A DNA stretch of 64,000 nt from positions 13,360,330-13,424,329 of the forward strand of contig OZ316898.1 of the NCBI GenBank assembly GCA_973895155.1. The letters are read 5' to 3'. Made by a program: the position numbers and the translations under genes. The notes beneath the pieces were generated by a model, which was not told the origin of the DNA, made no database searches, and saw only the letters and a program-made list of their open reading frames with translations. The stretch comes from Marsupella aquatica (Eukaryota > Plantae > Marchantiophyta). Positions 1 through 64,000 of this stretch are shown here, in pieces; position 1 is the stretch's first letter; every line of letters starts with the position of its first letter.

Positions 1-3000
1 AATGCGACACACAAATAGCAAAATGACTCATTCTGACTGAGTCATACCATGCACTTGCCATACAAACAGTACATCTCATACACAAGTTCTGCGAACTAAG
101 CCGTGAGGCCAACTCTATTCAGCTCTTAGGCATGAGGAAACATGAATATACACAAGGGTCACTGTATGACTAACCGAGAGCTTCTCGTACTACTTGATCC
201 CAGCCCGGCTGGTGCAAACTAAAAACTTGCTAAAGAAGAGGCCCTGAGCTCCCCGCTGCCCAGGTACTTATCCTGGTAGTGGATCCGCCATTCTTTGCAT
301 CGTAAGCCTAATCTACTTAACAGTAATCTACTTGCCCGAATCTACCTATGTACAGCAAGGCAGGAGCACAAGTGTTGCTCCTACCAGTGGGACCGCAATC
401 CCACTAAGCTAAGTGTCAGGGCCGCTCCTGGTTCTGATCCTAATCCTAAATGTGGAGATCCGCGCCCGCCCTGCCCACTCACGCCTCCTCCCTCCACGTC
501 TGCCCTCCCTAAAAGGAACGACGCCCTTGCACCGTCACGACACCGGTGGTGGATCCTTAATGGACGCCCCCAACGCTTCCTCCTCAGCCACTGCCGTAGG
601 CTCATTCCCTGACAGATTACCTGCCCTTGACTGAGTCAACTCTCCATCGGCCTGACTGGGTCCACCATCGGCGTCAGCATCGGCTCGAGAATCGGTTACG
701 GCCTCAGCCTCGGCTACGGTCTCCCCGGCCTGCTCAAGAGGCGGATCTGGAATACTGGCCTCCTTACTGAGTAGTTCGGCTTGGGCCGCACCATCCCTAC
801 CTGTGATCATAGCGGGATCTATTGCCGTATTCATGTCGGAGGATGGTGCTGGTTCTACCTCTTTGGTCACCACAGCTTGTGGAGTCGGATTACTCCTTGA
901 CCCTGAAGGTTTCCGCTTTTTCTTCTTTTCTGGTTCGGCAGCTGGTCCCTTCCCCTTCCCACTTACCTCCGGCACTGGTGCAGTTGGCGCGGCTTTTTCT
1001 TCGGCCAGTACCACTCCTGGTAACTTGGTTGCCCCAATTGGAGTTGGGCCTGATGAAGACAAGCACCTAAATACTGCGGCTTGTTTCTTCAGCCGCTCCG
1101 TTTGGTTGTCGGCCCGCCGCTGGAGGTTCTCCATCTTCCTCGTGATTTCCTCCAACTCCTCCTGGGTCTCATCCAGGTCCTTGCATGCCTCCTCTAGTTC
1201 CTTCTGGGCTTCCTCCTGTTCTTGTTTCAAGGTAGTCCTCTCCTCCTGGGTTGCTTTTAGCTCCTTGTCGAGCTCTGCAATGATGACAGACTCCATCTGG
1301 TTCATCTTGGCGTAAGTCTGTTCGAGCATCTCGTCCTTCTCCCTTAGGTCGGCCTTGAAGCTGGCCGTCAGGGACGCAAGCTCCTGCTGCAGCACCATAA
1401 TCCCTTGATAGGATTTCCCTAACTCGGCCTCCTTCTGCTCAAGGGCTCCGCGGATTTTCTCGAGCTCCCCTTTCAATGCCCATTCCTTTCTTTGGGTTTC
1501 CGCCATGGCCCGGCTGTTGGCTGTTATGTGGGCCTCCTCTGTATTCTTCAGCTCTTGCTTCCACTTCTCCCTCTCTTTGATCGTGTCGGCCAACTCTTCC
1601 TGCGTCTGAGTCAGTTTATCCTTGATATTCTGATTATCAGCCTGCACGGTGTCCAACTGCCCCTGCATGATGTTCAGCTCATGTTGTTTAATCCGCAGTT
1701 CATCTTGGGCTTTCTTGGCCGCCCTTAGATCTTCAATCTCGGCTTCCATCCTCCTAAGCCGCTGAATGACCTCGTCCTTCTTGCTTCTCTCTAAAGCCAC
1801 CGCTTCTGCTAATTGGTGCTTCTCCAACTGCTCCCTATGGAAAAAGGGTCCTACCTCCAACTCCTCTCCAAAGATGCCGAGCGCAAGTTCCCCACACATC
1901 TCACCATACTCCATGGCTCTATTCTTAGTGTAGGTGGAGTAAGTAGAAGTGATCGGCATCGCCCATCGCGGCCTCTGCTCCCAAGCCGTCCTGCGGATCT
2001 CTTCAATCGTGGCTAGAGGTTTGCTTCCTTTTTTGGCTAGCCGCCTGATGTCCTCCGGCCAATCTCCTCCTGGTAAATCCTTTTCCTTAGCCAGGGCGGC
2101 CTCCTCCTCCTGCTTGATTCGCTCCTGAAATTCCTGCACCGTCTGTTTTATGCCGTCGAAGCTCGGGGGAGCAACATCTGGTGGGGGAGACTCAGGGCTA
2201 CTCTGCTGGTTGGGGTCCCCTCGCACTACCCTTGGAAGTGTGGGGACAAACCGGCCATAGGTCCTTACTCCTGGAACGTGATGGTCCGACCCATAGCCGG
2301 AATTATCATGGCTGCAGTCCTCCACTGCCTCCTCTACCTCTTGGACGTCCGGCTTCTCCCTCTCCTCTTCGTCGGTAGGAGCTTCAGGCAATTCTGCCTC
2401 AGATTCGGAGCTTGAGGTTCCCACGTACATTCGAACACCTGGCTTGGATTCCGGCCTGATTCTTTCCTTGTCTCCAGCAAAGGGGTTTTCTCTTGTGAGC
2501 CGGTGTAGGCCTACCTCTGTAGTAGTGTCCTGCATTGTTGCCGTTGCCGTTGTTGTTGCCGATGCCGATTTCTTTTCTTTCTCCAGTAGTTTCAGCAGAC
2601 TCTGCATGCCTGGTTGCTGCATCGGCAAGTCCTCCTTCCTGGGCCTAAACACCTGCTCAATCGTAGGACTAACAGGTGGTTGAGGCTTCTCAGCCAACGG
2701 CCTCGGCGTTGGAGCTTCCTCGGGTGCCCTTACCTGCAGGGGAAGTACCAGGGCAAAAGTCTGACCTCTGGCATACCGGCACAACAGCGGCATATGATAG
2801 CCCAGCCGCGACACGCTCCCCATGCCGATTACCTGCTGCTCCTCCTTTAAGATCTTCTTCAATTGGTTGAGGAGGTACCCGTTGTAGTCCCGGCTTGGGT
2901 CTGGCCTTTTTGCCAGATAGACCTGTGCCTTGCCGATCTCTGCCCTCGGCAAGTTACAATGCATGGTCACCCGCAAGAAGTCGATCATCTCTCCTATGTG

Positions 3001-4282
3001 CGGGTTGGTGCAGGTGTTCCGGAAGAAGCCATTCTTCGTTGATGGCCCGGGGAACGACCGGAACTCCTTGTCAGGCAAGGTCTTCCTGGTATCAACTTTG
3101 GTCTTATTGCCTATCGGCAGGCCAAACACTTCGGCAATTACCTTGGGAGTAAGATAGAAATCCTTCCCATATATCCTCATGCAATTGGTCTCGGGTTCCC
3201 ATGACCCCACGAATTCTAATAGGTCTGACTCCGGTACCTCCGGCTTCAGCCATGGTAATCTTACAAAGGCCTCCAAGCCGGATCCGGCCATGAAGCCTTG
3301 GTACTTCTTGGTCTGCATGGCCGTAAAGCATGCATCCTCCTCCCGTGCAAAATGTAGTTGCACCTCCACCGGTAGGGTTGCCGCCCAGCCCTTCCAGGTG
3401 TCATCCCTGGTTGGAATGGCCTTGATGGGATCGACCTCCTCCTCTTCGGCTTCTCCCTGCCTCCTGTTCTGCTGCTCGGCTGGCTTCTTTGGTGCCGCCG
3501 ACCTCGTTCTTTTTGCCGGGGTGGCTTCATCATTGACGGCTCCCTTCCTCTTCATCTCTGCTGCCGTGGAGGTTTCTCCTAGCACCGTTGCCTGGGTCCA
3601 CCTTTCCGTGCTACCCTTTAATTCCCAGTGTATGTCGTTGTAGTTCTTGATGGCCTCTCGGATGCCGACGACGCTGTCTTTGCAAAATAGAAGATCGTCG
3701 AGTTGATTGGAAGTAGGCGTCCACAGGAACTCGTCCTTGATGAGTTCGCCTCCTAAGAAAGCCGTCTTCTGCAGCTCCCACAATCGAGCGAGCTCCTGCC
3801 GTTCTCGAGCTGCCCTTTCTGATTCCTCGTCCTCGTAAGTCTTGATGTACTCAGTTGCCCGTTCGAACAGGCATCCCCAGAAATGTGCCGCTTGATTGAC
3901 GTTGCTCATACCCTCCTTAGGTCGATCGTCGGTATCTACTCTCTCCCCGAGTGCTTGCCTAAGCAGCTGACAGTAGTTGGCCTCCCGTAGTCGTCTGCCT
4001 AGTTCGTGCTCGCAAATGAGCCACCATCTCCTGCAAGCGCTCCTTACCCCTCCCCTCTGCCGGTCCTTCTTCCCGTTGATCCTTCCTAGCCGCCGACGCT
4101 TAACGCGCCCTAACCCTAATCGGGTTTTCACCCTCAGCCTTACCTCCGGCCTCTGCCCGGGTTCCATGGTTGCCCCTAATTGTTTATATTTTCCTTGTTT
4201 TGTCCCTATACTAAGGTGTTCCTAGGGTGCCTTCCTGCTTTACCCACTTAACCGGCCGAGTGATTCCTGTCTAGGCATCACA
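1..4282. mobile_element. Probable end of an LTR retrotransposon (Gypsy/Tat-like) inserted into the DUF4216 exon of CACTA-1; other end outside window
   Basis: CACTA-1 DUF4216 homology stops abruptly after FPSQVDQCIIV at about 4282, where the + strand reads ...GGCATCACA (CA terminus). The sequence to the left is GC-richer and carries a PMD-like/coiled-coil ORF. No second LTR, PBS or pol is visible. Confidence 0.4.
535..4167 (-). CDS. 1210-aa intronless protein with a plant-mobile-domain-like segment, acidic/proline-rich linkers and a long coiled coil; typical of accessory ORFs of Gypsy/Tat retroelements
   Basis: Uninterrupted 3.6-kb ORF. LLEFVGSWEPETNCMRIYGKDFYLTPKVIAEVFGLP resembles the PMD/Transposase_32 core. 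About 250 aa of heptad-rich E/K/Q/L sequence. Confidence 0.6.
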   Translation of the reverse strand: MEPGQRPEVRLRVKTRLGLGRVKRRRLGRINGKKDRQRGGVRSACRRWWLICEHELGRRLREANYCQLLRQALGERVDTDDRPKEGMSNVNQAAHFWGCLFERATEYIKTYEDEESERAARERQELARLWELQKTAFLGGELIKDEFLWTPTSNQLDDLLFCKDSVVGIREAIKNYNDIHWELKGSTERWTQATVLGETSTAAEMKRKGAVNDEATPAKRTRSAAPKKPAEQQNRRQGEAEEEEVDPIKAIPTRDDTWKGWAATLPVEVQLHFAREEDACFTAMQTKKYQGFMAGSGLEAFVRLPWLKPEVPESDLLEFVGSWEPETNCMRIYGKDFYLTPKVIAEVFGLPIGNKTKVDTRKTLPDKEFRSFPGPSTKNGFFRNTCTNPHIGEMIDFLRVTMHCNLPRAEIGKAQVYLAKRPDPSRDYNGYLLNQLKKILKEEQQVIGMGSVSRLGYHMPLLCRYARGQTFALVLPLQVRAPEEAPTPRPLAEKPQPPVSPTIEQVFRPRKEDLPMQQPGMQSLLKLLEKEKKSASATTTATATMQDTTTEVGLHRLTRENPFAGDKERIRPESKPGVRMYVGTSSSESEAELPEAPTDEEEREKPDVQEVEEAVEDCSHDNSGYGSDHHVPGVRTYGRFVPTLPRVVRGDPNQQSSPESPPPDVAPPSFDGIKQTVQEFQERIKQEEEAALAKEKDLPGGDWPEDIRRLAKKGSKPLATIEEIRRTAWEQRPRWAMPITSTYSTYTKNRAMEYGEMCGELALGIFGEELEVGPFFHREQLEKHQLAEAVALERSKKDEVIQRLRRMEAEIEDLRAAKKAQDELRIKQHELNIMQGQLDTVQADNQNIKDKLTQTQEELADTIKEREKWKQELKNTEEAHITANSRAMAETQRKEWALKGELEKIRGALEQKEAELGKSYQGIMVLQQELASLTASFKADLREKDEMLEQTYAKMNQMESVIIAELDKELKATQEERTTLKQEQEEAQKELEEACKDLDETQEELEEITRKMENLQRRADNQTERLKKQAAVFRCLSSSGPTPIGATKLPGVVLAEEKAAPTAPVPEVSGKGKGPAAEPEKKKKRKPSGSRSNPTPQAVVTKEVEPAPSSDMNTAIDPAMITGRDGAAQAELLSKEASIPDPPLEQAGETVAEAEAVTDSRADADADGGPSQADGELTQSRAGNLSGNEPTAVAEEEALGASIKDPPPVS

Positions 4283-5703
4283 ATAATACACTGATCCACC
4301 TGGCTAGGAAATACTATAGTGTCACTAACCTCAGTCCTGGATGGTGCTACACGTGTCGTGTCTACCCGATAGAACCCACACTCATCTTTCACCATGGTGG
4401 CTCTATGTGGAGGTGACATGATGGATTTGTGCCACCGCACCTCTAACACAGTAGTAGTAAATGACCCAAAGTGAACGTCTAAAATATCCAATATAGTGCC
4501 ACAATAGGGAATCTCAACATCACCTGGGTCTATCAACATGAACACTCCTGAGTTACATGTACTCTTCTTCATGTGATCTGTCCTCCAAGTGCAAAAGTGG
4601 TGCCCTGACTCATACATGTGTGTATGGGCCATTACCCACAACCCTGGTCCCCTAATGATGTTCTGTACATCAATGGGAATGGATAAGGGTCCATGCTCTG
4701 CAAGGAGCCTATCCATGCGCTCCAATGCCCATACGCAAAATAATGCATACCATCGTGGAACTATCGGTTGCTGCTCCAACAATGCACTGCAAAAAAGTAT
4801 GAATCCATGAGAATATTGCACAATCCAAAGAAGTGCTCCTTGAACCCACTCTAACTTCTACACACATAGAATGTAGAACAACATCTACTCTTAGATTAAC
4901 ATATATATAGAGTTGCATATATGTACCTATGCAACTCCCTCCACTCAGACATCTCTGGGCGATTTCCCAACACATAATTGTGGATCTGTAGGCAAAGTAT
5001 GTCGTCATGTAGTGAACGCTTTTTTGATGCACCCATCAAACGCAACCCACCATTGTCATCATCTTGTGCCTCTTCCCAAGCTATGGGAGCTTCTGTGTCC
5101 AAACTCCCTATCATCCCTCCGGAATAAAAGAGGCACTCCGACATGATATACCCCGTTGCCATACTTCCCTCTGGTCGAGCTGGTTGACGCACCATGGACT
5201 TGAGCACTTTCATGAAGCGCTCTATCCAATACATCCAACGTGCATGGACAGGACCAGCAATCGCGACCTCATCCACCAAGTGACATAGTAAATGCAATTG
5301 CATGTCAAATATGCATGGGGGAAACACCTTCTCCATATTGCACATCACACGAGCTGACCTCTCCCTCATCAAAGGAATCTCAGACTCCTTTATCTCCTTA
5401 GTGCATACCCACCTATGTTCCTCCTCAAAACCATCAAAGATTTTGTATATCAGATCCACATAGGGCCATAGAAAAATGAGTTTGAAATACTTGTTGAATT
5501 ACAGGGCTCCTCCAGCGGTAACAAGAACTTGCAAGAGAGCAATGGAAGAGAGGGTATGTTATCATACCTGAAAATGGAGCACATCTCATATATAGTCAGA
5601 CGGAGTAAACGACGCTCCCGGGAATCATCACAACAACGCAAAACTGCTGGTAGCACATGTTGTATCAACTTGTGATAATCATGAGACTTCAACCCTATTG
5701 GGG
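4283..5703 (-). pseudogene. CACTA-1 tnpD 3' exons (DUF4218 and DUF4216 regions)
   Basis: GLKSHDYHKLIQHVLP, MEKVFPPCIFDMQLHLLCHLVDEVAIAGPVHARWMYWIERFMKVLK, NSGV..YCGTILDIL..KDECGF..FPSQVDQ are canonical EnSpm transposase motifs, separated by GT-AG introns. Confidence 0.88.
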
Positions 5704-5744
5704 GTATATCAGCCTATTCATTAAAAGTGTATTATTATTTGATT

Positions 5745-6070
5745 TATGTACATTTGGGCAATGAAAAGTGTACTTTTGGGCGAGGAAAAGTGTACATTTG
5801 GCCAATGAAAAGTGTACATTTGGGGATAGAAAAGTGTATAATTGGCCTAAAGAGTGTACATTTGGGCAATAAAAAGTGTATATTTGAACATCAAAATAGG
5901 TACATTTGGCTCTAAAAGTGTACATTTGAGTACATTTGGCCTAGAAAGTGTACATTTGAGTGAAAGAAACATACATTTGGCTTAAAAAGTGTACATTTAA
6001 GTGCAGTTGGTCTAGAAAGTGTAACTTTGAGTGCAACAAAGTGTACATTTGGCCTAAAAAGTGTATATTT
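5745..6070 (+). repeat. Left subterminal repeats AAAGTGTACATTT(GG) of the outer element
   Basis: More than 10 imperfect copies. The core AAAAGTGTA is also the inner part of the TIR. Three further copies lie at about 30698-30754. Confidence 0.85.
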
Positions 6071-6359
6071 TCCTACCAAATCTTATTATAATCATTTAAA
6101 AGAAAGGAATGAATAGAAAAATATTTTTAATTATGCAAAAAAGCAAACATTCATATTCATAATGATCAAAAGTTTAGAAAATGAGGAGATAGTATAACTA
6201 ACACTCAATGACATGGTCTCACATTAAAACTATTAGAATAGTAAATAACTAGTACGTAAGTTAGTATGTTTGAATGAGTGTCGACTATTTACATAAAAAC
6301 TAGGTAAGTAACTATCTAAATTAATTTAATTATTATAGCTTCGCAAGTAACAACTAAGT

Positions 6360-9300
6360 CTACTTGTCCATCCTTTGGAGATAACTTTGGACAGTTTGTA
6401 GAACATTTCGAGGAATCTTCAAACCTCTGCCCGCCATGTTTTCTTCTTTCATGCCAGATTTAAAACCATACATTGCAGAATTTGCATATTGCCAATGTTG
6501 AGCGTTCTCACCAAACCCTGGATCTCGTTCCCATGTCTTAGTGGACATGAAGCAGTTTAGATACCGTGCACTCTCAGTCACATCAAGTTTAGAGTGTTTA
6601 GGCCTCCACCATTCGACTGGAAACATTGGAGCATATTGTTGAGGCATAGGAGGGTTTGTTGGAGATGTAGTTGGGACTTCATGCTTAGGGTCCACCGAAC
6701 CCAAAGCTCTCACCAACCAAAAATGACCTCCACCATTTTTATTCTCCCAATCATCCTCAGGTCGAAGAAATACAAAGTTCCCTTCACGAATATCCTGTAG
6801 GGGAATCCACCGTCCTTGTTCTCTCTCAGCTCGAGATCCAACAAATGGTGCTGCTTGATCTTCCATCTCTTCCAAGACCTCATTTTGAAGAGCCGTCATC
6901 TCTGCATTCTCCTCATCTTCACTTGGAGGACCACTTTGTTCCGGTTGGTTGACCTTGTAACCAGTGCCGTGGTTAGTCTTAGGCCAAAATCCATTTTTCA
7001 AGGGAAATTGAGTACTTCCCTCCCCTTCTAGTGCAAGCCCATTTGTCAACAACTCCACAATTCTCTCCCAATATTTCACAAGAGGAAATCTTTCCTTATA
7101 TGCTATAGATGTCTCATCAGTGCAACTCCTTCTCAAAAAATCAAGGTACTTGTTAAGAAATGGGATAATCTCTTCAGATTTTTTGTGTATCTCTCCAATG
7201 AATTTAGCTAAGGGCTCTCCACTAGGTAAAAGAAGAGAATTTGTTGTCAGATCTATTGCCCAAATGCACCTTCCTCCAACTGGAGCCCAAGCTTGCTTTA
7301 CATGGGACTTATACTGAAATATTGGTACATTATCTCTCATAGAGAAAAGAAATGATACGGGTTTTGAGTGACCTTGAATATCTTTAACTTTGAAAGTTTG
7401 AAGATATTCTTTGTAAGATGCAACTTCTTGTATCAATCTGGGAACTGGATGAATGCTCTCACATTCCCAAACCTCTGCCATAAGAGCAAGGAGAGTTGCA
7501 ACTTCCTTGTGCTGAACTTGATATGATACCTTCGAAAAGAGTGCATCAACATCTTTGTGTGTATGACCAACCATTAGAAAAGACATTTGAACAGTTTCAA
7601 ATACTCCTCTACTCACAAGCTCACTACAAAATGCCATGACAGTCTGGTTTTTGTTATCCTTTGCTGAGTTATCCATTTGTAGTGTTAGGTGCCTTGGCAA
7701 GGGCTTGAAAGATGGACTGCCTTGTTCCCCATGCATGTCCCCTCCTTGATCCTCACCATGTTGGGTGGAGACCGTCTCCGTCTGACTCTCGGCTGCATCT
7801 TCAGAACCAATATACCTATTCATTGGAATACTCTTTGGTTCCAAATATCCCTTAAAAAATGCATCAAAGTCAAGAAGGGCTTGAAAGAAAGGTCTATGAG
7901 GTTCCAAATAAAGGTCATCCAACATGTCACCTGTCTTGTCTCCATTGTACTCTTCAAGGTCTCGAAGACACTTAGCCAAGGATGTCACCGTGAAATCAGC
8001 ATCTCCTGGCCAAAGGCCAGTGACACTAAAGTGTGCATAGACTCCTGGATCCCTTCCGTGGGTCAACATCCCTGTGAGAGCAATAGGTAGTGGCATCCCA
8101 TGACCCGAAAGTGATTTAGGAGTACTGACCATTTTTGGAATCCATGTCTTTGCTTGATCCATCTTGTCGTGAATGATGCAAAGATATTCCCCTGGATGTT
8201 GCTTAGCCATCACTCGATGAGCATAGTAAACATATCTACGTGACATCTGCTCACGAAGATGTTGCGCTCATTTTTCTTCAATTTCAGCACGCTCTTTTTT
8301 CCTTCTTTCTTGCATCAAACTATCTTTGTATTCACAACAAAGAGTACACTTGGCAAATGCACCATCTTTATGGAAACTGAAGTTTGCGAATGATTTGCTC
8401 CAAATCTTGTACAAAGTATTCTCTGTAACTGGAGGAAGCCCCTCTTCCTTCATCTTTGTTCTCACATCTTCCAAAATCTCCAACTTCTTGTAACATGCTG
8501 GAAGACGATACTCAATGGAGTCTGTCCCATGAGCCCCAGCATAAGGTATATGAGGCATGGGCTCTGCGTTTCGAGTCAAAAAATCCTCCAACAGAGCTCG
8601 TGCATGCAAGGTATTTGACCTTGTTTTCATGGAGCCCGTGTTTCCATGGAACCCAATTTTGCAACCCTCCACATATCTCCTTTTGTAATCATAATATTTC
8701 GTGTGGCTAAAGCCATGGATGATTGCAAATGCATGTCGACATACGACCATACCCTTGAGAACATGTTGCCCCTTATCACGAACATCATCTTCTCTATAGT
8801 GGAAGAGGTTGAAAATATGTGATGTTTTTGACTCGCTAGACATCCCGTGAAATTCTATCCGGATATCTTCTATGTCTTCTCTTGGCATAGTCAGACAACA
8901 TTTCTGCTTGCAACAATTCTCTCTTTTAATTTCATCAATCGAAGCTTCCGTTGTTTTTGAAACTGCTTTGGTTTCCAACAACCTTCTCTTCTTTTCAATC
9001 GGATCTACATGGGTCCTCTTGTTGAAATTGTATGGCCTTGTGCGCGGCATTCCCCTATCATTTACATTTGGATAGAGATCATCCCTATCCACCGTCTCCA
9101 TCCTCTCTGAACCTTCAACCAAAATGTCCGACAAAAATTTCCCGTTTGCAAGTAGTTTTGTTGAATCAATCCGCCACCGAACCAAAGTAATTACTCCCCT
9201 ATGGAAATTGGGAAAGTATTGTGATTCCACCACATCTTTCACAGCAATCCCTACATGGTCCTCACCAAGGATTTCATCGTCAACCGTCGCCGTTTCTTGA

Positions 9301-10119
9301 GGCACAGTGATGGTCCCCGTGGCAACCCTATTGGTTCGATCTGAACCAATGTATAGTTCGACCAACTCTGACATCCAATTTGACCGTTGGAAATAGTCAC
9401 AATTAGTTTTAGAAATTTCAGTTGAGGGAGACTCCGCAACAAAACTTCGCTCTATGTTGATATCATCGCCCGCATCCTTCTTTGAGAAACTCTTTCTACT
9501 TCGGACATCTGCCACATCCCAGAGAACCCATGAGTCTTTTGCTTCGTCAATTGTTTCAGCCCCGCTGTGTTTGTAAGGTAAAACCCTACTCCCATGAATG
9601 ACATCAGTGACCCTCACACTGATCCGTGATTCACCAAGTAAAATGTTGTGACATCTTTCCATTGGATTTGTATTGAAAACAACTCCAAGGGCTACACAAC
9701 ACCCAAAGATGAACATTTCAACCTCATCCCTTGCCTCAGAGTGGTTGATGAGTCCTCCTCTACAATTGGATTTTTTTCCAAATTACTCTCCGGTCGATTT
9801 GAACAACTACCTACACTAATGTGTTTTTGAGAATTTGTTATCGTTGATAGATATGCGCAAGACAAATCCCAAATAACGCAAGAATCAATGGCATCAAAAA
9901 GGTTTTCTGCCCGAGGCATTGGAAATGGTAGTTTTGTGGTTCGGTCAAAAACTTTCTCAATGAGAACGCCCATTTGATTCTCTCTCAACAATATCTTTTG
10001 AACACTATCTTGCGGGTTGATTTTTTGAACTGTCCCGCTTGCAACATCGTAACCACCAATTGTCAATATCACATTGTCTCCTCTCAAAAATATTCCGGTC
10101 ATTCCTACAACGTGTTCAC
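6360..10119 (-). pseudogene. DUF7869-type (Sola-like) DDD transposase of the outer element, disrupted
   Basis: Motifs FAKCTLC, IIHDKMDQAKT, LQMDNSAKDNKN, FLMVGHTHKDVDALFS. ORFs 8268-9716 and 6360-8246 are one frame split by a TGA (EEK*AQHLREQMSRR). Frameshift near 9700-9780. Splice acceptor TTGTGCAG at about 10120. Confidence 0.85.
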
Positions 10120-10329
10120 CTGCACAATTTGAAATGTAAGGTATTAGTTAACAATGGTCCCAACTAGGAAGCAGATAGGTGTGAACCCCATCCAAGGACA
10201 GTGCGCAAATAGGGATCATCCCCATCAAGCAAAATAATAGGTCCCTAAACAATCCTTATCTAGCCCTAAGATCCCTGATCCCTGATCCCTGATCCTTGAT
10301 CCCTGATCCTTGATCCCTATTTAGACGTT

Positions 10330-11280
10330 CGGTAGGGATGATCCCTGTCCAGACGGCAGATAGGTTCTATCACTGTCCAAACAATGGACATAGATGATCC
10401 CTGTAAACGGCGGACAGGGATCATCCCTATCCAAAATCCGGACAGGGATGATCCCTATCAGAACGGTGGATAGGGTCTATCATTGTCCAAATGGTGGACA
10501 CAGCTGATCCCTGTCCAAATGGCGGATAGGGTCTATCACTGTCCAAACAATAGACATGGATGATTCAAGGTCCGGATCACTTAGGATCACTCAGCGGTCC
10601 TATCTGAAAGTAAAACCTTTCATATTGGGGTCCCATAAAGCAAATACCTCAAACGGCGGACAAGGATCATCCCTATCCAAATGGCAGACAGGGATCATCC
10701 CTATCCAATGGCGGACAGGGATCATCCCCATCCAAATGGTGGACAGGGATCATCTCTATCCAAATGGCAGACAGGGATCATCCCCATCCAAATGGTGGAC
10801 AGGGATCATCTCTATCCAAATGGGGGACAGGGATCATCGCTATCCAAACGGGGGACAGGGATCATCGCTATCCAAACGGTGGACAGGGATCATCTCTATC
10901 CAAATGGCGGATAGGGATCATCCCTATCCAAATGGTGGACAGGGATCATCTCTATCCAAATGGTGGACAGGGATCATCGCTATCCAAACGGTGGACAGGG
11001 ATCATCTCTATCCAAATGGCGGATAGGGATCATCCCTATCCAAATGGTGGACAGGGATCATCGCTATCCAAACGGCGGACAAGGATCATCCCTATCCAAA
11101 TGGTGGACAGGGATCATCTCTATCCAAATGGTGGACAGGGATCATCTCTATCCAAATGATGGACAGGGATCATCTCTATCCAAAAGCCGAACAGGGATCA
11201 TCCCCATCCAAATGGTGGACAGAGATCATCCCCATCCAAACGGTGCACAGAGATCATCCCTATCCAAACAGTGGACAGAC
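10330..11280. repeat. Tandem array of a 28-bp unit containing the palindrome GGAYAGRGAT-S-ATCYCTRTCC
   Basis: About 22 head-to-tail units such as AAATGGTGGACAGGGATCATCTCTATCC from about 10652 to 11270, plus looser copies from 10330. Preceded by a (GATCCCT)n half-site microsatellite at about 10270-10320. Confidence 0.95.
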
Positions 11281-11956
11281 CCTTGTACGGACAATTAACC
11301 TCTACACACTAATTTAATGTTTGACCAAAGAAAGGTTTGATTGAGATGATCCCAATCGTGAGTTGGGCTGGATACCCCAACCTTAAGTAACTTAGATATA
11401 CAATTCCTAAATTTGATACCAACAGAATATTCTATAATTAAGTTGAAAGTTAACTGTACTGGAAATGATTCTTGAACACAAAACTCACTTAGTTTATGTT
11501 GTCAAACCAAGTAATAAAATACTTTGTTGAAGGGGTAGTTCTCAGTAAGCTGGTAAACTAAATGCTTCAGGGGTGTGGAAGAAATTAAAACTAGATGTTC
11601 TGTCTAGAAAACAAGAGTGGCTCAATGGGGCTCCGTAATGAATGGACCTGGTTGAGACACTGAATGAAAATCTAGACATGAAAATACCAAATGAGGACCA
11701 GCCGGAGCAGCCCAAGTATCTTATACCATTCAAGATCGCTCTTACGGATAAGGCGATGCGTGATCAGCCTTAAGCAGCGGCGGAGTTTAGGGTCGAGTGG
11801 ATTAGGTCACCCACGCCACACAACCAAGTCGGGCGGCACAATTTACGCAGCCTTGCGTTTAGGGTTTGCAGCTCAGCCTCCCACGTGTTGAGTCGGCCTT
11901 GCCTCGCCTTGGTGTGGGGGGGGGTAAAGGAGGCAAGAGGTCCCACTTGGACCTCA

Positions 11957-12105
11957 TTCTTCTTCCCTCCTCCTCTTCTTTGCTCCTCCGCTCCTGCGCC
12001 TCCGCTCCTTTGCTCCTGCGCCTCCGCTCCTCCGCTCCTCCGCTCCTCCGCTCCTCCGCCTCATTCGCTTCCAGTCTCCTTAGGCCCACTCCACCTCCGC
12101 CTTCA
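11957..12105 (+). repeat. Pyrimidine-rich (CTCCG/CTCCT)n low-complexity tract, probably the 5' UTR/promoter of the outer ParB-MTase gene
   Basis: Visible simple repeat about 100 bp upstream of ATG 12197. Confidence 0.6.
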
Positions 12106-12196
12106 CACTAGAGTTTCTGCCCTAGCCGCCACGTTAATTGCCCTAGATCTAACGCTCTGTGATCCTCCACGTGTCCATACGACCACGTGTCACAAG

Positions 12197-12326
12197 ATGG
12201 ATCCATCTAGACCTATTCATGTGTCTTTGGTCGTTGAGCCAATAGAGGAGATAGACCTCTCCTCCATTGAGGATGTGGTAGACACGGCCCTCGAGGATTC
12301 CAGAGCCTTCCAATTGCTCAATCCAA
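12197..12326 (+). pseudogene. First coding exon of the outer element's ParB-MTase gene, separated from the rest by the inner element
   Basis: MDPSRPIHV...FQLLNP. After removing 12327-24054 the exon ends CCAA|GTAAGT (phase-1 donor) and joins the phase-1 acceptor TTGCAG|GG at 24734/24735 in frame with ORF 24716. Confidence 0.8.
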
Positions 12327-12571
12327 AACACGATTTCGGACCGACCGAGAAGTGTGTCGGAGTTATCGTTTAGCCCGATCCCGTTTTTTTTCTAAGGCAA
12401 TGCAATGACCGATAAAACTGGCAAAAACTCTCCGAAACGCCACTTTCCTCCATTGCATCGCCGCGGGAATGCAGGGAGCGATACGTGCATCGGGTTTTAC
12501 ATTCCGTCAGTGAAAAAGTCCGAACTGCGAGTAACTTGGTCCAAACCGCGTAATCCAGGAATGACCACGCA

Positions 12572-12668
12572 CTAACCCAGGTAAAAGGGGAACTTAACCA
12601 TGGTTAAGGGGAAATTAACCATGGTTAAGGGGAAATTAACCATGGTTTAGAGCATCTCCTATATAAAG
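12572..12668 (+). promoter_or_regulatory. Three 21-bp tandem units with palindrome TTAACCATGGTTAA, followed by a TATA-like box
   Basis: GGGGAAATTAACCATGGTTAA repeated at about 12587-12648. TATATAAAAG at about 12660-12669. Confidence 0.45.
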
Positions 12669-13780
12669 AGGAGCGGGCTGCCCATAAAACATTTGCTTTC
12701 GCCAGAGCAAATATCTCCTGACTGAGAGCGAATACCAAACTCCCATCAAGTCTTACATTCCTCCCAAGCAATTCGACTCTTTCTACCGAAAACCCGATAA
12801 ATTTATCGGAATAGCTATTCCTGTTCAAGTTCTCCATGTAAGACTAACTAGTCATTTAGTGTAAAATGTCCAGATCCGAGCGGACTGCGATAAATTTATC
12901 GCATTTTGCATTCCTCTGTTGCAATCATTTGATCCAGTGTGTTTAGAGAGGTGTTGCCTTCATTCCGATAAATTTATCGGAGTCTCCATTCCTTTCATGG
13001 AAAGAGGAGTAATTGAGAATCCGATAAATTTATCGGAGTTGTCATTTTTGTGAAAGATTGAATTCAGGGCTTAGGTGTTTGAGGAAGTCATATTTTCAAT
13101 TCGAATGCGGAGTGCGATAAACTTATCGCATCCTCCTGTGAGAATCCTTTTCCTTTGTTTTGTTTGGAGACTCATCTTCATCTCTGATGTCGCAGTGTTG
13201 CCGGGTTTAGGAGGCACAACGGAAGGTCGGTTGCACTCCGTGGACAACAGGTATTGTGACAAATGGCTGTCTTCCTTGAAAATCGTGTCAAACGTGCACG
13301 CCGGTTGTACAAGAGACTCGTGCGACTCAAAGTTCTCCCCATCGGTATAGGAGCATTGTGGATGGGTGGTACTGATCCTGGAGATAGGCAGAATCCTCTC
13401 CGCATTGAATTCTGCGGAATGAATGATGCAGGAGTTCCAATTCGTTCGAGGTTGATGTTAACGGCGTGTTTACATTCTTTGGAGTTTTCTTGTAACTATT
13501 GTTGTCGTCGTCTTGATAACAAGTACCACAAACAGGCTCACTTCTGTTGTAAGATTTGGAACGAAGACCCTTGGGTGAACCTTTCACGATGAGTGTTTCG
13601 ACCTTTTCATTGAGGCGCATCTTGGAAGGACATATTTAAATAAACAAGTCCTACCCTTGCGCAGCGAATATAATACGTCACGAGTCCTAATCGTTAAACT
13701 GTCGTGCAGGGTTGGTACTGTGTTTGGTTACACCTGGTGATTGAAGGTATTTTTATTGGTGGTTTTGGTAGCTCTACTTC

Positions 13781-14329
13781 ATGGCTGCATCGGAGAATCT
13801 AATCGTTGCAAAGATGGGATCCGTTTTAGCCCACGAGCGTAGGAAATATATTCGAGGAAAAGTGCCCGGTGTGGAATGCGGAAGTTTGTTGAATGGACTT
13901 CCCGATGAACTCGTTGAATCTCACATTTGGCCCCTCCTAGCCTTGTCTTGCACACAAGATGAACACCTTGGCCTTGACCTAAAACTTCTACCAGAAGAAC
14001 GACTGACTCGAATGAGAACAATCATTTGTCTTGGAGCCACCTCGAAGAAATGGAACCATCTTGTTGTTGGTACACGATTTTGGGCGCTATTGAAATATGC
14101 AGTCCGTGAGATCAATGACATAAAAAAAATGCTCGCAAGCATTCCTAATGCCGTCCTTCTCTCAAACCTACATATTGCTAGGGTCTACCGAGAGGAAACT
14201 CATTTCCTCCCTCCCATAGATATGCTTGGGTGCTTCTCGTATGACCGATTAGATGCGTTTCTTAGAGTTTGGGTGAATCTTGGAGAAAGCGGGAAGCGGA
14301 CAATTCTTGCATGGCATGGACGAGTCTGA
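13781..14329 (+). CDS. F-box-like protein (cargo of inner element)
   Basis: SLLNGLPDELVESHIWPLL ... LGATSKKWNHLV matches a split F-box consensus (LPDEL..I..L / V.K.W..L). ATG start, 182 aa. Confidence 0.6.
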   Translation: MAASENLIVAKMGSVLAHERRKYIRGKVPGVECGSLLNGLPDELVESHIWPLLALSCTQDEHLGLDLKLLPEERLTRMRTIICLGATSKKWNHLVVGTRFWALLKYAVREINDIKKMLASIPNAVLLSNLHIARVYREETHFLPPIDMLGCFSYDRLDAFLRVWVNLGESGKRTILAWHGRV

Positions 14330-14621
14330 GTGAATGAGGCATTGCAGCGAACATCCGATAAATTTATCGCACTCCTCATTCCTCTAGTCGATTTTGGGTG
14401 CTTGTAAAGAAACACTTTGAATATAATTGACTCTGCCTCCTCTGACTTCGGGTTGTGTGGTCCAAAGTGTATTTTTTTGCGCCTCTTCGGACGATTAGCT
14501 GACAAGTGCATTGGCTTCACAGCCCGTTATACAAGGTACTGTAAAGTTGGATGAAACTTGTAGAATTGTAATTAGTATGTTCTCCAAAATTTATTCCTGA
14601 TTTCTATTCGGTGATCAGGCC

Positions 14622-15335
14622 ATGCTCGAGCGACGCATTTTTGTACCCTTCCTGGATCCTCCAGAATGGGGGAATGGAGCCATGCTGGACCAGCTAAGGA
14701 GGCTGGATGAGTCACTAATTTTAAAGATATGCAGGCTGGTAGTAAAACCGTTTTACCATAACGCATTTCACTTCTATGTAGATCAGGTAGGGGGAGAAAT
14801 TTATATTCGGTGGGATAGATATGTTGGATTTTCTAGAAGAGTTATCCTACTCTTTCTGAAAACCGGTGTAGTAAGACGTTTTATACTCCACTGCTGTCAT
14901 GTTGTGAAGGGCAATCCTGCTTATGAGCCAGAATTCTATGCCGACAACAGACGTAGAGCATTCGATGAGATTCAGGATGTCATTGACGAGCTAGACAATC
15001 CTCTTGCCACTGAGTTTTTTATTGACACTGGTGGGAAACTATATTCATACAAGATTCGTCAACTCCCCCCCCAGCCGGTCTGTGGGCTCTTTAACTTGAT
15101 CTATGTAAGTTGCCTATGGACGAACGTCCTTGCCAATGGTGAGATTTGTCCATGCTGCACAAATGCTTGTTGTGACATTCCGTCACGCCGGTATTCAGTA
15201 GCAGTAGTGAATCCTGAGACTGGTGAAGTTGATTTCCATTGGCTGTGGGCTTATGATCATCGCGTCACTCATATTCCCCAATGGCCCAAGAAGCGGATCG
15301 AACGCTTCGCTCTGGCGAGGTTCAACTATGATTAG
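14622..15335 (+). CDS. Hypothetical 237-aa protein with Cys cluster (CPCCTNACC), cargo of inner element
   Basis: ATG-initiated open ORF with globular-looking composition. No family recognised. Confidence 0.5.
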   Translation: MLERRIFVPFLDPPEWGNGAMLDQLRRLDESLILKICRLVVKPFYHNAFHFYVDQVGGEIYIRWDRYVGFSRRVILLFLKTGVVRRFILHCCHVVKGNPAYEPEFYADNRRRAFDEIQDVIDELDNPLATEFFIDTGGKLYSYKIRQLPPQPVCGLFNLIYVSCLWTNVLANGEICPCCTNACCDIPSRRYSVAVVNPETGEVDFHWLWAYDHRVTHIPQWPKKRIERFALARFNYD

Positions 15336-15555
15336 GGTTTAGGTTTAGGGGTTAAGGTTTTGGATTTAGGGTTCCGTCGCTGATTCTTCGACCTGTAGAC
15401 TCGGCCGTCAATTTAAAGAAGGCTCACTTTTGCGATAATTTTATCAGTCTCTTTGTCCTTGTGTGATGAGATGTCGTGTCCACATGTGCTGTGAGATTGG
15501 CGGCGATAATTTTATCGCTCTTTGCATTGGAATTTGTTTATTTGCAGACTTTTCC

Positions 15556-18500
15556 ATGGCTGCTAGTGGAAAGAGTGGATCTGCTGAGGCAGAAAGTCTC
15601 ATGACAAGCCTCACCAATGCAATTTGGACAAGTGAAGACATTTGTGAAGAGATCAAGTGTATCAAGAAGTCATGGTACTTCCGTGATGCCAGATTACAGT
15701 CCACGGGTTTCGAAGACTGTGTTACCCCAATCCTTTGGGTCCAGTTGCAAAAATCGGTGAAGGTTAATGTTTCGTATGGCCCTGTCATTGCTGTTGCCGT
15801 CGTCGAGTTCATGGTTGGCCACGGGGAGGGAAAAGTGTTGACAGAGGGCCTTAGTTTCTTGACAATGTGTGGGCGCAAGGGTTTCACATCTCTCATTGTT
15901 ACTCTCGATAACTTTGATGAGAAATCGATGGACAATTATCCAGAAGATCCCCTTGTTGCCGATGTTCGGGCAGCAAGAGAGATGAATGTTATGGGTTCGG
16001 CTTGGATCGGCCAGTATGTGCAAGATTGTGATGCCATCATGCTTCCAAGGGTGAACGCAGAGTACAAGAGACTTGTGGGTGAAGAGTTCAAACCTGTCCG
16101 CAAAATTGTTTTCAAGAAACCAGGTTCAAGTGGAAGCGGTGGTTCTAATGCCGATAAAATATCGGGGCGGAAAGAACCATTGCAATCCTCTACACATGTT
16201 GACGTGGATGAACCTACAACTTCTGGTCAGGTTTCGGGAAGTGGAAAAGGGAAAGGGAGAGGTAGCGGCAGGGGAGATGCCGCGGGTACCTCTAACGGTG
16301 GGAAGAAGAGCCATGAAACTGGCGGTAGTGGGAGAGGCCGGGGCAACCATCGAGGACCATCCGTTAAACCAAGTGAAAGTAAAGGATCCGAGGGATCCGG
16401 GCCATCTGGTTCTGGACTTAGCACAAAGAGGAAGAGGACTGGCTGGACTGAGACAGTGGCTGCAGAAGTAGATAGAGCTTCGTCAATTCCATCAGTTCCA
16501 GTCGCGGTTGCTACGGCGCCATTGGTAAGTACTACGTCGTTGTACTGTTTAACAAACACGAAATCCGATAAAAATCTCGCTGTTTATTTCCTGAATTGCG
16601 GATTGTGGAGTTATGTTGAACAAATGCGAACTCTGATAAAAATCTCGTAGTTTCTTTCCTTAATTGAATTTGCAACGCTTTTGTAGGCTGATCAAGAGGA
16701 GGAGACAGCTCTTTCGATGTATGAGACGGACGCGATCAAGGCAGAGCTCAGTCTTCTGATGCAACGAAGGGTGCAAAGGACAACTGTGCTTCTGCATGTC
16801 GACAATCTCATATTTGATGAGGAGGGGGATTTGACAACTTTGATTAGACCAGTGGATAGATTGCATGTGGAAAATATCAAGATACTTCTCATGAAAAACC
16901 CCACCAACTTCAGTGCCCCGTTCATGCTGTGTGTGGATCCGAAGGATTGTCCCACAACCGCAGATTGGGACATCCTGAAGTCAAGGGTATGGAAGTATAG
17001 AATTATTGGAGGGAATCATGGTGCTCGGGCAAAGTCCGAGTTGTTTAAAATGTACGGGAAGCAAATATATGGTGAGCTGGAAGCTTGGGTTTACGCTGGG
17101 CTTACAAGATCCGAGGTCCGAAAGTTAGGCTTCCAGCATAACTATGACCAGGAGTATCAGAAGAACATGACCAAAATTGACCAAGTTCGCGCTTGTCACA
17201 ATATTTTCCTTGAAATGGGTGTGGGCTCGACTAAAGATGTCCGCGAAGCATGTTGTCAAGAATGCATGATGGAGTACACGCCAGGAGTTTGTGACTCCAT
17301 GGCCAAACATGATCCGACTTTCCAAATTGCTTTCCGAACAGGTGAAATTTGGGAGCTTTAGGAGCAGATTTTCCAGATGTGGGAGAAAGGTATTGTCTTA
17401 CGACAACCCAAAAAAATTGTGGCAACGATGAACGCAAAGGGAAAGGTGAAACCTTTGACGGTAAGGGAGATTAAAATGAATAAACTTGCTGGTGACCTCA
17501 ACTTAAATTCATTTCGAGGTCTCCAAGGACTGTCAAATAAGGAGCATGTCAAGCGTCTCTTGAATAGGGTTATCGGGAAGGTGATCACTTTGGATCAAAT
17601 GCACAAGGAAGGTGAGAAGTTGAAAAAGCTTGCCAAGGTGAAGAAACTATTTTTGCAGATATCTGGTCAGCCAGATTGGGCAACATGCAGAGAAATGTTT
17701 CCCAACGAAACAGATGTCTCGGTCCTTGGCATATGGGCGGAGAAATTGAGTGACGCGGTAAGCATTCCTCTCACAGCATGCTCTATCGCGAGATTTTTAT
17801 CGGCTTTAGCATTCCTTTGTTGGTTTCTAAGCGATTGCATCTATCAGCTAGTGTGCTCCATCGCGAGATTTTTATCGGCTTTAGCATTCCTTTGTTGGTT
17901 TCTAAGCGATTCCATTTATTGGCTAGCGTGCTCCATCGCGAGATTTTTATCGGCCTTAGCATTCATCTCATGCTATTCTAACTGTAGATGTGTCTGACAT
18001 TCTTACAACTGAAGATTAATTCAAAAAGGAAAAGCAAAGTGGTTCCGGCTGTCACTTATAATTCTGCGGGGGAGGTTATTGTTCCCTCAACTGAAATCCC
18101 TTATGTGTTTAAGAATTTTGTGCTTGCTGCAATCGATAAGTACAATCGGCTGAGGTCCTTAGGCGAGGGCATAGCAGAAGCGTTTGAACAAACAAATGCA
18201 GACGGGGATTCTTTTCCCTACTATCTCCATGTTGGTGATGTTCGAATTTTGGATTCTTTTGTTCAGCCAAGGGCTTACACCCTTGCAGTTGCGGATATTC
18301 CGTATGGTTTTAATGCTCCTGGTTCGGAGTTTGATGAAGTGGCCTTCACAAAAAATGACATTTTAGACATGTTGACAACTTTCTCAAAGATGACGACCGC
18401 TAAGCAGTGGAGGTTTGTTGTGATCCATTCACTACAACAAACGCATATGGTGATGTCTGCACTGGAGAGTGTATGCAACTGTGGGGTCGAGGCTGGAATC

Positions 18501-19115
18501 TGGGAGAAGACTAACATTCATGAGCGTCCCGCTGGAGCTCGATTGGCGTGGAGTTTTGAGAACTGGTCGATAGGTTTCTATAGCGAGGAAGGCATTCGGA
18601 ACATGAACATGTACAATTTCCAACCGGATGAGTCTTGCGTCAATATCATCAAGGTTCCATGTGTAACCAAGAAGTCCGTTGATCCGTTGGGATTTGTTGT
18701 GAACCCATATCAGAAGCCTGTTGGTTTAGGGGCTTGGTTTGTTTCCCATTTCTCTGAGAAAGAGGATTGGGTTATTGATCTTTGTTGTGGAACCGGATCA
18801 ACATTAGCTGCTACGCTCCTCAATTCTCGCCAGGGTTGTGGTGTTGATAAGAGTTCTGCGCAGATTGGTTTTGTAAAATCCCGGATCATGATTCTGGAGT
18901 CAAACTGGAATTTATATGAAGAATCCCAGATTGAAGGGCACGGCGTTGAAGGTCATGAGATTCAACCACCAATTGCAGGCCAATTGGGTGTACTCGGGAC
19001 ATCGACTTACGTAGTTGAGGTCGTGAAGGAGATCGAAGAGGAACAAGAAGAAACTGAGGAAGAGCCTCCCAGAACACCAAATGAGGATGATCTCAACGAC
19101 ATGTTATTAGATTAG
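15556..19115 (+). pseudogene. ParB/Srx-like domain + beta-class N6-adenine/N4-cytosine DNA methyltransferase fusion (inner element), one nonsense codon
   Basis: Exons 15556-16524, 16687-17757 and 17988 (or 18015)-19115, all phase-0 GT-AG. ParB-like RPVDRLHVENIK..YRIIGGNHGARA. MTase motif IV LAVADIPYG precedes PYQKP..VIDLCCGTGST (motifs X/I), the beta order. In-frame TAG at 17359-17361. Confidence 0.85.
17779..17960 (+). repeat. Intronic 75-bp tandem repeat (about 2.5 copies), each with CGAGATTTTTATCG
   Basis: Units start at 17779, 17854 and 17929. Confidence 0.9.
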
Positions 19116-19441
19116 TTGCGTGTGCTCGTTAGGATAATGTCAATCACCAATGAAGTTGTCGATAAATTTATCGACTTCTGTATTCCATGAGGAAGAACCT
19201 TTGTCACATTTATTAATGCGATAAATTTATCGGACTTTGCATATATCGGACTGTTGCGGTGTTCTTGCTGGGGGAATGGAGTTGTCGATAATCTTATCGG
19301 ACAGCATTGTATTCTCTAACTGGTTTGTCATTGCAATTATTTAAAAAAAAATATCATTATAGCTTCGAAGTACATAGTCCCAGAACGATAACCACTGTAC
19401 ATATTCATGGGAACGATAACCATTATAACTTAAACCTGAAA

Positions 19442-22400
19442 CTAGCTTCGACTATCAACGACTACAGTCTCCATTGCATTTTGAATGATTCGTCTTGTTT
19501 GTATAGGGAGAGTACTATTTGCCAATAACGCAAAGTTATACGCATAAACGACAGTTTCTGATAGGGACAATTCATCCTCCAGTACTTTGCTAGACGAAGC
19601 CTCTTTCTCCGGATAATATCTGCCTTCAATTGCAGACTCTTCCTCCGAATCCATTGCATACCAAGTGATTTTAATCCGCTCCGGGATGTCGTTAATTCTT
19701 GTGAGAATCTCAGTCACTTTTGCCATCCAGAATGGTCTTCCCTTGGGATCCTGATGGGCTGCTACACATATCATTGCAAATTTAGTATTCACCTCTAGAT
19801 CCTTGAAGTCTCCAATTTCCGTGACTTTTCTTTGACTTCTGGAATACATGACTGTCCTCACACCCGCTACTTTATCAACCAAGCTAGGTTCCATTGCTGC
19901 TTCCGTAGGATTACTCGGAAGTTCTCTCTGTACGTTTACCTTGGGCCAACTCCAATCAAAACTCCATTGTGCAGGTTTCAGGTGGTGCTGAATCACTTCT
20001 TTTTGTTTGTCAAAAAAACGACCCCACCATAGACGATCTGCGTCGTCAAAGTAATTGAATCCATCTTCAATTGCTCTTCGATATTTTTGAAGAGTTGACA
20101 AATAACTTTGAGCCGCCCGCTCATCTTGTTCCTCAGCATCATTCTCTTGCTCTTCATTGTCTCCTGTCGCTCCCGTGGCCGACTTCAATGCCATTTGTGG
20201 TGCGACCCACATTCCAGATGATGGAATGTACCGAACAAAATCCACCATCTCCCCCCAATCGATTGTCGTTGAAAGATGTTTGGCATGGAATACGGACCGA
20301 GCACTTCCATCTTTGAGTACTCTAGTAATCCGAAATTGTTTTTGAGCACTTATGCCGTGGAGAGTACGTAGAACCTGACCATCCATATCCTTGTCATTTG
20401 CTTGATCCTTGTCTGACACAAATTTCTTGAAATCGGCAACCTCGTCGATGAAAAATATCTTTGCCGTAGGATTGTAGGATTCCTCTATGATTGCTGAAAG
20501 AGTGTCCAACCGGAAAGCTTTCCGCTTGTTCAATTTTGAAGAAAACTTGCTAAACATTTTATCAATTTGATCATGGGTGTGCCCCACCAATAGGAAACCA
20601 ACCTTTATTTTCTGGAAAACACCTATCTCCACCAACATATTCAAATATGCCATAAGATATTTATTCTTGTTTTCCCGAGCTGTGTTATCAAGCTGGAGGT
20701 AAAGCACTGGAGGGAGCAGACCTTCCCAGGTATTCAGAATATGCTGGATAACGTGGATGGTTAGGTTGCTATCATTGTGAATATTTGGATAGTTCAAAAA
20801 AACATTTGAACTTAATTGTTTGTTGAAGATCAAACAACCCACTACGTGTACGGGGATGAAATACTTTTCATCCATATTCTTCGGACACCGAATGAAATGA
20901 GGTAACTCTGTCTTCTTTTGATCCATTCCATCAATACAGATGCCCAAATATTTCTCCGGACTCTTGTAACATTTGCTCCGGTGCTTTGCTAACTTCTCCC
21001 TCTCGACTGCTTGTGCCTTCCGATGCTCGTTTAGCAATGTTGAGAATTTTCCTACGACAATAAAAATTTTTAGGACAAAACATGATAACCGCAATGTTGA
21101 ACCCTGACAGCGATAAATTTATCGGGTTCAGTATTCAAACACGAGACCGTAATGATAAACCCTGACAACGATAAATTTATCGGGTTCAGTATTCAAACAC
21201 AAGACCGTAATGAAAAACTATGACAACGATAAATTTATCAGGTTCAGTATTCAAACTGTTCAAACGATATATTCACTCACATGGCCAAAGAAGAAGCACA
21301 TGAATACTCAACCCGATAAAATTATCGGGAGTAACACACAGGTTTAGAAATTTACTCTTTTCTGCTTCGAGTGTTGCCTTGTCACGGAGTGCTTTGAATT
21401 CAGTACACGGGGCGCAGGTGGAGAAACGGCTCCTTTTGGGGATGCGCACGCGAGGAAACTCCTTGTTCCAAATGCGAACAAACCACGAATATGTCATGCC
21501 TTGTTCTTGGCGCATTAGAGTTTCGGACTGGAAGGCATCAAAAACTTCTGTTTTTGTCCAATTGTCAGGTAAATGAAAGATATCCTTGTTGGGGAGACTC
21601 TCGACATTTGTGGAAAAAAAATCATCCAGCCATTGGACGAGACCAAGATGTGTGGGTGATTTTTCTCGACAAACTGTACCAATCTGTATCCGAGAAAACA
21701 TGTTCTCCGAGATTTTTTGGAGACGATTATTTCCTAGTGAAAATAATTTCTTAAAACCACTTCGACAAAAGGATCTACCGCTAACTGAGTAACCACTTGC
21801 ACCAGCATGCCCACCCTTCACACATCCTCTTAGAAGGACGTTCTTCTCTGGGTAGGATAGCCCATAGTAATAAGTGCATTGTTTCGTCACGGCTAGCAGA
21901 CCCAAATTGCGCAGACAGTAATTATCACAACACGAATACTTATGAATTTCTCTCATTTTGTTTCTATTCAATTTGTCATTTATCACATTGTCTTTCCTAG
22001 TAATTCGGTCCCTATCTTTTTTACTAGGCTCATTTGACTTCTCTACAACCTGAAATCCGTTCATAACATTGGCATTTTCGGGTCCTTCAGGTGCCTCGCG
22101 AATAGATGCATCACTCCCTACTGAGCTACCATCCTCTATAGATCTCCTTGACACATTTAGAGGGGCACTGAATAGACGACTATAGCTATTCTCTTTGACA
22201 GCTCCTTCTAAACATTCAGACACAACTTGTGCTATTATATCGGATTCTCTATCTCCTTCCTCATCTTCGTCCTCCGATGCACTCGACTCATCTGAAAACA
22301 CAATTGGACTCCGTGGCTCTCTATACATAACCCGAACGCCACTAAGACCTCTCCTCGATACTTGGAGTCTGGAACCAATGACAGTCCGCCCTTGAGAACT

Positions 22401-23003
22401 TGGAGATTCTGGATTCGCACGTGCAGTCCCAACGACTCCGCGAGCTGCTGGAAAATTGAGCACTTGTTCACCACGATTCCCATGGACCATTCGAGAAAGG
22501 GCCGAGTCTGGACTTCGTAGTCTGATTCCCTCGCTTGCTTGCACATCCAGTCCAGGCAATGCAAAGACCGATCGCCGTATCGGTCTTTGTATTTCTGTGT
22601 CCCGATCCTCACCCGGAGACTGAAAGATCCGTCGTTGAACTTGTGTTGAATGTGGCGACTTGAATGCCGACTGCGATACGCGTATCGGTCGCCGGATACC
22701 CTCTCCATAACCCGGGATGGATGGCCTGAAGCGACATCTCGGACCTAAACCTGGGATTGAAAGTTTCTCATTTCTTGGCGATGGAACACTCAAGAGACGA
22801 CGCTTCTCAGGTTTACTAGGCGACACATAGTAAGCACTGGGCTCAGGACCAGAACTTGCATCAGAATCTGAGTCAGAGATTTCGGGCACTATTTGCTGTG
22901 AGAGAGGTAGAGCTTTAAGTATGCGACTTGGCAAACAGCGAGCGACAAGATTAGGAGAGGATTCAACTGAACTGGAAGGTGAATCTGTGTCTGATTGAGA
23001 CAT
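19442..23003 (-). CDS. DUF7869-type (Sola-like) DDD transposase of the inner element, apparently intact
   Basis: Exons about 23003-21356 and 21051-19442 join in frame through a phase-1 GT-AG intron (EAEK-R-KFSTLL). Motifs FSTCAPC, ICIDGMDQKKT, LQLDNTARENKN, FLLVGHTHDQIDKMFS. Start codon uncertain. Confidence 0.88.
21095..21256. repeat. Intronic 58-bp tandem repeat x3, each with CGATAAATTTATC
   Basis: Motif starts at 21111, 21169 and 21227. Confidence 0.9.
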
Positions 23004-24089
23004 GGCTATCCAAGACACTATGGGGCTTTGCATTCCTCCCACAATCAGGGAAAACGAAAGGCTCAACGGACAAAATGTTGCTCCAAGAACACAACTCCCA
23101 AAACTCTACTCTCGATAATGACGCCAAAAACTTATCGGCGGTGGCCCTTTTATAGTGTCTGTTGAGGGGTTGGCCCACGTGTCCACTTTTGATTGGCTGT
23201 CACCCTAAACGACAAAATAGCAGAAAAGGGTATATTTCTTGGATTTCCAATTTCATTCTCACACGTGCATCGTGGCAAAATTATATAGTTTTGAAATTGA
23301 AGCGATAAATTTATCTGATGTTGGTATTGCAAAAGTGGTTCCTTCATATGGAAGTTGCAATTTTGAAATTGAAGCGATAAATTTATCTGATGTTGGTATT
23401 GCGAAGAGTTTTCTTCATATGGATAGGAATTTGAATTTAACCGATGAACCGAAGGATCTTAGTATTGTCGACTAGTATTTTTGTCGCCCGTAGTTTTCGC
23501 GATAATTTTATCGGACTGCGCATTGCTGTTGAAAGAATGGCATGTTGACTATGGTCATTTGCGGAGGTAACTGGTCAATTGCGGAGGTAACTGCAAGGTA
23601 AATTTGACGAGCCGTGCAGTAATTCTTATCGATTGTGATGTAAAATTTTTGTGGTAAATATCCAAAAACTGAGAAACCTGAGATTGGGTCGGAGTTTTCG
23701 TGGCTCAAATCCGGAGTCCGATACAGTTATCGCACTTGGCTTGAAACATGGATATGGATTTCTAGATAAGACCTTTCATATATCTTCGGAGAGCGTGAAT
23801 ATGAGGTCGAGGAGAAAGTTTTTCGGATCTAATTGTTCCTTGATAATATGAATGTTTGTTAGCATGAATTTCATTGGTTTTGATCATTATTAAATTTGTT
23901 GTTTCAATCCGAACTCTGATACGAATTACATTATTTCCCCAAAAACGCGTTTTTGATGAAAAAAACTGCCGATTTCGCGAGATTCGGCAGAAAATAAAAA
24001 TACACTTCTCATTTAGAGGAAATAGTTCTCGTTCGGTCCAAAATCGTGTTCCAAGTAAGTATCTCGGTAACAAGTTGAATATTTGTGCA

Positions 24090-24660
24090 GTGGACAGAGA
24101 TCATCCCTGTCCAAGTAGAGTCCAAGTAGAAGATAGTGATCTTTATTAGGAATTGGATAGAGATGATCTCTGTCCAAACTGAGGACAGAGATCATCCCTG
24201 TCCAATTGGATAGGGATCATCTATTTCCAAAATGACGATAGAGGATGTCCAACCAGAGGATCGAAACTGTTCTATCAGAGGATGCTGAGGATCTTTATTT
24301 GGAATTGGATAGAGATGATCCCTATCCAAGTAGAGGATAGAGATGATCCCTGTCCAATTCCTAATAAAGATCGTCAGTATCCTCTGATCGAACAAAGATG
24401 ATCTTTATTAGGAATTGGACAGAGATCATCTCTATCCAAGTAGAGGATAGAGATCATCCCTATCCAAGTAGAGGATAGAGATCATCCCTATCCAAGTAGA
24501 GGATAGGGATGATCCCTGTCCAATTCCTAATAAAGATTGTCAAAATCCTTTGATCAAACAAAGATATCTTTGTTACAAATTGGACAGAGATCATCCCTAT
24601 CCAAGTAGAGGATAGAGATCATCCCTGTCCAATTGGATAGGGATCATCTCTGTCCAAACT
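24090..24660. repeat. Second array of the outer-element palindrome, filling intron 1 of the outer ParB-MTase gene
   Basis: More than 10 copies of GGAYAGRGATSATCYCTRTCC, beginning right after the inner element's right TIR. Confidence 0.9.
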
Positions 24661-24734
24661 GTGAGAGAACCTCATCTTTGTCGATTACAAATTATGATTT
24701 TCCAAACTAATATGCATGGATGGGACTATTGCAG

Positions 24735-27700
24735 GGAGCGATCTAAATGGATTGAAACCAACAATTTCAGAATCAGATTGCTTCGAGGGAGTCTTGTTGG
24801 AGCAGAGAAAACCAGATTTTCGTTGGGGCCTTGAGTTCTCTAGAGTTGATTTTGATTTCCTTAGCACGTCAGAGAGACGGGATCCCATTTTGTGCATAAA
24901 GGTCAGAACAGAAGATCAAGAGACTCTTGTACTCGGACCTGTAGTCTTCATTGGAATTGAAGGAAGAGGGTTTGTTTCCATCATTCTTGAACTCCATGAA
25001 AGGATACGATGGGTTAAGCTACATCTACCATCAAAGGCGTATTCTTCAGAGTTCAATGTTGAGTGGTCTGCTGCTGGAGAACTTGGCGTGATGGCAATGG
25101 GCTTTTTCCCTAAGTCGTATTCAACTCAAAAGGTGATTGCTGGAGTGAAGGGGATTCTTCCACTTGACATCATGTATGGGTTCCAATATGTGAAGCTGAA
25201 TATCCATAAACACCAAGGGAATTATACATTTTTGGTGACATGGATTTTAAATAATTTGCTTGACAAGGCAGGATTCCTATCTTCGGAATCAGGTGTTTGC
25301 CTTGACAAGCAAATTGCATTTGCAGAGGAGTTTGCGATGGACAATGCAAAAAAGTGGGTAGAATCATTACCCAAGCCTACAAATGTTGCACCAGTAGTGG
25401 TGAACGAGCTTCCAGTAGTTGTTAACAAAGAAGTTCCCAAAGAAGTTCCCAAACCTAGAAAAATATCTCAAGAGACAACAACAGGGACTGCAGGAACAAC
25501 GGCTGGGACAAGCACCAAACAAGTGGTAGGGAAGCGAAGACTAAGAGAGAGGAAGGGTCGCGAGAAAATTGAGACATTGCCGAAGGAACCCGAGAAGAAG
25601 CCAGTAGCGAAGAAACATAAAACTGACAAGTCTCTTTTGCGGTCAACCCCTGCGGACGTACAGATGCTCCCAGAAGATGAGGGAGACAAACTTGATGCCC
25701 TTGAGGAGAAGAAGGTCTTAGAAGGAAATGATGTTCTCCAGAGAATAGAGCAGTACTATACTTTTGGGATAAATGAACTGTTTTCTATTCCAGTGGAGAA
25801 AATTGTGCCTGCACCTGCAAGATTATGTTACAGGATGCTCAGTAGTACCCATGTGAAGCACATAGCCGAATCCATGGTCAAAAACCCCGGACATGAACCT
25901 CACGTCGCGGACCTGCTTCCTTATAGTTTGAAGCTTAGAAAGTTGCTCCATTTTGACAGCACGAAGAATGACCGCAAAGACTTTCTTGCAGGAGTGAAGA
26001 AAGGCGAGATTGGTTTCTTTGCCATCAGTGGGCAACATTCGGCTAGGGCGGCCAAGTGGGTTCTCGAATGGGCCAAAACTGATGCCAAGCTCACAGTGTT
26101 GGCAAAAAAGTTAAAATACAGGAAGTCTAGATTATTGTCAGACCATACACCATCGGCTATATTGGTTGAGCACTCAATGAGATCAAATGCCATCAATTCG
26201 ACGATGGTGTTTCAATCCTGCTTCAAAGATACAATTGTTCATGCAAGGAAACAATTCCTTGAATGCGGAGGACCAAGAAAGCCAAAGCACGGGGACAACA
26301 AGTCAAATGCCCAAGAGAATCAAAAATTTCAGGTGAGAAACACTTTTCTTGTTTGGACAGAGATGGTCTCTGTCCAAGAGTGTGACCGTCCGTTACATTG
26401 ATTTTAGTTCAATATATTTCTGGTTATGATTTGGATGGAGATGGTCTCTATCCAAGAGTGTGATCGTCCATTCTAGAGATTTCTCTTCCTTCTACTTTTG
26501 GTTATGACTTGGATGGAGATGATCTCTGTCCAAGAGTGTCATCGTCCATTCCAAAGATTTCTCTTCCTTCTACTTTTGGTTATGACTTGGATGGAGATGA
26601 TCTCTGTCCAAGAGTGTCATCGTCCATTCAAGAGATTTCTCTTCCTTTTACTTTTAGTTATGACTTGGATGGAGATGGTCTCTGTCCAACAAGCAAGTGA
26701 TAGTTTGTTGTCAAATCTCATTGATTGTAGATAACTTATTTTCCCCTAATTTTGACTGTAGGATTATTTGGCATTGGCAAGGATGACCATGTGGAGAAAA
26801 GACTTGAAAAATGTATATTGGTTGCTCTTTGCCGAGAATGATCTTTTCGAGCTCTGGCGATTAGTGTGCCAGATGTGGATTGATGGACATCTTCCTGATG
26901 GAGCTGGTACACAGGGAAACAAAAGGTCCAAAAAGGGTATAACGGTCGCAATGTTCGTTGTTTTGATGGTGAAATATCAAGTAGAGATTTGACCAGAATT
27001 TTGAACAAGGTGAAGTCAAGTCAAGTTTTATTGAAGAAGGATCCGACAAATAAGTTAGATGTTCCAGCAATGGAGGACTTTGCAAAGGAGGTGAAGATAT
27101 TGATCAAATTGAAGTCTCTTATTGGAGATTACTACTTCAAGAAGGATCCGAAAAACTTCCCAGCAGATAGTGATTGGGTTAAAGTAATTGAGGTCCTCCC
27201 ATTGTTAGGTGCCGAGTCGGAGTTGAACAGGTGCTGAAGAGCGGCTGGTGAAGTATGGTTGACAAATTTATTGAAGTCTAATCATACAAAGGAGAGTGAG
27301 ATATTGCCAATGACATTGGTGATGCGTCTAGATGATATTTACTGTCAGAAGTTTGGCGGGGGGACAAGTTCTCGGACCCAACTGTGGGTCACATTTTTTA
27401 GTAACAACCTAATGAAGACAGTCGATCCGGAGTCGTTGGAAGAACAATCTCCAACATGCCCTCTTGCAATTGTTGATTTCAGCCGACTTCAACAGAAGGA
27501 GTGGACCGAAGCAGAGATTTTGGTACTCTTCCAATACATAGTAGAGCTACCACGGAATCCCACCATTGTTGTGATGATAACTGTCCATCCGGGTTACCTT
27601 GTACTGAATGTCCTAAGCGCTCTTCGTAAATTAGGACATTCAAAAACTCTGACTATTCACATTGAGTATGGGAGTTATTACCGAGATGATCAACCTCACC

Positions 27701-28719
27701 CTCACGACTCATGTTGGAAGGGAGGAATAGAAGAAGTTATCTTTGCGGAAATTTCTCGCGAAGAGAACGTCAGCTGGGATGAAGTGTTCAAGCCCAACCA
27801 GATGAAGCCAAAATGGGTGTACGGTGAAAAGGATACTGATTTCGTGGTTGAGAAGGTCAAGGGAAAGGGAAAGGCAAAGGGCACGGACGAGGAGTCATTA
27901 CATGAAGATCTAAGAAATATGATGACCCCAGAAGAGGCAGCAATACTTCTGCACATGGCACCTCGATTTGAGACGGTCGGCGCTCGGGGTGGGTGGGTGA
28001 ATCCTCACGCCAAACCCACACGGATGATCCAAAAGATCATCCAAACACTGTCCGAGCCGGGGGATTTGATTCTTGACTTTTTCTCTGGCGGTCAAGTGAT
28101 GAAGGCATCCTTTTTTTCTCAACGTGAATGTTTTGTTTATTGTGACTCTCAACATGAGAGACATTTTGTGGAAGCATATGCTTCGTTCCTTTGTGAGAAG
28201 GTTCCCACCATCAAAGATCGTTATGATCGCTATGTCGGTGGAAGTTCTAGACATTGGGAACCCTCTTCTGCTGCTGTTGCTATTGACGATGAATCAGATG
28301 GTGATCAAGAAGATGGAGCTGACCAATCAGTCAAAGACGATGGGCCATTGGAGGAGGCATACGTGAAGAATTTGGATGACCGAGTTGGCGAGGGTGAAAA
28401 TATTGACCTTGTGGAAGACGATATGATTGTTGGATCTGCACCTTGCAGTTCACCAATTACAGATGTTGCCCCCATGGGACCCAATGAGGGCCAGTATGAT
28501 GATAACTTGGATAGAGATGGTCTCCATCCACAATTGCCTGGACAAGAGATGGAAGCTGATACATTTGAAAAACTGTCTTCAAACAACCTTCTCAATCAAG
28601 GTGCGGAGAGGCATGGTGAGTCCAATGAACTCGACACATTGGGATTGAGACCACAACCCATCCAAATAGCTGACATTCCTGTGAATGAAGCAAGTGCATC
28701 CACGACTGCTGACAACTAG
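24735..28719 (+). pseudogene. ParB-like + beta-class methyltransferase-fold fusion (outer element), disrupted
   Basis: Exon 24735-26332 has YRMLSSTHVKHIAESM..FFAISGQHSARA. Exon from 26762 has a frameshift at about 26954 and a TGA at 27235-27237. NPHAKPTRMIQKIIQTLSEPGDLILDFFSGG matches motifs X/I. The motif IV position reads LAIVDFSRL. Confidence 0.8.
26350..26690 (+). repeat. Intronic 78-bp tandem repeat containing the outer palindrome variant GGATGGAGATGATCTCTGTCC
   Basis: Units recur at about 26423, 26501, 26579 and 26657 within intron 26333-26761. Confidence 0.88.
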
Positions 28720-29288
28720 GCAGGTGCTTCAATTTGTCCCGATACACTCTTTTCCACTTCTGATGACAAATTGGTGTTTGTTCAATCACAATCAAGAAGT
28801 CCCGTTATCCTTCCACTCTCAAAAAAGAAAGGGAAGAGAGTAGGATCAACTGGATATAAGTCACTTGAATATGATTGTCGATGTTAAGTGTGGAAAAGTG
28901 GACCCGATGTAGGAACTGAAGTTGCGTTGGATGCTGCTCAATCAATTTTGAACAATGACTCGTACAAAAAGCACAAGAAAGATCCAACTTATAGAAGTGG
29001 AGAATTGGGATTGATAACTCCGGTTTGGTCTGCACCTTATTGGATAGAGGAGAGTACCTCCGATGTCAATTATGAGATCCAACAAGAGCTCAGTGATGAT
29101 ATCTTGATTGATGAATATGGATCGCATTGTTAGCCAAGGTCTAGATTGAGCGATGTGACCTTATCAATTTGATATAATATAGTCTGTATAATTATACTTC
29201 AAGTTTAACAATTAGAGCATCAGTATCAATATCCATCTCCTCTTTACGGTTTCTCAATGAATACGATCAGTATGCAGATATATTTTCT

Positions 29289-30422
29289 TTGTGGTTGGCC
29301 ACTTGTGTTCGGTTGACAGAGATGATCTCTATCCAAACTTCAAATGTGGTTTTTTCTCTAAGATTGGTATTTGTTGCACTTGCAGAACCAAGACTTTGTT
29401 CCATCAAGCGCAAATTGCTGATTTTGGATCTTAACAAAATACTTTGGGATTCAGTTGAATTCCAAAGCAAGGGCAAATCCAGAAATGTTGTGACCCCAAC
29501 TGGAGTGCATTGGGATAGAAAAAATGGAATTAGTCGCATGTACACAAAAAGGCCAGGGCTCCATGAGTTTCTAAAGTTGGTTTTTGACCGATTTGACGTT
29601 GCAATTTGGACATGTGCTGGGGTACATCGAACAGTGAAAATGCTGAACATGATGTTCACTGCTGAGGAGCGGTTGAAACTTAAGTTTGTATTCACACATG
29701 TGGAAGCCTTTGACACAGGCATTCAAAGGCGTGACATTACAAACGGAAAGGCAAATGTGCTACTGAAGGATTTTCGGGTGGTATGGAGTGGATTTGGAAA
29801 TCTATATGATGAAACCAACACCCTCCTTGTGGATGACTCCCCCCTTAAGGCATTTGCCAACCCAAGCATGACCGGACTATTTCCAGTGCCCTACACGCAT
29901 GCCAATGGTGGAGATAATTTTCTTCTAACAATTCTTTGGCCTTGTCTTGAGAAACTATCCCATGCAAGTGACATTAGATGTTATCTTCTTCTTAACTCTC
30001 CACTGTGGTCTCTATTGCACATAAAGAGAGACAAGGTAAAAAATGAAATTACTTATGATCAACTTAGTAAGAGATGTGCAACAAAAATTTGGAAGTCACA
30101 GTTTATGCATAGTGTGTTGGACCTCAATAGCAATGAGATTCCTTGGAACGTGAAGCATCGTATATGTAGTTTACGTCCTGAGGCTGAACTTGATGATGCA
30201 CTTGTCACGTCACTTGCTAAAGCATTTGTAGGAAGGGACTATTCAGGTCCACATAGAGAAAATCCCAGACACTTTTTGCGGGAGATTATAGCCATTAGGA
30301 ACAACACCACCAAGTTTCAGCTCCCTAAAGATAAAGGGACTTGCAACCGTGACACTAGGGTAGATAGTAAAGGAGACAGGGGCACGTGCTCAAATACACA
30401 TTGTAAGGAGCACTTTGTTTAG
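29289..30422 (+). CDS. FCP1/SCP (NIF) HAD-family phosphatase-like protein, cargo of outer element
   Basis: KLLILDLNKIL, KRPGLHEFLK..FDVAIWT, LLKDFRVVW, NTLLVDDSPLKAFANP. Probable acceptor TTGCAG at about 29384, so the true start is unresolved. Confidence 0.82.
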   Translation: MWLATCVRLTEMISIQTSNVVFSLRLVFVALAEPRLCSIKRKLLILDLNKILWDSVEFQSKGKSRNVVTPTGVHWDRKNGISRMYTKRPGLHEFLKLVFDRFDVAIWTCAGVHRTVKMLNMMFTAEERLKLKFVFTHVEAFDTGIQRRDITNGKANVLLKDFRVVWSGFGNLYDETNTLLVDDSPLKAFANPSMTGLFPVPYTHANGGDNFLLTILWPCLEKLSHASDIRCYLLLNSPLWSLLHIKRDKVKNEITYDQLSKRCATKIWKSQFMHSVLDLNSNEIPWNVKHRICSLRPEAELDDALVTSLAKAFVGRDYSGPHRENPRHFLREIIAIRNNTTKFQLPKDKGTCNRDTRVDSKGDRGTCSNTHCKEHFV

Positions 30423-30809
30423 AGATCTAACTCATGTTAAGCCCCTTAGATAGAAGAAAGACATTGTAAATTTGGAGATAATTGTATATTATTTTATAAT
30501 CTATTTGGAGTTATGTCATTTTGTTCACACATATTCAAGGGTTTCTTTGTGCTGAAATGTTTTTATAAGTATGATCTCTATCCTACTATTCTTTGTGAAT
30601 TAATAAATAATGATCTCTATCCTATTATTCTTTGTGAATCAATATATGATATAATATGTATTATTTATTAATATAATACTAATATGATTTGGCCTATAAA
30701 GTGTACATTTAGGGACCAAAAAGTGTACATTTGGGGACATGAAAGTGTACATTTCAAGACTGATTTGTGAACAAAAGAAAATACACTTTTAATGAATAGG
30801 CTGATGTAT

Positions 30810-32716
30810 GTGATCATTCCTTGTAGTGCACCCACAAAAACCAGCTCCGTAATGGCTAGGGAACTTCATCTTGCTTATCATCCCATTCATGTCCTTCAAA
30901 ACCTCTCTTGGCAAAATCCAAGGACCAGGAGGTTTCTCCCCAGTACGTGTTAACTCTTCACTACTCCAACCCTCTCAGCATCCTCTCGGACTCCACGAGT
31001 GTCATTTGTCCCATAAATGTGCTTCACCAAGTTCTTAGCAACATTCACTTCAATGTGCATGGGGTCCAACAACCATCGAACCTGGAGTCTCTGGAAATTG
31101 AAATAACATATTGAATCAGTTGCAATCTCTAAATTAAGCATTTTATTGGTCTAATTTGCTGTAAAGGAACCATGCACTTCTATCACTTACCCTCCAATAA
31201 GGCAAGTCCCACATGTTAGCTAAGCGTCGATTTACTCCACAATCCTTGGGTTTCAGTAACTTTGCTTCCACCTTCTCTACCATTTGAATTTGTCCTTCAG
31301 CTGAAGGGCCATTAGGACATGGCCGCACTTCAGTCTCTGCCCAATGTGTTGTGTTTTGTCGCAAGTGGTCATCCATTGCCAACCGGACCCTACTGCCCTC
31401 ATATGTGGTTTTGTGCAGTAGTCTTGAGTACCTCCCACGCAACTCTGGGCCACATGAAGGGCAAGCTGAAAAACCTGCCACCTTCAGGCCAGATATTGTC
31501 CCCATACCTGCCATTTCATTGAACCATGTTCAGACCACAAATAACCCCAACACTTGCATTGTACATGACATTGTGCAAACAATAGCCATTGGGTTGCCCA
31601 ATGAATTACCTGGACCATCTGTGGTGCAATGAGTGATCATCACCCTCATATTGAAGGTCCTGCCATTGCCTGCTTCACAAGTGACATCTGTTGTCACTGC
31701 TCCAACCTCCCACAGATTATGTAGCTCTTCATAAGCTGGAGCCAAACAGATATTAGGATTCTTACAGGCCTTGGGTCCAGGAATTATAGCTAATAGAAGC
31801 ACATGACCCTTCTTCATTGCCAACCATGGAGGGATGTTCTGATTTATCAAAAGAATAGGCTAGATGGACTTAGGCTTCCGTCGTTGTTTATATGGTTCAC
31901 TCCATCGATTGCCAACCCCAAATGAACATTTCTTGGCTCCTGGGCAAAATTTGGCCAAGTGGCATCAATGTGCTTCCACGCTGGACTATCTTGGTGGTAT
32001 TGCATTATCCCTGGTGGGGATTTGTTCTCCACATGCCAAGTCTGTAGTGTGGATAAGTGCTTTTGTCAGTAGAGATGCTGAAGTCGGGGAGTGATTGGGA
32101 AATAACAAAAAACCTGCCAGATCCAATGTAATGTCATCAATTCGACAACAATCACACTAAACGCCCTTCCACACTACGTATTATTAAAACTAACATCGTG
32201 GAGGGCGACGTTTCTTACATACGATGTACCATGCAATGTTAGTTACTGCATCCCATACGACGTAAAAACAAAAAAATGTCAGGTGGAAAGACGTAAAGTG
32301 AGATGGACGACGTAAAGTAATCAATTACAACGTCATGTACGACGTTGTTTGAAAGAATGCAACGTTAAAAGTCGGACTTTCTTTTTCTCTCATTGCGTTG
32401 AGGAAAACATTACCTTTTCTGCAATCTTGTCTCCAATGGTGTCTGGTTGATACCGTGGAAGCCTACAGTGCTCCTCTGGGCAGTGAGTGTGATCCTTGTA
32501 CACCCCTCTATACAAGATGCACCCACCTGGGCACATGTGGATAGTCTCTAAAGCCAATCCAATTAAGGCTAACAACTTCTTAGCCTCCCTCACACATCCA
32601 GGGAGAGTGTTTGGTTGGGGCAAGAGTTTGCCGTGGAACAATTGGAAGAGTGCATCTGTATGGACATCCGAACCATTGAAAACTCCTTGCAAATTCAACA
32701 TCAACAAAGTTGCAGC
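30810..32716 (-). pseudogene. CACTA-1 tnpD central exons (Transposase_21 region), frameshifted
   Basis: IHMCPGGCILY..CP, DSPAWKHID..EPRNVHLGLAIDGVN, NIPPWLAMKK..IIPGPK, ACPSC, LPYW, LDPMHIEVNV, MKFPSHYG found in several frames. Confidence 0.88.
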
Positions 32717-35700
32717 CAACACTAGTAGAAACCGGGGCAATTTAGACCATACCTTATAGGACTATGCCCACTAAGTCCTTTTTCCATACTTAAAACGACT
32801 CGCACCCATTGCACCGGTTTTGTTGAAGACTACAAAAGACTATGAGAGTTTTATGGTTCACTAAAAGACTATGAGAAGTAACCTTGCTACTTTGTGAAGG
32901 GTGAATAGTCTAGCACATCATGGGTAATGTTCACTCTATGTTGAGGAGGGGTAATTCTCCTTCATCTTTGAGCCGAAAGCACCGACGTCTATCGAGTGCC
33001 AAAGAACTGCTGGAGATCGAGCGAATTCACACTCTCAGATGTGGGTCGTGTCAAATTGTTTCCTCCATTGATGGCAGCCTTCTGTGAGATTGATTTATAC
33101 TGTGTGGCTATCTGGGAGTTTTGTCGACTCATTTGACACCGATACTCCCGTGATTTCCTCATACATAGTGCCACTGCCCCCCCGCATTGTGTTCAATCCC
33201 TATAGCTTATAGCTGCACCACTCTTGGTGGCCCTTGCTCATGCCTTGGTTTTTTTTTCTTTTTCCCATTACAATATACACCCCCTTCTTACTAATCAGGT
33301 GGATTAATTTAGTACTAGACAATGCTTTGACACTTTACACTTACACTATGCTGACCTACTGCGCCTTCTAGTGCTTATTCCCTAGTTGTTACTTGTTGCA
33401 TGGACCACTAGAAGAACGGCTTCGCAATCTTTGCCTGATCTGATGACCCTGGTTGAGTAACTCTTTGTTATTGCCTCCTTTGGGTGTTGAGGTTTTATGA
33501 TGCCATTTGGCCTACTGGTTCCCCCATCCGTGGGGTTCACGCGGAATAAATGTAAAATTTCAAACAAAAAAATAAATCTATAAAGAGGGTGATAGCAAGG
33601 GGCATAACTCATTAAATTTCCTTATTTGTGACCAAAAAGGTTTTGGGTTTAATGAAGTGGGGTTCATGGAGGTTGGACCATGGAGGGATGGTCAAGATAT
33701 TCTTGGCCATTACTAAATCCATCTATAAAAGGTCAAGATGCACAAAGGTAGATTTGTACCGGTCCTTTTTCATACATTAGAGCTAGGTCACATTCTTGCA
33801 CCGGGAATATTGCATTTTAGGACCGGATATAATGTTGGGCAACCTTAATCCTGATTACGGCGTGCAATAAAATGTCACTACCGACCATGTATGTGCAAAT
33901 ATGACCATTCATTGCCTAAGTTGGCCATGCAGTAACACTTTGTAGCTTTGTCCCACTTTGGGTGACACTCAACGGCTCACTCAAACGGTAAGGCTGAGTG
34001 GCTTCCCCTAATTCGGTTTCAGGCACTAAACTTCACTTTGGGAGTCTCTTTGGAGTTTTCGCCATTGTCATTGAACTTAGAACGTGAGGGGTGGAGTGTT
34101 CGGGGTTTTACGTAGGGTTTTCCTTTCAGTGTTGCCCACTTTTTGCGACCATTGCGGAGTGAACTTCCCGCTCGTTATGTGCTTGTTTATGCTCTCGAGG
34201 AGCAGTGTTCAGGCAGTTGCAGTGATCTAACCTTGCGCTTGCAGTCTACTCATAGACCTGCATTCCTGATCGATCTCCTTTAGGGACATTTAGTTTTTGG
34301 CTGGTAGGGCGAAGAAGGTTGTGGCTGCTGCAACGTTCGTGAGGAGCTTGTCGGAGTTTGAGGAGTCGGAGGTTGGGGTTTCTTCAAGGTTTTGGGTGAC
34401 AATCTCGGTCACAGTTGTGGTATAGACCCTTTTGTTGCACCCATAACGAGCATCGGGAGGCCGTGAGGCTCATTGGGAGGTCCTTCAGTTGTCAAGCTGC
34501 CGTTGAGCTGGTGAAGTTGCATGCGGGTTGCATCTGTTCTGCGGACACAGTCAATGTGGGAATCCATATTTTCATAGTGCTTGTTCTTGCAAACTGGGAG
34601 CCGAGAGTTTGGAGTCGGGAGCTAAGAAGGGTATTGTTAGGCTTCAATTACTCTGTGGTTTTCTCCAGCTCCATGGTACAGTTTCAATGTTAATGCTTTG
34701 TCCTTGTGCTGGTCTAGGTAGCGCGAGCTTCTACCTATTGCGCCCTCTTGCTGTAAGCGTATTGAGCTGCCAACTGAGTGATTCATATCTGTAGCTGCTT
34801 ACGCGTGATCAAGAGATTGAACAAATGCCTAGTGCTATCCAGCAGGAGAAAACTCTTTTTGGTCACGATCGGGCGTTGGAATATAACTAAGTGCGGCAGA
34901 GCAACACGGGGAGCTGTAGAGTTGCAGACAAGATGCAACTACAGAGGAGGCATTGGGAAGGACACAACGGTGCGGTGAAGGTACAAGGACCGTGGACCCT
35001 AACTTGTTTGCTGCCTTGGGAGGATCCGGAGAGCCCGAGGCGACATGCTTTATTGAGCCTGAGCTAGCTGAATCCAATCCAGGAGTTGTTGCGCTAAGGT
35101 GAGACTTTGAGTTTAGGGTTGCTTCAGTGTCCGAGTAGGTTTTCTCTTTGCGTCGGCAGCTAGAAGGTAAGCTCGGGGGCTTTACAAAGGGTTAGTGTTG
35201 CGGACTTTCCCTCCTGGACGTTGTGTGTCTTCATTTGCAACTTGTTTGTGGACCTGTGATCCTGAGACTGTCAAAATTGTTGTGGCCGCACTGACAACTT
35301 GATGACGCGTTTTGTGGATGCACCGTTAGTAATCGCGAGTACAGCTCTCCAACAATTGCACTTACCATTTTTGACCACCTTGCATGATGTCCATCCGTGG
35401 GCTGGACCCCAAGAAGTAGATTTCGGTAGATTTTGGTAGATTTTGTCTCTGCCCCCGGTCCTCATTTTGTGCAATGTCCGCCTGGCACTTGGTTCTTGAT
35501 CCCTACATTATCGTCTGCCGCTCGGCTGCTTGCGGAAGGGATCAAATAGATTGGAGGTGCTTGGTCTTTTCATTTTGAGTGTCAGAGTTTAGGAGGACAG
35601 CTTGCACCATCGCCGACAAGAATGACCTGCTTGCAGAACAAGAGGGACGAGCGTGAGCTGCTTGCAGAATAGGAGATTGACCGCGAGCACGAGCTGCTTG

Positions 35701-36609
35701 AAAAATAGGAGACTGAGGGCAACCTGCTTCTTTGTTGCTACTCTGGTTGCGCTGCTACATTGGTTGTTGATCTTCACCCACCCACTTGCCTACTCAATTG
35801 ACAGAGTACAGCTTTGTCTCTGCGTCTGTTATTGTTGTCTTTGTCCCTCCCCTTGAAATTGTGGGCCTTAAAAGGTCAGTAAGTTGGCTTATGTAGTTTT
35901 TATGTCCCTCCGCTATGTCAATGCGTGTTTCATTGCATCAGGGCATCAGTCGCTGTTTGCCTATAACCGGACTGTTCATTCTCTGTCCACTCATTTGATG
36001 TAATTCTTCCCATTGCCGCCCAATGCTATGGCGCCCATGCTACAATTTGTGGTTTTTGTCTAAGCACAAATCCTCTCTGTGCCTGGTCTCTGTGTCCCGT
36101 CATTGGGATTGATTGTGTAGACGTTTCCTCTTCTCCCAGTCCTTGTCATCCACCAGCCAAAGCACATTGGATTGTTTTCAAAGGAGGGCTATGTAGTTTG
36201 GAGGGTTTGATCTATGCAGCGGATTTGAGCAGATTGGCGGTTGTTAGTTTCTTCTTGTAAAACCTGTCTGTCTTTTCTGCTTTTGGCCATGCTCCTTCAC
36301 TTCTTGCTGCAAGCTCAATGTGCTTCAGCTATGGCAATATTCACTTACCCTATCCCAACGGCACTACCGTGAGCTATAGGACAGCCAACAGAAGCAGATT
36401 GTATCGATTGCATGTAAGTCAGGGTATTTTATGTATTGCAGAACAACTGTCCAAGTTTGCTGCAATGGCCGGTCTTGCGCAGCTGAATGAGCCAATTTCA
36501 TTTTCCCTGTGCACTTCTATTTCTCAAAGAATTCCCTGGTCATGCTCATTTCCCCCAGAGTTAGAAAACAAAGAAGAAGAGCTGACTAATTGTAATTCCA
36601 ATCCATATC

Positions 36610-37579
36610 CTGATCGGTCAAGGATTGTTCACTACATTGGCCTTGTCATTGGCCGAGGTCACCAAATTTTGCTTGGTTTCATTCCTGTGGAGCACTGCTG
36701 TGATGGATTTGTCGTAGCATTCTGCAAACTCTCACAGTTTGCTTATGGCCATTATTTGCAATTTGCTGCTACTAATATGTCTTCTTCTGAGCAGCATACA
36801 CCAGAAGTAAGCAATAGTGGAGGTTTAACTGCACATCAACACATCTAGTGAACTACCTCTCTGCTGCTCACTGGAGGGTGAGACTTTCACTCTTTTTGGA
36901 TATTGTAGTTTGTAAGCAAGTTGATTAGGAGTGTTTCATGCTATGTTTACACTGTGACCCCTAGCTGGAACCAATGGAATGACACAGTGAGTGGGAACTG
37001 ATAATTTAAGGTTGGTTGCTGTTGGTGAGGCAAGTACAGCTCCTGCTCACCTTGCTGATCGAAGGTGCTTATCAGAGGACGTGAACACACGACATCTCCA
37101 CAAAAGCAACACTTATGGTGAGGACCCGCAACGCTGAACATGTGCGGCTTGCACGCAAGGCAGAGATGTTGCGCCTTGAGTATGTCAGACTTGGGATCCT
37201 TCCAGCCCAGTCTGCATGGTACTTTGAGTACCCAGTTGTTGCCAGGAACAACTACAGCCGGCCTGTACCTGCTTCTCCACCCTTCCCAACATCCTTGGTA
37301 TTTCTGTCTCTCATACATGACCCGCCACAAATTAGGGCCTAAGGGTGTGTGCACAGTTGCCAATATGACTGTCCTGCCTGTAGGGCTTCTGGCCTAGAGT
37401 TGGATGACCGTTCTCTTGGATGTCGGTTTTTTCACAGAGCACAATGTATCATCTGGAACCACTCGCCATCCTGCAGTGTGCCTGGCGATGTCACTTGTCC
37501 TGCCCTCCCAGACCCCACCACCGGTCACTTTGGTGTCTACACATGTTTGGATCACACGCTCTAGAGGACCACTTGTCAC
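36610..37579 (-). pseudogene. Cys/His-rich hypothetical gene fragment in CACTA-2
   Basis: ORFs 37394-37579 and 36947-37363 share a frame across one stop. HLCLAC..HHKCCFC motif. Plausible GT-AG intron to an exon at about 36720-36610. Confidence 0.3.
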
Positions 37580-38233
37580 ACCGCATGCACAAACCAGAGA
37601 CCATTGACCTATAACTTAACACTTTGACTTGAACAGAGAGGATATTTACTTAAGATTTTGAATTATGACCAATTTTGGGTCCAGGGTTTAGGGTCAACAG
37701 TACATAACTTATCCTATTATGGCTGCACTAAGTACAATATCCTAATTTAAGAGGCTAGCAAGCTCACTTAAAAGTCTCCTTGCAAAGACTGGAATTAATG
37801 GGCCATGTGATAACCTGGAAAAAGTGATTTCTGCCTAACTTATTTGTCTCATTCACTATCATAGCCTATTTAGGATGTATAAATTACAACCCTGATCACA
37901 GTGCTTGATACCAATCCTGTTCAAAAAATGCCTGTTTTACATGTCACGACTGTTATATGTGATTCAAATGCATTAAATCTTGTTGCAGATCTCCTTTGGT
38001 GAATCATAGCCACAAAATTGAGGTGTAGGTGGAGCTATTGTACGAGGGGATCAGTTTTTAGTGTGGGCTCAACAAACCAAAAAGTATGTCTACTCTGCAC
38101 ATGTGTGTGAACATTTCATTGCAGTAGCAATTGCCACTCTAGTCTATATGCTACACTGTACTTTTTGTACACTGCACTAAATTGTATTGTCCGTGCACTC
38201 TGCTAAATTGTACTATCTGTCTCATGCGTAGGC

Positions 38234-38914
38234 ATGGCACGCCCTAAAATCCGAGCCAAGAAGCGGGGGACAGAGGTGAGCAACACAGGTGTAGTTGGGC
38301 CAGATGGTAGTAACTTCTCCGCAAGTCAGATTTTCCAGAAGGCAGCTCATTGTTGTGCCATTTGTGACGATGGTGGTGGCTTAGCCATATGTGAGGGCCC
38401 TTGCATGAGGCATTTCCACCTCAACCCGGAGTCTGACCTTGCTGCAGAAAACAACTGTCCAGGGGTGGGCCTCCCGTCAGCACACCAGGGAGGCTGGATG
38501 TGCACTGATTGTTTGGAGAAGCAGGCTAAGTGTGCACAGTGTGGGAAGTTGGGGTCTTATGAGGGCTCTGTTGATGCTCCACCACTTGTTAGGAAATGCC
38601 CTGACAGATATTGTGTGAGGTTCTTTTGTTTTTCATGTTTGCCCGATCTTGCCACAGCTTGCCCACTTCATAAGTGCAAGGCATGTGGTCAGCACGATGA
38701 AGATTTCTGGGTGGACATAGTCCACTGTGTTAGGTGTCCCACCATGTGGCACTTTCATTGTTTGAAGGAGCGTCAAGCAGAAGGCTATGCTTGTGACAGA
38801 CACATCTATGATCACTCTGCACATGGTGTTGATCGATGGATCTTCTATTGTCATCGCCATGCCATAGATCCTACTTTGCACACTCCCATGAGAGATCACA
38901 TTTCTTGGCTTTGA
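38234..38914 (+). CDS. Stand-alone EDM2/NSD-type composite PHD-finger protein (CACTA-2 cargo)
   Basis: CAICDDGG..CEGPCMRHFH, W.CTDC..CAQCGKLGS, CPLHKCKAC, CVRCPTMWHFHCL, IFYCHRHAID..TPMRDH follow the EDM2 PHD cassette pattern. Confidence 0.85.
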   Translation: MARPKIRAKKRGTEVSNTGVVGPDGSNFSASQIFQKAAHCCAICDDGGGLAICEGPCMRHFHLNPESDLAAENNCPGVGLPSAHQGGWMCTDCLEKQAKCAQCGKLGSYEGSVDAPPLVRKCPDRYCVRFFCFSCLPDLATACPLHKCKACGQHDEDFWVDIVHCVRCPTMWHFHCLKERQAEGYACDRHIYDHSAHGVDRWIFYCHRHAIDPTLHTPMRDHISWL

Positions 38915-39494
38915 ACCTGAATAATATACATGCATAGTGCACCTGATGTGGATACCTTGGAGATTGCAGACATTCCAATTTTGAGAAGAAGGACCTCTGT
39001 AGGAGAGGATGCTTAGGCAACAAGTACCCTAAGTTCATTACTTCCTGGGTACATGCCTTCAAAAACTGCCCTTAAGCCTTCTAGGAACTTTTTTAACTCT
39101 GCAATCATTTTGATCACGACTTACATGACACTGCTTAAATTAAATCAGGACTTCTCATTATGAGCATATAAGTTACAAGGCTATTTAATTTGCGAGAATT
39201 CCCTTAAAGTGTACCAACATTTTGTATTCTCATTGAATGTCTGCCCATTTACAACATCTGTATGTGGCATCACAAAACAATTGCACTTGTCACCTTCAAT
39301 ATTGTGAAGGCACATATTCAAACTATGAGGTGCATGCTTGCAGGTGTCTAGTACGTTTGTCCCAATATTTCTCCCGTTTGGAATCGGAGCAGAGACTCAC
39401 CAGACGACTGGACTGGACCAAGTTATAAACGCAGCATTTTAAGGGCCCTCCGATTATCAGGTGAACGCATTATCTTCCGGTCTGCAGTGATTAG

Positions 39495-40358
39495 GTGGCC
39501 CGTGTGTATATGGCCTCTAGGAAACGTACAAAGGTTGACCACCCGCCTCTGTTGGCTGGAATCAAAGCCATTTTGATTCCTGGCCACTATGGGTTCACCC
39601 AAGTGAGTTGGCCAATCGTACAAAAACGATTCTCAGAGTTCCATGGGACTGAAGTCAAGGACATCACTCCACAGACTACACATGTTGTTGCGGGGACATG
39701 GCTGGATGTGATGAACAAGTGGTCATGGTCCTTCATTGATTCTGCCATTACCAACCAAGGTCTAAAAGTAGTTGAAGTCTCTTGGCTGACCGATTCTGTT
39801 AAACATAGGTGTGTACAGAGTACTGAGCAATATGAGTTGTGGGAGAGTGAGGAGGCCACTGCAGAGGCTTTGGCTGAAAAGGAAGCCTATGAAGCAGCGG
39901 CAGAGAAACCCAACTTTGCTTCTGTCCAATATGGACCTGTTGTCAACATAGGACACCATCCTATGCGTGCAGATGCTATATTGAATGAGCATGGCAAGGA
40001 GAGAAATACCATTATGAAGGGGTTCAGTGTGGTATTTGCAGAAGAAGGAATTGGGGAGACTAAGTGCAGACTGTACAAGTCTATAGTTGTTGAGCTAGGT
40101 GGGACAGTGGAGGAGAGTCTAACAGAAACCTCCACTCATGTTGTAGGTCTGTCATACATGAAAATATGCAGAAAATTCTTTAAGACAACAGTGCGTGATT
40201 TTGTCATGAACAACAATCTTTGGGTGCTTTCCCCTGATTGGCTTCTGGAATCAGCAGCTAGAGGGAAGCGACAGAATGCTTGGGACTTTGATATTTTTGA
40301 GGCCTGGCCCTCCAAGATTCAGCGGAGATGTATGCTTAGCAAAGGTGGGAGAGAGTGA
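39495..40358 (+). CDS. Tandem BRCT-domain protein (CACTA-2 cargo)
   Basis: Two repeats: TTHVVA..KVVEVSWLTDSVK and LGGTV..STHVVG..VLSPDWLLESAARG. Confidence 0.8.
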   Translation: MARVYMASRKRTKVDHPPLLAGIKAILIPGHYGFTQVSWPIVQKRFSEFHGTEVKDITPQTTHVVAGTWLDVMNKWSWSFIDSAITNQGLKVVEVSWLTDSVKHRCVQSTEQYELWESEEATAEALAEKEAYEAAAEKPNFASVQYGPVVNIGHHPMRADAILNEHGKERNTIMKGFSVVFAEEGIGETKCRLYKSIVVELGGTVEESLTETSTHVVGLSYMKICRKFFKTTVRDFVMNNNLWVLSPDWLLESAARGKRQNAWDFDIFEAWPSKIQRRCMLSKGGRE

Positions 40359-40498
40359 GGAGTAGGAGTCCCTCATATTTTTGTATAAAACACAATTTTG
40401 TAATAAATGTGATCCTTGAACTAACTCATCTTGTCATGGTTGGTCGCAGTTGAAGTGATTGTTGTTTCCTGCTGCGTGGGGTGTGACTGTGAATCTAC

Positions 40499-41068
40499 TT
40501 GCTGGGCTCTGTTTGGCTGAAGACTTTGGTGGGTATGCTGCCTCTTCCAGACCGTCAGGCCCTATGTAGGGTCCTCCTACGGGTTGCATCGTGCATGGCT
40601 ACTGCTTGGGCTTACTTGTGTGGATTGGTAACCAGACAGAGTGTAGCTCCATCCGAGATAATGCCTGCAGACCTTGGATGTGTTGTGAATGCTGTGGTGA
40701 ATGAGGATGCACAGTCGGAAGAGGACATTTACTTTTCAGCAGATGAGTTAGACAAGCACGATGCTATAGGTGGTTCCTTGTTGCCTGATTTGGCAGATGA
40801 TATAGTTCTTACACATGTCTGGCCGAGGGTTCTTGTGGTGTCTGGCGCACAAGATATCTGCAAATATAGACTAATTAGTACCCAGTGGAGGGACTTGGTA
40901 GCAACATGTGCACCATGGAGGGCACTGCTGCCACTGCTTGTAGGCACGGATCGAAGACCACCATGGCATGAGCAGGGTTTAGACCTTGATGACTTAATGT
41001 ACATGCCTGAGTACCTCAGGGCTGAGTGGCATCGACAACAGGATTGGTATCCGTATTTGATGTGGTAG
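40499..41068 (+). CDS. F-box-like protein (CACTA-2 cargo)
   Basis: SLLPDLADDIVLTHVWPRV..YRLISTQWRDLV. Start codon uncertain. Confidence 0.6.
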   Translation: MLGSVWLKTLVGMLPLPDRQALCRVLLRVASCMATAWAYLCGLVTRQSVAPSEIMPADLGCVVNAVVNEDAQSEEDIYFSADELDKHDAIGGSLLPDLADDIVLTHVWPRVLVVSGAQDICKYRLISTQWRDLVATCAPWRALLPLLVGTDRRPPWHEQGLDLDDLMYMPEYLRAEWHRQQDWYPYLMW

Positions 41069-41394
41069 TAAGATGAGGACATCTCACACCGGTCTCGCAC
41101 CTGGCACCTGTGTCTATGACTATACATGATTGGACTCTGATATGGTCATGGATGTACGTGCAGAGGCAGTACATGTGAGGACAGCGGAGGAGTTGACACC
41201 CTCAAACATTTAGGAATTTTGTCTCATTCACTTGAGAATAGGTACATGACTCAGGCACCTATATTTTTTGTTTTTTTGTTTTTTTGGAACGTTACGTATT
41301 TTGGCAAGTACAATCGGGGGTGAAATCCTTAACAGGAAGTGTATTTTTCACTTGCATAATAAAATGACAGGGTGCTGAGTGCGTGTGTATAGTG

Positions 41395-44300
41395 ATGGCT
41401 CCAAGGTTGCCTCTTCACAACCCATTTAGGATTAGGCATCATGATTCTAAATTGTGGATGCGTGAACAAGCCCGGGCCGCCCAAGGTAGGAGTAGGAGGA
41501 TGAGATGCCCATGCACACAGTGCCAAGGATTCAAGTCGTTGAGTTTGAACACTGTGCACCTTCACTTGCTACGGCATGAAAGGCACCCTCGGTGGAGGGT
41601 TTGGAATGTACCAGCAGAAGAAGACTCCTCTGATGAAGAGTGGAGAGCTGACTTTGTGGATTCTAATACAGCTAGGCGTAGAGACTACGTAGAGCAGGAC
41701 ATAGACTGTGCAGAGGATGGTCCTGGGGTCCAACATGAGAACGTGGATGACCAAGATGGAGATGCAGAGGCAGTCACTGAGGACGGTGGGATGGATGTCC
41801 CAAGAATGGTTCAAGAGATTTTTGAAGACCTTGATGCTTTTTACGACACAGTGGAATCAGAAGAGGACAATGAACCGCAGCCACACATTGGCGACGGCCA
41901 AGCTCAACCTGACTTTGACATTGGGGAAGGTGCAGCAGAGATGGAGTGGGTGTTTGGGGGCCCAAAACACATCAAAGAAGCTTGCATTCCTATCTATGAG
42001 GGGTCGAACTGCTCCAAGCTGGGTTTTGTCGTGTTGTTGTTGAACATCTGTGGCAATCACAATGTTCCCAATATATTTGTGACAGAGTTGTTGACCTTCC
42101 TGCGCCGAAATGTGTTACCAGATGGTAATTCAATTCCAAAAAATATGTACGAGGCTAGGAAATTGATGTCTAACCTTGGGCTGAACTATGTGTCTATTGA
42201 CGCATGCCCTGATGGGTGTGTTCTCTTTCGCAAAGAGCATGCAGATAAATTGACATGCCCTCATTGTGGTAAGCACAGGTACAAGAATGTAGGGAAATGT
42301 ACACACCCTGCCAAGGTTCTTCGTCATTTTCCTCTCATTCCTAGACTACAACGTCTGTTTAGATGCCCTGCCATTTCCAAGCTGATGACATGGACTCCTG
42401 ATAACAAGAGCAGTGATGGCCTGCAGCGTCACATTGGAGATTCCAACCATTGGAAATTTGTTGATGAGAGGTGGCCACAGTTTGCTGCAGAGAAGCGGAA
42501 CTTTCGATTTGGTCTATCACTGGATGGAGTAAACCCATTTGGAGACAAAAACAACCGTTATTCATGTTGGCCGATTACGCTGCTAAATTACAACCTTCCC
42601 CCATGGATGACTACAAAGAGGTTTTTTGTCATGATGGTGTTGTTAATCCCTGGACCAGCTTCTGTGACCGAGCAATTCATAGATATCATGTTGGCTCCAG
42701 CAGTGGAAGAGTGGAAGACTTTGTGGATAGAAGGGGTGTTAACCCATGATGTTCTGAAGGGGTTTCTTCGACCCAGCCCCTTTAGACTGCATGCAATTTG
42801 TTTGCTGGATATAGCAGATTACCCAGGCCATGGCATCATATCTGGACGAGTGACAAAGGGCTATGTGGGGTGCACACCATGTGGGAAAAATGTGACAAGT
42901 GAGTGGTCGCATGCCCTGCACAGTATGAAATTTCAGGGGCATAGAAGGTATCTGCCTGTTGATCATCCTTACAGGCACACACGGTCTCAAATTGCACACT
43001 TCAACAACAAAACAGAGCTTCGTGGCCCACCACAGAGGGTCACCAGAGAGCAAGTCCTGAGGTGGGCAGCCAGGAAGGCTGATTGGGACAAGAGAAGTGC
43101 CACTGATCGAGAACCTGAGGATCCAGTGGTGAAACACGGTGTGAAAAGACAGACCTTGATGGACTTGGAGTTGGAGTACTGGAGGGTAATGTACTTAGCC
43201 TCCAGCCCCTGTATGATTGCAATTTTAGATTGGAGCAATGGTGGATTGATGTTGGTTACAATCCTCCTATGTGGTTAATTAGTGTTTCTGTTGTTGAATT
43301 CTTTGCTTTGTGGAGTGCAGGAATTCGAGCCCAGCAAACACAATGTGGACGTCATGCACATTGAGAAAAATATTTGTGAGAGCTTGCTGAAGTTCTTGTT
43401 GGGTGAGAAAGATACAGGAGCAGTTCGAGCTGATATGCAACAGAAGGGGATTCGCCCTCACCTTTGGTTGAAGCCCCATGCAAGCAATCCCAATGTACTT
43501 CTCAAGTTCCAAGCTCCCTATGTGTGCACACAGGATGAATGGAAGACATTCTTGTATAGATTGAGCTGTCTGAAAGTGCCCTCTGGCTATGCTGGTGCCT
43601 TCAAGAAGCATATTACAAAGAATAAACTTGGCAGTATGAAAACACATGACTACCATGTGTTGATGCAGCACATTCTGCCCCTATGCCTCAGAGGTCTCAT
43701 GCAGAAACCAGTCCGTAATGTCATTCTTCGACTGTGCAATGTATTTCGCCGTATATGTGTGAAAGTGTGGGATCCCCAAGGATTGGAGCAGTTGAAGCAG
43801 GATGCTGCTTATGTCCTCTGTGACTTGGAGATATACTTCCCCCCTGCTTTCTTTGATGTTATGACTCATCTCCTAATCCATGTGGTAGAAGAGCTAGGGC
43901 AGTATGGGCCAGTCAGTACCAGATGGATGTACCCTATGGAGCGATACATGAAGTTGTTGAAAGGTCATGTGAGAACATACTACAGGCCAGAGGCTTCCAT
44001 GGCATTGGGGTACATTAAGGATGAGACGTTGGGATTCCTAACAGAGTACATGGCTGGGTCTGGTGAAGCTATGACAAGAGTTTGGAAATCTGGTGAAGAT
44101 GATGGAGTGAGTGGCGAGGTTGTTGAAGGTGTGGGACGTGCTGTTCAGCTGCCTGTTGCGATTCGAGACAAGGCTCATTCATATGTGCTGGCAAACACAG
44201 AGCCTATGCAACCATGGTGGAGGTGAGTGATTGAATTGACTTGCCTTTGTTGTGATGCTTCTTGTCTGTTCCAAGGGTGATCTTAGGTTGTCATGTGTTG

Positions 44301-45095
44301 TTTAGACCTAACTATGCCTGTACCTCATAATGCAGGGAATATGATATGCAAAAAGCTGCACACTCTGGGCAGCAGGATCCCTTCCCACAGTTCGAGCAGT
44401 GGATTCGGGTGACAATTCGAGAGCATAGTAGACATCACCCAGATATGGAGAAGGATTTGTATCTTCTATCTGTGCCACCACGATTGTCTATTCTGACCTA
44501 CAAACGGATGAGAGCTTATGGAAATCATTATCAAGTGAGGGATGAGCAGGGTGACCATTGTGTATCATATGATTGTGGTTTGATTTCTGTGTTTGAGCAG
44601 AGAACCTCTGAAGAACAGAGGGGGTGGATGAAGATGGGTTACGTGGGGGAGTTGACCGACATTTGGGTGTTGAATTATGGTAACACAAGTGTCCCAGTGA
44701 TATTGATGAAGGGATCATGGGTGAAATCAGAGTGGCAGAGACCAAGGGCCACCATGAAGCGTGATCATGATGGGTTCTTGTTGGCCAATTTTAGGTCCAG
44801 AGTACCAGAATGGTCTGAGCCTTTTGTTTTCCCTAGCCAAGTTGAACAGGCTTTCTTTGCAGATGTGGAGGAGTCACATGGCTGGAGGGTGGTATGCCAT
44901 AGCCAAGCACGGAACAGGCGGATGGATGGAAGTAAAGTAGAGTTCAGTTTGGATGACCATGCTGCATTCGAGCATCCTAGTCATGAGACTGTACTTCCAA
45001 CTCGGGCAGGGACTGACTACATCCCCTTAACATTGAGAGAGACATATGATGAACCTGGGCAAATGGAATATGATGAGGTTGATGATTTGCAATAG
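41395..45095 (+). CDS. tnpD: CACTA-2 TnpD transposase (transposase-associated + Transposase_21 + DUF4218 + DUF4216), about 1150 aa, apparently intact
   Basis: Exons 41395-43185, 43321-44222 and 44336-45095 join in frame through GT-AG introns. CPCTQC, IDACPDGC, LSLDGVNPF, NLPPW, DYPG, DVMHIEKN, MKTHDYH, RWMYPMERY, FPSQVEQAF. Confidence 0.93.
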
Positions 45096-45272
45096 GCAAC
45101 AGCTGGCGATTGGCAAGTATGAGGTTGAGGATGACTACCTGCACAGAGTCACATAACGGGAATTGCTGCCTGGAATGATGTTTAGGATAGTTGGATATGC
45201 ATGAAATTGATTGATACTTTGAATTTAGTGTGCTGATTCTCCCTGTTTGGTTGTGGGTGCTATGCAGAAGCT

Positions 45273-48200
45273 ATGGGGGAAGAGGGTGATGACATGGAGA
45301 CAGACATGGGGCTTGGAGAGTGGGGTGAAGAGGAAAGATTGGATATGGATGGAGACCCAGATGCAGGGGGCTCACAAAAAAATGCACCTGTGCAAGATGC
45401 ACAGGGCCCTCATCAAGTCCCAGGTAGGTGGGCAGCTAGAGAGAAATCACATAATCCATACCCTAGAAGGAGCCAGAGTTATTGGCAAGGGACGCCTGAT
45501 GATTATGATGATGACTATGATGGAGCAGAAGATGGATGGGATGAATATGAACACCCAGAGCGTGGTAGAGACGGGTACAGAGGGCAATGGAAAGGTGAGG
45601 AGGATGATTGGACAAGTAAGTGCCTTGTGCTAGTGATTTTGTGATGGTAGTAGAGATTTAGCTCAATATGCACTTATCTGATGTGTAGCTAGGGCAAAGA
45701 GTTTATCTTACAGGTCCATGAGTGTGGCATGTACCTGTTGGTATGCAGACTCTGATTGGGACAATCACGAAAACAACAAAGGCCATCCACGTTCAGATAG
45801 GAGGCAATCATTCACAGGCGGGAGAAACGCCCCTAATTCATCAAGACAAAGCAATAGGACAGGTGGTCCAGAACCATCTATGCGCCAAGGGAGAGGTAAC
45901 TTGGTCATTGCAGAATTGCTCTGAAGTCCACTGTATATTTGGCAGCGGGATTTATGATTCATACTTACCTAATGTAAGTGACTATAAATGGATCCTGTAA
46001 ATGTGCAGGGACTCCAGGGAGGTTTGGACAATGCAATCCAGGCCGTGGGGGGAGATCAGGCCGTGGAGGGACCCCAGGCCGTGGGGGGACACCAGGCCGT
46101 GGAGGGACACCTAGTAGCGCTTCAGGGAGTACCAAGGCAGGAGACAGTAACAAATTTGGTAAAGTAAAAGTGAATTCCGAAGGTTGGATAACTCCCACAT
46201 GTGATGGTAAGAACCGTTGGCATTCTGACCTAAGAGGAGAAGTATTGCGTTGGTTAGATTTGAGCATTACAGAGTTTAGGAGTCAGAACAAAGCTGATTG
46301 GGCTGCTATCTGCAAGGACATTCTTGAACGGTGGGAGTATGTTGGTAATGATGGTAAGGGCCCAGTTGAAGATTGCATATCAGATTATGCAATGAGGATT
46401 TTGAAACAAGAGAGGCATAGGTTGAAAAGGATGTGGATAGACAATGGTTCTAACAGGAGAATGCCACCACCCCCATCATTGGAACTGGATCAATGGACAC
46501 GGTTAATCAAAGGGTTCATGTCGGAGGCTGGACAGAGCAAGAGTGAACTGATGTCAAATGCTCGAGGCAAAGTGAAACACCTTTCACAGGCTGGGAGAGG
46601 AAGTTATGCTCCAGTGAAAGAACAATTGGTAAGGCAGTGACATGCCTGATAGTAAGCCTCAAACTTATCATCTTGCTACCATTATTACATTTTCATTGAC
46701 AATCAACACTTGGTTTCATTCATATGTATGTTGATGTGGACTGCAGAAGAAATTGACAGGTGAAGAACCATCAGCACAAGAAGTGAGAGAGGAGTTCATG
46801 AAACAAAGGAGTGAGGTGACAAGTGTAACTTCCAAACAGGTGATTATGTTGTAATTCTGTATGTTCTGTGACTATTTGGCCTTGAGCATCAGAAAGAAAT
46901 GTAGTAGGAAGTAAGCAACCAGTTCTTGGGGACAGTTATCTGAGATATGTAAGCTGTGTTATGACAGGGAACTGTTACAACTCTCACAGAGATGTGTGAA
47001 CGGTTGAAGTCATTAGAGTGTGGACTCCCTCGAGTGGAAAGTAAATTGGCTGATCGTTTGGATATTGTGGAGGCATCTGTAGCGAACCTTCTTGCATCAG
47101 TGGAATCTAATTTCAAGCTTGTGATTGAAAAATTGGGTGGTTCCCAACCAAACAATGAGGGCAACATTGTACAAAGTGTGCCCTTGTTAACAAAAAAGGG
47201 AATTGGCAAATCTGACACAGGTATGGAAATGACACCGGCCCATTGTTCATTGTGTCCTATGTTCAAATGTTAGAAGTAAGTTTTCATGAATTGAGTGAAT
47301 GGTTTGAATGCAGGAAGAGTGGAGGCAGAGAAGGACCCTGTAATCAGTAAGCAGAAGGGCAAGAAGGTTGCTGAGACAGGTAACCTGCTATGATCCAATA
47401 CATTACATTTGAAAAGTGCATGGAGTTTTGTGAAGCTTAAGCCGGTTGGAGGTAATCTTTTCTGTAAGAACTGGTTGGATGAACTGGGATCTGAAGTGAC
47501 ATCATGATTGATGTATCAGGTGATTCAAAGAGCAATAATGAAGAAGATGTGCCCAGTGCCTCAGTGACCATAGCCAAGGAGGTATCAGGTAAGCTGATGC
47601 TTTAAATTCCTCTATATGAATGTTGAGCAACAATTCAGTGGTTAATAGATTCAACCTGAATATTGTGGTGTGTTTATTGATCAACAGAAGCAGACATGGA
47701 GCATATGGCAATGGCAAAGAAGGGGAAGAAGGCTGTTCATAATGGTAAGGAGATAGTGACAACTTTGTGGTTGGTGACATGTACATTTAGCACATGTGAT
47801 GAGTGATTGACTTATGTTGGACATGACACTGAATTGTAGTTGATGCAGAGTTGACAGACTCTCAACCAAGTGGGAGTAGGGTGAAGCGACGTCGAAACTT
47901 GGGAGCAACATTGGATGCAAGTAAGATTGTAGATGCTTCAATTGAAGCAAGTACAATGTTGGCAGATACTGAGATGATGTCGCAGGGAAATCCTGCTACA
48001 CGATCAGAAGTGTCAAATATGGATGCAGATTCTTTGAAGAAGAGTGTAGCCAATTCTCGATCACCAGCACAAAACACTCGTGCCAAAGTCATGACTCGCA
48101 ACCAAGGTATGAATAATGTCATGTATAAGCCACCCAGGAAAGCCAAGAAAAACAGCCAGGGTAAGGTGGAGGTGATAGCCACAGCAGAGCCAGTCCATAA

Positions 48201-48444
48201 TCTTCTATCATGGGAGGATGACTTGCAGGTATGTGTGGGTACAGGGATTTTGCGACCGGATCATGCAAAATTCCATGGCAAAGTGGTCCCGGATGACCAT
48301 GTAGTAGTGTTGTTGACTACAGTGATTGTATCTGATTGTAATTTGCCATTTCCGAATAGAGACGATGATCCACCTCAGGAAATAATTGCAGATGCAGTAG
48401 GATCTCTTGTGCTCTGGCCATCAGAGTGTGTTAGTCTGCAGTGA
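45273..48444 (+). CDS. CACTA-2 TnpA-like multi-exon gene (RGG repeats, Transposase_24-like core, C-terminal Tnp1/TnpA-type domain)
   Basis: PPPSLELDQWTRLIKGFMS..SKSELMSNARGKV..GRGSY is Ptta/EnSpm-like. The last exon has VGTG..FHG..VVV..LPFP..DAVGSLVLWP. Many short GT-AG exons; exact structure not resolved. Confidence 0.7.
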
Positions 48445-49273
48445 CTGAATGCAAGTGTAGATAGCATCATGTGAATTGTGTCACATTTTGACATTGCCTT
48501 GGAAAGATCCAAGAAATATCTGTACCAATTTTTCCATTTGGTAAAGAGGATGAAGGAGACGTTGTGTGTGACATTGATATTTCTGAATTCTGTATGTATG
48601 AAACAAGTGATTGATGTCAAACTATGGCTCTATGGTGATTGTCTATGATACTTGAATCTATTTTATCATTTCAGTATTAGTGTGTATGGTATAGAGGAAT
48701 ACTTTGTGACCTTCTTTGTAGTCTATGAAGTTTGAATCTGTGAATTCATATTAGTGTACATGGTATAGAAGATGGCTTTCTGAAACTATGTATTCTAATG
48801 TTAACATGATGAATGGTGAACTTATAGAGTGAGTTCATTCCAAGTACACAATAAAACATGAATGCAATATGTTATTTGTGCACAAGAGTGGGTTCATTCC
48901 AAGTAGTATAGTGGGGTCTTCATCACTCATATCCAGTTGACATAAAAGACTTATACATACCCCACAAAGTATATTTAAAGACTACCCTCCATAACCTTTT
49001 TAGTCGTTCCCAACGACTCATCATCGCAGCCCATAAAAGACTAAAAACGACTCACCAAAGCTACCCACACAAAGACTAAAATAGACTGAAAATCCAGTCT
49101 ATTAAACGACTTATAAACCAGTTCTATAAAGGACTCAGTTGATTATAGTAACAAAACATACGACTCGTAGTCCTATAAAGGACTAGAGTCCTTCCCAGTC
49201 GTTTCCAAGTCCTATACGGTACTGAATAGTCGTTTAATGGGGTCTAAATACCCCCCGGTTTCTACTAGTGCAA

Positions 49274-51129
49274 CCTGGATTTGCAAAACCACAAACACCA
49301 GACTTTTTGCAGTTAGTCCAAGTAGCTAGATGGCATGCCTGGCACTACAACTTAGACTGCCCAATATGCACTGGATGAAATTCCAGAGTTGTGATAATTT
49401 TAGGACAACCTTACCATGAGGATGGAGATCCCTCAAATAGTGGTGTTCTGGCTTCAGTCTCCAAGTGATCCCAATCTTCTTGATCCACTTCCATGATAGG
49501 GTGCTCGACGTCAGGTGCATGAGGTCCAAAGTGAACGTCAACAAGGTGGGCAAAGGCATCTTCTTCAAGGATAGGGTCATCTCCCTCATCTCCCTCATCG
49601 TCAACATCATCATCCAACTCTCCATCATATGCATCATGGTACTCCTCATCCTCATCGTCCATCTCATCATGGTCAAGGGGCTGACCCTCAGCATCCTCCT
49701 CGTCTGAGAAATGTAAGGTGGCACGTACGTGAAAGGCACGGGCTGATGTAGTCATCATTGATGGGTGAGGTGTGGGAGTAATATGTACACCATCCTAGAG
49801 TTTTCAATATGCAATGACAGATCACAATTAGAGAAAGGGTGTCCGTGATAAAGCTTACAATGAAACATCAATAATGAAAAATGCAAGGGTCACCCCATAA
49901 TGAATATGTCATGTACACATGTAAACATCAATGCCAATCATAATCTACGAGAATCTCTTCCCCTGCTCTAATGGTGCGGGTAGCATGTGTCAAGATGTAA
50001 TGCGTGCATGCTACAGGCAAACGAGGGTGACTCTGGTCATGGAACTCGTGCCACTCAGCGTTTGGCCTAAACCCTAAACGCCAAGAACCAATAGTGCTGT
50101 TGATGTAACCCGCCAAGTTCCCCGTGCGAGGTGGGTAACCATCAATCTGAGCATACCTAGGGTCCAACTTTAGTGACATGCCATATCGACTAAAGGTTGG
50201 GCACTGTCGGGAGAAGATGCGCCATCTCGCCGCCAAATACTTGGGCCCATAGAATGGAAACAACTGAGGCAAATCATCGGGTGCACAACCGGTAGGGACC
50301 ACGATATCCACAAGAGAAAATACTCCAAGTCCTACATGAGTCCCCAATGTAGAGGGGAGGATGACCCATGGGCGGTCCCAAACTATAATAGGCTCCCAAA
50401 GCGGGAGGTCCATAGGGAGTCCAAACTGGGTTGGGAAGGAGTCCTTTAAGATGTCCAAGGCTCTCCCTTGCAACTGTCTCGATGCTCAGAACACAGATGC
50501 ATCAAGAAAAGGGCATCAGGGTGGAACAATCCTAGGTGGACGGGACTCAATTGATCAGGGTCTAGTGGTCACCACTACTCCCCTCTCAATAGGGTGCATC
50601 CTAAACACTCTCCTCCTCCTACAAAATACACGGTCTATCTCCCTCAATGTGGTTGGCAAATCGGATGGATGGATGAGTGGTGCGAGTGCACGATATGCAA
50701 TGTCTCTCAAGCGGTCCACAGGCAAAGATCGCACTACAACAGGAATCTGTTTCACATGTTCACCAAAACAAGTTCAGAATATGACAATCAAAAAATAATT
50801 CAAGAAAGGAGATGTTATCATAATTGCAATACCCAACAAAATTGTATTACCTCTCGGGTCGGGAGGGTGTAACGACCATGGATCCCTAAATGGCTAAGGA
50901 CAGTGGTCCTCTCATGTAAGACAACACCCTTGCATCGTTTGCAAGGGCAAGGCATCTTGCAAACTGGCCCAATCCCCTGAAGAGCAGCCATGGCCTCTCC
51001 AAATCCATCAGCACGATGGGGGCTCCGGCCTCTCCTGCCCTTGGAACGATGTCTGCATCGATGACGCCTGGATCGGTGACGCCTAGATCGATCATACATG
51101 TCTGGTGAGTAATCTCTCTCCCGGTCCAA
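49274..51129 (-). pseudogene. CACTA-1 tnpD 5' exons (transposase-associated domain exon ending 50851; acidic exon 49794-49415)
   Basis: KMPCPCKRCKG..VLSHLGIHGR, phase-0 donor at 50850, phase-0 acceptor at 49795, then EARTPLFEGS, continuing across the CACTA-2 insertion site. Confidence 0.82.
49928..50746 (-). pseudogene. SET-domain (lysine methyltransferase-like) exon inside the CACTA-1 tnpD intron
   Basis: PST..VGLGVFS, FYG, IDG..GNLAGYINS..PNAEW, ATRTIRAGEEILVDY are SET signature motifs. The linker upstream of 50473 has stops and a frameshift. Confidence 0.8.
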
Positions 51130-51849
51130 CAGGTCATCTCTCCCCCTATGATGATGGTCATCTCTGCGTCAGGTGTAAGTACCCCCACCATGGTCCTCAT
51201 AGGATGATGCATCCCTCCTCCTCCCTCCCTCGTCATCCCTCCTCCTTCACTGCTCGTCATCGCTCCTATAGCCCGATGAAGCTGAACTCCCCCTATGCCG
51301 ATGATGGTGTCTATGTCGGTGAGAACTACCGCCATGCTCATCGTCATCATCACACGAGTCATCCCTTTGCCTATCCGACTCATCATACGTCCCCCTATGA
51401 TGATGATGGTATCTGTGCTGACGATGCCTGCCCCCACCATGGTCCGATGCATAGGTTGCCATGTCCCCTGTGATCAAATTTACAAAGGCCCCCACAACAT
51501 ATTAAACCCCAAGCATAAACGTATCCCGCTACGTTAACTAAACTAACGTCCATCCACACGATGTTCTTCTCAAATTAACGTCATTGTTTAGGTTCCGGGG
51601 AACAAGCCGAATTTAGTTTACGTAGTTATGTATGACGTACTTAATAAGTTAACGTCATTCGGTATGACATAATTATGTGTAACGTCGCGGCTAAACCCTA
51701 CACCCCTGTTTAACATTGTGATTAGCAATGTTAAATTAGGGTAACGACGGGTCTCCAAGGTTTGTGGGCTGCGGCTGTTTTCCTTTAACAAAACATCGGG
51801 AAGTGACTCACATTCAACATTCAACACTTCCCCTCTCCCCCTCTCGACT

Positions 51850-53672
51850 ATGGCTCATCCAAGCTATCTCCCTTCTAGTGGAGATTTTGATGGAGACTTG
51901 GTGGCTATGGATGATCCAGGGGAGTTAGAAAAGGTGCGTAAAGCTATGCAATCGACACATTTGCTGATACATGCTTTCAACCAGAGTTGGAAGTTCTTGG
52001 AGGAAAAGGAAGCAAGGAGTCTCAGTTTCTGGAATACCTAGAAAATATAGAGGCCAATGCTCCTGCCCTCGATGATTATGTGGAAACTGAGAATGCAATG
52101 CTCTTGGGGGAGGATGGGGGGCCTTCGATCGATGCTCTCAACTCCTTCCCGTCCCTACTAGATGATGGGTGGGACGATCTTGCCTTCAATGGAATGCAGC
52201 CTGATTCTCAGGCACCTAGTGGGACCCCAATCAAGAGCATGGTTAGGGTAGCACATGACAGATTCTAGCCTGATCAGGATCGGGACTCTCGCAGGCGGAG
52301 GAGGCATCATGATAGAACACACAACAGCAATAGCAGCCTTGATGAGAGCAGACGGAAGGGGAAAGGGAAGGAGTATAGAGATGCAGATCCACACAGTAGA
52401 GGTACATACAAAAAAAGAAGAACACAGGGAGATGCAAGGGCAGACAGAAGAGAAAGGTACTCACCTCAGCGTGAATGTCACTCCCACAAAAAGCGACAAC
52501 CTTCTCCTGTGCGACCTGTAACTACTGCTGTGAGTCGAGACAAACTCCCAACCATCACCTTGGATGCGTTTGATACTAGGCCGGATGTTCTGGATGAGAA
52601 GGCCCTCACAAATTGAGTGCAGACGTGTTGTGCCAAGCACTGTCCTGGTTGGACAACTTGGAAGGATCTCGCGTAGAACCCAAAGAAGTTTAAGCTCCTC
52701 CTGAACGATGTGCAAGCTGGGTTTAGGAATGGCCGTGAAATAGACTACAGGCATATCAGATAGAAGATCGTAGGCTACCTTGCAGATCAAAGGTTTAGAT
52801 GGAGAAACAAGGTTCAAAAAATGAGATGCCCAAGGACAGAGCAATACCTGAAACCAGAAGGAATGAGCGATGCCGAGTTCAAGTTGATCGTGGCTGAGTT
52901 GGAAGCAGCACCTGACACCCCAGTAGGCAAGCGAGTGCACATGGGGGACAAAGCTGCTGCAGCCCGCAAATCAAATGGCCGCTTGCGTGTGACCAGTTTC
53001 TGGGGCCAGGGAGGATTGCGAGGCTTCCTCGCAACCTATGTAAGTCCCCCACCCTCTTCAAAGCACAACTTGTTCATGCTTCGGCCGCATACGTTAATTC
53101 TATGGCCCGGCGGCCATATGGGCTAAGCTGGACTCTGTCCCGGAGGACCACCCAGTGGTAAGTTACATAGTCAAGTTAGGTTCCTTCTATACTAGGTTTT
53201 GCATCCACTATTTGCAGGAGGTAAACTGATCCCTTATGTCATGTGCAGGAGGATTGGAGTCCTCCAGAGGGGTTAGTGGCACGGCCCATTGCGGAAGATG
53301 AGGAGGCAGATCATGGAGGGGAGGAGCTTGATACGCAGGAGGAGGCCTTAGTAGACTGTGGGTAGGAGGGCAGTTTAGGTACACAGGGCCGGTCATCTTC
53401 TGACCTCCCCTCCAGTGGAGACTGATAGGGGTCATACCAACCATAGACGATGGAGAGAGAGAGAGAGAAGAGGGAGGGAGAGAGGGGGAGGGAGGGAGAG
53501 ACATAGAGAGAGGAAGAGGAGTCGTGTCAAGAGGGATACCACTAGGGGACACAGTGGCACTAGAGATGTAGTCCCCAGGAGTAGCGGCAAGGGAGCTGCG
53601 GAGTTGGTGTTTGGTAGCAGTAGTTCAGACGAGGATCCACTTCGGTACGAGTTGCGGCCCCGAAACAAATAG
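51850..53672 (+). pseudogene. CACTA-1 TnpA-like gene (Transposase_24-like), divergent from tnpD, with stops/frameshifts; GA-rich tract at about 53452-53520
   Basis: GYLADQRFRWRNK..KPEGMSDAEFKLIVAEL..AAAARKS..SFWGQGG resembles the Ptta/EnSpm core also seen at about 46400-46620. Confidence 0.5.
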
Positions 53673-56540
53673 TCGGAGGCACCGCCAAGTATTTCTGTTT
53701 GCAGGTCTGGACATGATAGGAGCCGCTCTCAGCGGCATTAGGGTATACCATGCATGACTAGGTGGACGTCCACCTGCATTTTGTACATTTTTGGCAAAAA
53801 CTTTTGACGCCACCCATTTATAGTGGCATTCCGGACTTCATATGTCTATTTTATGTGTATTCCGTGTGTATATGAACCTAAACCTAAAGCCCACCCAACT
53901 AAGGTAGCCTGGAAGGATGTTCCATACAAGATTAATGTTTACCACAAACGGCACTCCATTCACGTCTCTCCATTCTTGGTACTATTTTCAAATGTTCTTG
54001 TTAACACCATTTTTACCAAGCCTCACACGACTTACTACTCATACATCCTGGACAGACTCATCATTAACAAAGTCAACAACTACGTAATCTGACATTAACA
54101 TCATTTTAAACGATGTTATCTGCTGATTTGTCTGTTCAATCTGCGTCCAGAATAACATCTTTATTTACGACGTTAATATGTAACGTAGTATGTACTGACG
54201 AACGTAACGACATTTTGGACGATGTAAACTGTAACCTTTGTTACTTCGTACAAAACGTGCCCTGATTCACGTCGAGTGTGTCGCCTTTCTTAGCAGCAAG
54301 GAGACGTCGGGCTTAACGTCTTCATGTAACACGTAAAAAGTCCTAATAATGTAGTTGTGTGTGTAGACACTTGGAATCTCTTACGACGCATCAATCTCTC
54401 ACAATAACTAAATGTTGCACATATCCAAAGGTCCTCCAAGGGAGCTATGAAACTCAGGGCAGTATGGTAGAACTGGATAACATTGCAAAACTCAAGGAAG
54501 TCTGACTGAATTTCTACTAAGGTGGTTGTGCACTCGATGAGAGGGGCATTAGAGGGAGCGTTCAGCTCCCGCCAGCTCAAATGGTATGTCCCATGATTCA
54601 GGTCAATCATATTGACATGTACACCTCACTTTGGATCCATGTTGCTGCATATAGAACCATATAGAGAAAACATAGAGAGAAAACATAGACATAGAGAAAA
54701 CAAATTGAAAGAGCCAAATAAGTTTGAGCTGAAATGCCTCCAAGAAGGGTCTATATGTGCATTAGTCTATTAGTCAAAGAGAAAAATTGAACCAAAAAAC
54801 TTGGAGCTGTATGTGTGTTCACGAAATAACAAAACTTACTAAGGAATAAGATAAAATTGAAGCTCAATTACAGGTGAAGTATAAAGGGGTCTACATTATG
54901 ATGCGTTATTTGGTAAATGAAATTGCAATTAATTAGTAAGTTAGAGATATAGTATAGACACAGTTACAAAAGGGTTGTAGAATTATAGTCACAATTATTT
55001 GGAGGGTTACAGTCCAAGAGAGGTCTATATATGTTCACCTTGACAACATCAAATAACAAGTAAGTCAGAGAGACATCTAATTTCTCACATTGATTTCAGC
55101 TTCTGGGGATGTATACTACATGACATACTTGTATGTGGAATTATAAGTAATAAATATATATATTGTATATAAGACACTGAAGGACCCAATTATTTTGAGG
55201 TGAAACTTCCCCAATAGGGGTATGTACCCACTTGTTCACAATCATCTACATGAAATAAGAAGTAGGAAAGTACTCAACAAAATATAGTTTTATGATCTCT
55301 AGGCTTACCAATGTCAATCTCAAAGCATATGTCTACGAGTTAGGTAGGGGCGCGGGCCCCTGTTTCCAAAGAAGAGTGAAGGGTCTAAATCGCTCAAATG
55401 AAATCTAGCCTCGCATAGTGGAATCCAAATCAATAGTCATTGGCGGCCAAGGATTGTATCACTATAATGTAGAACAGTCCTTCAGAAAATGATCCTCACC
55501 ATGCCAGGGGTCACCCAAAATTAGACACCACAGGGCTCACAAATTAACTGATCCAAACCCAGAGCCTCGCGCAGGCCGATCACAGGAAGTCTTCTGAGCT
55601 AGAGGGAACATCAAGGCTGACCTTAGAAGCAACAATTCACAAAACCAAGTGCAAGATGAAATGCGAAACACATGATGCAAGTTTAGAGTATGACAATTAC
55701 AAACTGTGGACAAACTTTGGCAAGAAGCAGTGAAGAATCTTCCCTTGACAGCACCCGGCTGATCCCTCCCCTCTTGACTGAACAAAATGTAACAATTCAC
55801 ACACAAAGAGCAGCAAAGAGCACACAGCAAGAACACACAGACAAGGTAGCTGCTTTATACATTTTCCGTAAAGACCAAATGCAGGTAGTATTGAGAGTGG
55901 ACAAAAGAGACTACCCAGACAATCCACATAGATCACGACGATAACTGGAACTGGACGAGCGACAATCCACATAGAATATGTCGACTAATGGAATTGGAAT
56001 CGAGCAAAATACAATGACTACTGACTGCCTGACGTCGTGCAATCCGTGACCAATGAGACGGTCCTGCAATGCATGTCAAGGCAAAGGGACACAATGGAGG
56101 ATAGAGCCCAAAAAGAGTTGATGGAGTTGATTGGATTGCCATTTTCATGGCGTCAGTGTTGCGCGAGGTCGAAGAGACTTCTTTCATATTTTTGTACATT
56201 TTTTGAATCCCTTTGTTTCTTAAGAAGGGTTGTACACTATTCGTGACAAGATTGGGGAGTTCTTGTCATGCAGGAAGAGAACTCATGTGGGACAGGACAA
56301 CAACTCCTGTGGGACTGGGCAGTCACGGAGGGCAGGCGTAGGACAAGGTGGGCCTGTGGGCAGATACGGTGGCCGCTATGGATATGGTAATGATACAGGC
56401 CGGACAGTCTCTGGGGGCTTTTATACCCAAATGTTTGGTTTAACAATATTGGAGATTACCGCAGTCTCTATGGCATCAGCAGGCACCTCCGATTCCTCTT
56501 CAGATTCTTCTGGAAAAGCAATTGGTATCCAAAGATTTCT

Positions 56541-57289
56541 TGTTTGAGATTTTTTACTGAGATTTGTTGCTTTTGTCGGAGTACCCCCACTTGTCTCTGA
56601 GAATGTAATCCTTGTCTAAGTGTCTCATCTTGACGTGAGAGATCATGTTGACCATTGAATAGTCTATGAATAATCTTTAATTTCCCTTCGTGGACAACTA
56701 TGGTTTTGCCTCCCAAATTGCACAGAGAGTGAATCATACATTAAAGGCCCACCACTTTTTTTATTGACGACGAGAGGCAAGATCAAGGCATATTAATGCC
56801 TCGATCGTACTAATCAGGGCAGCTTGGGCTCTTGGGCAGGTTAGAGGGTTTTTGGGCAGGTTTAGGTGACACGTCGCTTGCCCAAACTTTTTCCAGGCAC
56901 GATTGGCCTTAAGGAAAACCAGGGACACCTTCACCGCAAACAGCCCTGTCCCTTCCGTGTTAAGGATTGCTCTTAGTCTTGTGACTCAAAGGTTACGGCA
57001 CTTAGGCTAACCACAGTTAGGGTCTTAGCTGAGGTTAGGTTAGTCGTGTGTGACCTTGTATATACCAGGGCTAGTGTAAGCCGCTGGTGAGTGGTGCTTA
57101 CTCATTGTAACGGAGCAACTTGAGGAAGAGGGAGAGCATGTGTGTTCGTTTACTCTTGAAGTAAAGCTTGAGTGTTCGTGTGGACGTAGCCTTGGAGAAG
57201 AGGTGAACCACGTAGAGATTGTGTCGACTACGTGTGCTTGGAATAAGTCATGGTTGTATGGTCATTGCGAATGACGTCTTAGTTCAACA
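56541..57289 (+). mobile_element. Possible LTR remnant
   Basis: TATA-like at about 57060, GTGGACGTAGCC..GGTGAACCACGT (common in plant LTR U5 regions), ending TTCAACA. No TSD found and left boundary uncertain. Confidence 0.3.
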
Positions 57290-57757
57290 TTCCGCTGTTC
57301 CCGTCGCATGGCATCCTCCCACCCTAAACCCATGCCCGTCGCGGCTCTCCCCGTCGCCATCGCCCATAATATTGCCCATCCCATCACTGTATTACGCTGT
57401 TGCCTGTCACCGTATTGTAACGACTCCTAATATGTACGCTTGTCTGTTTAGGGAAATTGCCTCCCTCCCTCGAAGGGTATTTGCACAGTGTTGGTACACA
57501 CAAAGTTTGGATTTGGGCCGCCTCATTTGCTTTCACCAAGTTTGTTAGTGTTCACTGAGGGGTTGAAGATTGACAATTGTGTGCAAGTCAGGTTTTGGTG
57601 TGCACATGTGATGGGATTTTAGCTAAAATCTCCCCTACAATTGTACTAAAAGTGTTGTGCTCGCAAGGCAAACGTCGGTGGAGTGGCCAGGGTGAAGGAT
57701 CAATCTCAGGCAAGTTCTTTCACTTCAATCAGTCTACTTTGTGAATCAGGAAATTAA

Positions 57758-60700
57758 ATGGCCTCCTTGAGCGATGTGCATCGTGCTGCAATCGAGAACG
57801 ATACCCAAATGGTGGGTCCAATGCATGCTCGAATCCTGAATTTTGCAGCTCGAAATCCTTTCCCAAGGAAATTCACGTATCGTGGATGCACTGAAAGGAC
57901 ACGATTGGGATTGTGTAAGGTTTCGATTGAAGGACCGAATCAGAAGCGTTGTCTCCATGACTCCTTTGAGAATGGTAACTATGCTGAGATGTTTCGGTTT
58001 GAAGTCATTTTGTCGGATGATAGTTTATAGACTACCTATGGGCGACCTGCACTACGTGCTGCAATTTGGGACACAGCGACTGCCCTGCTACACATATCTG
58101 CAAGTGCATTGGCCGCTATGGATGCGCCCGATCAATTATAGCTTGTGCACGACTCTACAAAGGATATACCTCTTTGCAATGTCACATTTAGGGTGCAACG
58201 GGGGGCAGTTCACCTCCAGGAGCTAGACATCATTTCCGATAGCAGCATATTGCAGTTGAGTCGTACTTGGCAGCCTTTGCTCACGCCAAGGCGAGGTGTC
58301 AACTGGAGCCCGCAAGCAAGGGTGTCTACTCCCGCTTCAGTCCCGCTCGTTGTGAATACCACTCCACCAAGGATGGCTGTGAAATCAGTACCTATCACTC
58401 CGCCGTCGTCACTTCTTGTTGGTACTACTCCACCAAGGATGGCTATCAAATCGATTGCTATGACTCCGTCGTCGTCAAATTCCAACCGCCCATCCCAATA
58501 CAATGCAAGCACTACGACAACATTCACTTCCGAAGCAGTTAGTGCTGTAGAAGATGATTCTGGAGCTTCAAATTTAGAGGACAGCGGCATTGTGTCTGTT
58601 GTAAAGAGGCTAGCTAATGCCTTTAGTGCATCTCTAGACATTTACTCTTCTCGACCCAGCAAAGAATAGTTTATTTCTGGGGATTTGTAGGGACATGGCA
58701 ATTTTGTGTTGTCTCGTATCTTAGCTTACACATTTTTCCCAGAATGTAAGCAAGGCCGTTGTTCATGCGAGCAGATGATATCCAGACCACTTCCAAGCGT
58801 TTGGGTGCTTTTGGTTTCATCATCTCTGTGTCCACAATGACATTTCCCTTTGTGCATTGTTTTTTTCCCGTCCTAGGTAGTTTCATTTACAAATACATGT
58901 GTTGTCGTCTTTGCTTGAAAATGAGGATATTGTTATGTTTGACCAGACTGACAGATGTCGGTTCACTTGCAGGAGGAAGTACCTTTGCCATTAGCCATTT
59001 CCATGAACTCATATGGCTAGAACAAAGAAGCAGGTACTAACCCAAATTAGGGTAATGCCCTCGCTTATCTGCATTATGTTATGTTGTTTATACGCTGTCT
59101 GCCTCTATTTTATTGTAGCGATGGTACTATTGGTCTCCCTCTGTCGAATGTTTGTTGCAGCTTCAAGTCTCTCCAGGAAGATTTGTAAAGGGGCACAACG
59201 CTGCTGAGCAGCCGCATAGTCATGACAGTGGAGGGACCAAAACACTTTTCAGTGGCCGTATATTACGCCAAAAGAAACTGGGACTCTCGCTAAAGGACCT
59301 CAACACCAAAACAGAGTCAGAGTCAGATGAATACGACAAGGCGCCAAGACAACGATCAGGGCATGTGCAGGTAACTCCACCGCCTCTGAGGTCCGCGACT
59401 GCTTTTGCCAAACCCAGGCGGCTTACTCGACGCACAATGTCAAAACATGCTCACAATCAGAAATGCTTGAGGTCAAAGCAATCAACCTTGCAAGGTAAGA
59501 AGGTGGTGAGGGACAACTATGCAAACAAGTCAAGTGTGGTAGATGTAATTACTTCTACAAGTGAGGCCTGTGAAGACCTTAGTTCAGCTACTGATCAATC
59601 AGAAGAAGCGTCTGGTAGCGATTCTCAAGACGGGGTACCCAAAAAATGAACAGCCTTCAAGTTTGATGCACAAAAGGTGATCCACATCCACAACACACAC
59701 TCAAAATTGCACATTTTCATTTTCAATTGTTTAATACAATGTCTTATGCACTTTCATGATTTTTGACACTTCAAACTCATTGCAGGCACAAAGCAACAAG
59801 TCAAAGCATGGCACTGCAAAAGAGGGAGACCATTACACATTGTATGCCAATGCAGTGGTCTGCAAGGTTGCACCTTGCAAAAATCGAGTCTTCAAAACGG
59901 AGAGAACATTTGGTAACCATGTCTTCAAAAAGCATGGTCTTATATCCAGTGGCACTTCTGTATCCCTGTATGCTCTGGATAGCGAGGATGAGCAGAGACG
60001 GCACCTGTATAATGCACGGAGGAGGAAGCAACCAGGTGCAGTTGTCTGCACCTCTTACTATGATGCTAGAGGTTCAATGCGAGCTCGTTGGAGTCAAGCC
60101 AAGTAGAGAATGAGGTAAATTCCTGCACATAGGGTTTACAAATGCATAAAATGATTCATTATGTTTGTGCATTAACCTGCAAACGTCTGGCCCATGTAGG
60201 GAAAATATATTCACAAGGTGGGTGACAAAATTTGAAGACAACCGATTCTCACATCCGTGCCCAATTTTGGGAGAAGAAGCCTTGTTGATTGTTGTACTGA
60301 AATATGTGATGCCCAGTCTTGGGTATCATCCGTGGAACAGCCTATTGAGGACAATAGAGTTCAACAAAGTGGTAGATCTCATTTCTCTCTGCCCGACTAC
60401 AGCTTCTGTTGGTATGTGGACTGACACATTGTCCAAGGAAGCTGAGGCCGGCTGTTATTCGCATTTGGATATTCATGACCTTCAGGCAATGAAATCGGCC
60501 ACTGCAGTACTTGGCACAATCTTCAAAAATTCAGTTAGTCCGTGTGATTCTGAACAGCTTAGGCATGCATTGCTAACCCATAGGCAGAATATTTGTGAAG
60601 ATGCAATTGCATGGCTTCAAAGGAAAAAACACAGCATCCTCTGGGAGAACATTCACGGATGGAGCACGTACGAGAAGAAGGCAGAGGACAAGTACTAGGC

Positions 60701-62547
60701 ATGGAAGGTTAAAGCCAAACCCAACAGTTGTGCCACTACTCTACCTAATCTTGTCCAGGCATACCAGGCATTCAACGGTTGCAGTGACGCAGAGGCCAAA
60801 CGACAGGTGAAGATTCTGACAGACTATTCCTATATAAGTTCTACATTTGTCCTCGCATTTGTCTTGTCCATGTTGTAGCATTTAACTTCACCTATCTTTC
60901 TTGTGCTAAACTTTATTCGCTATCATTCCAGGCTACAACAGATAGTGTTTGGATTGACACTTCAGATGACGGTGCACCGCCCAAGGAGAGGAGAGCAAAA
61001 CCAGCAGGAAGGAAAAGGAAATTCACTCCGATCAGCAAACTTGTGTCCAGGAGGGAAAAATTGGAACAACATGAACCGACTAATGGTGCACCCACCTGTC
61101 GCGGCCCTTTATCACTTGGAGATGCGGCTTTGTTGAAGGTGTTCCTCACTTTGATGAATGTGCCGCTGAAGGTGTTCCTCACTTTGATGAATGTGCCGCT
61201 AAGTGGCAGCTGCTTGATGATCCGGCTACAAAACGGTTTATGCAAAGGCTTGATCATGAGGAGCGGGTGCGAGCTGAGTACAATTATACGAGAAAGCATG
61301 GTCAGGAGGTAAATCCATCATTGGATCCTGCATTGGACAATGACGATGTATTTGCAGGCAGTGCAGATGAGTTTGCAATAGAAGACATACAAGATCATGA
61401 ATCCGATTCATTTGAAGTTCGATGCCATGTCCCACCTCTCGTGCATACTACTTCACATGAAGTACCGGCAAAAGAAGTCTTCCAGTGTGATGGAACAATG
61501 CTGTCACTCGAAACTGGTGCAGTAACTGAAACCACGGCACAGCCTCAGGTGTGGTCCGTTCTAGCTGATGGTAGTATCAAATTCAAAAATGTTTGCAACG
61601 CAGGAGAATGCGTGGCAATGGGGGTGCCAGCGTATCAAGTGGAGAAAGTAACTTGTGACAGATCATTTGAAGAGCCCGAACATGAAGTTCTAGAAGCTAT
61701 CATGGGATTGTGTTGTTTGTCACAAAACACATCGCAGGTCCTATCCCCGGGAGGTGATGCATGCAGTCCTCAATTGAATATCCTACCATCGGGACTTGAT
61801 GATGAGGTGGATGATGCAGCTGAGTTTGACCCACATGACCTGTACGCAGACGTGGTATGTAATTTGGAGGTTCCACATTATTTCCTTCAGTCACAAGATA
61901 TGTTAGACATATTTAGAGATACTACAACATTTGTGGATCTTTTATGTGGCGATACACAGGCAGCAATCGATAGTATTGTTGCACAGGAAGCAGATGTCCA
62001 ACCCACAATTGACATCCAACCCACTACCCACAACACTATTGACACTTTACTCCCACATCATGGGGAGAAACATGCTTCCTCTCTGAGTGTTCCAAACTGC
62101 CTTCAACACCTTGTTCCAGACAAAGATAACCACACTTCCGGCCAGAGTACTCCAATAGAAGTTTCACATAACGAGAAACTCGCTTCCTCTTCTGATGACA
62201 CCGAACCCACAAATTCAGAAAATATTCTGAATCTCTTTCCAATAGTGCAAAAGACAAGTACAGAAGGCGATGTGGGAGATGCAGCACCACATGGCTTGGA
62301 AACTCATGTACTTCAATGTACAGGTGATGTGAACCTTCAACTCGGACTTGGTGGCGGTCCAAACGGGGACCACGAAAGAAACAAGTCCCCTCTGCAGCTA
62401 ATGTATGAGTCTTTTGGTCGTAGTTTAGAGGACGTCCATCAGCGACTAGATAGGTATATTGCCAACCAGCCAACAATCTTGGAAAAAAATATGGATGACC
62501 TTGGAAAATGGATAGCATCAGTTTCTGATTGGATCAATCGTCTTTGA
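57758..62547 (+). pseudogene. Multi-exon hypothetical gene with a C2H2-like finger and long acidic C-terminus, partly disrupted
   Basis: Collinear ORFs with GT-AG-like breaks. CKVAPC..FKTERTFGNHVFKKH at about 59860-59935. In-frame stops near 58028 and 58140. 33-bp duplication at about 61134-61200. Confidence 0.4.
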
Positions 62548-63065
62548 ATGTGATGGCCTCAATGGTCAGAGGCAAACTTATGTAAGTGGTACCACGTTGT
62601 ATCACATTGTACTTTCCAGTGTGGATAATGGAATTAATAAATTTCCGCCTTTCCTCAATTGACATGATATATCGTCCGTGAATCGTGAATTGCCATGTTT
62701 ACACAATTTGAATGTTTGTACCGGGGTTTCTACTCTTCCATGTTGTGCACTATATATTGCGTAACATCATACAATCTCAGTCTGACATTTCCATAGTAAA
62801 CAAATCCATTTGCAAAATTGTGCATGCTCCTTAATTTTGTAAAAATCTTTCCGATCCAACACAATGAATGAAGGATGGAACTTCCATAAGGTAAACTCAT
62901 AATAAAATCCGCTTTACATTCTCGTGCTTTAATGAAGCATTGCCCCCATGGCGCCAAAGTATTTGCCCGGTCTAAACTGTGACATGTTTTACTTTGAAAA
63001 CTCTAATCTGCTATACACACAACACTATCATCATGTAATCATGAAGTGGGGGCCGCAACACTGTG

Positions 63066-63948
63066 TCATGTTGCCCCAGCTGAGAAAGCTTGTAGTAGGT
63101 CAGAGAAGCTAGGCGACATGGCCCATGTTTGACTAGTTCCTATGTGAATGTTCCCAATCACTTGCGATTGGAATGGAGTTAATGTTGACTCAAGGCTGCC
63201 GATTGTGAACATCCTTCTTTTACAGCCTCTAGCGGATATGGTGGACAAGCACGATTCTTCCTCGGGCGAGCTGCTTTACCTGGCTTGACAGTAGCATTGG
63301 AGGCAGCATGACCCTTTGACATGTTTTTGTTGGCTCTCTTTGATTGAGTCGTCGTAGCAGGCAATGATTTGCTCCCTACATTCAAAATGACTACATTGCC
63401 AACAATGAGCCAAATACAAGTGCAAGCAGAGGCATACAAGGGGCTGTAAACAAATTTAAATGTGCAGTGCACGCATCCCCTAAAGTCTTACCTTCTTTTG
63501 TGAAACCGGTTGTTGTTACTGCATTTAGCATGTCCTGCAGGGCGTCGACTGCCATCTTGTCAAATTTGCCTTGAAATGAAAGTGTTGTATCCTTCTTCTG
63601 AATGTGTAGTTTCTCTGGGGCACTCTGCACCATGACATGTTTCTTGACTTTGTCATGATCGCCCTTCCCTTTTCTCTTTCGTCTGCCCTTTGTCAGTTTG
63701 TCCACCCATCCAAGCTTCGCCACTGTTGTAACGTCCGACTCTTCATTCGGAACCATAGTCTCCGGCCTGGTCGAATCTGCTTCTAGCCTAGTGATGTTCT
63801 GTTGAGCCTCCCTAGTTTGCAATGATTCACACCAAGCCTTCAATTCCTTAAGAGCTTGGTTTGCTAGGGATGGCCTGTAAGAAATGGTGTCATAAGCATT
63901 TTTTAGAACGCATTGAAACTCATCCAATGGAGGGGACATAAGAACCAA
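63066..63948 (-). CDS. 3' exons of an unidentified (probably transposon) gene running off the window
   Basis: 185-aa ORF with a basic patch (RRKRKGK) and a GTAAG donor near 63490, followed by short Cys-containing segments. No family recognised. Confidence 0.3.
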
Positions 63949-64000
63949 ATCAGGTTGGGCCGGTTCGTCGTCTCGGAACTCCTCATCATCGTAGTGAAGA

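What the first reader, a model, noticed from the sequence alone, without database searches (positions are those of the whole stretch)
5708..30805. Family of about 12-13 kb Sola-like transposons pairing a transposase with a ParB-DNA-methyltransferase fusion and element-specific palindromes: candidate self-marking/anti-silencing system
Seen in sequence: two diverged elements, each with its own TIRs and 4-bp TSD. Each encodes a DUF7869-type transposase and a spliced ParB-like + beta-class amino-MTase gene, and each carries dozens of copies of a different GAT..ATC palindrome that stops at its TIRs. Established knowledge: ParB proteins load on palindromic parS sites; ParB-MTase fusions are typical of phages/prophages; beta-class enzymes write 6mA or 4mC; Arabidopsis VANDAL elements use VANC proteins and non-coding repeat motifs for sequence-specific anti-silencing. 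Inference: the ParB-MTase recognises its own element's palindrome and deposits 6mA/4mC (or simply binds) to mark self, counter 5mC silencing or regulate transposition. The same two-gene core in two otherwise dissimilar elements argues for a conserved module, not incidental capture. I cannot verify that it is undescribed.
Basis: partly seen in the sequence, partly recalled or inferred. Interest (0 to 1): 0.93.

Follow-up and report, generated by a model that had tools for sequence, protein, structure and literature searches.

The report
Nested transposons carrying ParB-methylase accessory genes
Two dead, nested copies of a giant plant jumping-gene family each carry, beside the transposase, a gene for a bacterial-style ParB DNA-binding domain fused to a DNA-methylase fold, and each is studded with its own palindrome, so the element probably recognises its own DNA; a similar gene pairing was already reported in algae.

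Summary
The outer element is 5708-30805 (25-bp perfect TIR, TSD GTAT). The inner element is 12327-24050 (TIR 27/32, TSD CCAA) and sits inside the outer one. Each has a DUF7869 transposase, a ParB/Srx-fold region and a beta-class amino-methyltransferase region. Each has a private palindrome, 19 and 47 copies, with none elsewhere in the 64 kb and about 0 expected by chance.

The module is conserved. ParB plus methylase are fused in relatives from Chara, a fern, Ginkgo and liverworts. The gene lies next to DUF7869 genes in 4 of the 5 outside loci with enough flank, and every element has its own repeated motif.

- Both copies here are broken.
- The outer lineage has a conserved but degenerate methylase (no PY, no GxGT), so methylation cannot be the common function. 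DNA binding is the likelier shared role. Only the inner lineage keeps D-x-P-Y.
- The idea is not undescribed. Ectocarpus Sola1-1_Ec32 (2025) carries a ParB-methylase gene with the same self-modification hypothesis, and red-algal Plavaka elements have ParB genes beside inverted-repeat arrays.

This scan has already noted the same module many times on other DNA of this genome. Binding and anti-silencing remain untested inference.

The parts
5708..30805 (.). Outer element (about 13.4 kb without the insert): TIRs at 5708-5732 and 30781-30805; TSD GTAT at 5704-5707 and 30806-30809
5740..6075 (+). Left subterminal direct repeats (about 14 copies of an AAAGTGTACATTTGG-like unit). Three more lie at 30699-30760. 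They are distinct from the palindromes and are the likely transposase-binding sites.
   Evidence: the same type of repeat is at both ends of the Calypogeia relative L005
6360..10102 (-). Outer transposase ORFs (6360-8246 with DUF7869, 8268-9716, 9692-10102)
   Evidence: 67% and 51% aa identity to L005
10173..11270 (.). Outer palindrome array A: 28-bp tandem units holding the 21-bp palindrome GGAYAGRGAT-S-ATCYCTRTCC. It lies between the divergent transposase and accessory genes.
12197..12326 (+). Putative exon 1 of the outer accessory gene (starts with ATG). It is cut off from its GTAAGT donor (24055) by the inner element.
   Evidence: the exon assignment is inferred
12327..24050 (.). Inner element (11,724 bp): TIRs at 12327-12358 and 24019-24050; TSD CCAA at 12323-12326 and 24051-24054
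12795..23732 (.). Span of the 19 copies of the inner palindrome CGATAAATTTATCG, in clusters at 12795-13128, 14356, 15433-15517, 19160-19299, 21111-21327 and 23303-23732. All lie between ORF pieces.
13772..16647 (+). Inner upstream ORF pieces of unknown function on the accessory-gene strand. 13772-14326 resembles L006:178-552 and 15439-16647 resembles L007:253-735.
16687..17760 (+). Inner ParB/Srx plus HTH coding region, with an in-frame TAG at 17359-17361. The 3' exon end is approximate.
   Evidence: other copies read C at 17359
17988..19112 (+). Inner methyltransferase ORF with D-I-P-Y-G-F, N-P-Y-Q-K-P and C-C-G-T-G-S-T motifs. The exon probably starts a little inside the ORF.
19442..23066 (-). 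Inner transposase (ORFs 19442-21094 with DUF7869 and 21273-23066). The gap between them holds palindromes.
24092..24655 (.). Outer palindrome array B, in the first intron of the accessory gene
24698..26398 (+). Outer accessory ORF. Its C-terminal third (about 25760-26200) folds as a ParB/Srx domain.
26355..26687 (.). 78-bp tandem repeats carrying degenerate copies of the outer palindrome
26762..27237 (+). Outer linker region, conserved in relatives. It is broken by a frameshift near 26960 and by TGA at 27235-27237, where relatives have Arg.
27238..28716 (+). Outer methyltransferase-like ORF with degenerate motifs (V-D-F-S-R; F-F-S-G-G-Q)
28888..29130 (+). Conserved C-terminal piece of the outer accessory protein (ends in an I-D-E-Y-G-S motif shared with relatives)
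29289..30422 (+). NIF / CTD-phosphatase-like ORF. The DxDxT motif reads D-L-N-K-I.
   Evidence: 52% identical to L005:13717-14607

Best explanation
These are two dead copies, one inserted into the other, of two deeply diverged lineages of one family of giant cut-and-paste transposons (DUF7869 transposase, 4-bp TSD). The elements carry a conserved accessory gene. Its product joins a ParB/Srx N-domain and a helix-turn-helix to a beta-class amino-methyltransferase fold.

Each lineage also carries arrays of its own palindrome in non-coding DNA around that gene: the promoter region, introns and 3' flank. The most likely working is that the accessory protein binds these palindromes, much as ParB binds parS. 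It would thereby mark or organise the element's own DNA.

In the inner lineage it may also write N6-methyladenine, because D-x-P-Y, NPYQKP and GxGT are kept. In the outer lineage the methylase fold is a conserved pseudo-enzyme. The effect there must be independent of methylation: regulation of the element's genes, protection from silencing, or help in assembling the transposition complex.

Shown: the anatomy, the folds, the conservation of the module, and the element-specific motifs. Inferred: binding, methylation, and the downstream effect.
For: - Anatomy.
- Folds: the ParB-type model of the close relative P0001 (83% identical) has only ParB/Noc/KorB as top Foldseek matches, E from 7e-5. The outer model gives ParB/Noc at E 4.6e-3. 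With VIA-align its 8 best chains (Z 5.1-7.5) are all of the ParB/Srx superfamily, followed by a drop to Z 3.
- Methylase family: 252 representatives at E up to 0.001. The motifs are conserved in the inner clade and canonical D-P-P-Y-G appears in more distant members.
- Fusion: the ParB profile hits the N-terminal part of most long methylase homologues, including Chara, Ginkgo and Adiantum proteins.
- Linkage: DUF7869 genes lie beside the gene in L002, L004, L005 and L008.
- L005, from Calypogeia fissa, is a complete syntenic relative of the outer element, with a similar TIR and TSD ATAA.
- Every element has its own repeated motif in non-coding DNA, and cores are shared within clades. The inner element and L004 share CGATA...TATCG, and L007 is close to it. 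The outer element and L005 share GAT-S-ATC. L002 and L008 share CGAAAATATTTTAC.
- The outer type has separate subterminal repeats, so the palindromes are a second class of site.
- The inner family is multi-copy, and the other copies read C at 17359 where this copy's TAG stop begins.
Against: - No binding or methylation data exist.
- Pfam ParB models do not reach significance (only a faint HTH_ParB hit, E 0.043). Inner and outer ParB regions align only weakly by profile (hhalign E 0.013, probability 3%).
- Model confidence is moderate (pLDDT 64-65).
- The ParB arginine patch GERRxRA reads GGNHGARA or SGQHSAxA, so CTP-dependent ParB behaviour is doubtful.
- Some motifs (L004, L006, L007) are only quasi-palindromic.
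- The Chara locus L001 has two ParB-methylase units but no DUF7869 in the 49.5-kb locus.
- The palindromes could equally be sites for the transposase.
Confidence: 0.55

Rival explanations
1. Operator model. The ParB-like protein is a KorB-type transcriptional regulator. The palindrome arrays in the shared promoter and in introns are operators through which it represses or activates the transposase and its own gene, giving copy-number control. No chromatin marking is involved.
For: In the outer element, L005, L002 and L008, arrays lie between the divergent transposase and accessory genes. KorB is the best VIA match of the outer model.
Against: Many copies lie in introns and 3' flanks far from any promoter. 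The conserved methylase fold has no role in this model.
Confidence: 0.2
2. The palindromes are internal binding sites or enhancers for the DUF7869 transposase. The ParB-methylase has an unrelated role, for example modifying excised DNA or acting on host targets.
For: DNA transposons often carry repeated transposase sites. In the inner element some copies are subterminal (12795-13128 and 23303-23732). Motif cores follow transposase relatedness as well.
Against: The outer type has a different, classical set of subterminal repeats at both ends. Its palindromes are concentrated in the accessory-gene half and the middle of the element, not at the ends.
Confidence: 0.15
3. The arrays are ordinary minisatellites or hairpin-forming repeats that expanded by slippage, perhaps feeding small-RNA silencing. 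No dedicated protein binds them.
For: Much of the outer set is a 28-bp tandem array, and L005 has 35-bp units.
Against: The inner copies are dispersed with unrelated flanks while the 14-mer itself is kept. All seven elements examined have a repeated motif in corresponding non-coding places.
Confidence: 0.08

Closest known systems
Sola1-1_Ec32 of Ectocarpus (Genome Biol 2025, PMC12477816)
   Same: [quoted passage not shown] The authors propose that it binds and modifies its own transposon.
   Different: The host there is a brown alga and no palindrome arrays are reported. Here the hosts are liverworts and other streptophytes, each element has its own palindrome, and one lineage has a conserved degenerate methylase plus a CTD-phosphatase-like ORF. 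I did not test sequence homology to the Ectocarpus protein or transposase.
Plavaka PAG3 of the red alga Bostrychia (preprint 10.1101/2025.02.11.637652)
   Same: A transposon accessory protein with an N-terminal ParB-like domain. Tandem arrays of inverted repeats lie beside the gene and are proposed to be its binding sites.
   Different: The effector domain there is a 2OG oxygenase rather than a methylase fold, and the transposon superfamily differs (Plavaka/EnSpm).
Bacterial and plasmid ParB/KorB/Noc with parS-type palindromes
   Same: The N-domain fold followed by a helix-turn-helix, and short palindromic sites repeated on the replicon that encodes the protein.
   Different: The arginine patch is not canonical. 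There is no ParA partner. A methylase fold is fused. The setting is a eukaryotic nuclear gene with spliceosomal introns.
Phage and prophage ParB-methylase fusions, and chlorophyte ParB-HTH-Dam proteins (Iyer et al., PMC4738411)
   Same: A ParB-type domain fused N-terminally to an adenine or N4-cytosine methylase, of prokaryotic origin.
   Different: The proteins described there are Dam-type in algae and chytrids and are not tied to palindrome arrays. Here the methylase is PF01555 (beta class) and transposon-borne in streptophytes.
VANDAL/VANC anti-silencing of Arabidopsis
   Same: The general idea only: a transposon-encoded factor acting on the element's own non-coding repeat motifs.
   Different: No sequence or fold relation was seen or tested. 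VANC causes loss of 5mC. Nothing here shows any effect on silencing.

Membership tests
Sola1 superfamily of DNA transposons | 4-bp target site duplication | tested here: met
   GTAT (outer), CCAA (inner), ATAA (L005)
Sola1 superfamily of DNA transposons | AWWT-type target preference, called a hallmark of Sola1 in PMC3845634 | tested here: not met
   None of the three TSDs fits AWWT. With n=3 this is weak.
Sola1 superfamily of DNA transposons | Transposase homologous to Sola1 DDE transposases | not tested
   Only the Pfam label DUF7869 was obtained. No Sola1 reference sequence was at hand. The link rests on the shared accessory gene in Ectocarpus Sola1-1.
ParB/Srx superfamily | ParB N-domain fold | tested here: met
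   Inner type: Foldseek best matches are ParB/Noc/KorB, E from 7e-5. Outer: Foldseek E 4.6e-3 and VIA Z 5.1-7.5 for 8 ParB/Srx chains, then a drop to Z 3. Model pLDDT is 64-65.
ParB/Srx superfamily | GERRxRA arginine patch (CTP binding) | tested here: inconclusive
   The inner clade has an invariant G-G-N-H-G-A-R-A-K. In the outer clade (I-S-G-Q-H-S-A-x-A-A) the Arg is not conserved.
ParB/Srx superfamily | Helix-turn-helix after the N-domain | tested here: inconclusive
   Inner type: the profile aligns to the Spo0J HTH at E 0.12, Pfam HTH_ParB matches 3 of 17 aligned sequences at E 0.04, and the Foldseek alignments span 280-305 columns. Not tested for the outer type.
ParB/Srx superfamily | Binding of a cognate palindrome | not testable with these tools
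   Needs EMSA or DAP-seq.
Beta-class N6A/N4C DNA methyltransferase (PF01555) | Profile match above the curated cut-off | tested here: inconclusive
   Inner 26.9 bits against 26.7. Outer 25.6 bits, below the cut-off. Relatives reach 40-66 bits over the whole profile.
Beta-class N6A/N4C DNA methyltransferase (PF01555) | Motif IV (D/S)-P-P-(Y/F) placed before motif I | tested here: inconclusive
   Inner clade: D-[ILF]-P-Y-G, with the first Pro replaced but D, P and Y kept; distant members have D-P-P-Y-G. Outer clade: a conserved D-F-x-R, so not met there.
Beta-class N6A/N4C DNA methyltransferase (PF01555) | Motif I FxGxG(T) for AdoMet binding | tested here: inconclusive
   Inner: L-C-C-G-T-G-S-T, met. 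Outer clade: F-F-S-G-G-Q, lacking GxGT.
Transposon ParB-methylase accessory gene (as in Ectocarpus Sola1-1_Ec32) | ParB-like and methylase domains in one gene, on the strand opposite to the transposase, inside the TIRs | tested here: met
   Outer divergent, inner convergent. Single intronless ORFs carry both domains in L002 and L004.
FCP1/SCP (NIF) CTD phosphatases | DxDxT catalytic motif | tested here: not met
   Pfam NIF E 2.9e-16, but the motif reads D-L-N-K-I.

The most novel reading that the evidence does not exclude
Across streptophytes, and perhaps wider, giant DNA transposons encode a self-recognition system: a ParB-derived protein and a co-evolving, lineage-specific parS-like palindrome array. 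In several lineages the methylase fold has become a non-catalytic DNA reader. The system would then act without methylation. It might shield the element from silencing. It might instead compact or synapse a 12-20 kb element for transposition. That would be a eukaryotic, transposon-borne counterpart of bacterial ParB-parS.
Probability: 0.35. Interest if true: 0.8.

Novelty: new variant of a known kind. Interest (0 to 1): 0.55.

Why it matters
If the accessory protein really reads its own element's palindromes, this would be a transposon-encoded self/non-self label in plants, built from a bacterial partition protein. It could be tested directly with DAP-seq and long-read modification calls. The window holds a likely active-type methylase lineage beside a conserved pseudo-methylase lineage. 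That separates two hypotheses that the published algal notes leave merged, binding and methylating. It also extends the module to land plants, charophytes, ferns and a gymnosperm.

Tried and rejected
- Pfam ParB models on all exon pieces: no significant hit; scanning the aligned relatives gave only a faint HTH_ParB hit, E 0.043, in 3 of 17.
- phmmer of the ParB and methylase exons against PDB sequences: nothing. The profile of the outer ParB region against PDB: only noise.
- The inner-type ParB HMM against outer-type proteins: no hit at E up to 10. hhalign: only E 0.013. The common origin of the two ParB regions therefore rests on fold, on motif position and on the shared gene architecture.
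- RNA evidence: the four runs that hold the stretch cover introns as well, so they look like DNA. No spliced joint was seen, and neither expression nor exon junctions could be confirmed.
- Adiantum loci: no DNA was served.
- Chara locus L001: no DUF7869 found.
- L004: I could not read a clean TSD.
- Incidental capture of a host or phage gene: rejected, because the architecture and the linkage recur in relatives with only 16-40% identity in the aligned regions.
- The spliced full-length proteins were not assembled.

Full report
**Anatomy**

The stretch 5708-30805 is one transposon with another inside it. The outer element has a perfect 25-bp terminal inverted repeat at 5708-5732 and 30781-30805 and is flanked by GTAT on both sides. 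The inner element runs from 12327 to 24050. Its 32-nt termini match at 27 positions and it is flanked by CCAA on both sides. The sizes are 11,724 bp for the inner and about 13.4 kb for the outer without its insert.

The inner element landed exactly between a short ATG-initiated ORF of the outer element (12197-12326) and a GTAAGT at 24055. It therefore probably split exon 1 of the outer accessory gene from its splice donor. That exon assignment is inferred.

**Genes**

- Transposases. Each element has a DUF7869 ORF: outer 6360-8246(-), E 1.5e-43; inner 19442-21094(-), E 4.4e-49. Each has further ORFs upstream on the same strand.
- Methylase ORFs. On the other strand each element has an ORF matching the C-terminal part of PF01555 (N6_N4_Mtase): inner 17988-19112, 26.9 bits against a cut-off of 26.7; outer 27238-28716, 25.6 bits.
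- Methylase family. An exhaustive HMMER search with the inner ORF found 252 cluster representatives at E up to 0.001. The longer ones match PF01555 over nearly its whole length, at up to 66 bits. Named members come from Chara braunii, Ginkgo biloba and the fern Adiantum. Relatives of the outer ORF come from the leafy liverwort Calypogeia fissa.

**The ParB part**

- Pfam's ParB models gave no significant hit on any exon piece. Scanning the aligned relatives gave only a faint HTH_ParB hit, E 0.043, in 3 of 17 sequences.
- The inner exon 16687-17358 has homologues at 52-83% identity that run on through the piece 17362-17994.
- An AlphaFold model of the closest one (83% identical, pLDDT 64) has only ParB, Noc and KorB chains as top Foldseek matches. 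E starts at 7e-5 and the alignments span 280-305 columns, covering the N-domain plus the helix-turn-helix.
- The family profile also aligns weakly with the HTH of Spo0J (E 0.12).
- For the outer element, the C-terminal third of ORF 24698-26398 was modelled with five relatives (pLDDT 65). Foldseek puts ParB/Noc first (E 4.6e-3). An independent all-against-representatives alignment gives eight ParB/Srx-superfamily chains at Z 5.1-7.5, followed by a drop to Z 3.
- Inner and outer ParB regions are barely alignable by profile (hhalign E 0.013; no HMM hit). The alignment that does appear falls on the same ParB box.
- The canonical arginine patch is not kept: G-G-N-H-G-A-R-A in the inner clade, and S-G-Q-H-S-A-x-A in the outer. 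The fold is ParB-like, but CTP-clamp behaviour is uncertain.

**Is the fusion real and conserved?**

Yes. The ParB profile hits the N-terminal part of most long methylase homologues, including the Chara, Ginkgo and Adiantum proteins. In two metagenomic contigs both domains lie in single intronless ORFs of 981 and 789 residues.

They were searched one by one by reference.

**Is it linked to the transposase?**

- Of the loci with enough flank, L002, L004, L005 and L008 have DUF7869 genes next to the accessory gene, on the opposite strand.
- L005, from Calypogeia fissa, is a complete relative of the outer element. Its TIR matches at 19 of 22 positions, its TSD is ATAA, it has the same subterminal repeats, and the order is the same: transposase, ParB, methylase-like, CTD-phosphatase-like.
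- Transposase and accessory gene sort the elements into the same two clades: outer with L005 and L006; inner with L004, L007, L002 and L008. This fits joint inheritance and does not fit repeated capture.
- The accessory protein diverges faster than the transposase: 38-40% against 51-67% for outer versus L005, and 36% against 54% for L002 versus L008.
- One exception is the Chara locus L001. It holds two ParB-methylase units but no DUF7869 in the 49.5-kb locus.

**Catalytic status**

- The inner clade keeps D-[I/L/F]-P-Y-G, N-P-Y-Q-K-P and G-[ST]-G-[ST]-[TG]. More distant members, among them L002 and the L008 cluster, have canonical D-P-P-Y-G. The Asp form of motif IV is the form usually found in N6-adenine enzymes; that statement rests on established knowledge, not on a test here.
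- The outer clade conserves V-D-F-[S/G/T]-R in place of motif IV and F-F-S-G-G-Q in place of motif I, across eight homologues that are only 29-40% identical to the outer copy. That is a conserved pseudo-enzyme, not random decay.
- Methylation therefore cannot be what all these elements have in common.

**State of the copies**

Both copies are broken.
- The inner gene has TAG at 17359-17361 where relatives have Gln. Contigs of four public runs from two studies all read C at 17359, so this stop is not shared by the other copies.
- Those runs lay 376-1429 contigs at 90-100% identity over every part of the 6-kb stretch, introns included. The family is multi-copy and the runs look like DNA, so they gave no evidence on expression or splicing.
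- The outer gene has TGA at 27235-27237 where relatives have Arg, a frameshift near 26960, and the inner element inserted in it.

**The palindromes**

- CGATAAATTTATCG has 19 matches at up to two mismatches. All lie between 12795 and 23732, against 0.10 expected.
- GGAYAGRGAT-S-ATCYCTRTCC has 47 matches at up to two mismatches. All lie inside the outer element and none in the inner, against 0.00 expected (positions also).
- The inner copies are dispersed with unrelated flanks in every non-coding gap: 5' region, between ORF pieces, between the convergent 3' ends, in the gap within the transposase gene, and upstream of the transposase.
- The outer copies form a 28-bp tandem array between the divergent genes (10173-11270), a second cluster in the first intron (24092-24655), and degenerate copies in 78-bp repeats (26355-26687).
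- The outer element also has a separate, classical set of subterminal direct repeats at both ends, as does L005. The palindromes are therefore a second class of repeated site.

**Motifs in relatives**

Every related element examined has its own repeated motif in corresponding non-coding places.
- L002 has 15-17 copies of a motif with the core AAAATATTTT.
- L008 has six copies of nearly the same motif.
- L005 has about 30 copies of a 27-bp palindrome in 35-bp units.
- L006, L004 and L007 have shorter sets, some only quasi-palindromic.

Cores are shared within clades. The inner element and L004 share CGATA...TATCG, and L007 is close to it. The outer element and L005 share the centre GAT-S-ATC. 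L002 and L008 share their whole core. This is what a co-evolving protein-site pair would look like. It does not say which protein binds.

**Interpretation**

Self-recognition by the ParB-type protein is the best reading, at about 0.55. The reasons are the fold, the palindromic and repeated nature of the sites, their position around the accessory gene and the shared promoter rather than at the termini, and the existence of separate subterminal repeats. Methylation is plausible only for the inner lineage. Anti-silencing is one of several possible outcomes. Autoregulation in the manner of KorB, or compaction or synapsis of a very long element, fit equally well.

**What is known**

- The Ectocarpus transposon survey (PMC12477816) describes the 21.5-kb Sola1-1_Ec32 family. 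Its opposite-strand gene encodes a ParB-like domain and an N4C/N6A methyltransferase domain. [quoted passage not shown]
- The Bostrychia genome paper (preprint 10.1101/2025.02.11.637652) reports ParB-domain accessory genes in Plavaka elements with tandem arrays of inverted repeats beside them, and makes the same suggestion.
- Iyer et al. (PMC4738411) list ParB-HTH-methylase fusions in chlorophytes and chytrids.
- I found no paper on land plants, and none mentions DUF7869.
- New here: the streptophyte range, the conserved pseudo-methylase lineage with a CTD-phosphatase-like ORF whose DxDxT motif is also altered, and motif cores that follow clades.
- The Sola1 label is only partly tested. The 4-bp TSD fits, but the AWWT preference cited as a hallmark (PMC3845634) is not seen in the three TSDs.

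**Earlier notes of this scan**

Other windows of the same genome have been reported with the same module, including in Mutator-like elements, and with a third palindrome in the element just before this window. I did not test those. If they hold, they would strengthen the link between the palindromes and the accessory gene rather than the transposase.

Noticed in passing
window 29289-30422 (+); L005:13702-14607: A CTD-phosphatase-like (NIF) ORF is conserved at 52% between the outer element and its Calypogeia relative. The catalytic DxDxT reads D-L-N-K-I, which suggests a second pseudo-enzyme in the same element. It is unclear whether this is a separate gene or the last exons of the accessory gene.
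   Followed up: partly
window 12585-12680: Three tandem copies of a second palindrome (TTAACCATGGTTAA) lie just upstream of a TATA-like CTATATAAAG, near the left end of the inner element. This may be the promoter of the inner accessory gene.
   Followed up: no
window 13772-16647 (+): ORF pieces upstream of the inner ParB exon are conserved in relatives: 13772-14326 resembles L006:178-552 and 15439-16647 resembles L007:253-735. They have no Pfam match, so their function is unknown. They may be N-terminal exons or a third gene.
   Followed up: partly
window 17754-17978: Three 75-bp tandem repeats fill the presumed intron between the inner ParB and methylase exons.
   Followed up: no
window 535-4167 (-): A 1210-codon ORF lies in a G+C-rich stretch (53-55%) left of the outer element. 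It was not examined.
   Followed up: no
window 11920-12060: A G+C-rich CTCCGCTCCT-type low-complexity tract lies just upstream of the putative outer exon 1.
   Followed up: no
L001 (Chara braunii) 10262-12025 and 36145-38211: One annotated 1825-residue Chara protein merges two ParB-methylase units that lie 26 kb apart. No DUF7869 was detected in the 49.5-kb locus.
   Followed up: partly
window 62 positions 4/18 and 7/15 of the outer 21-mer: Variation among the outer palindrome copies is almost entirely by transitions (Y at positions 4 and 15, R at positions 7 and 18). The two arms often do not change together, so many copies are imperfect palindromes.
   Followed up: no
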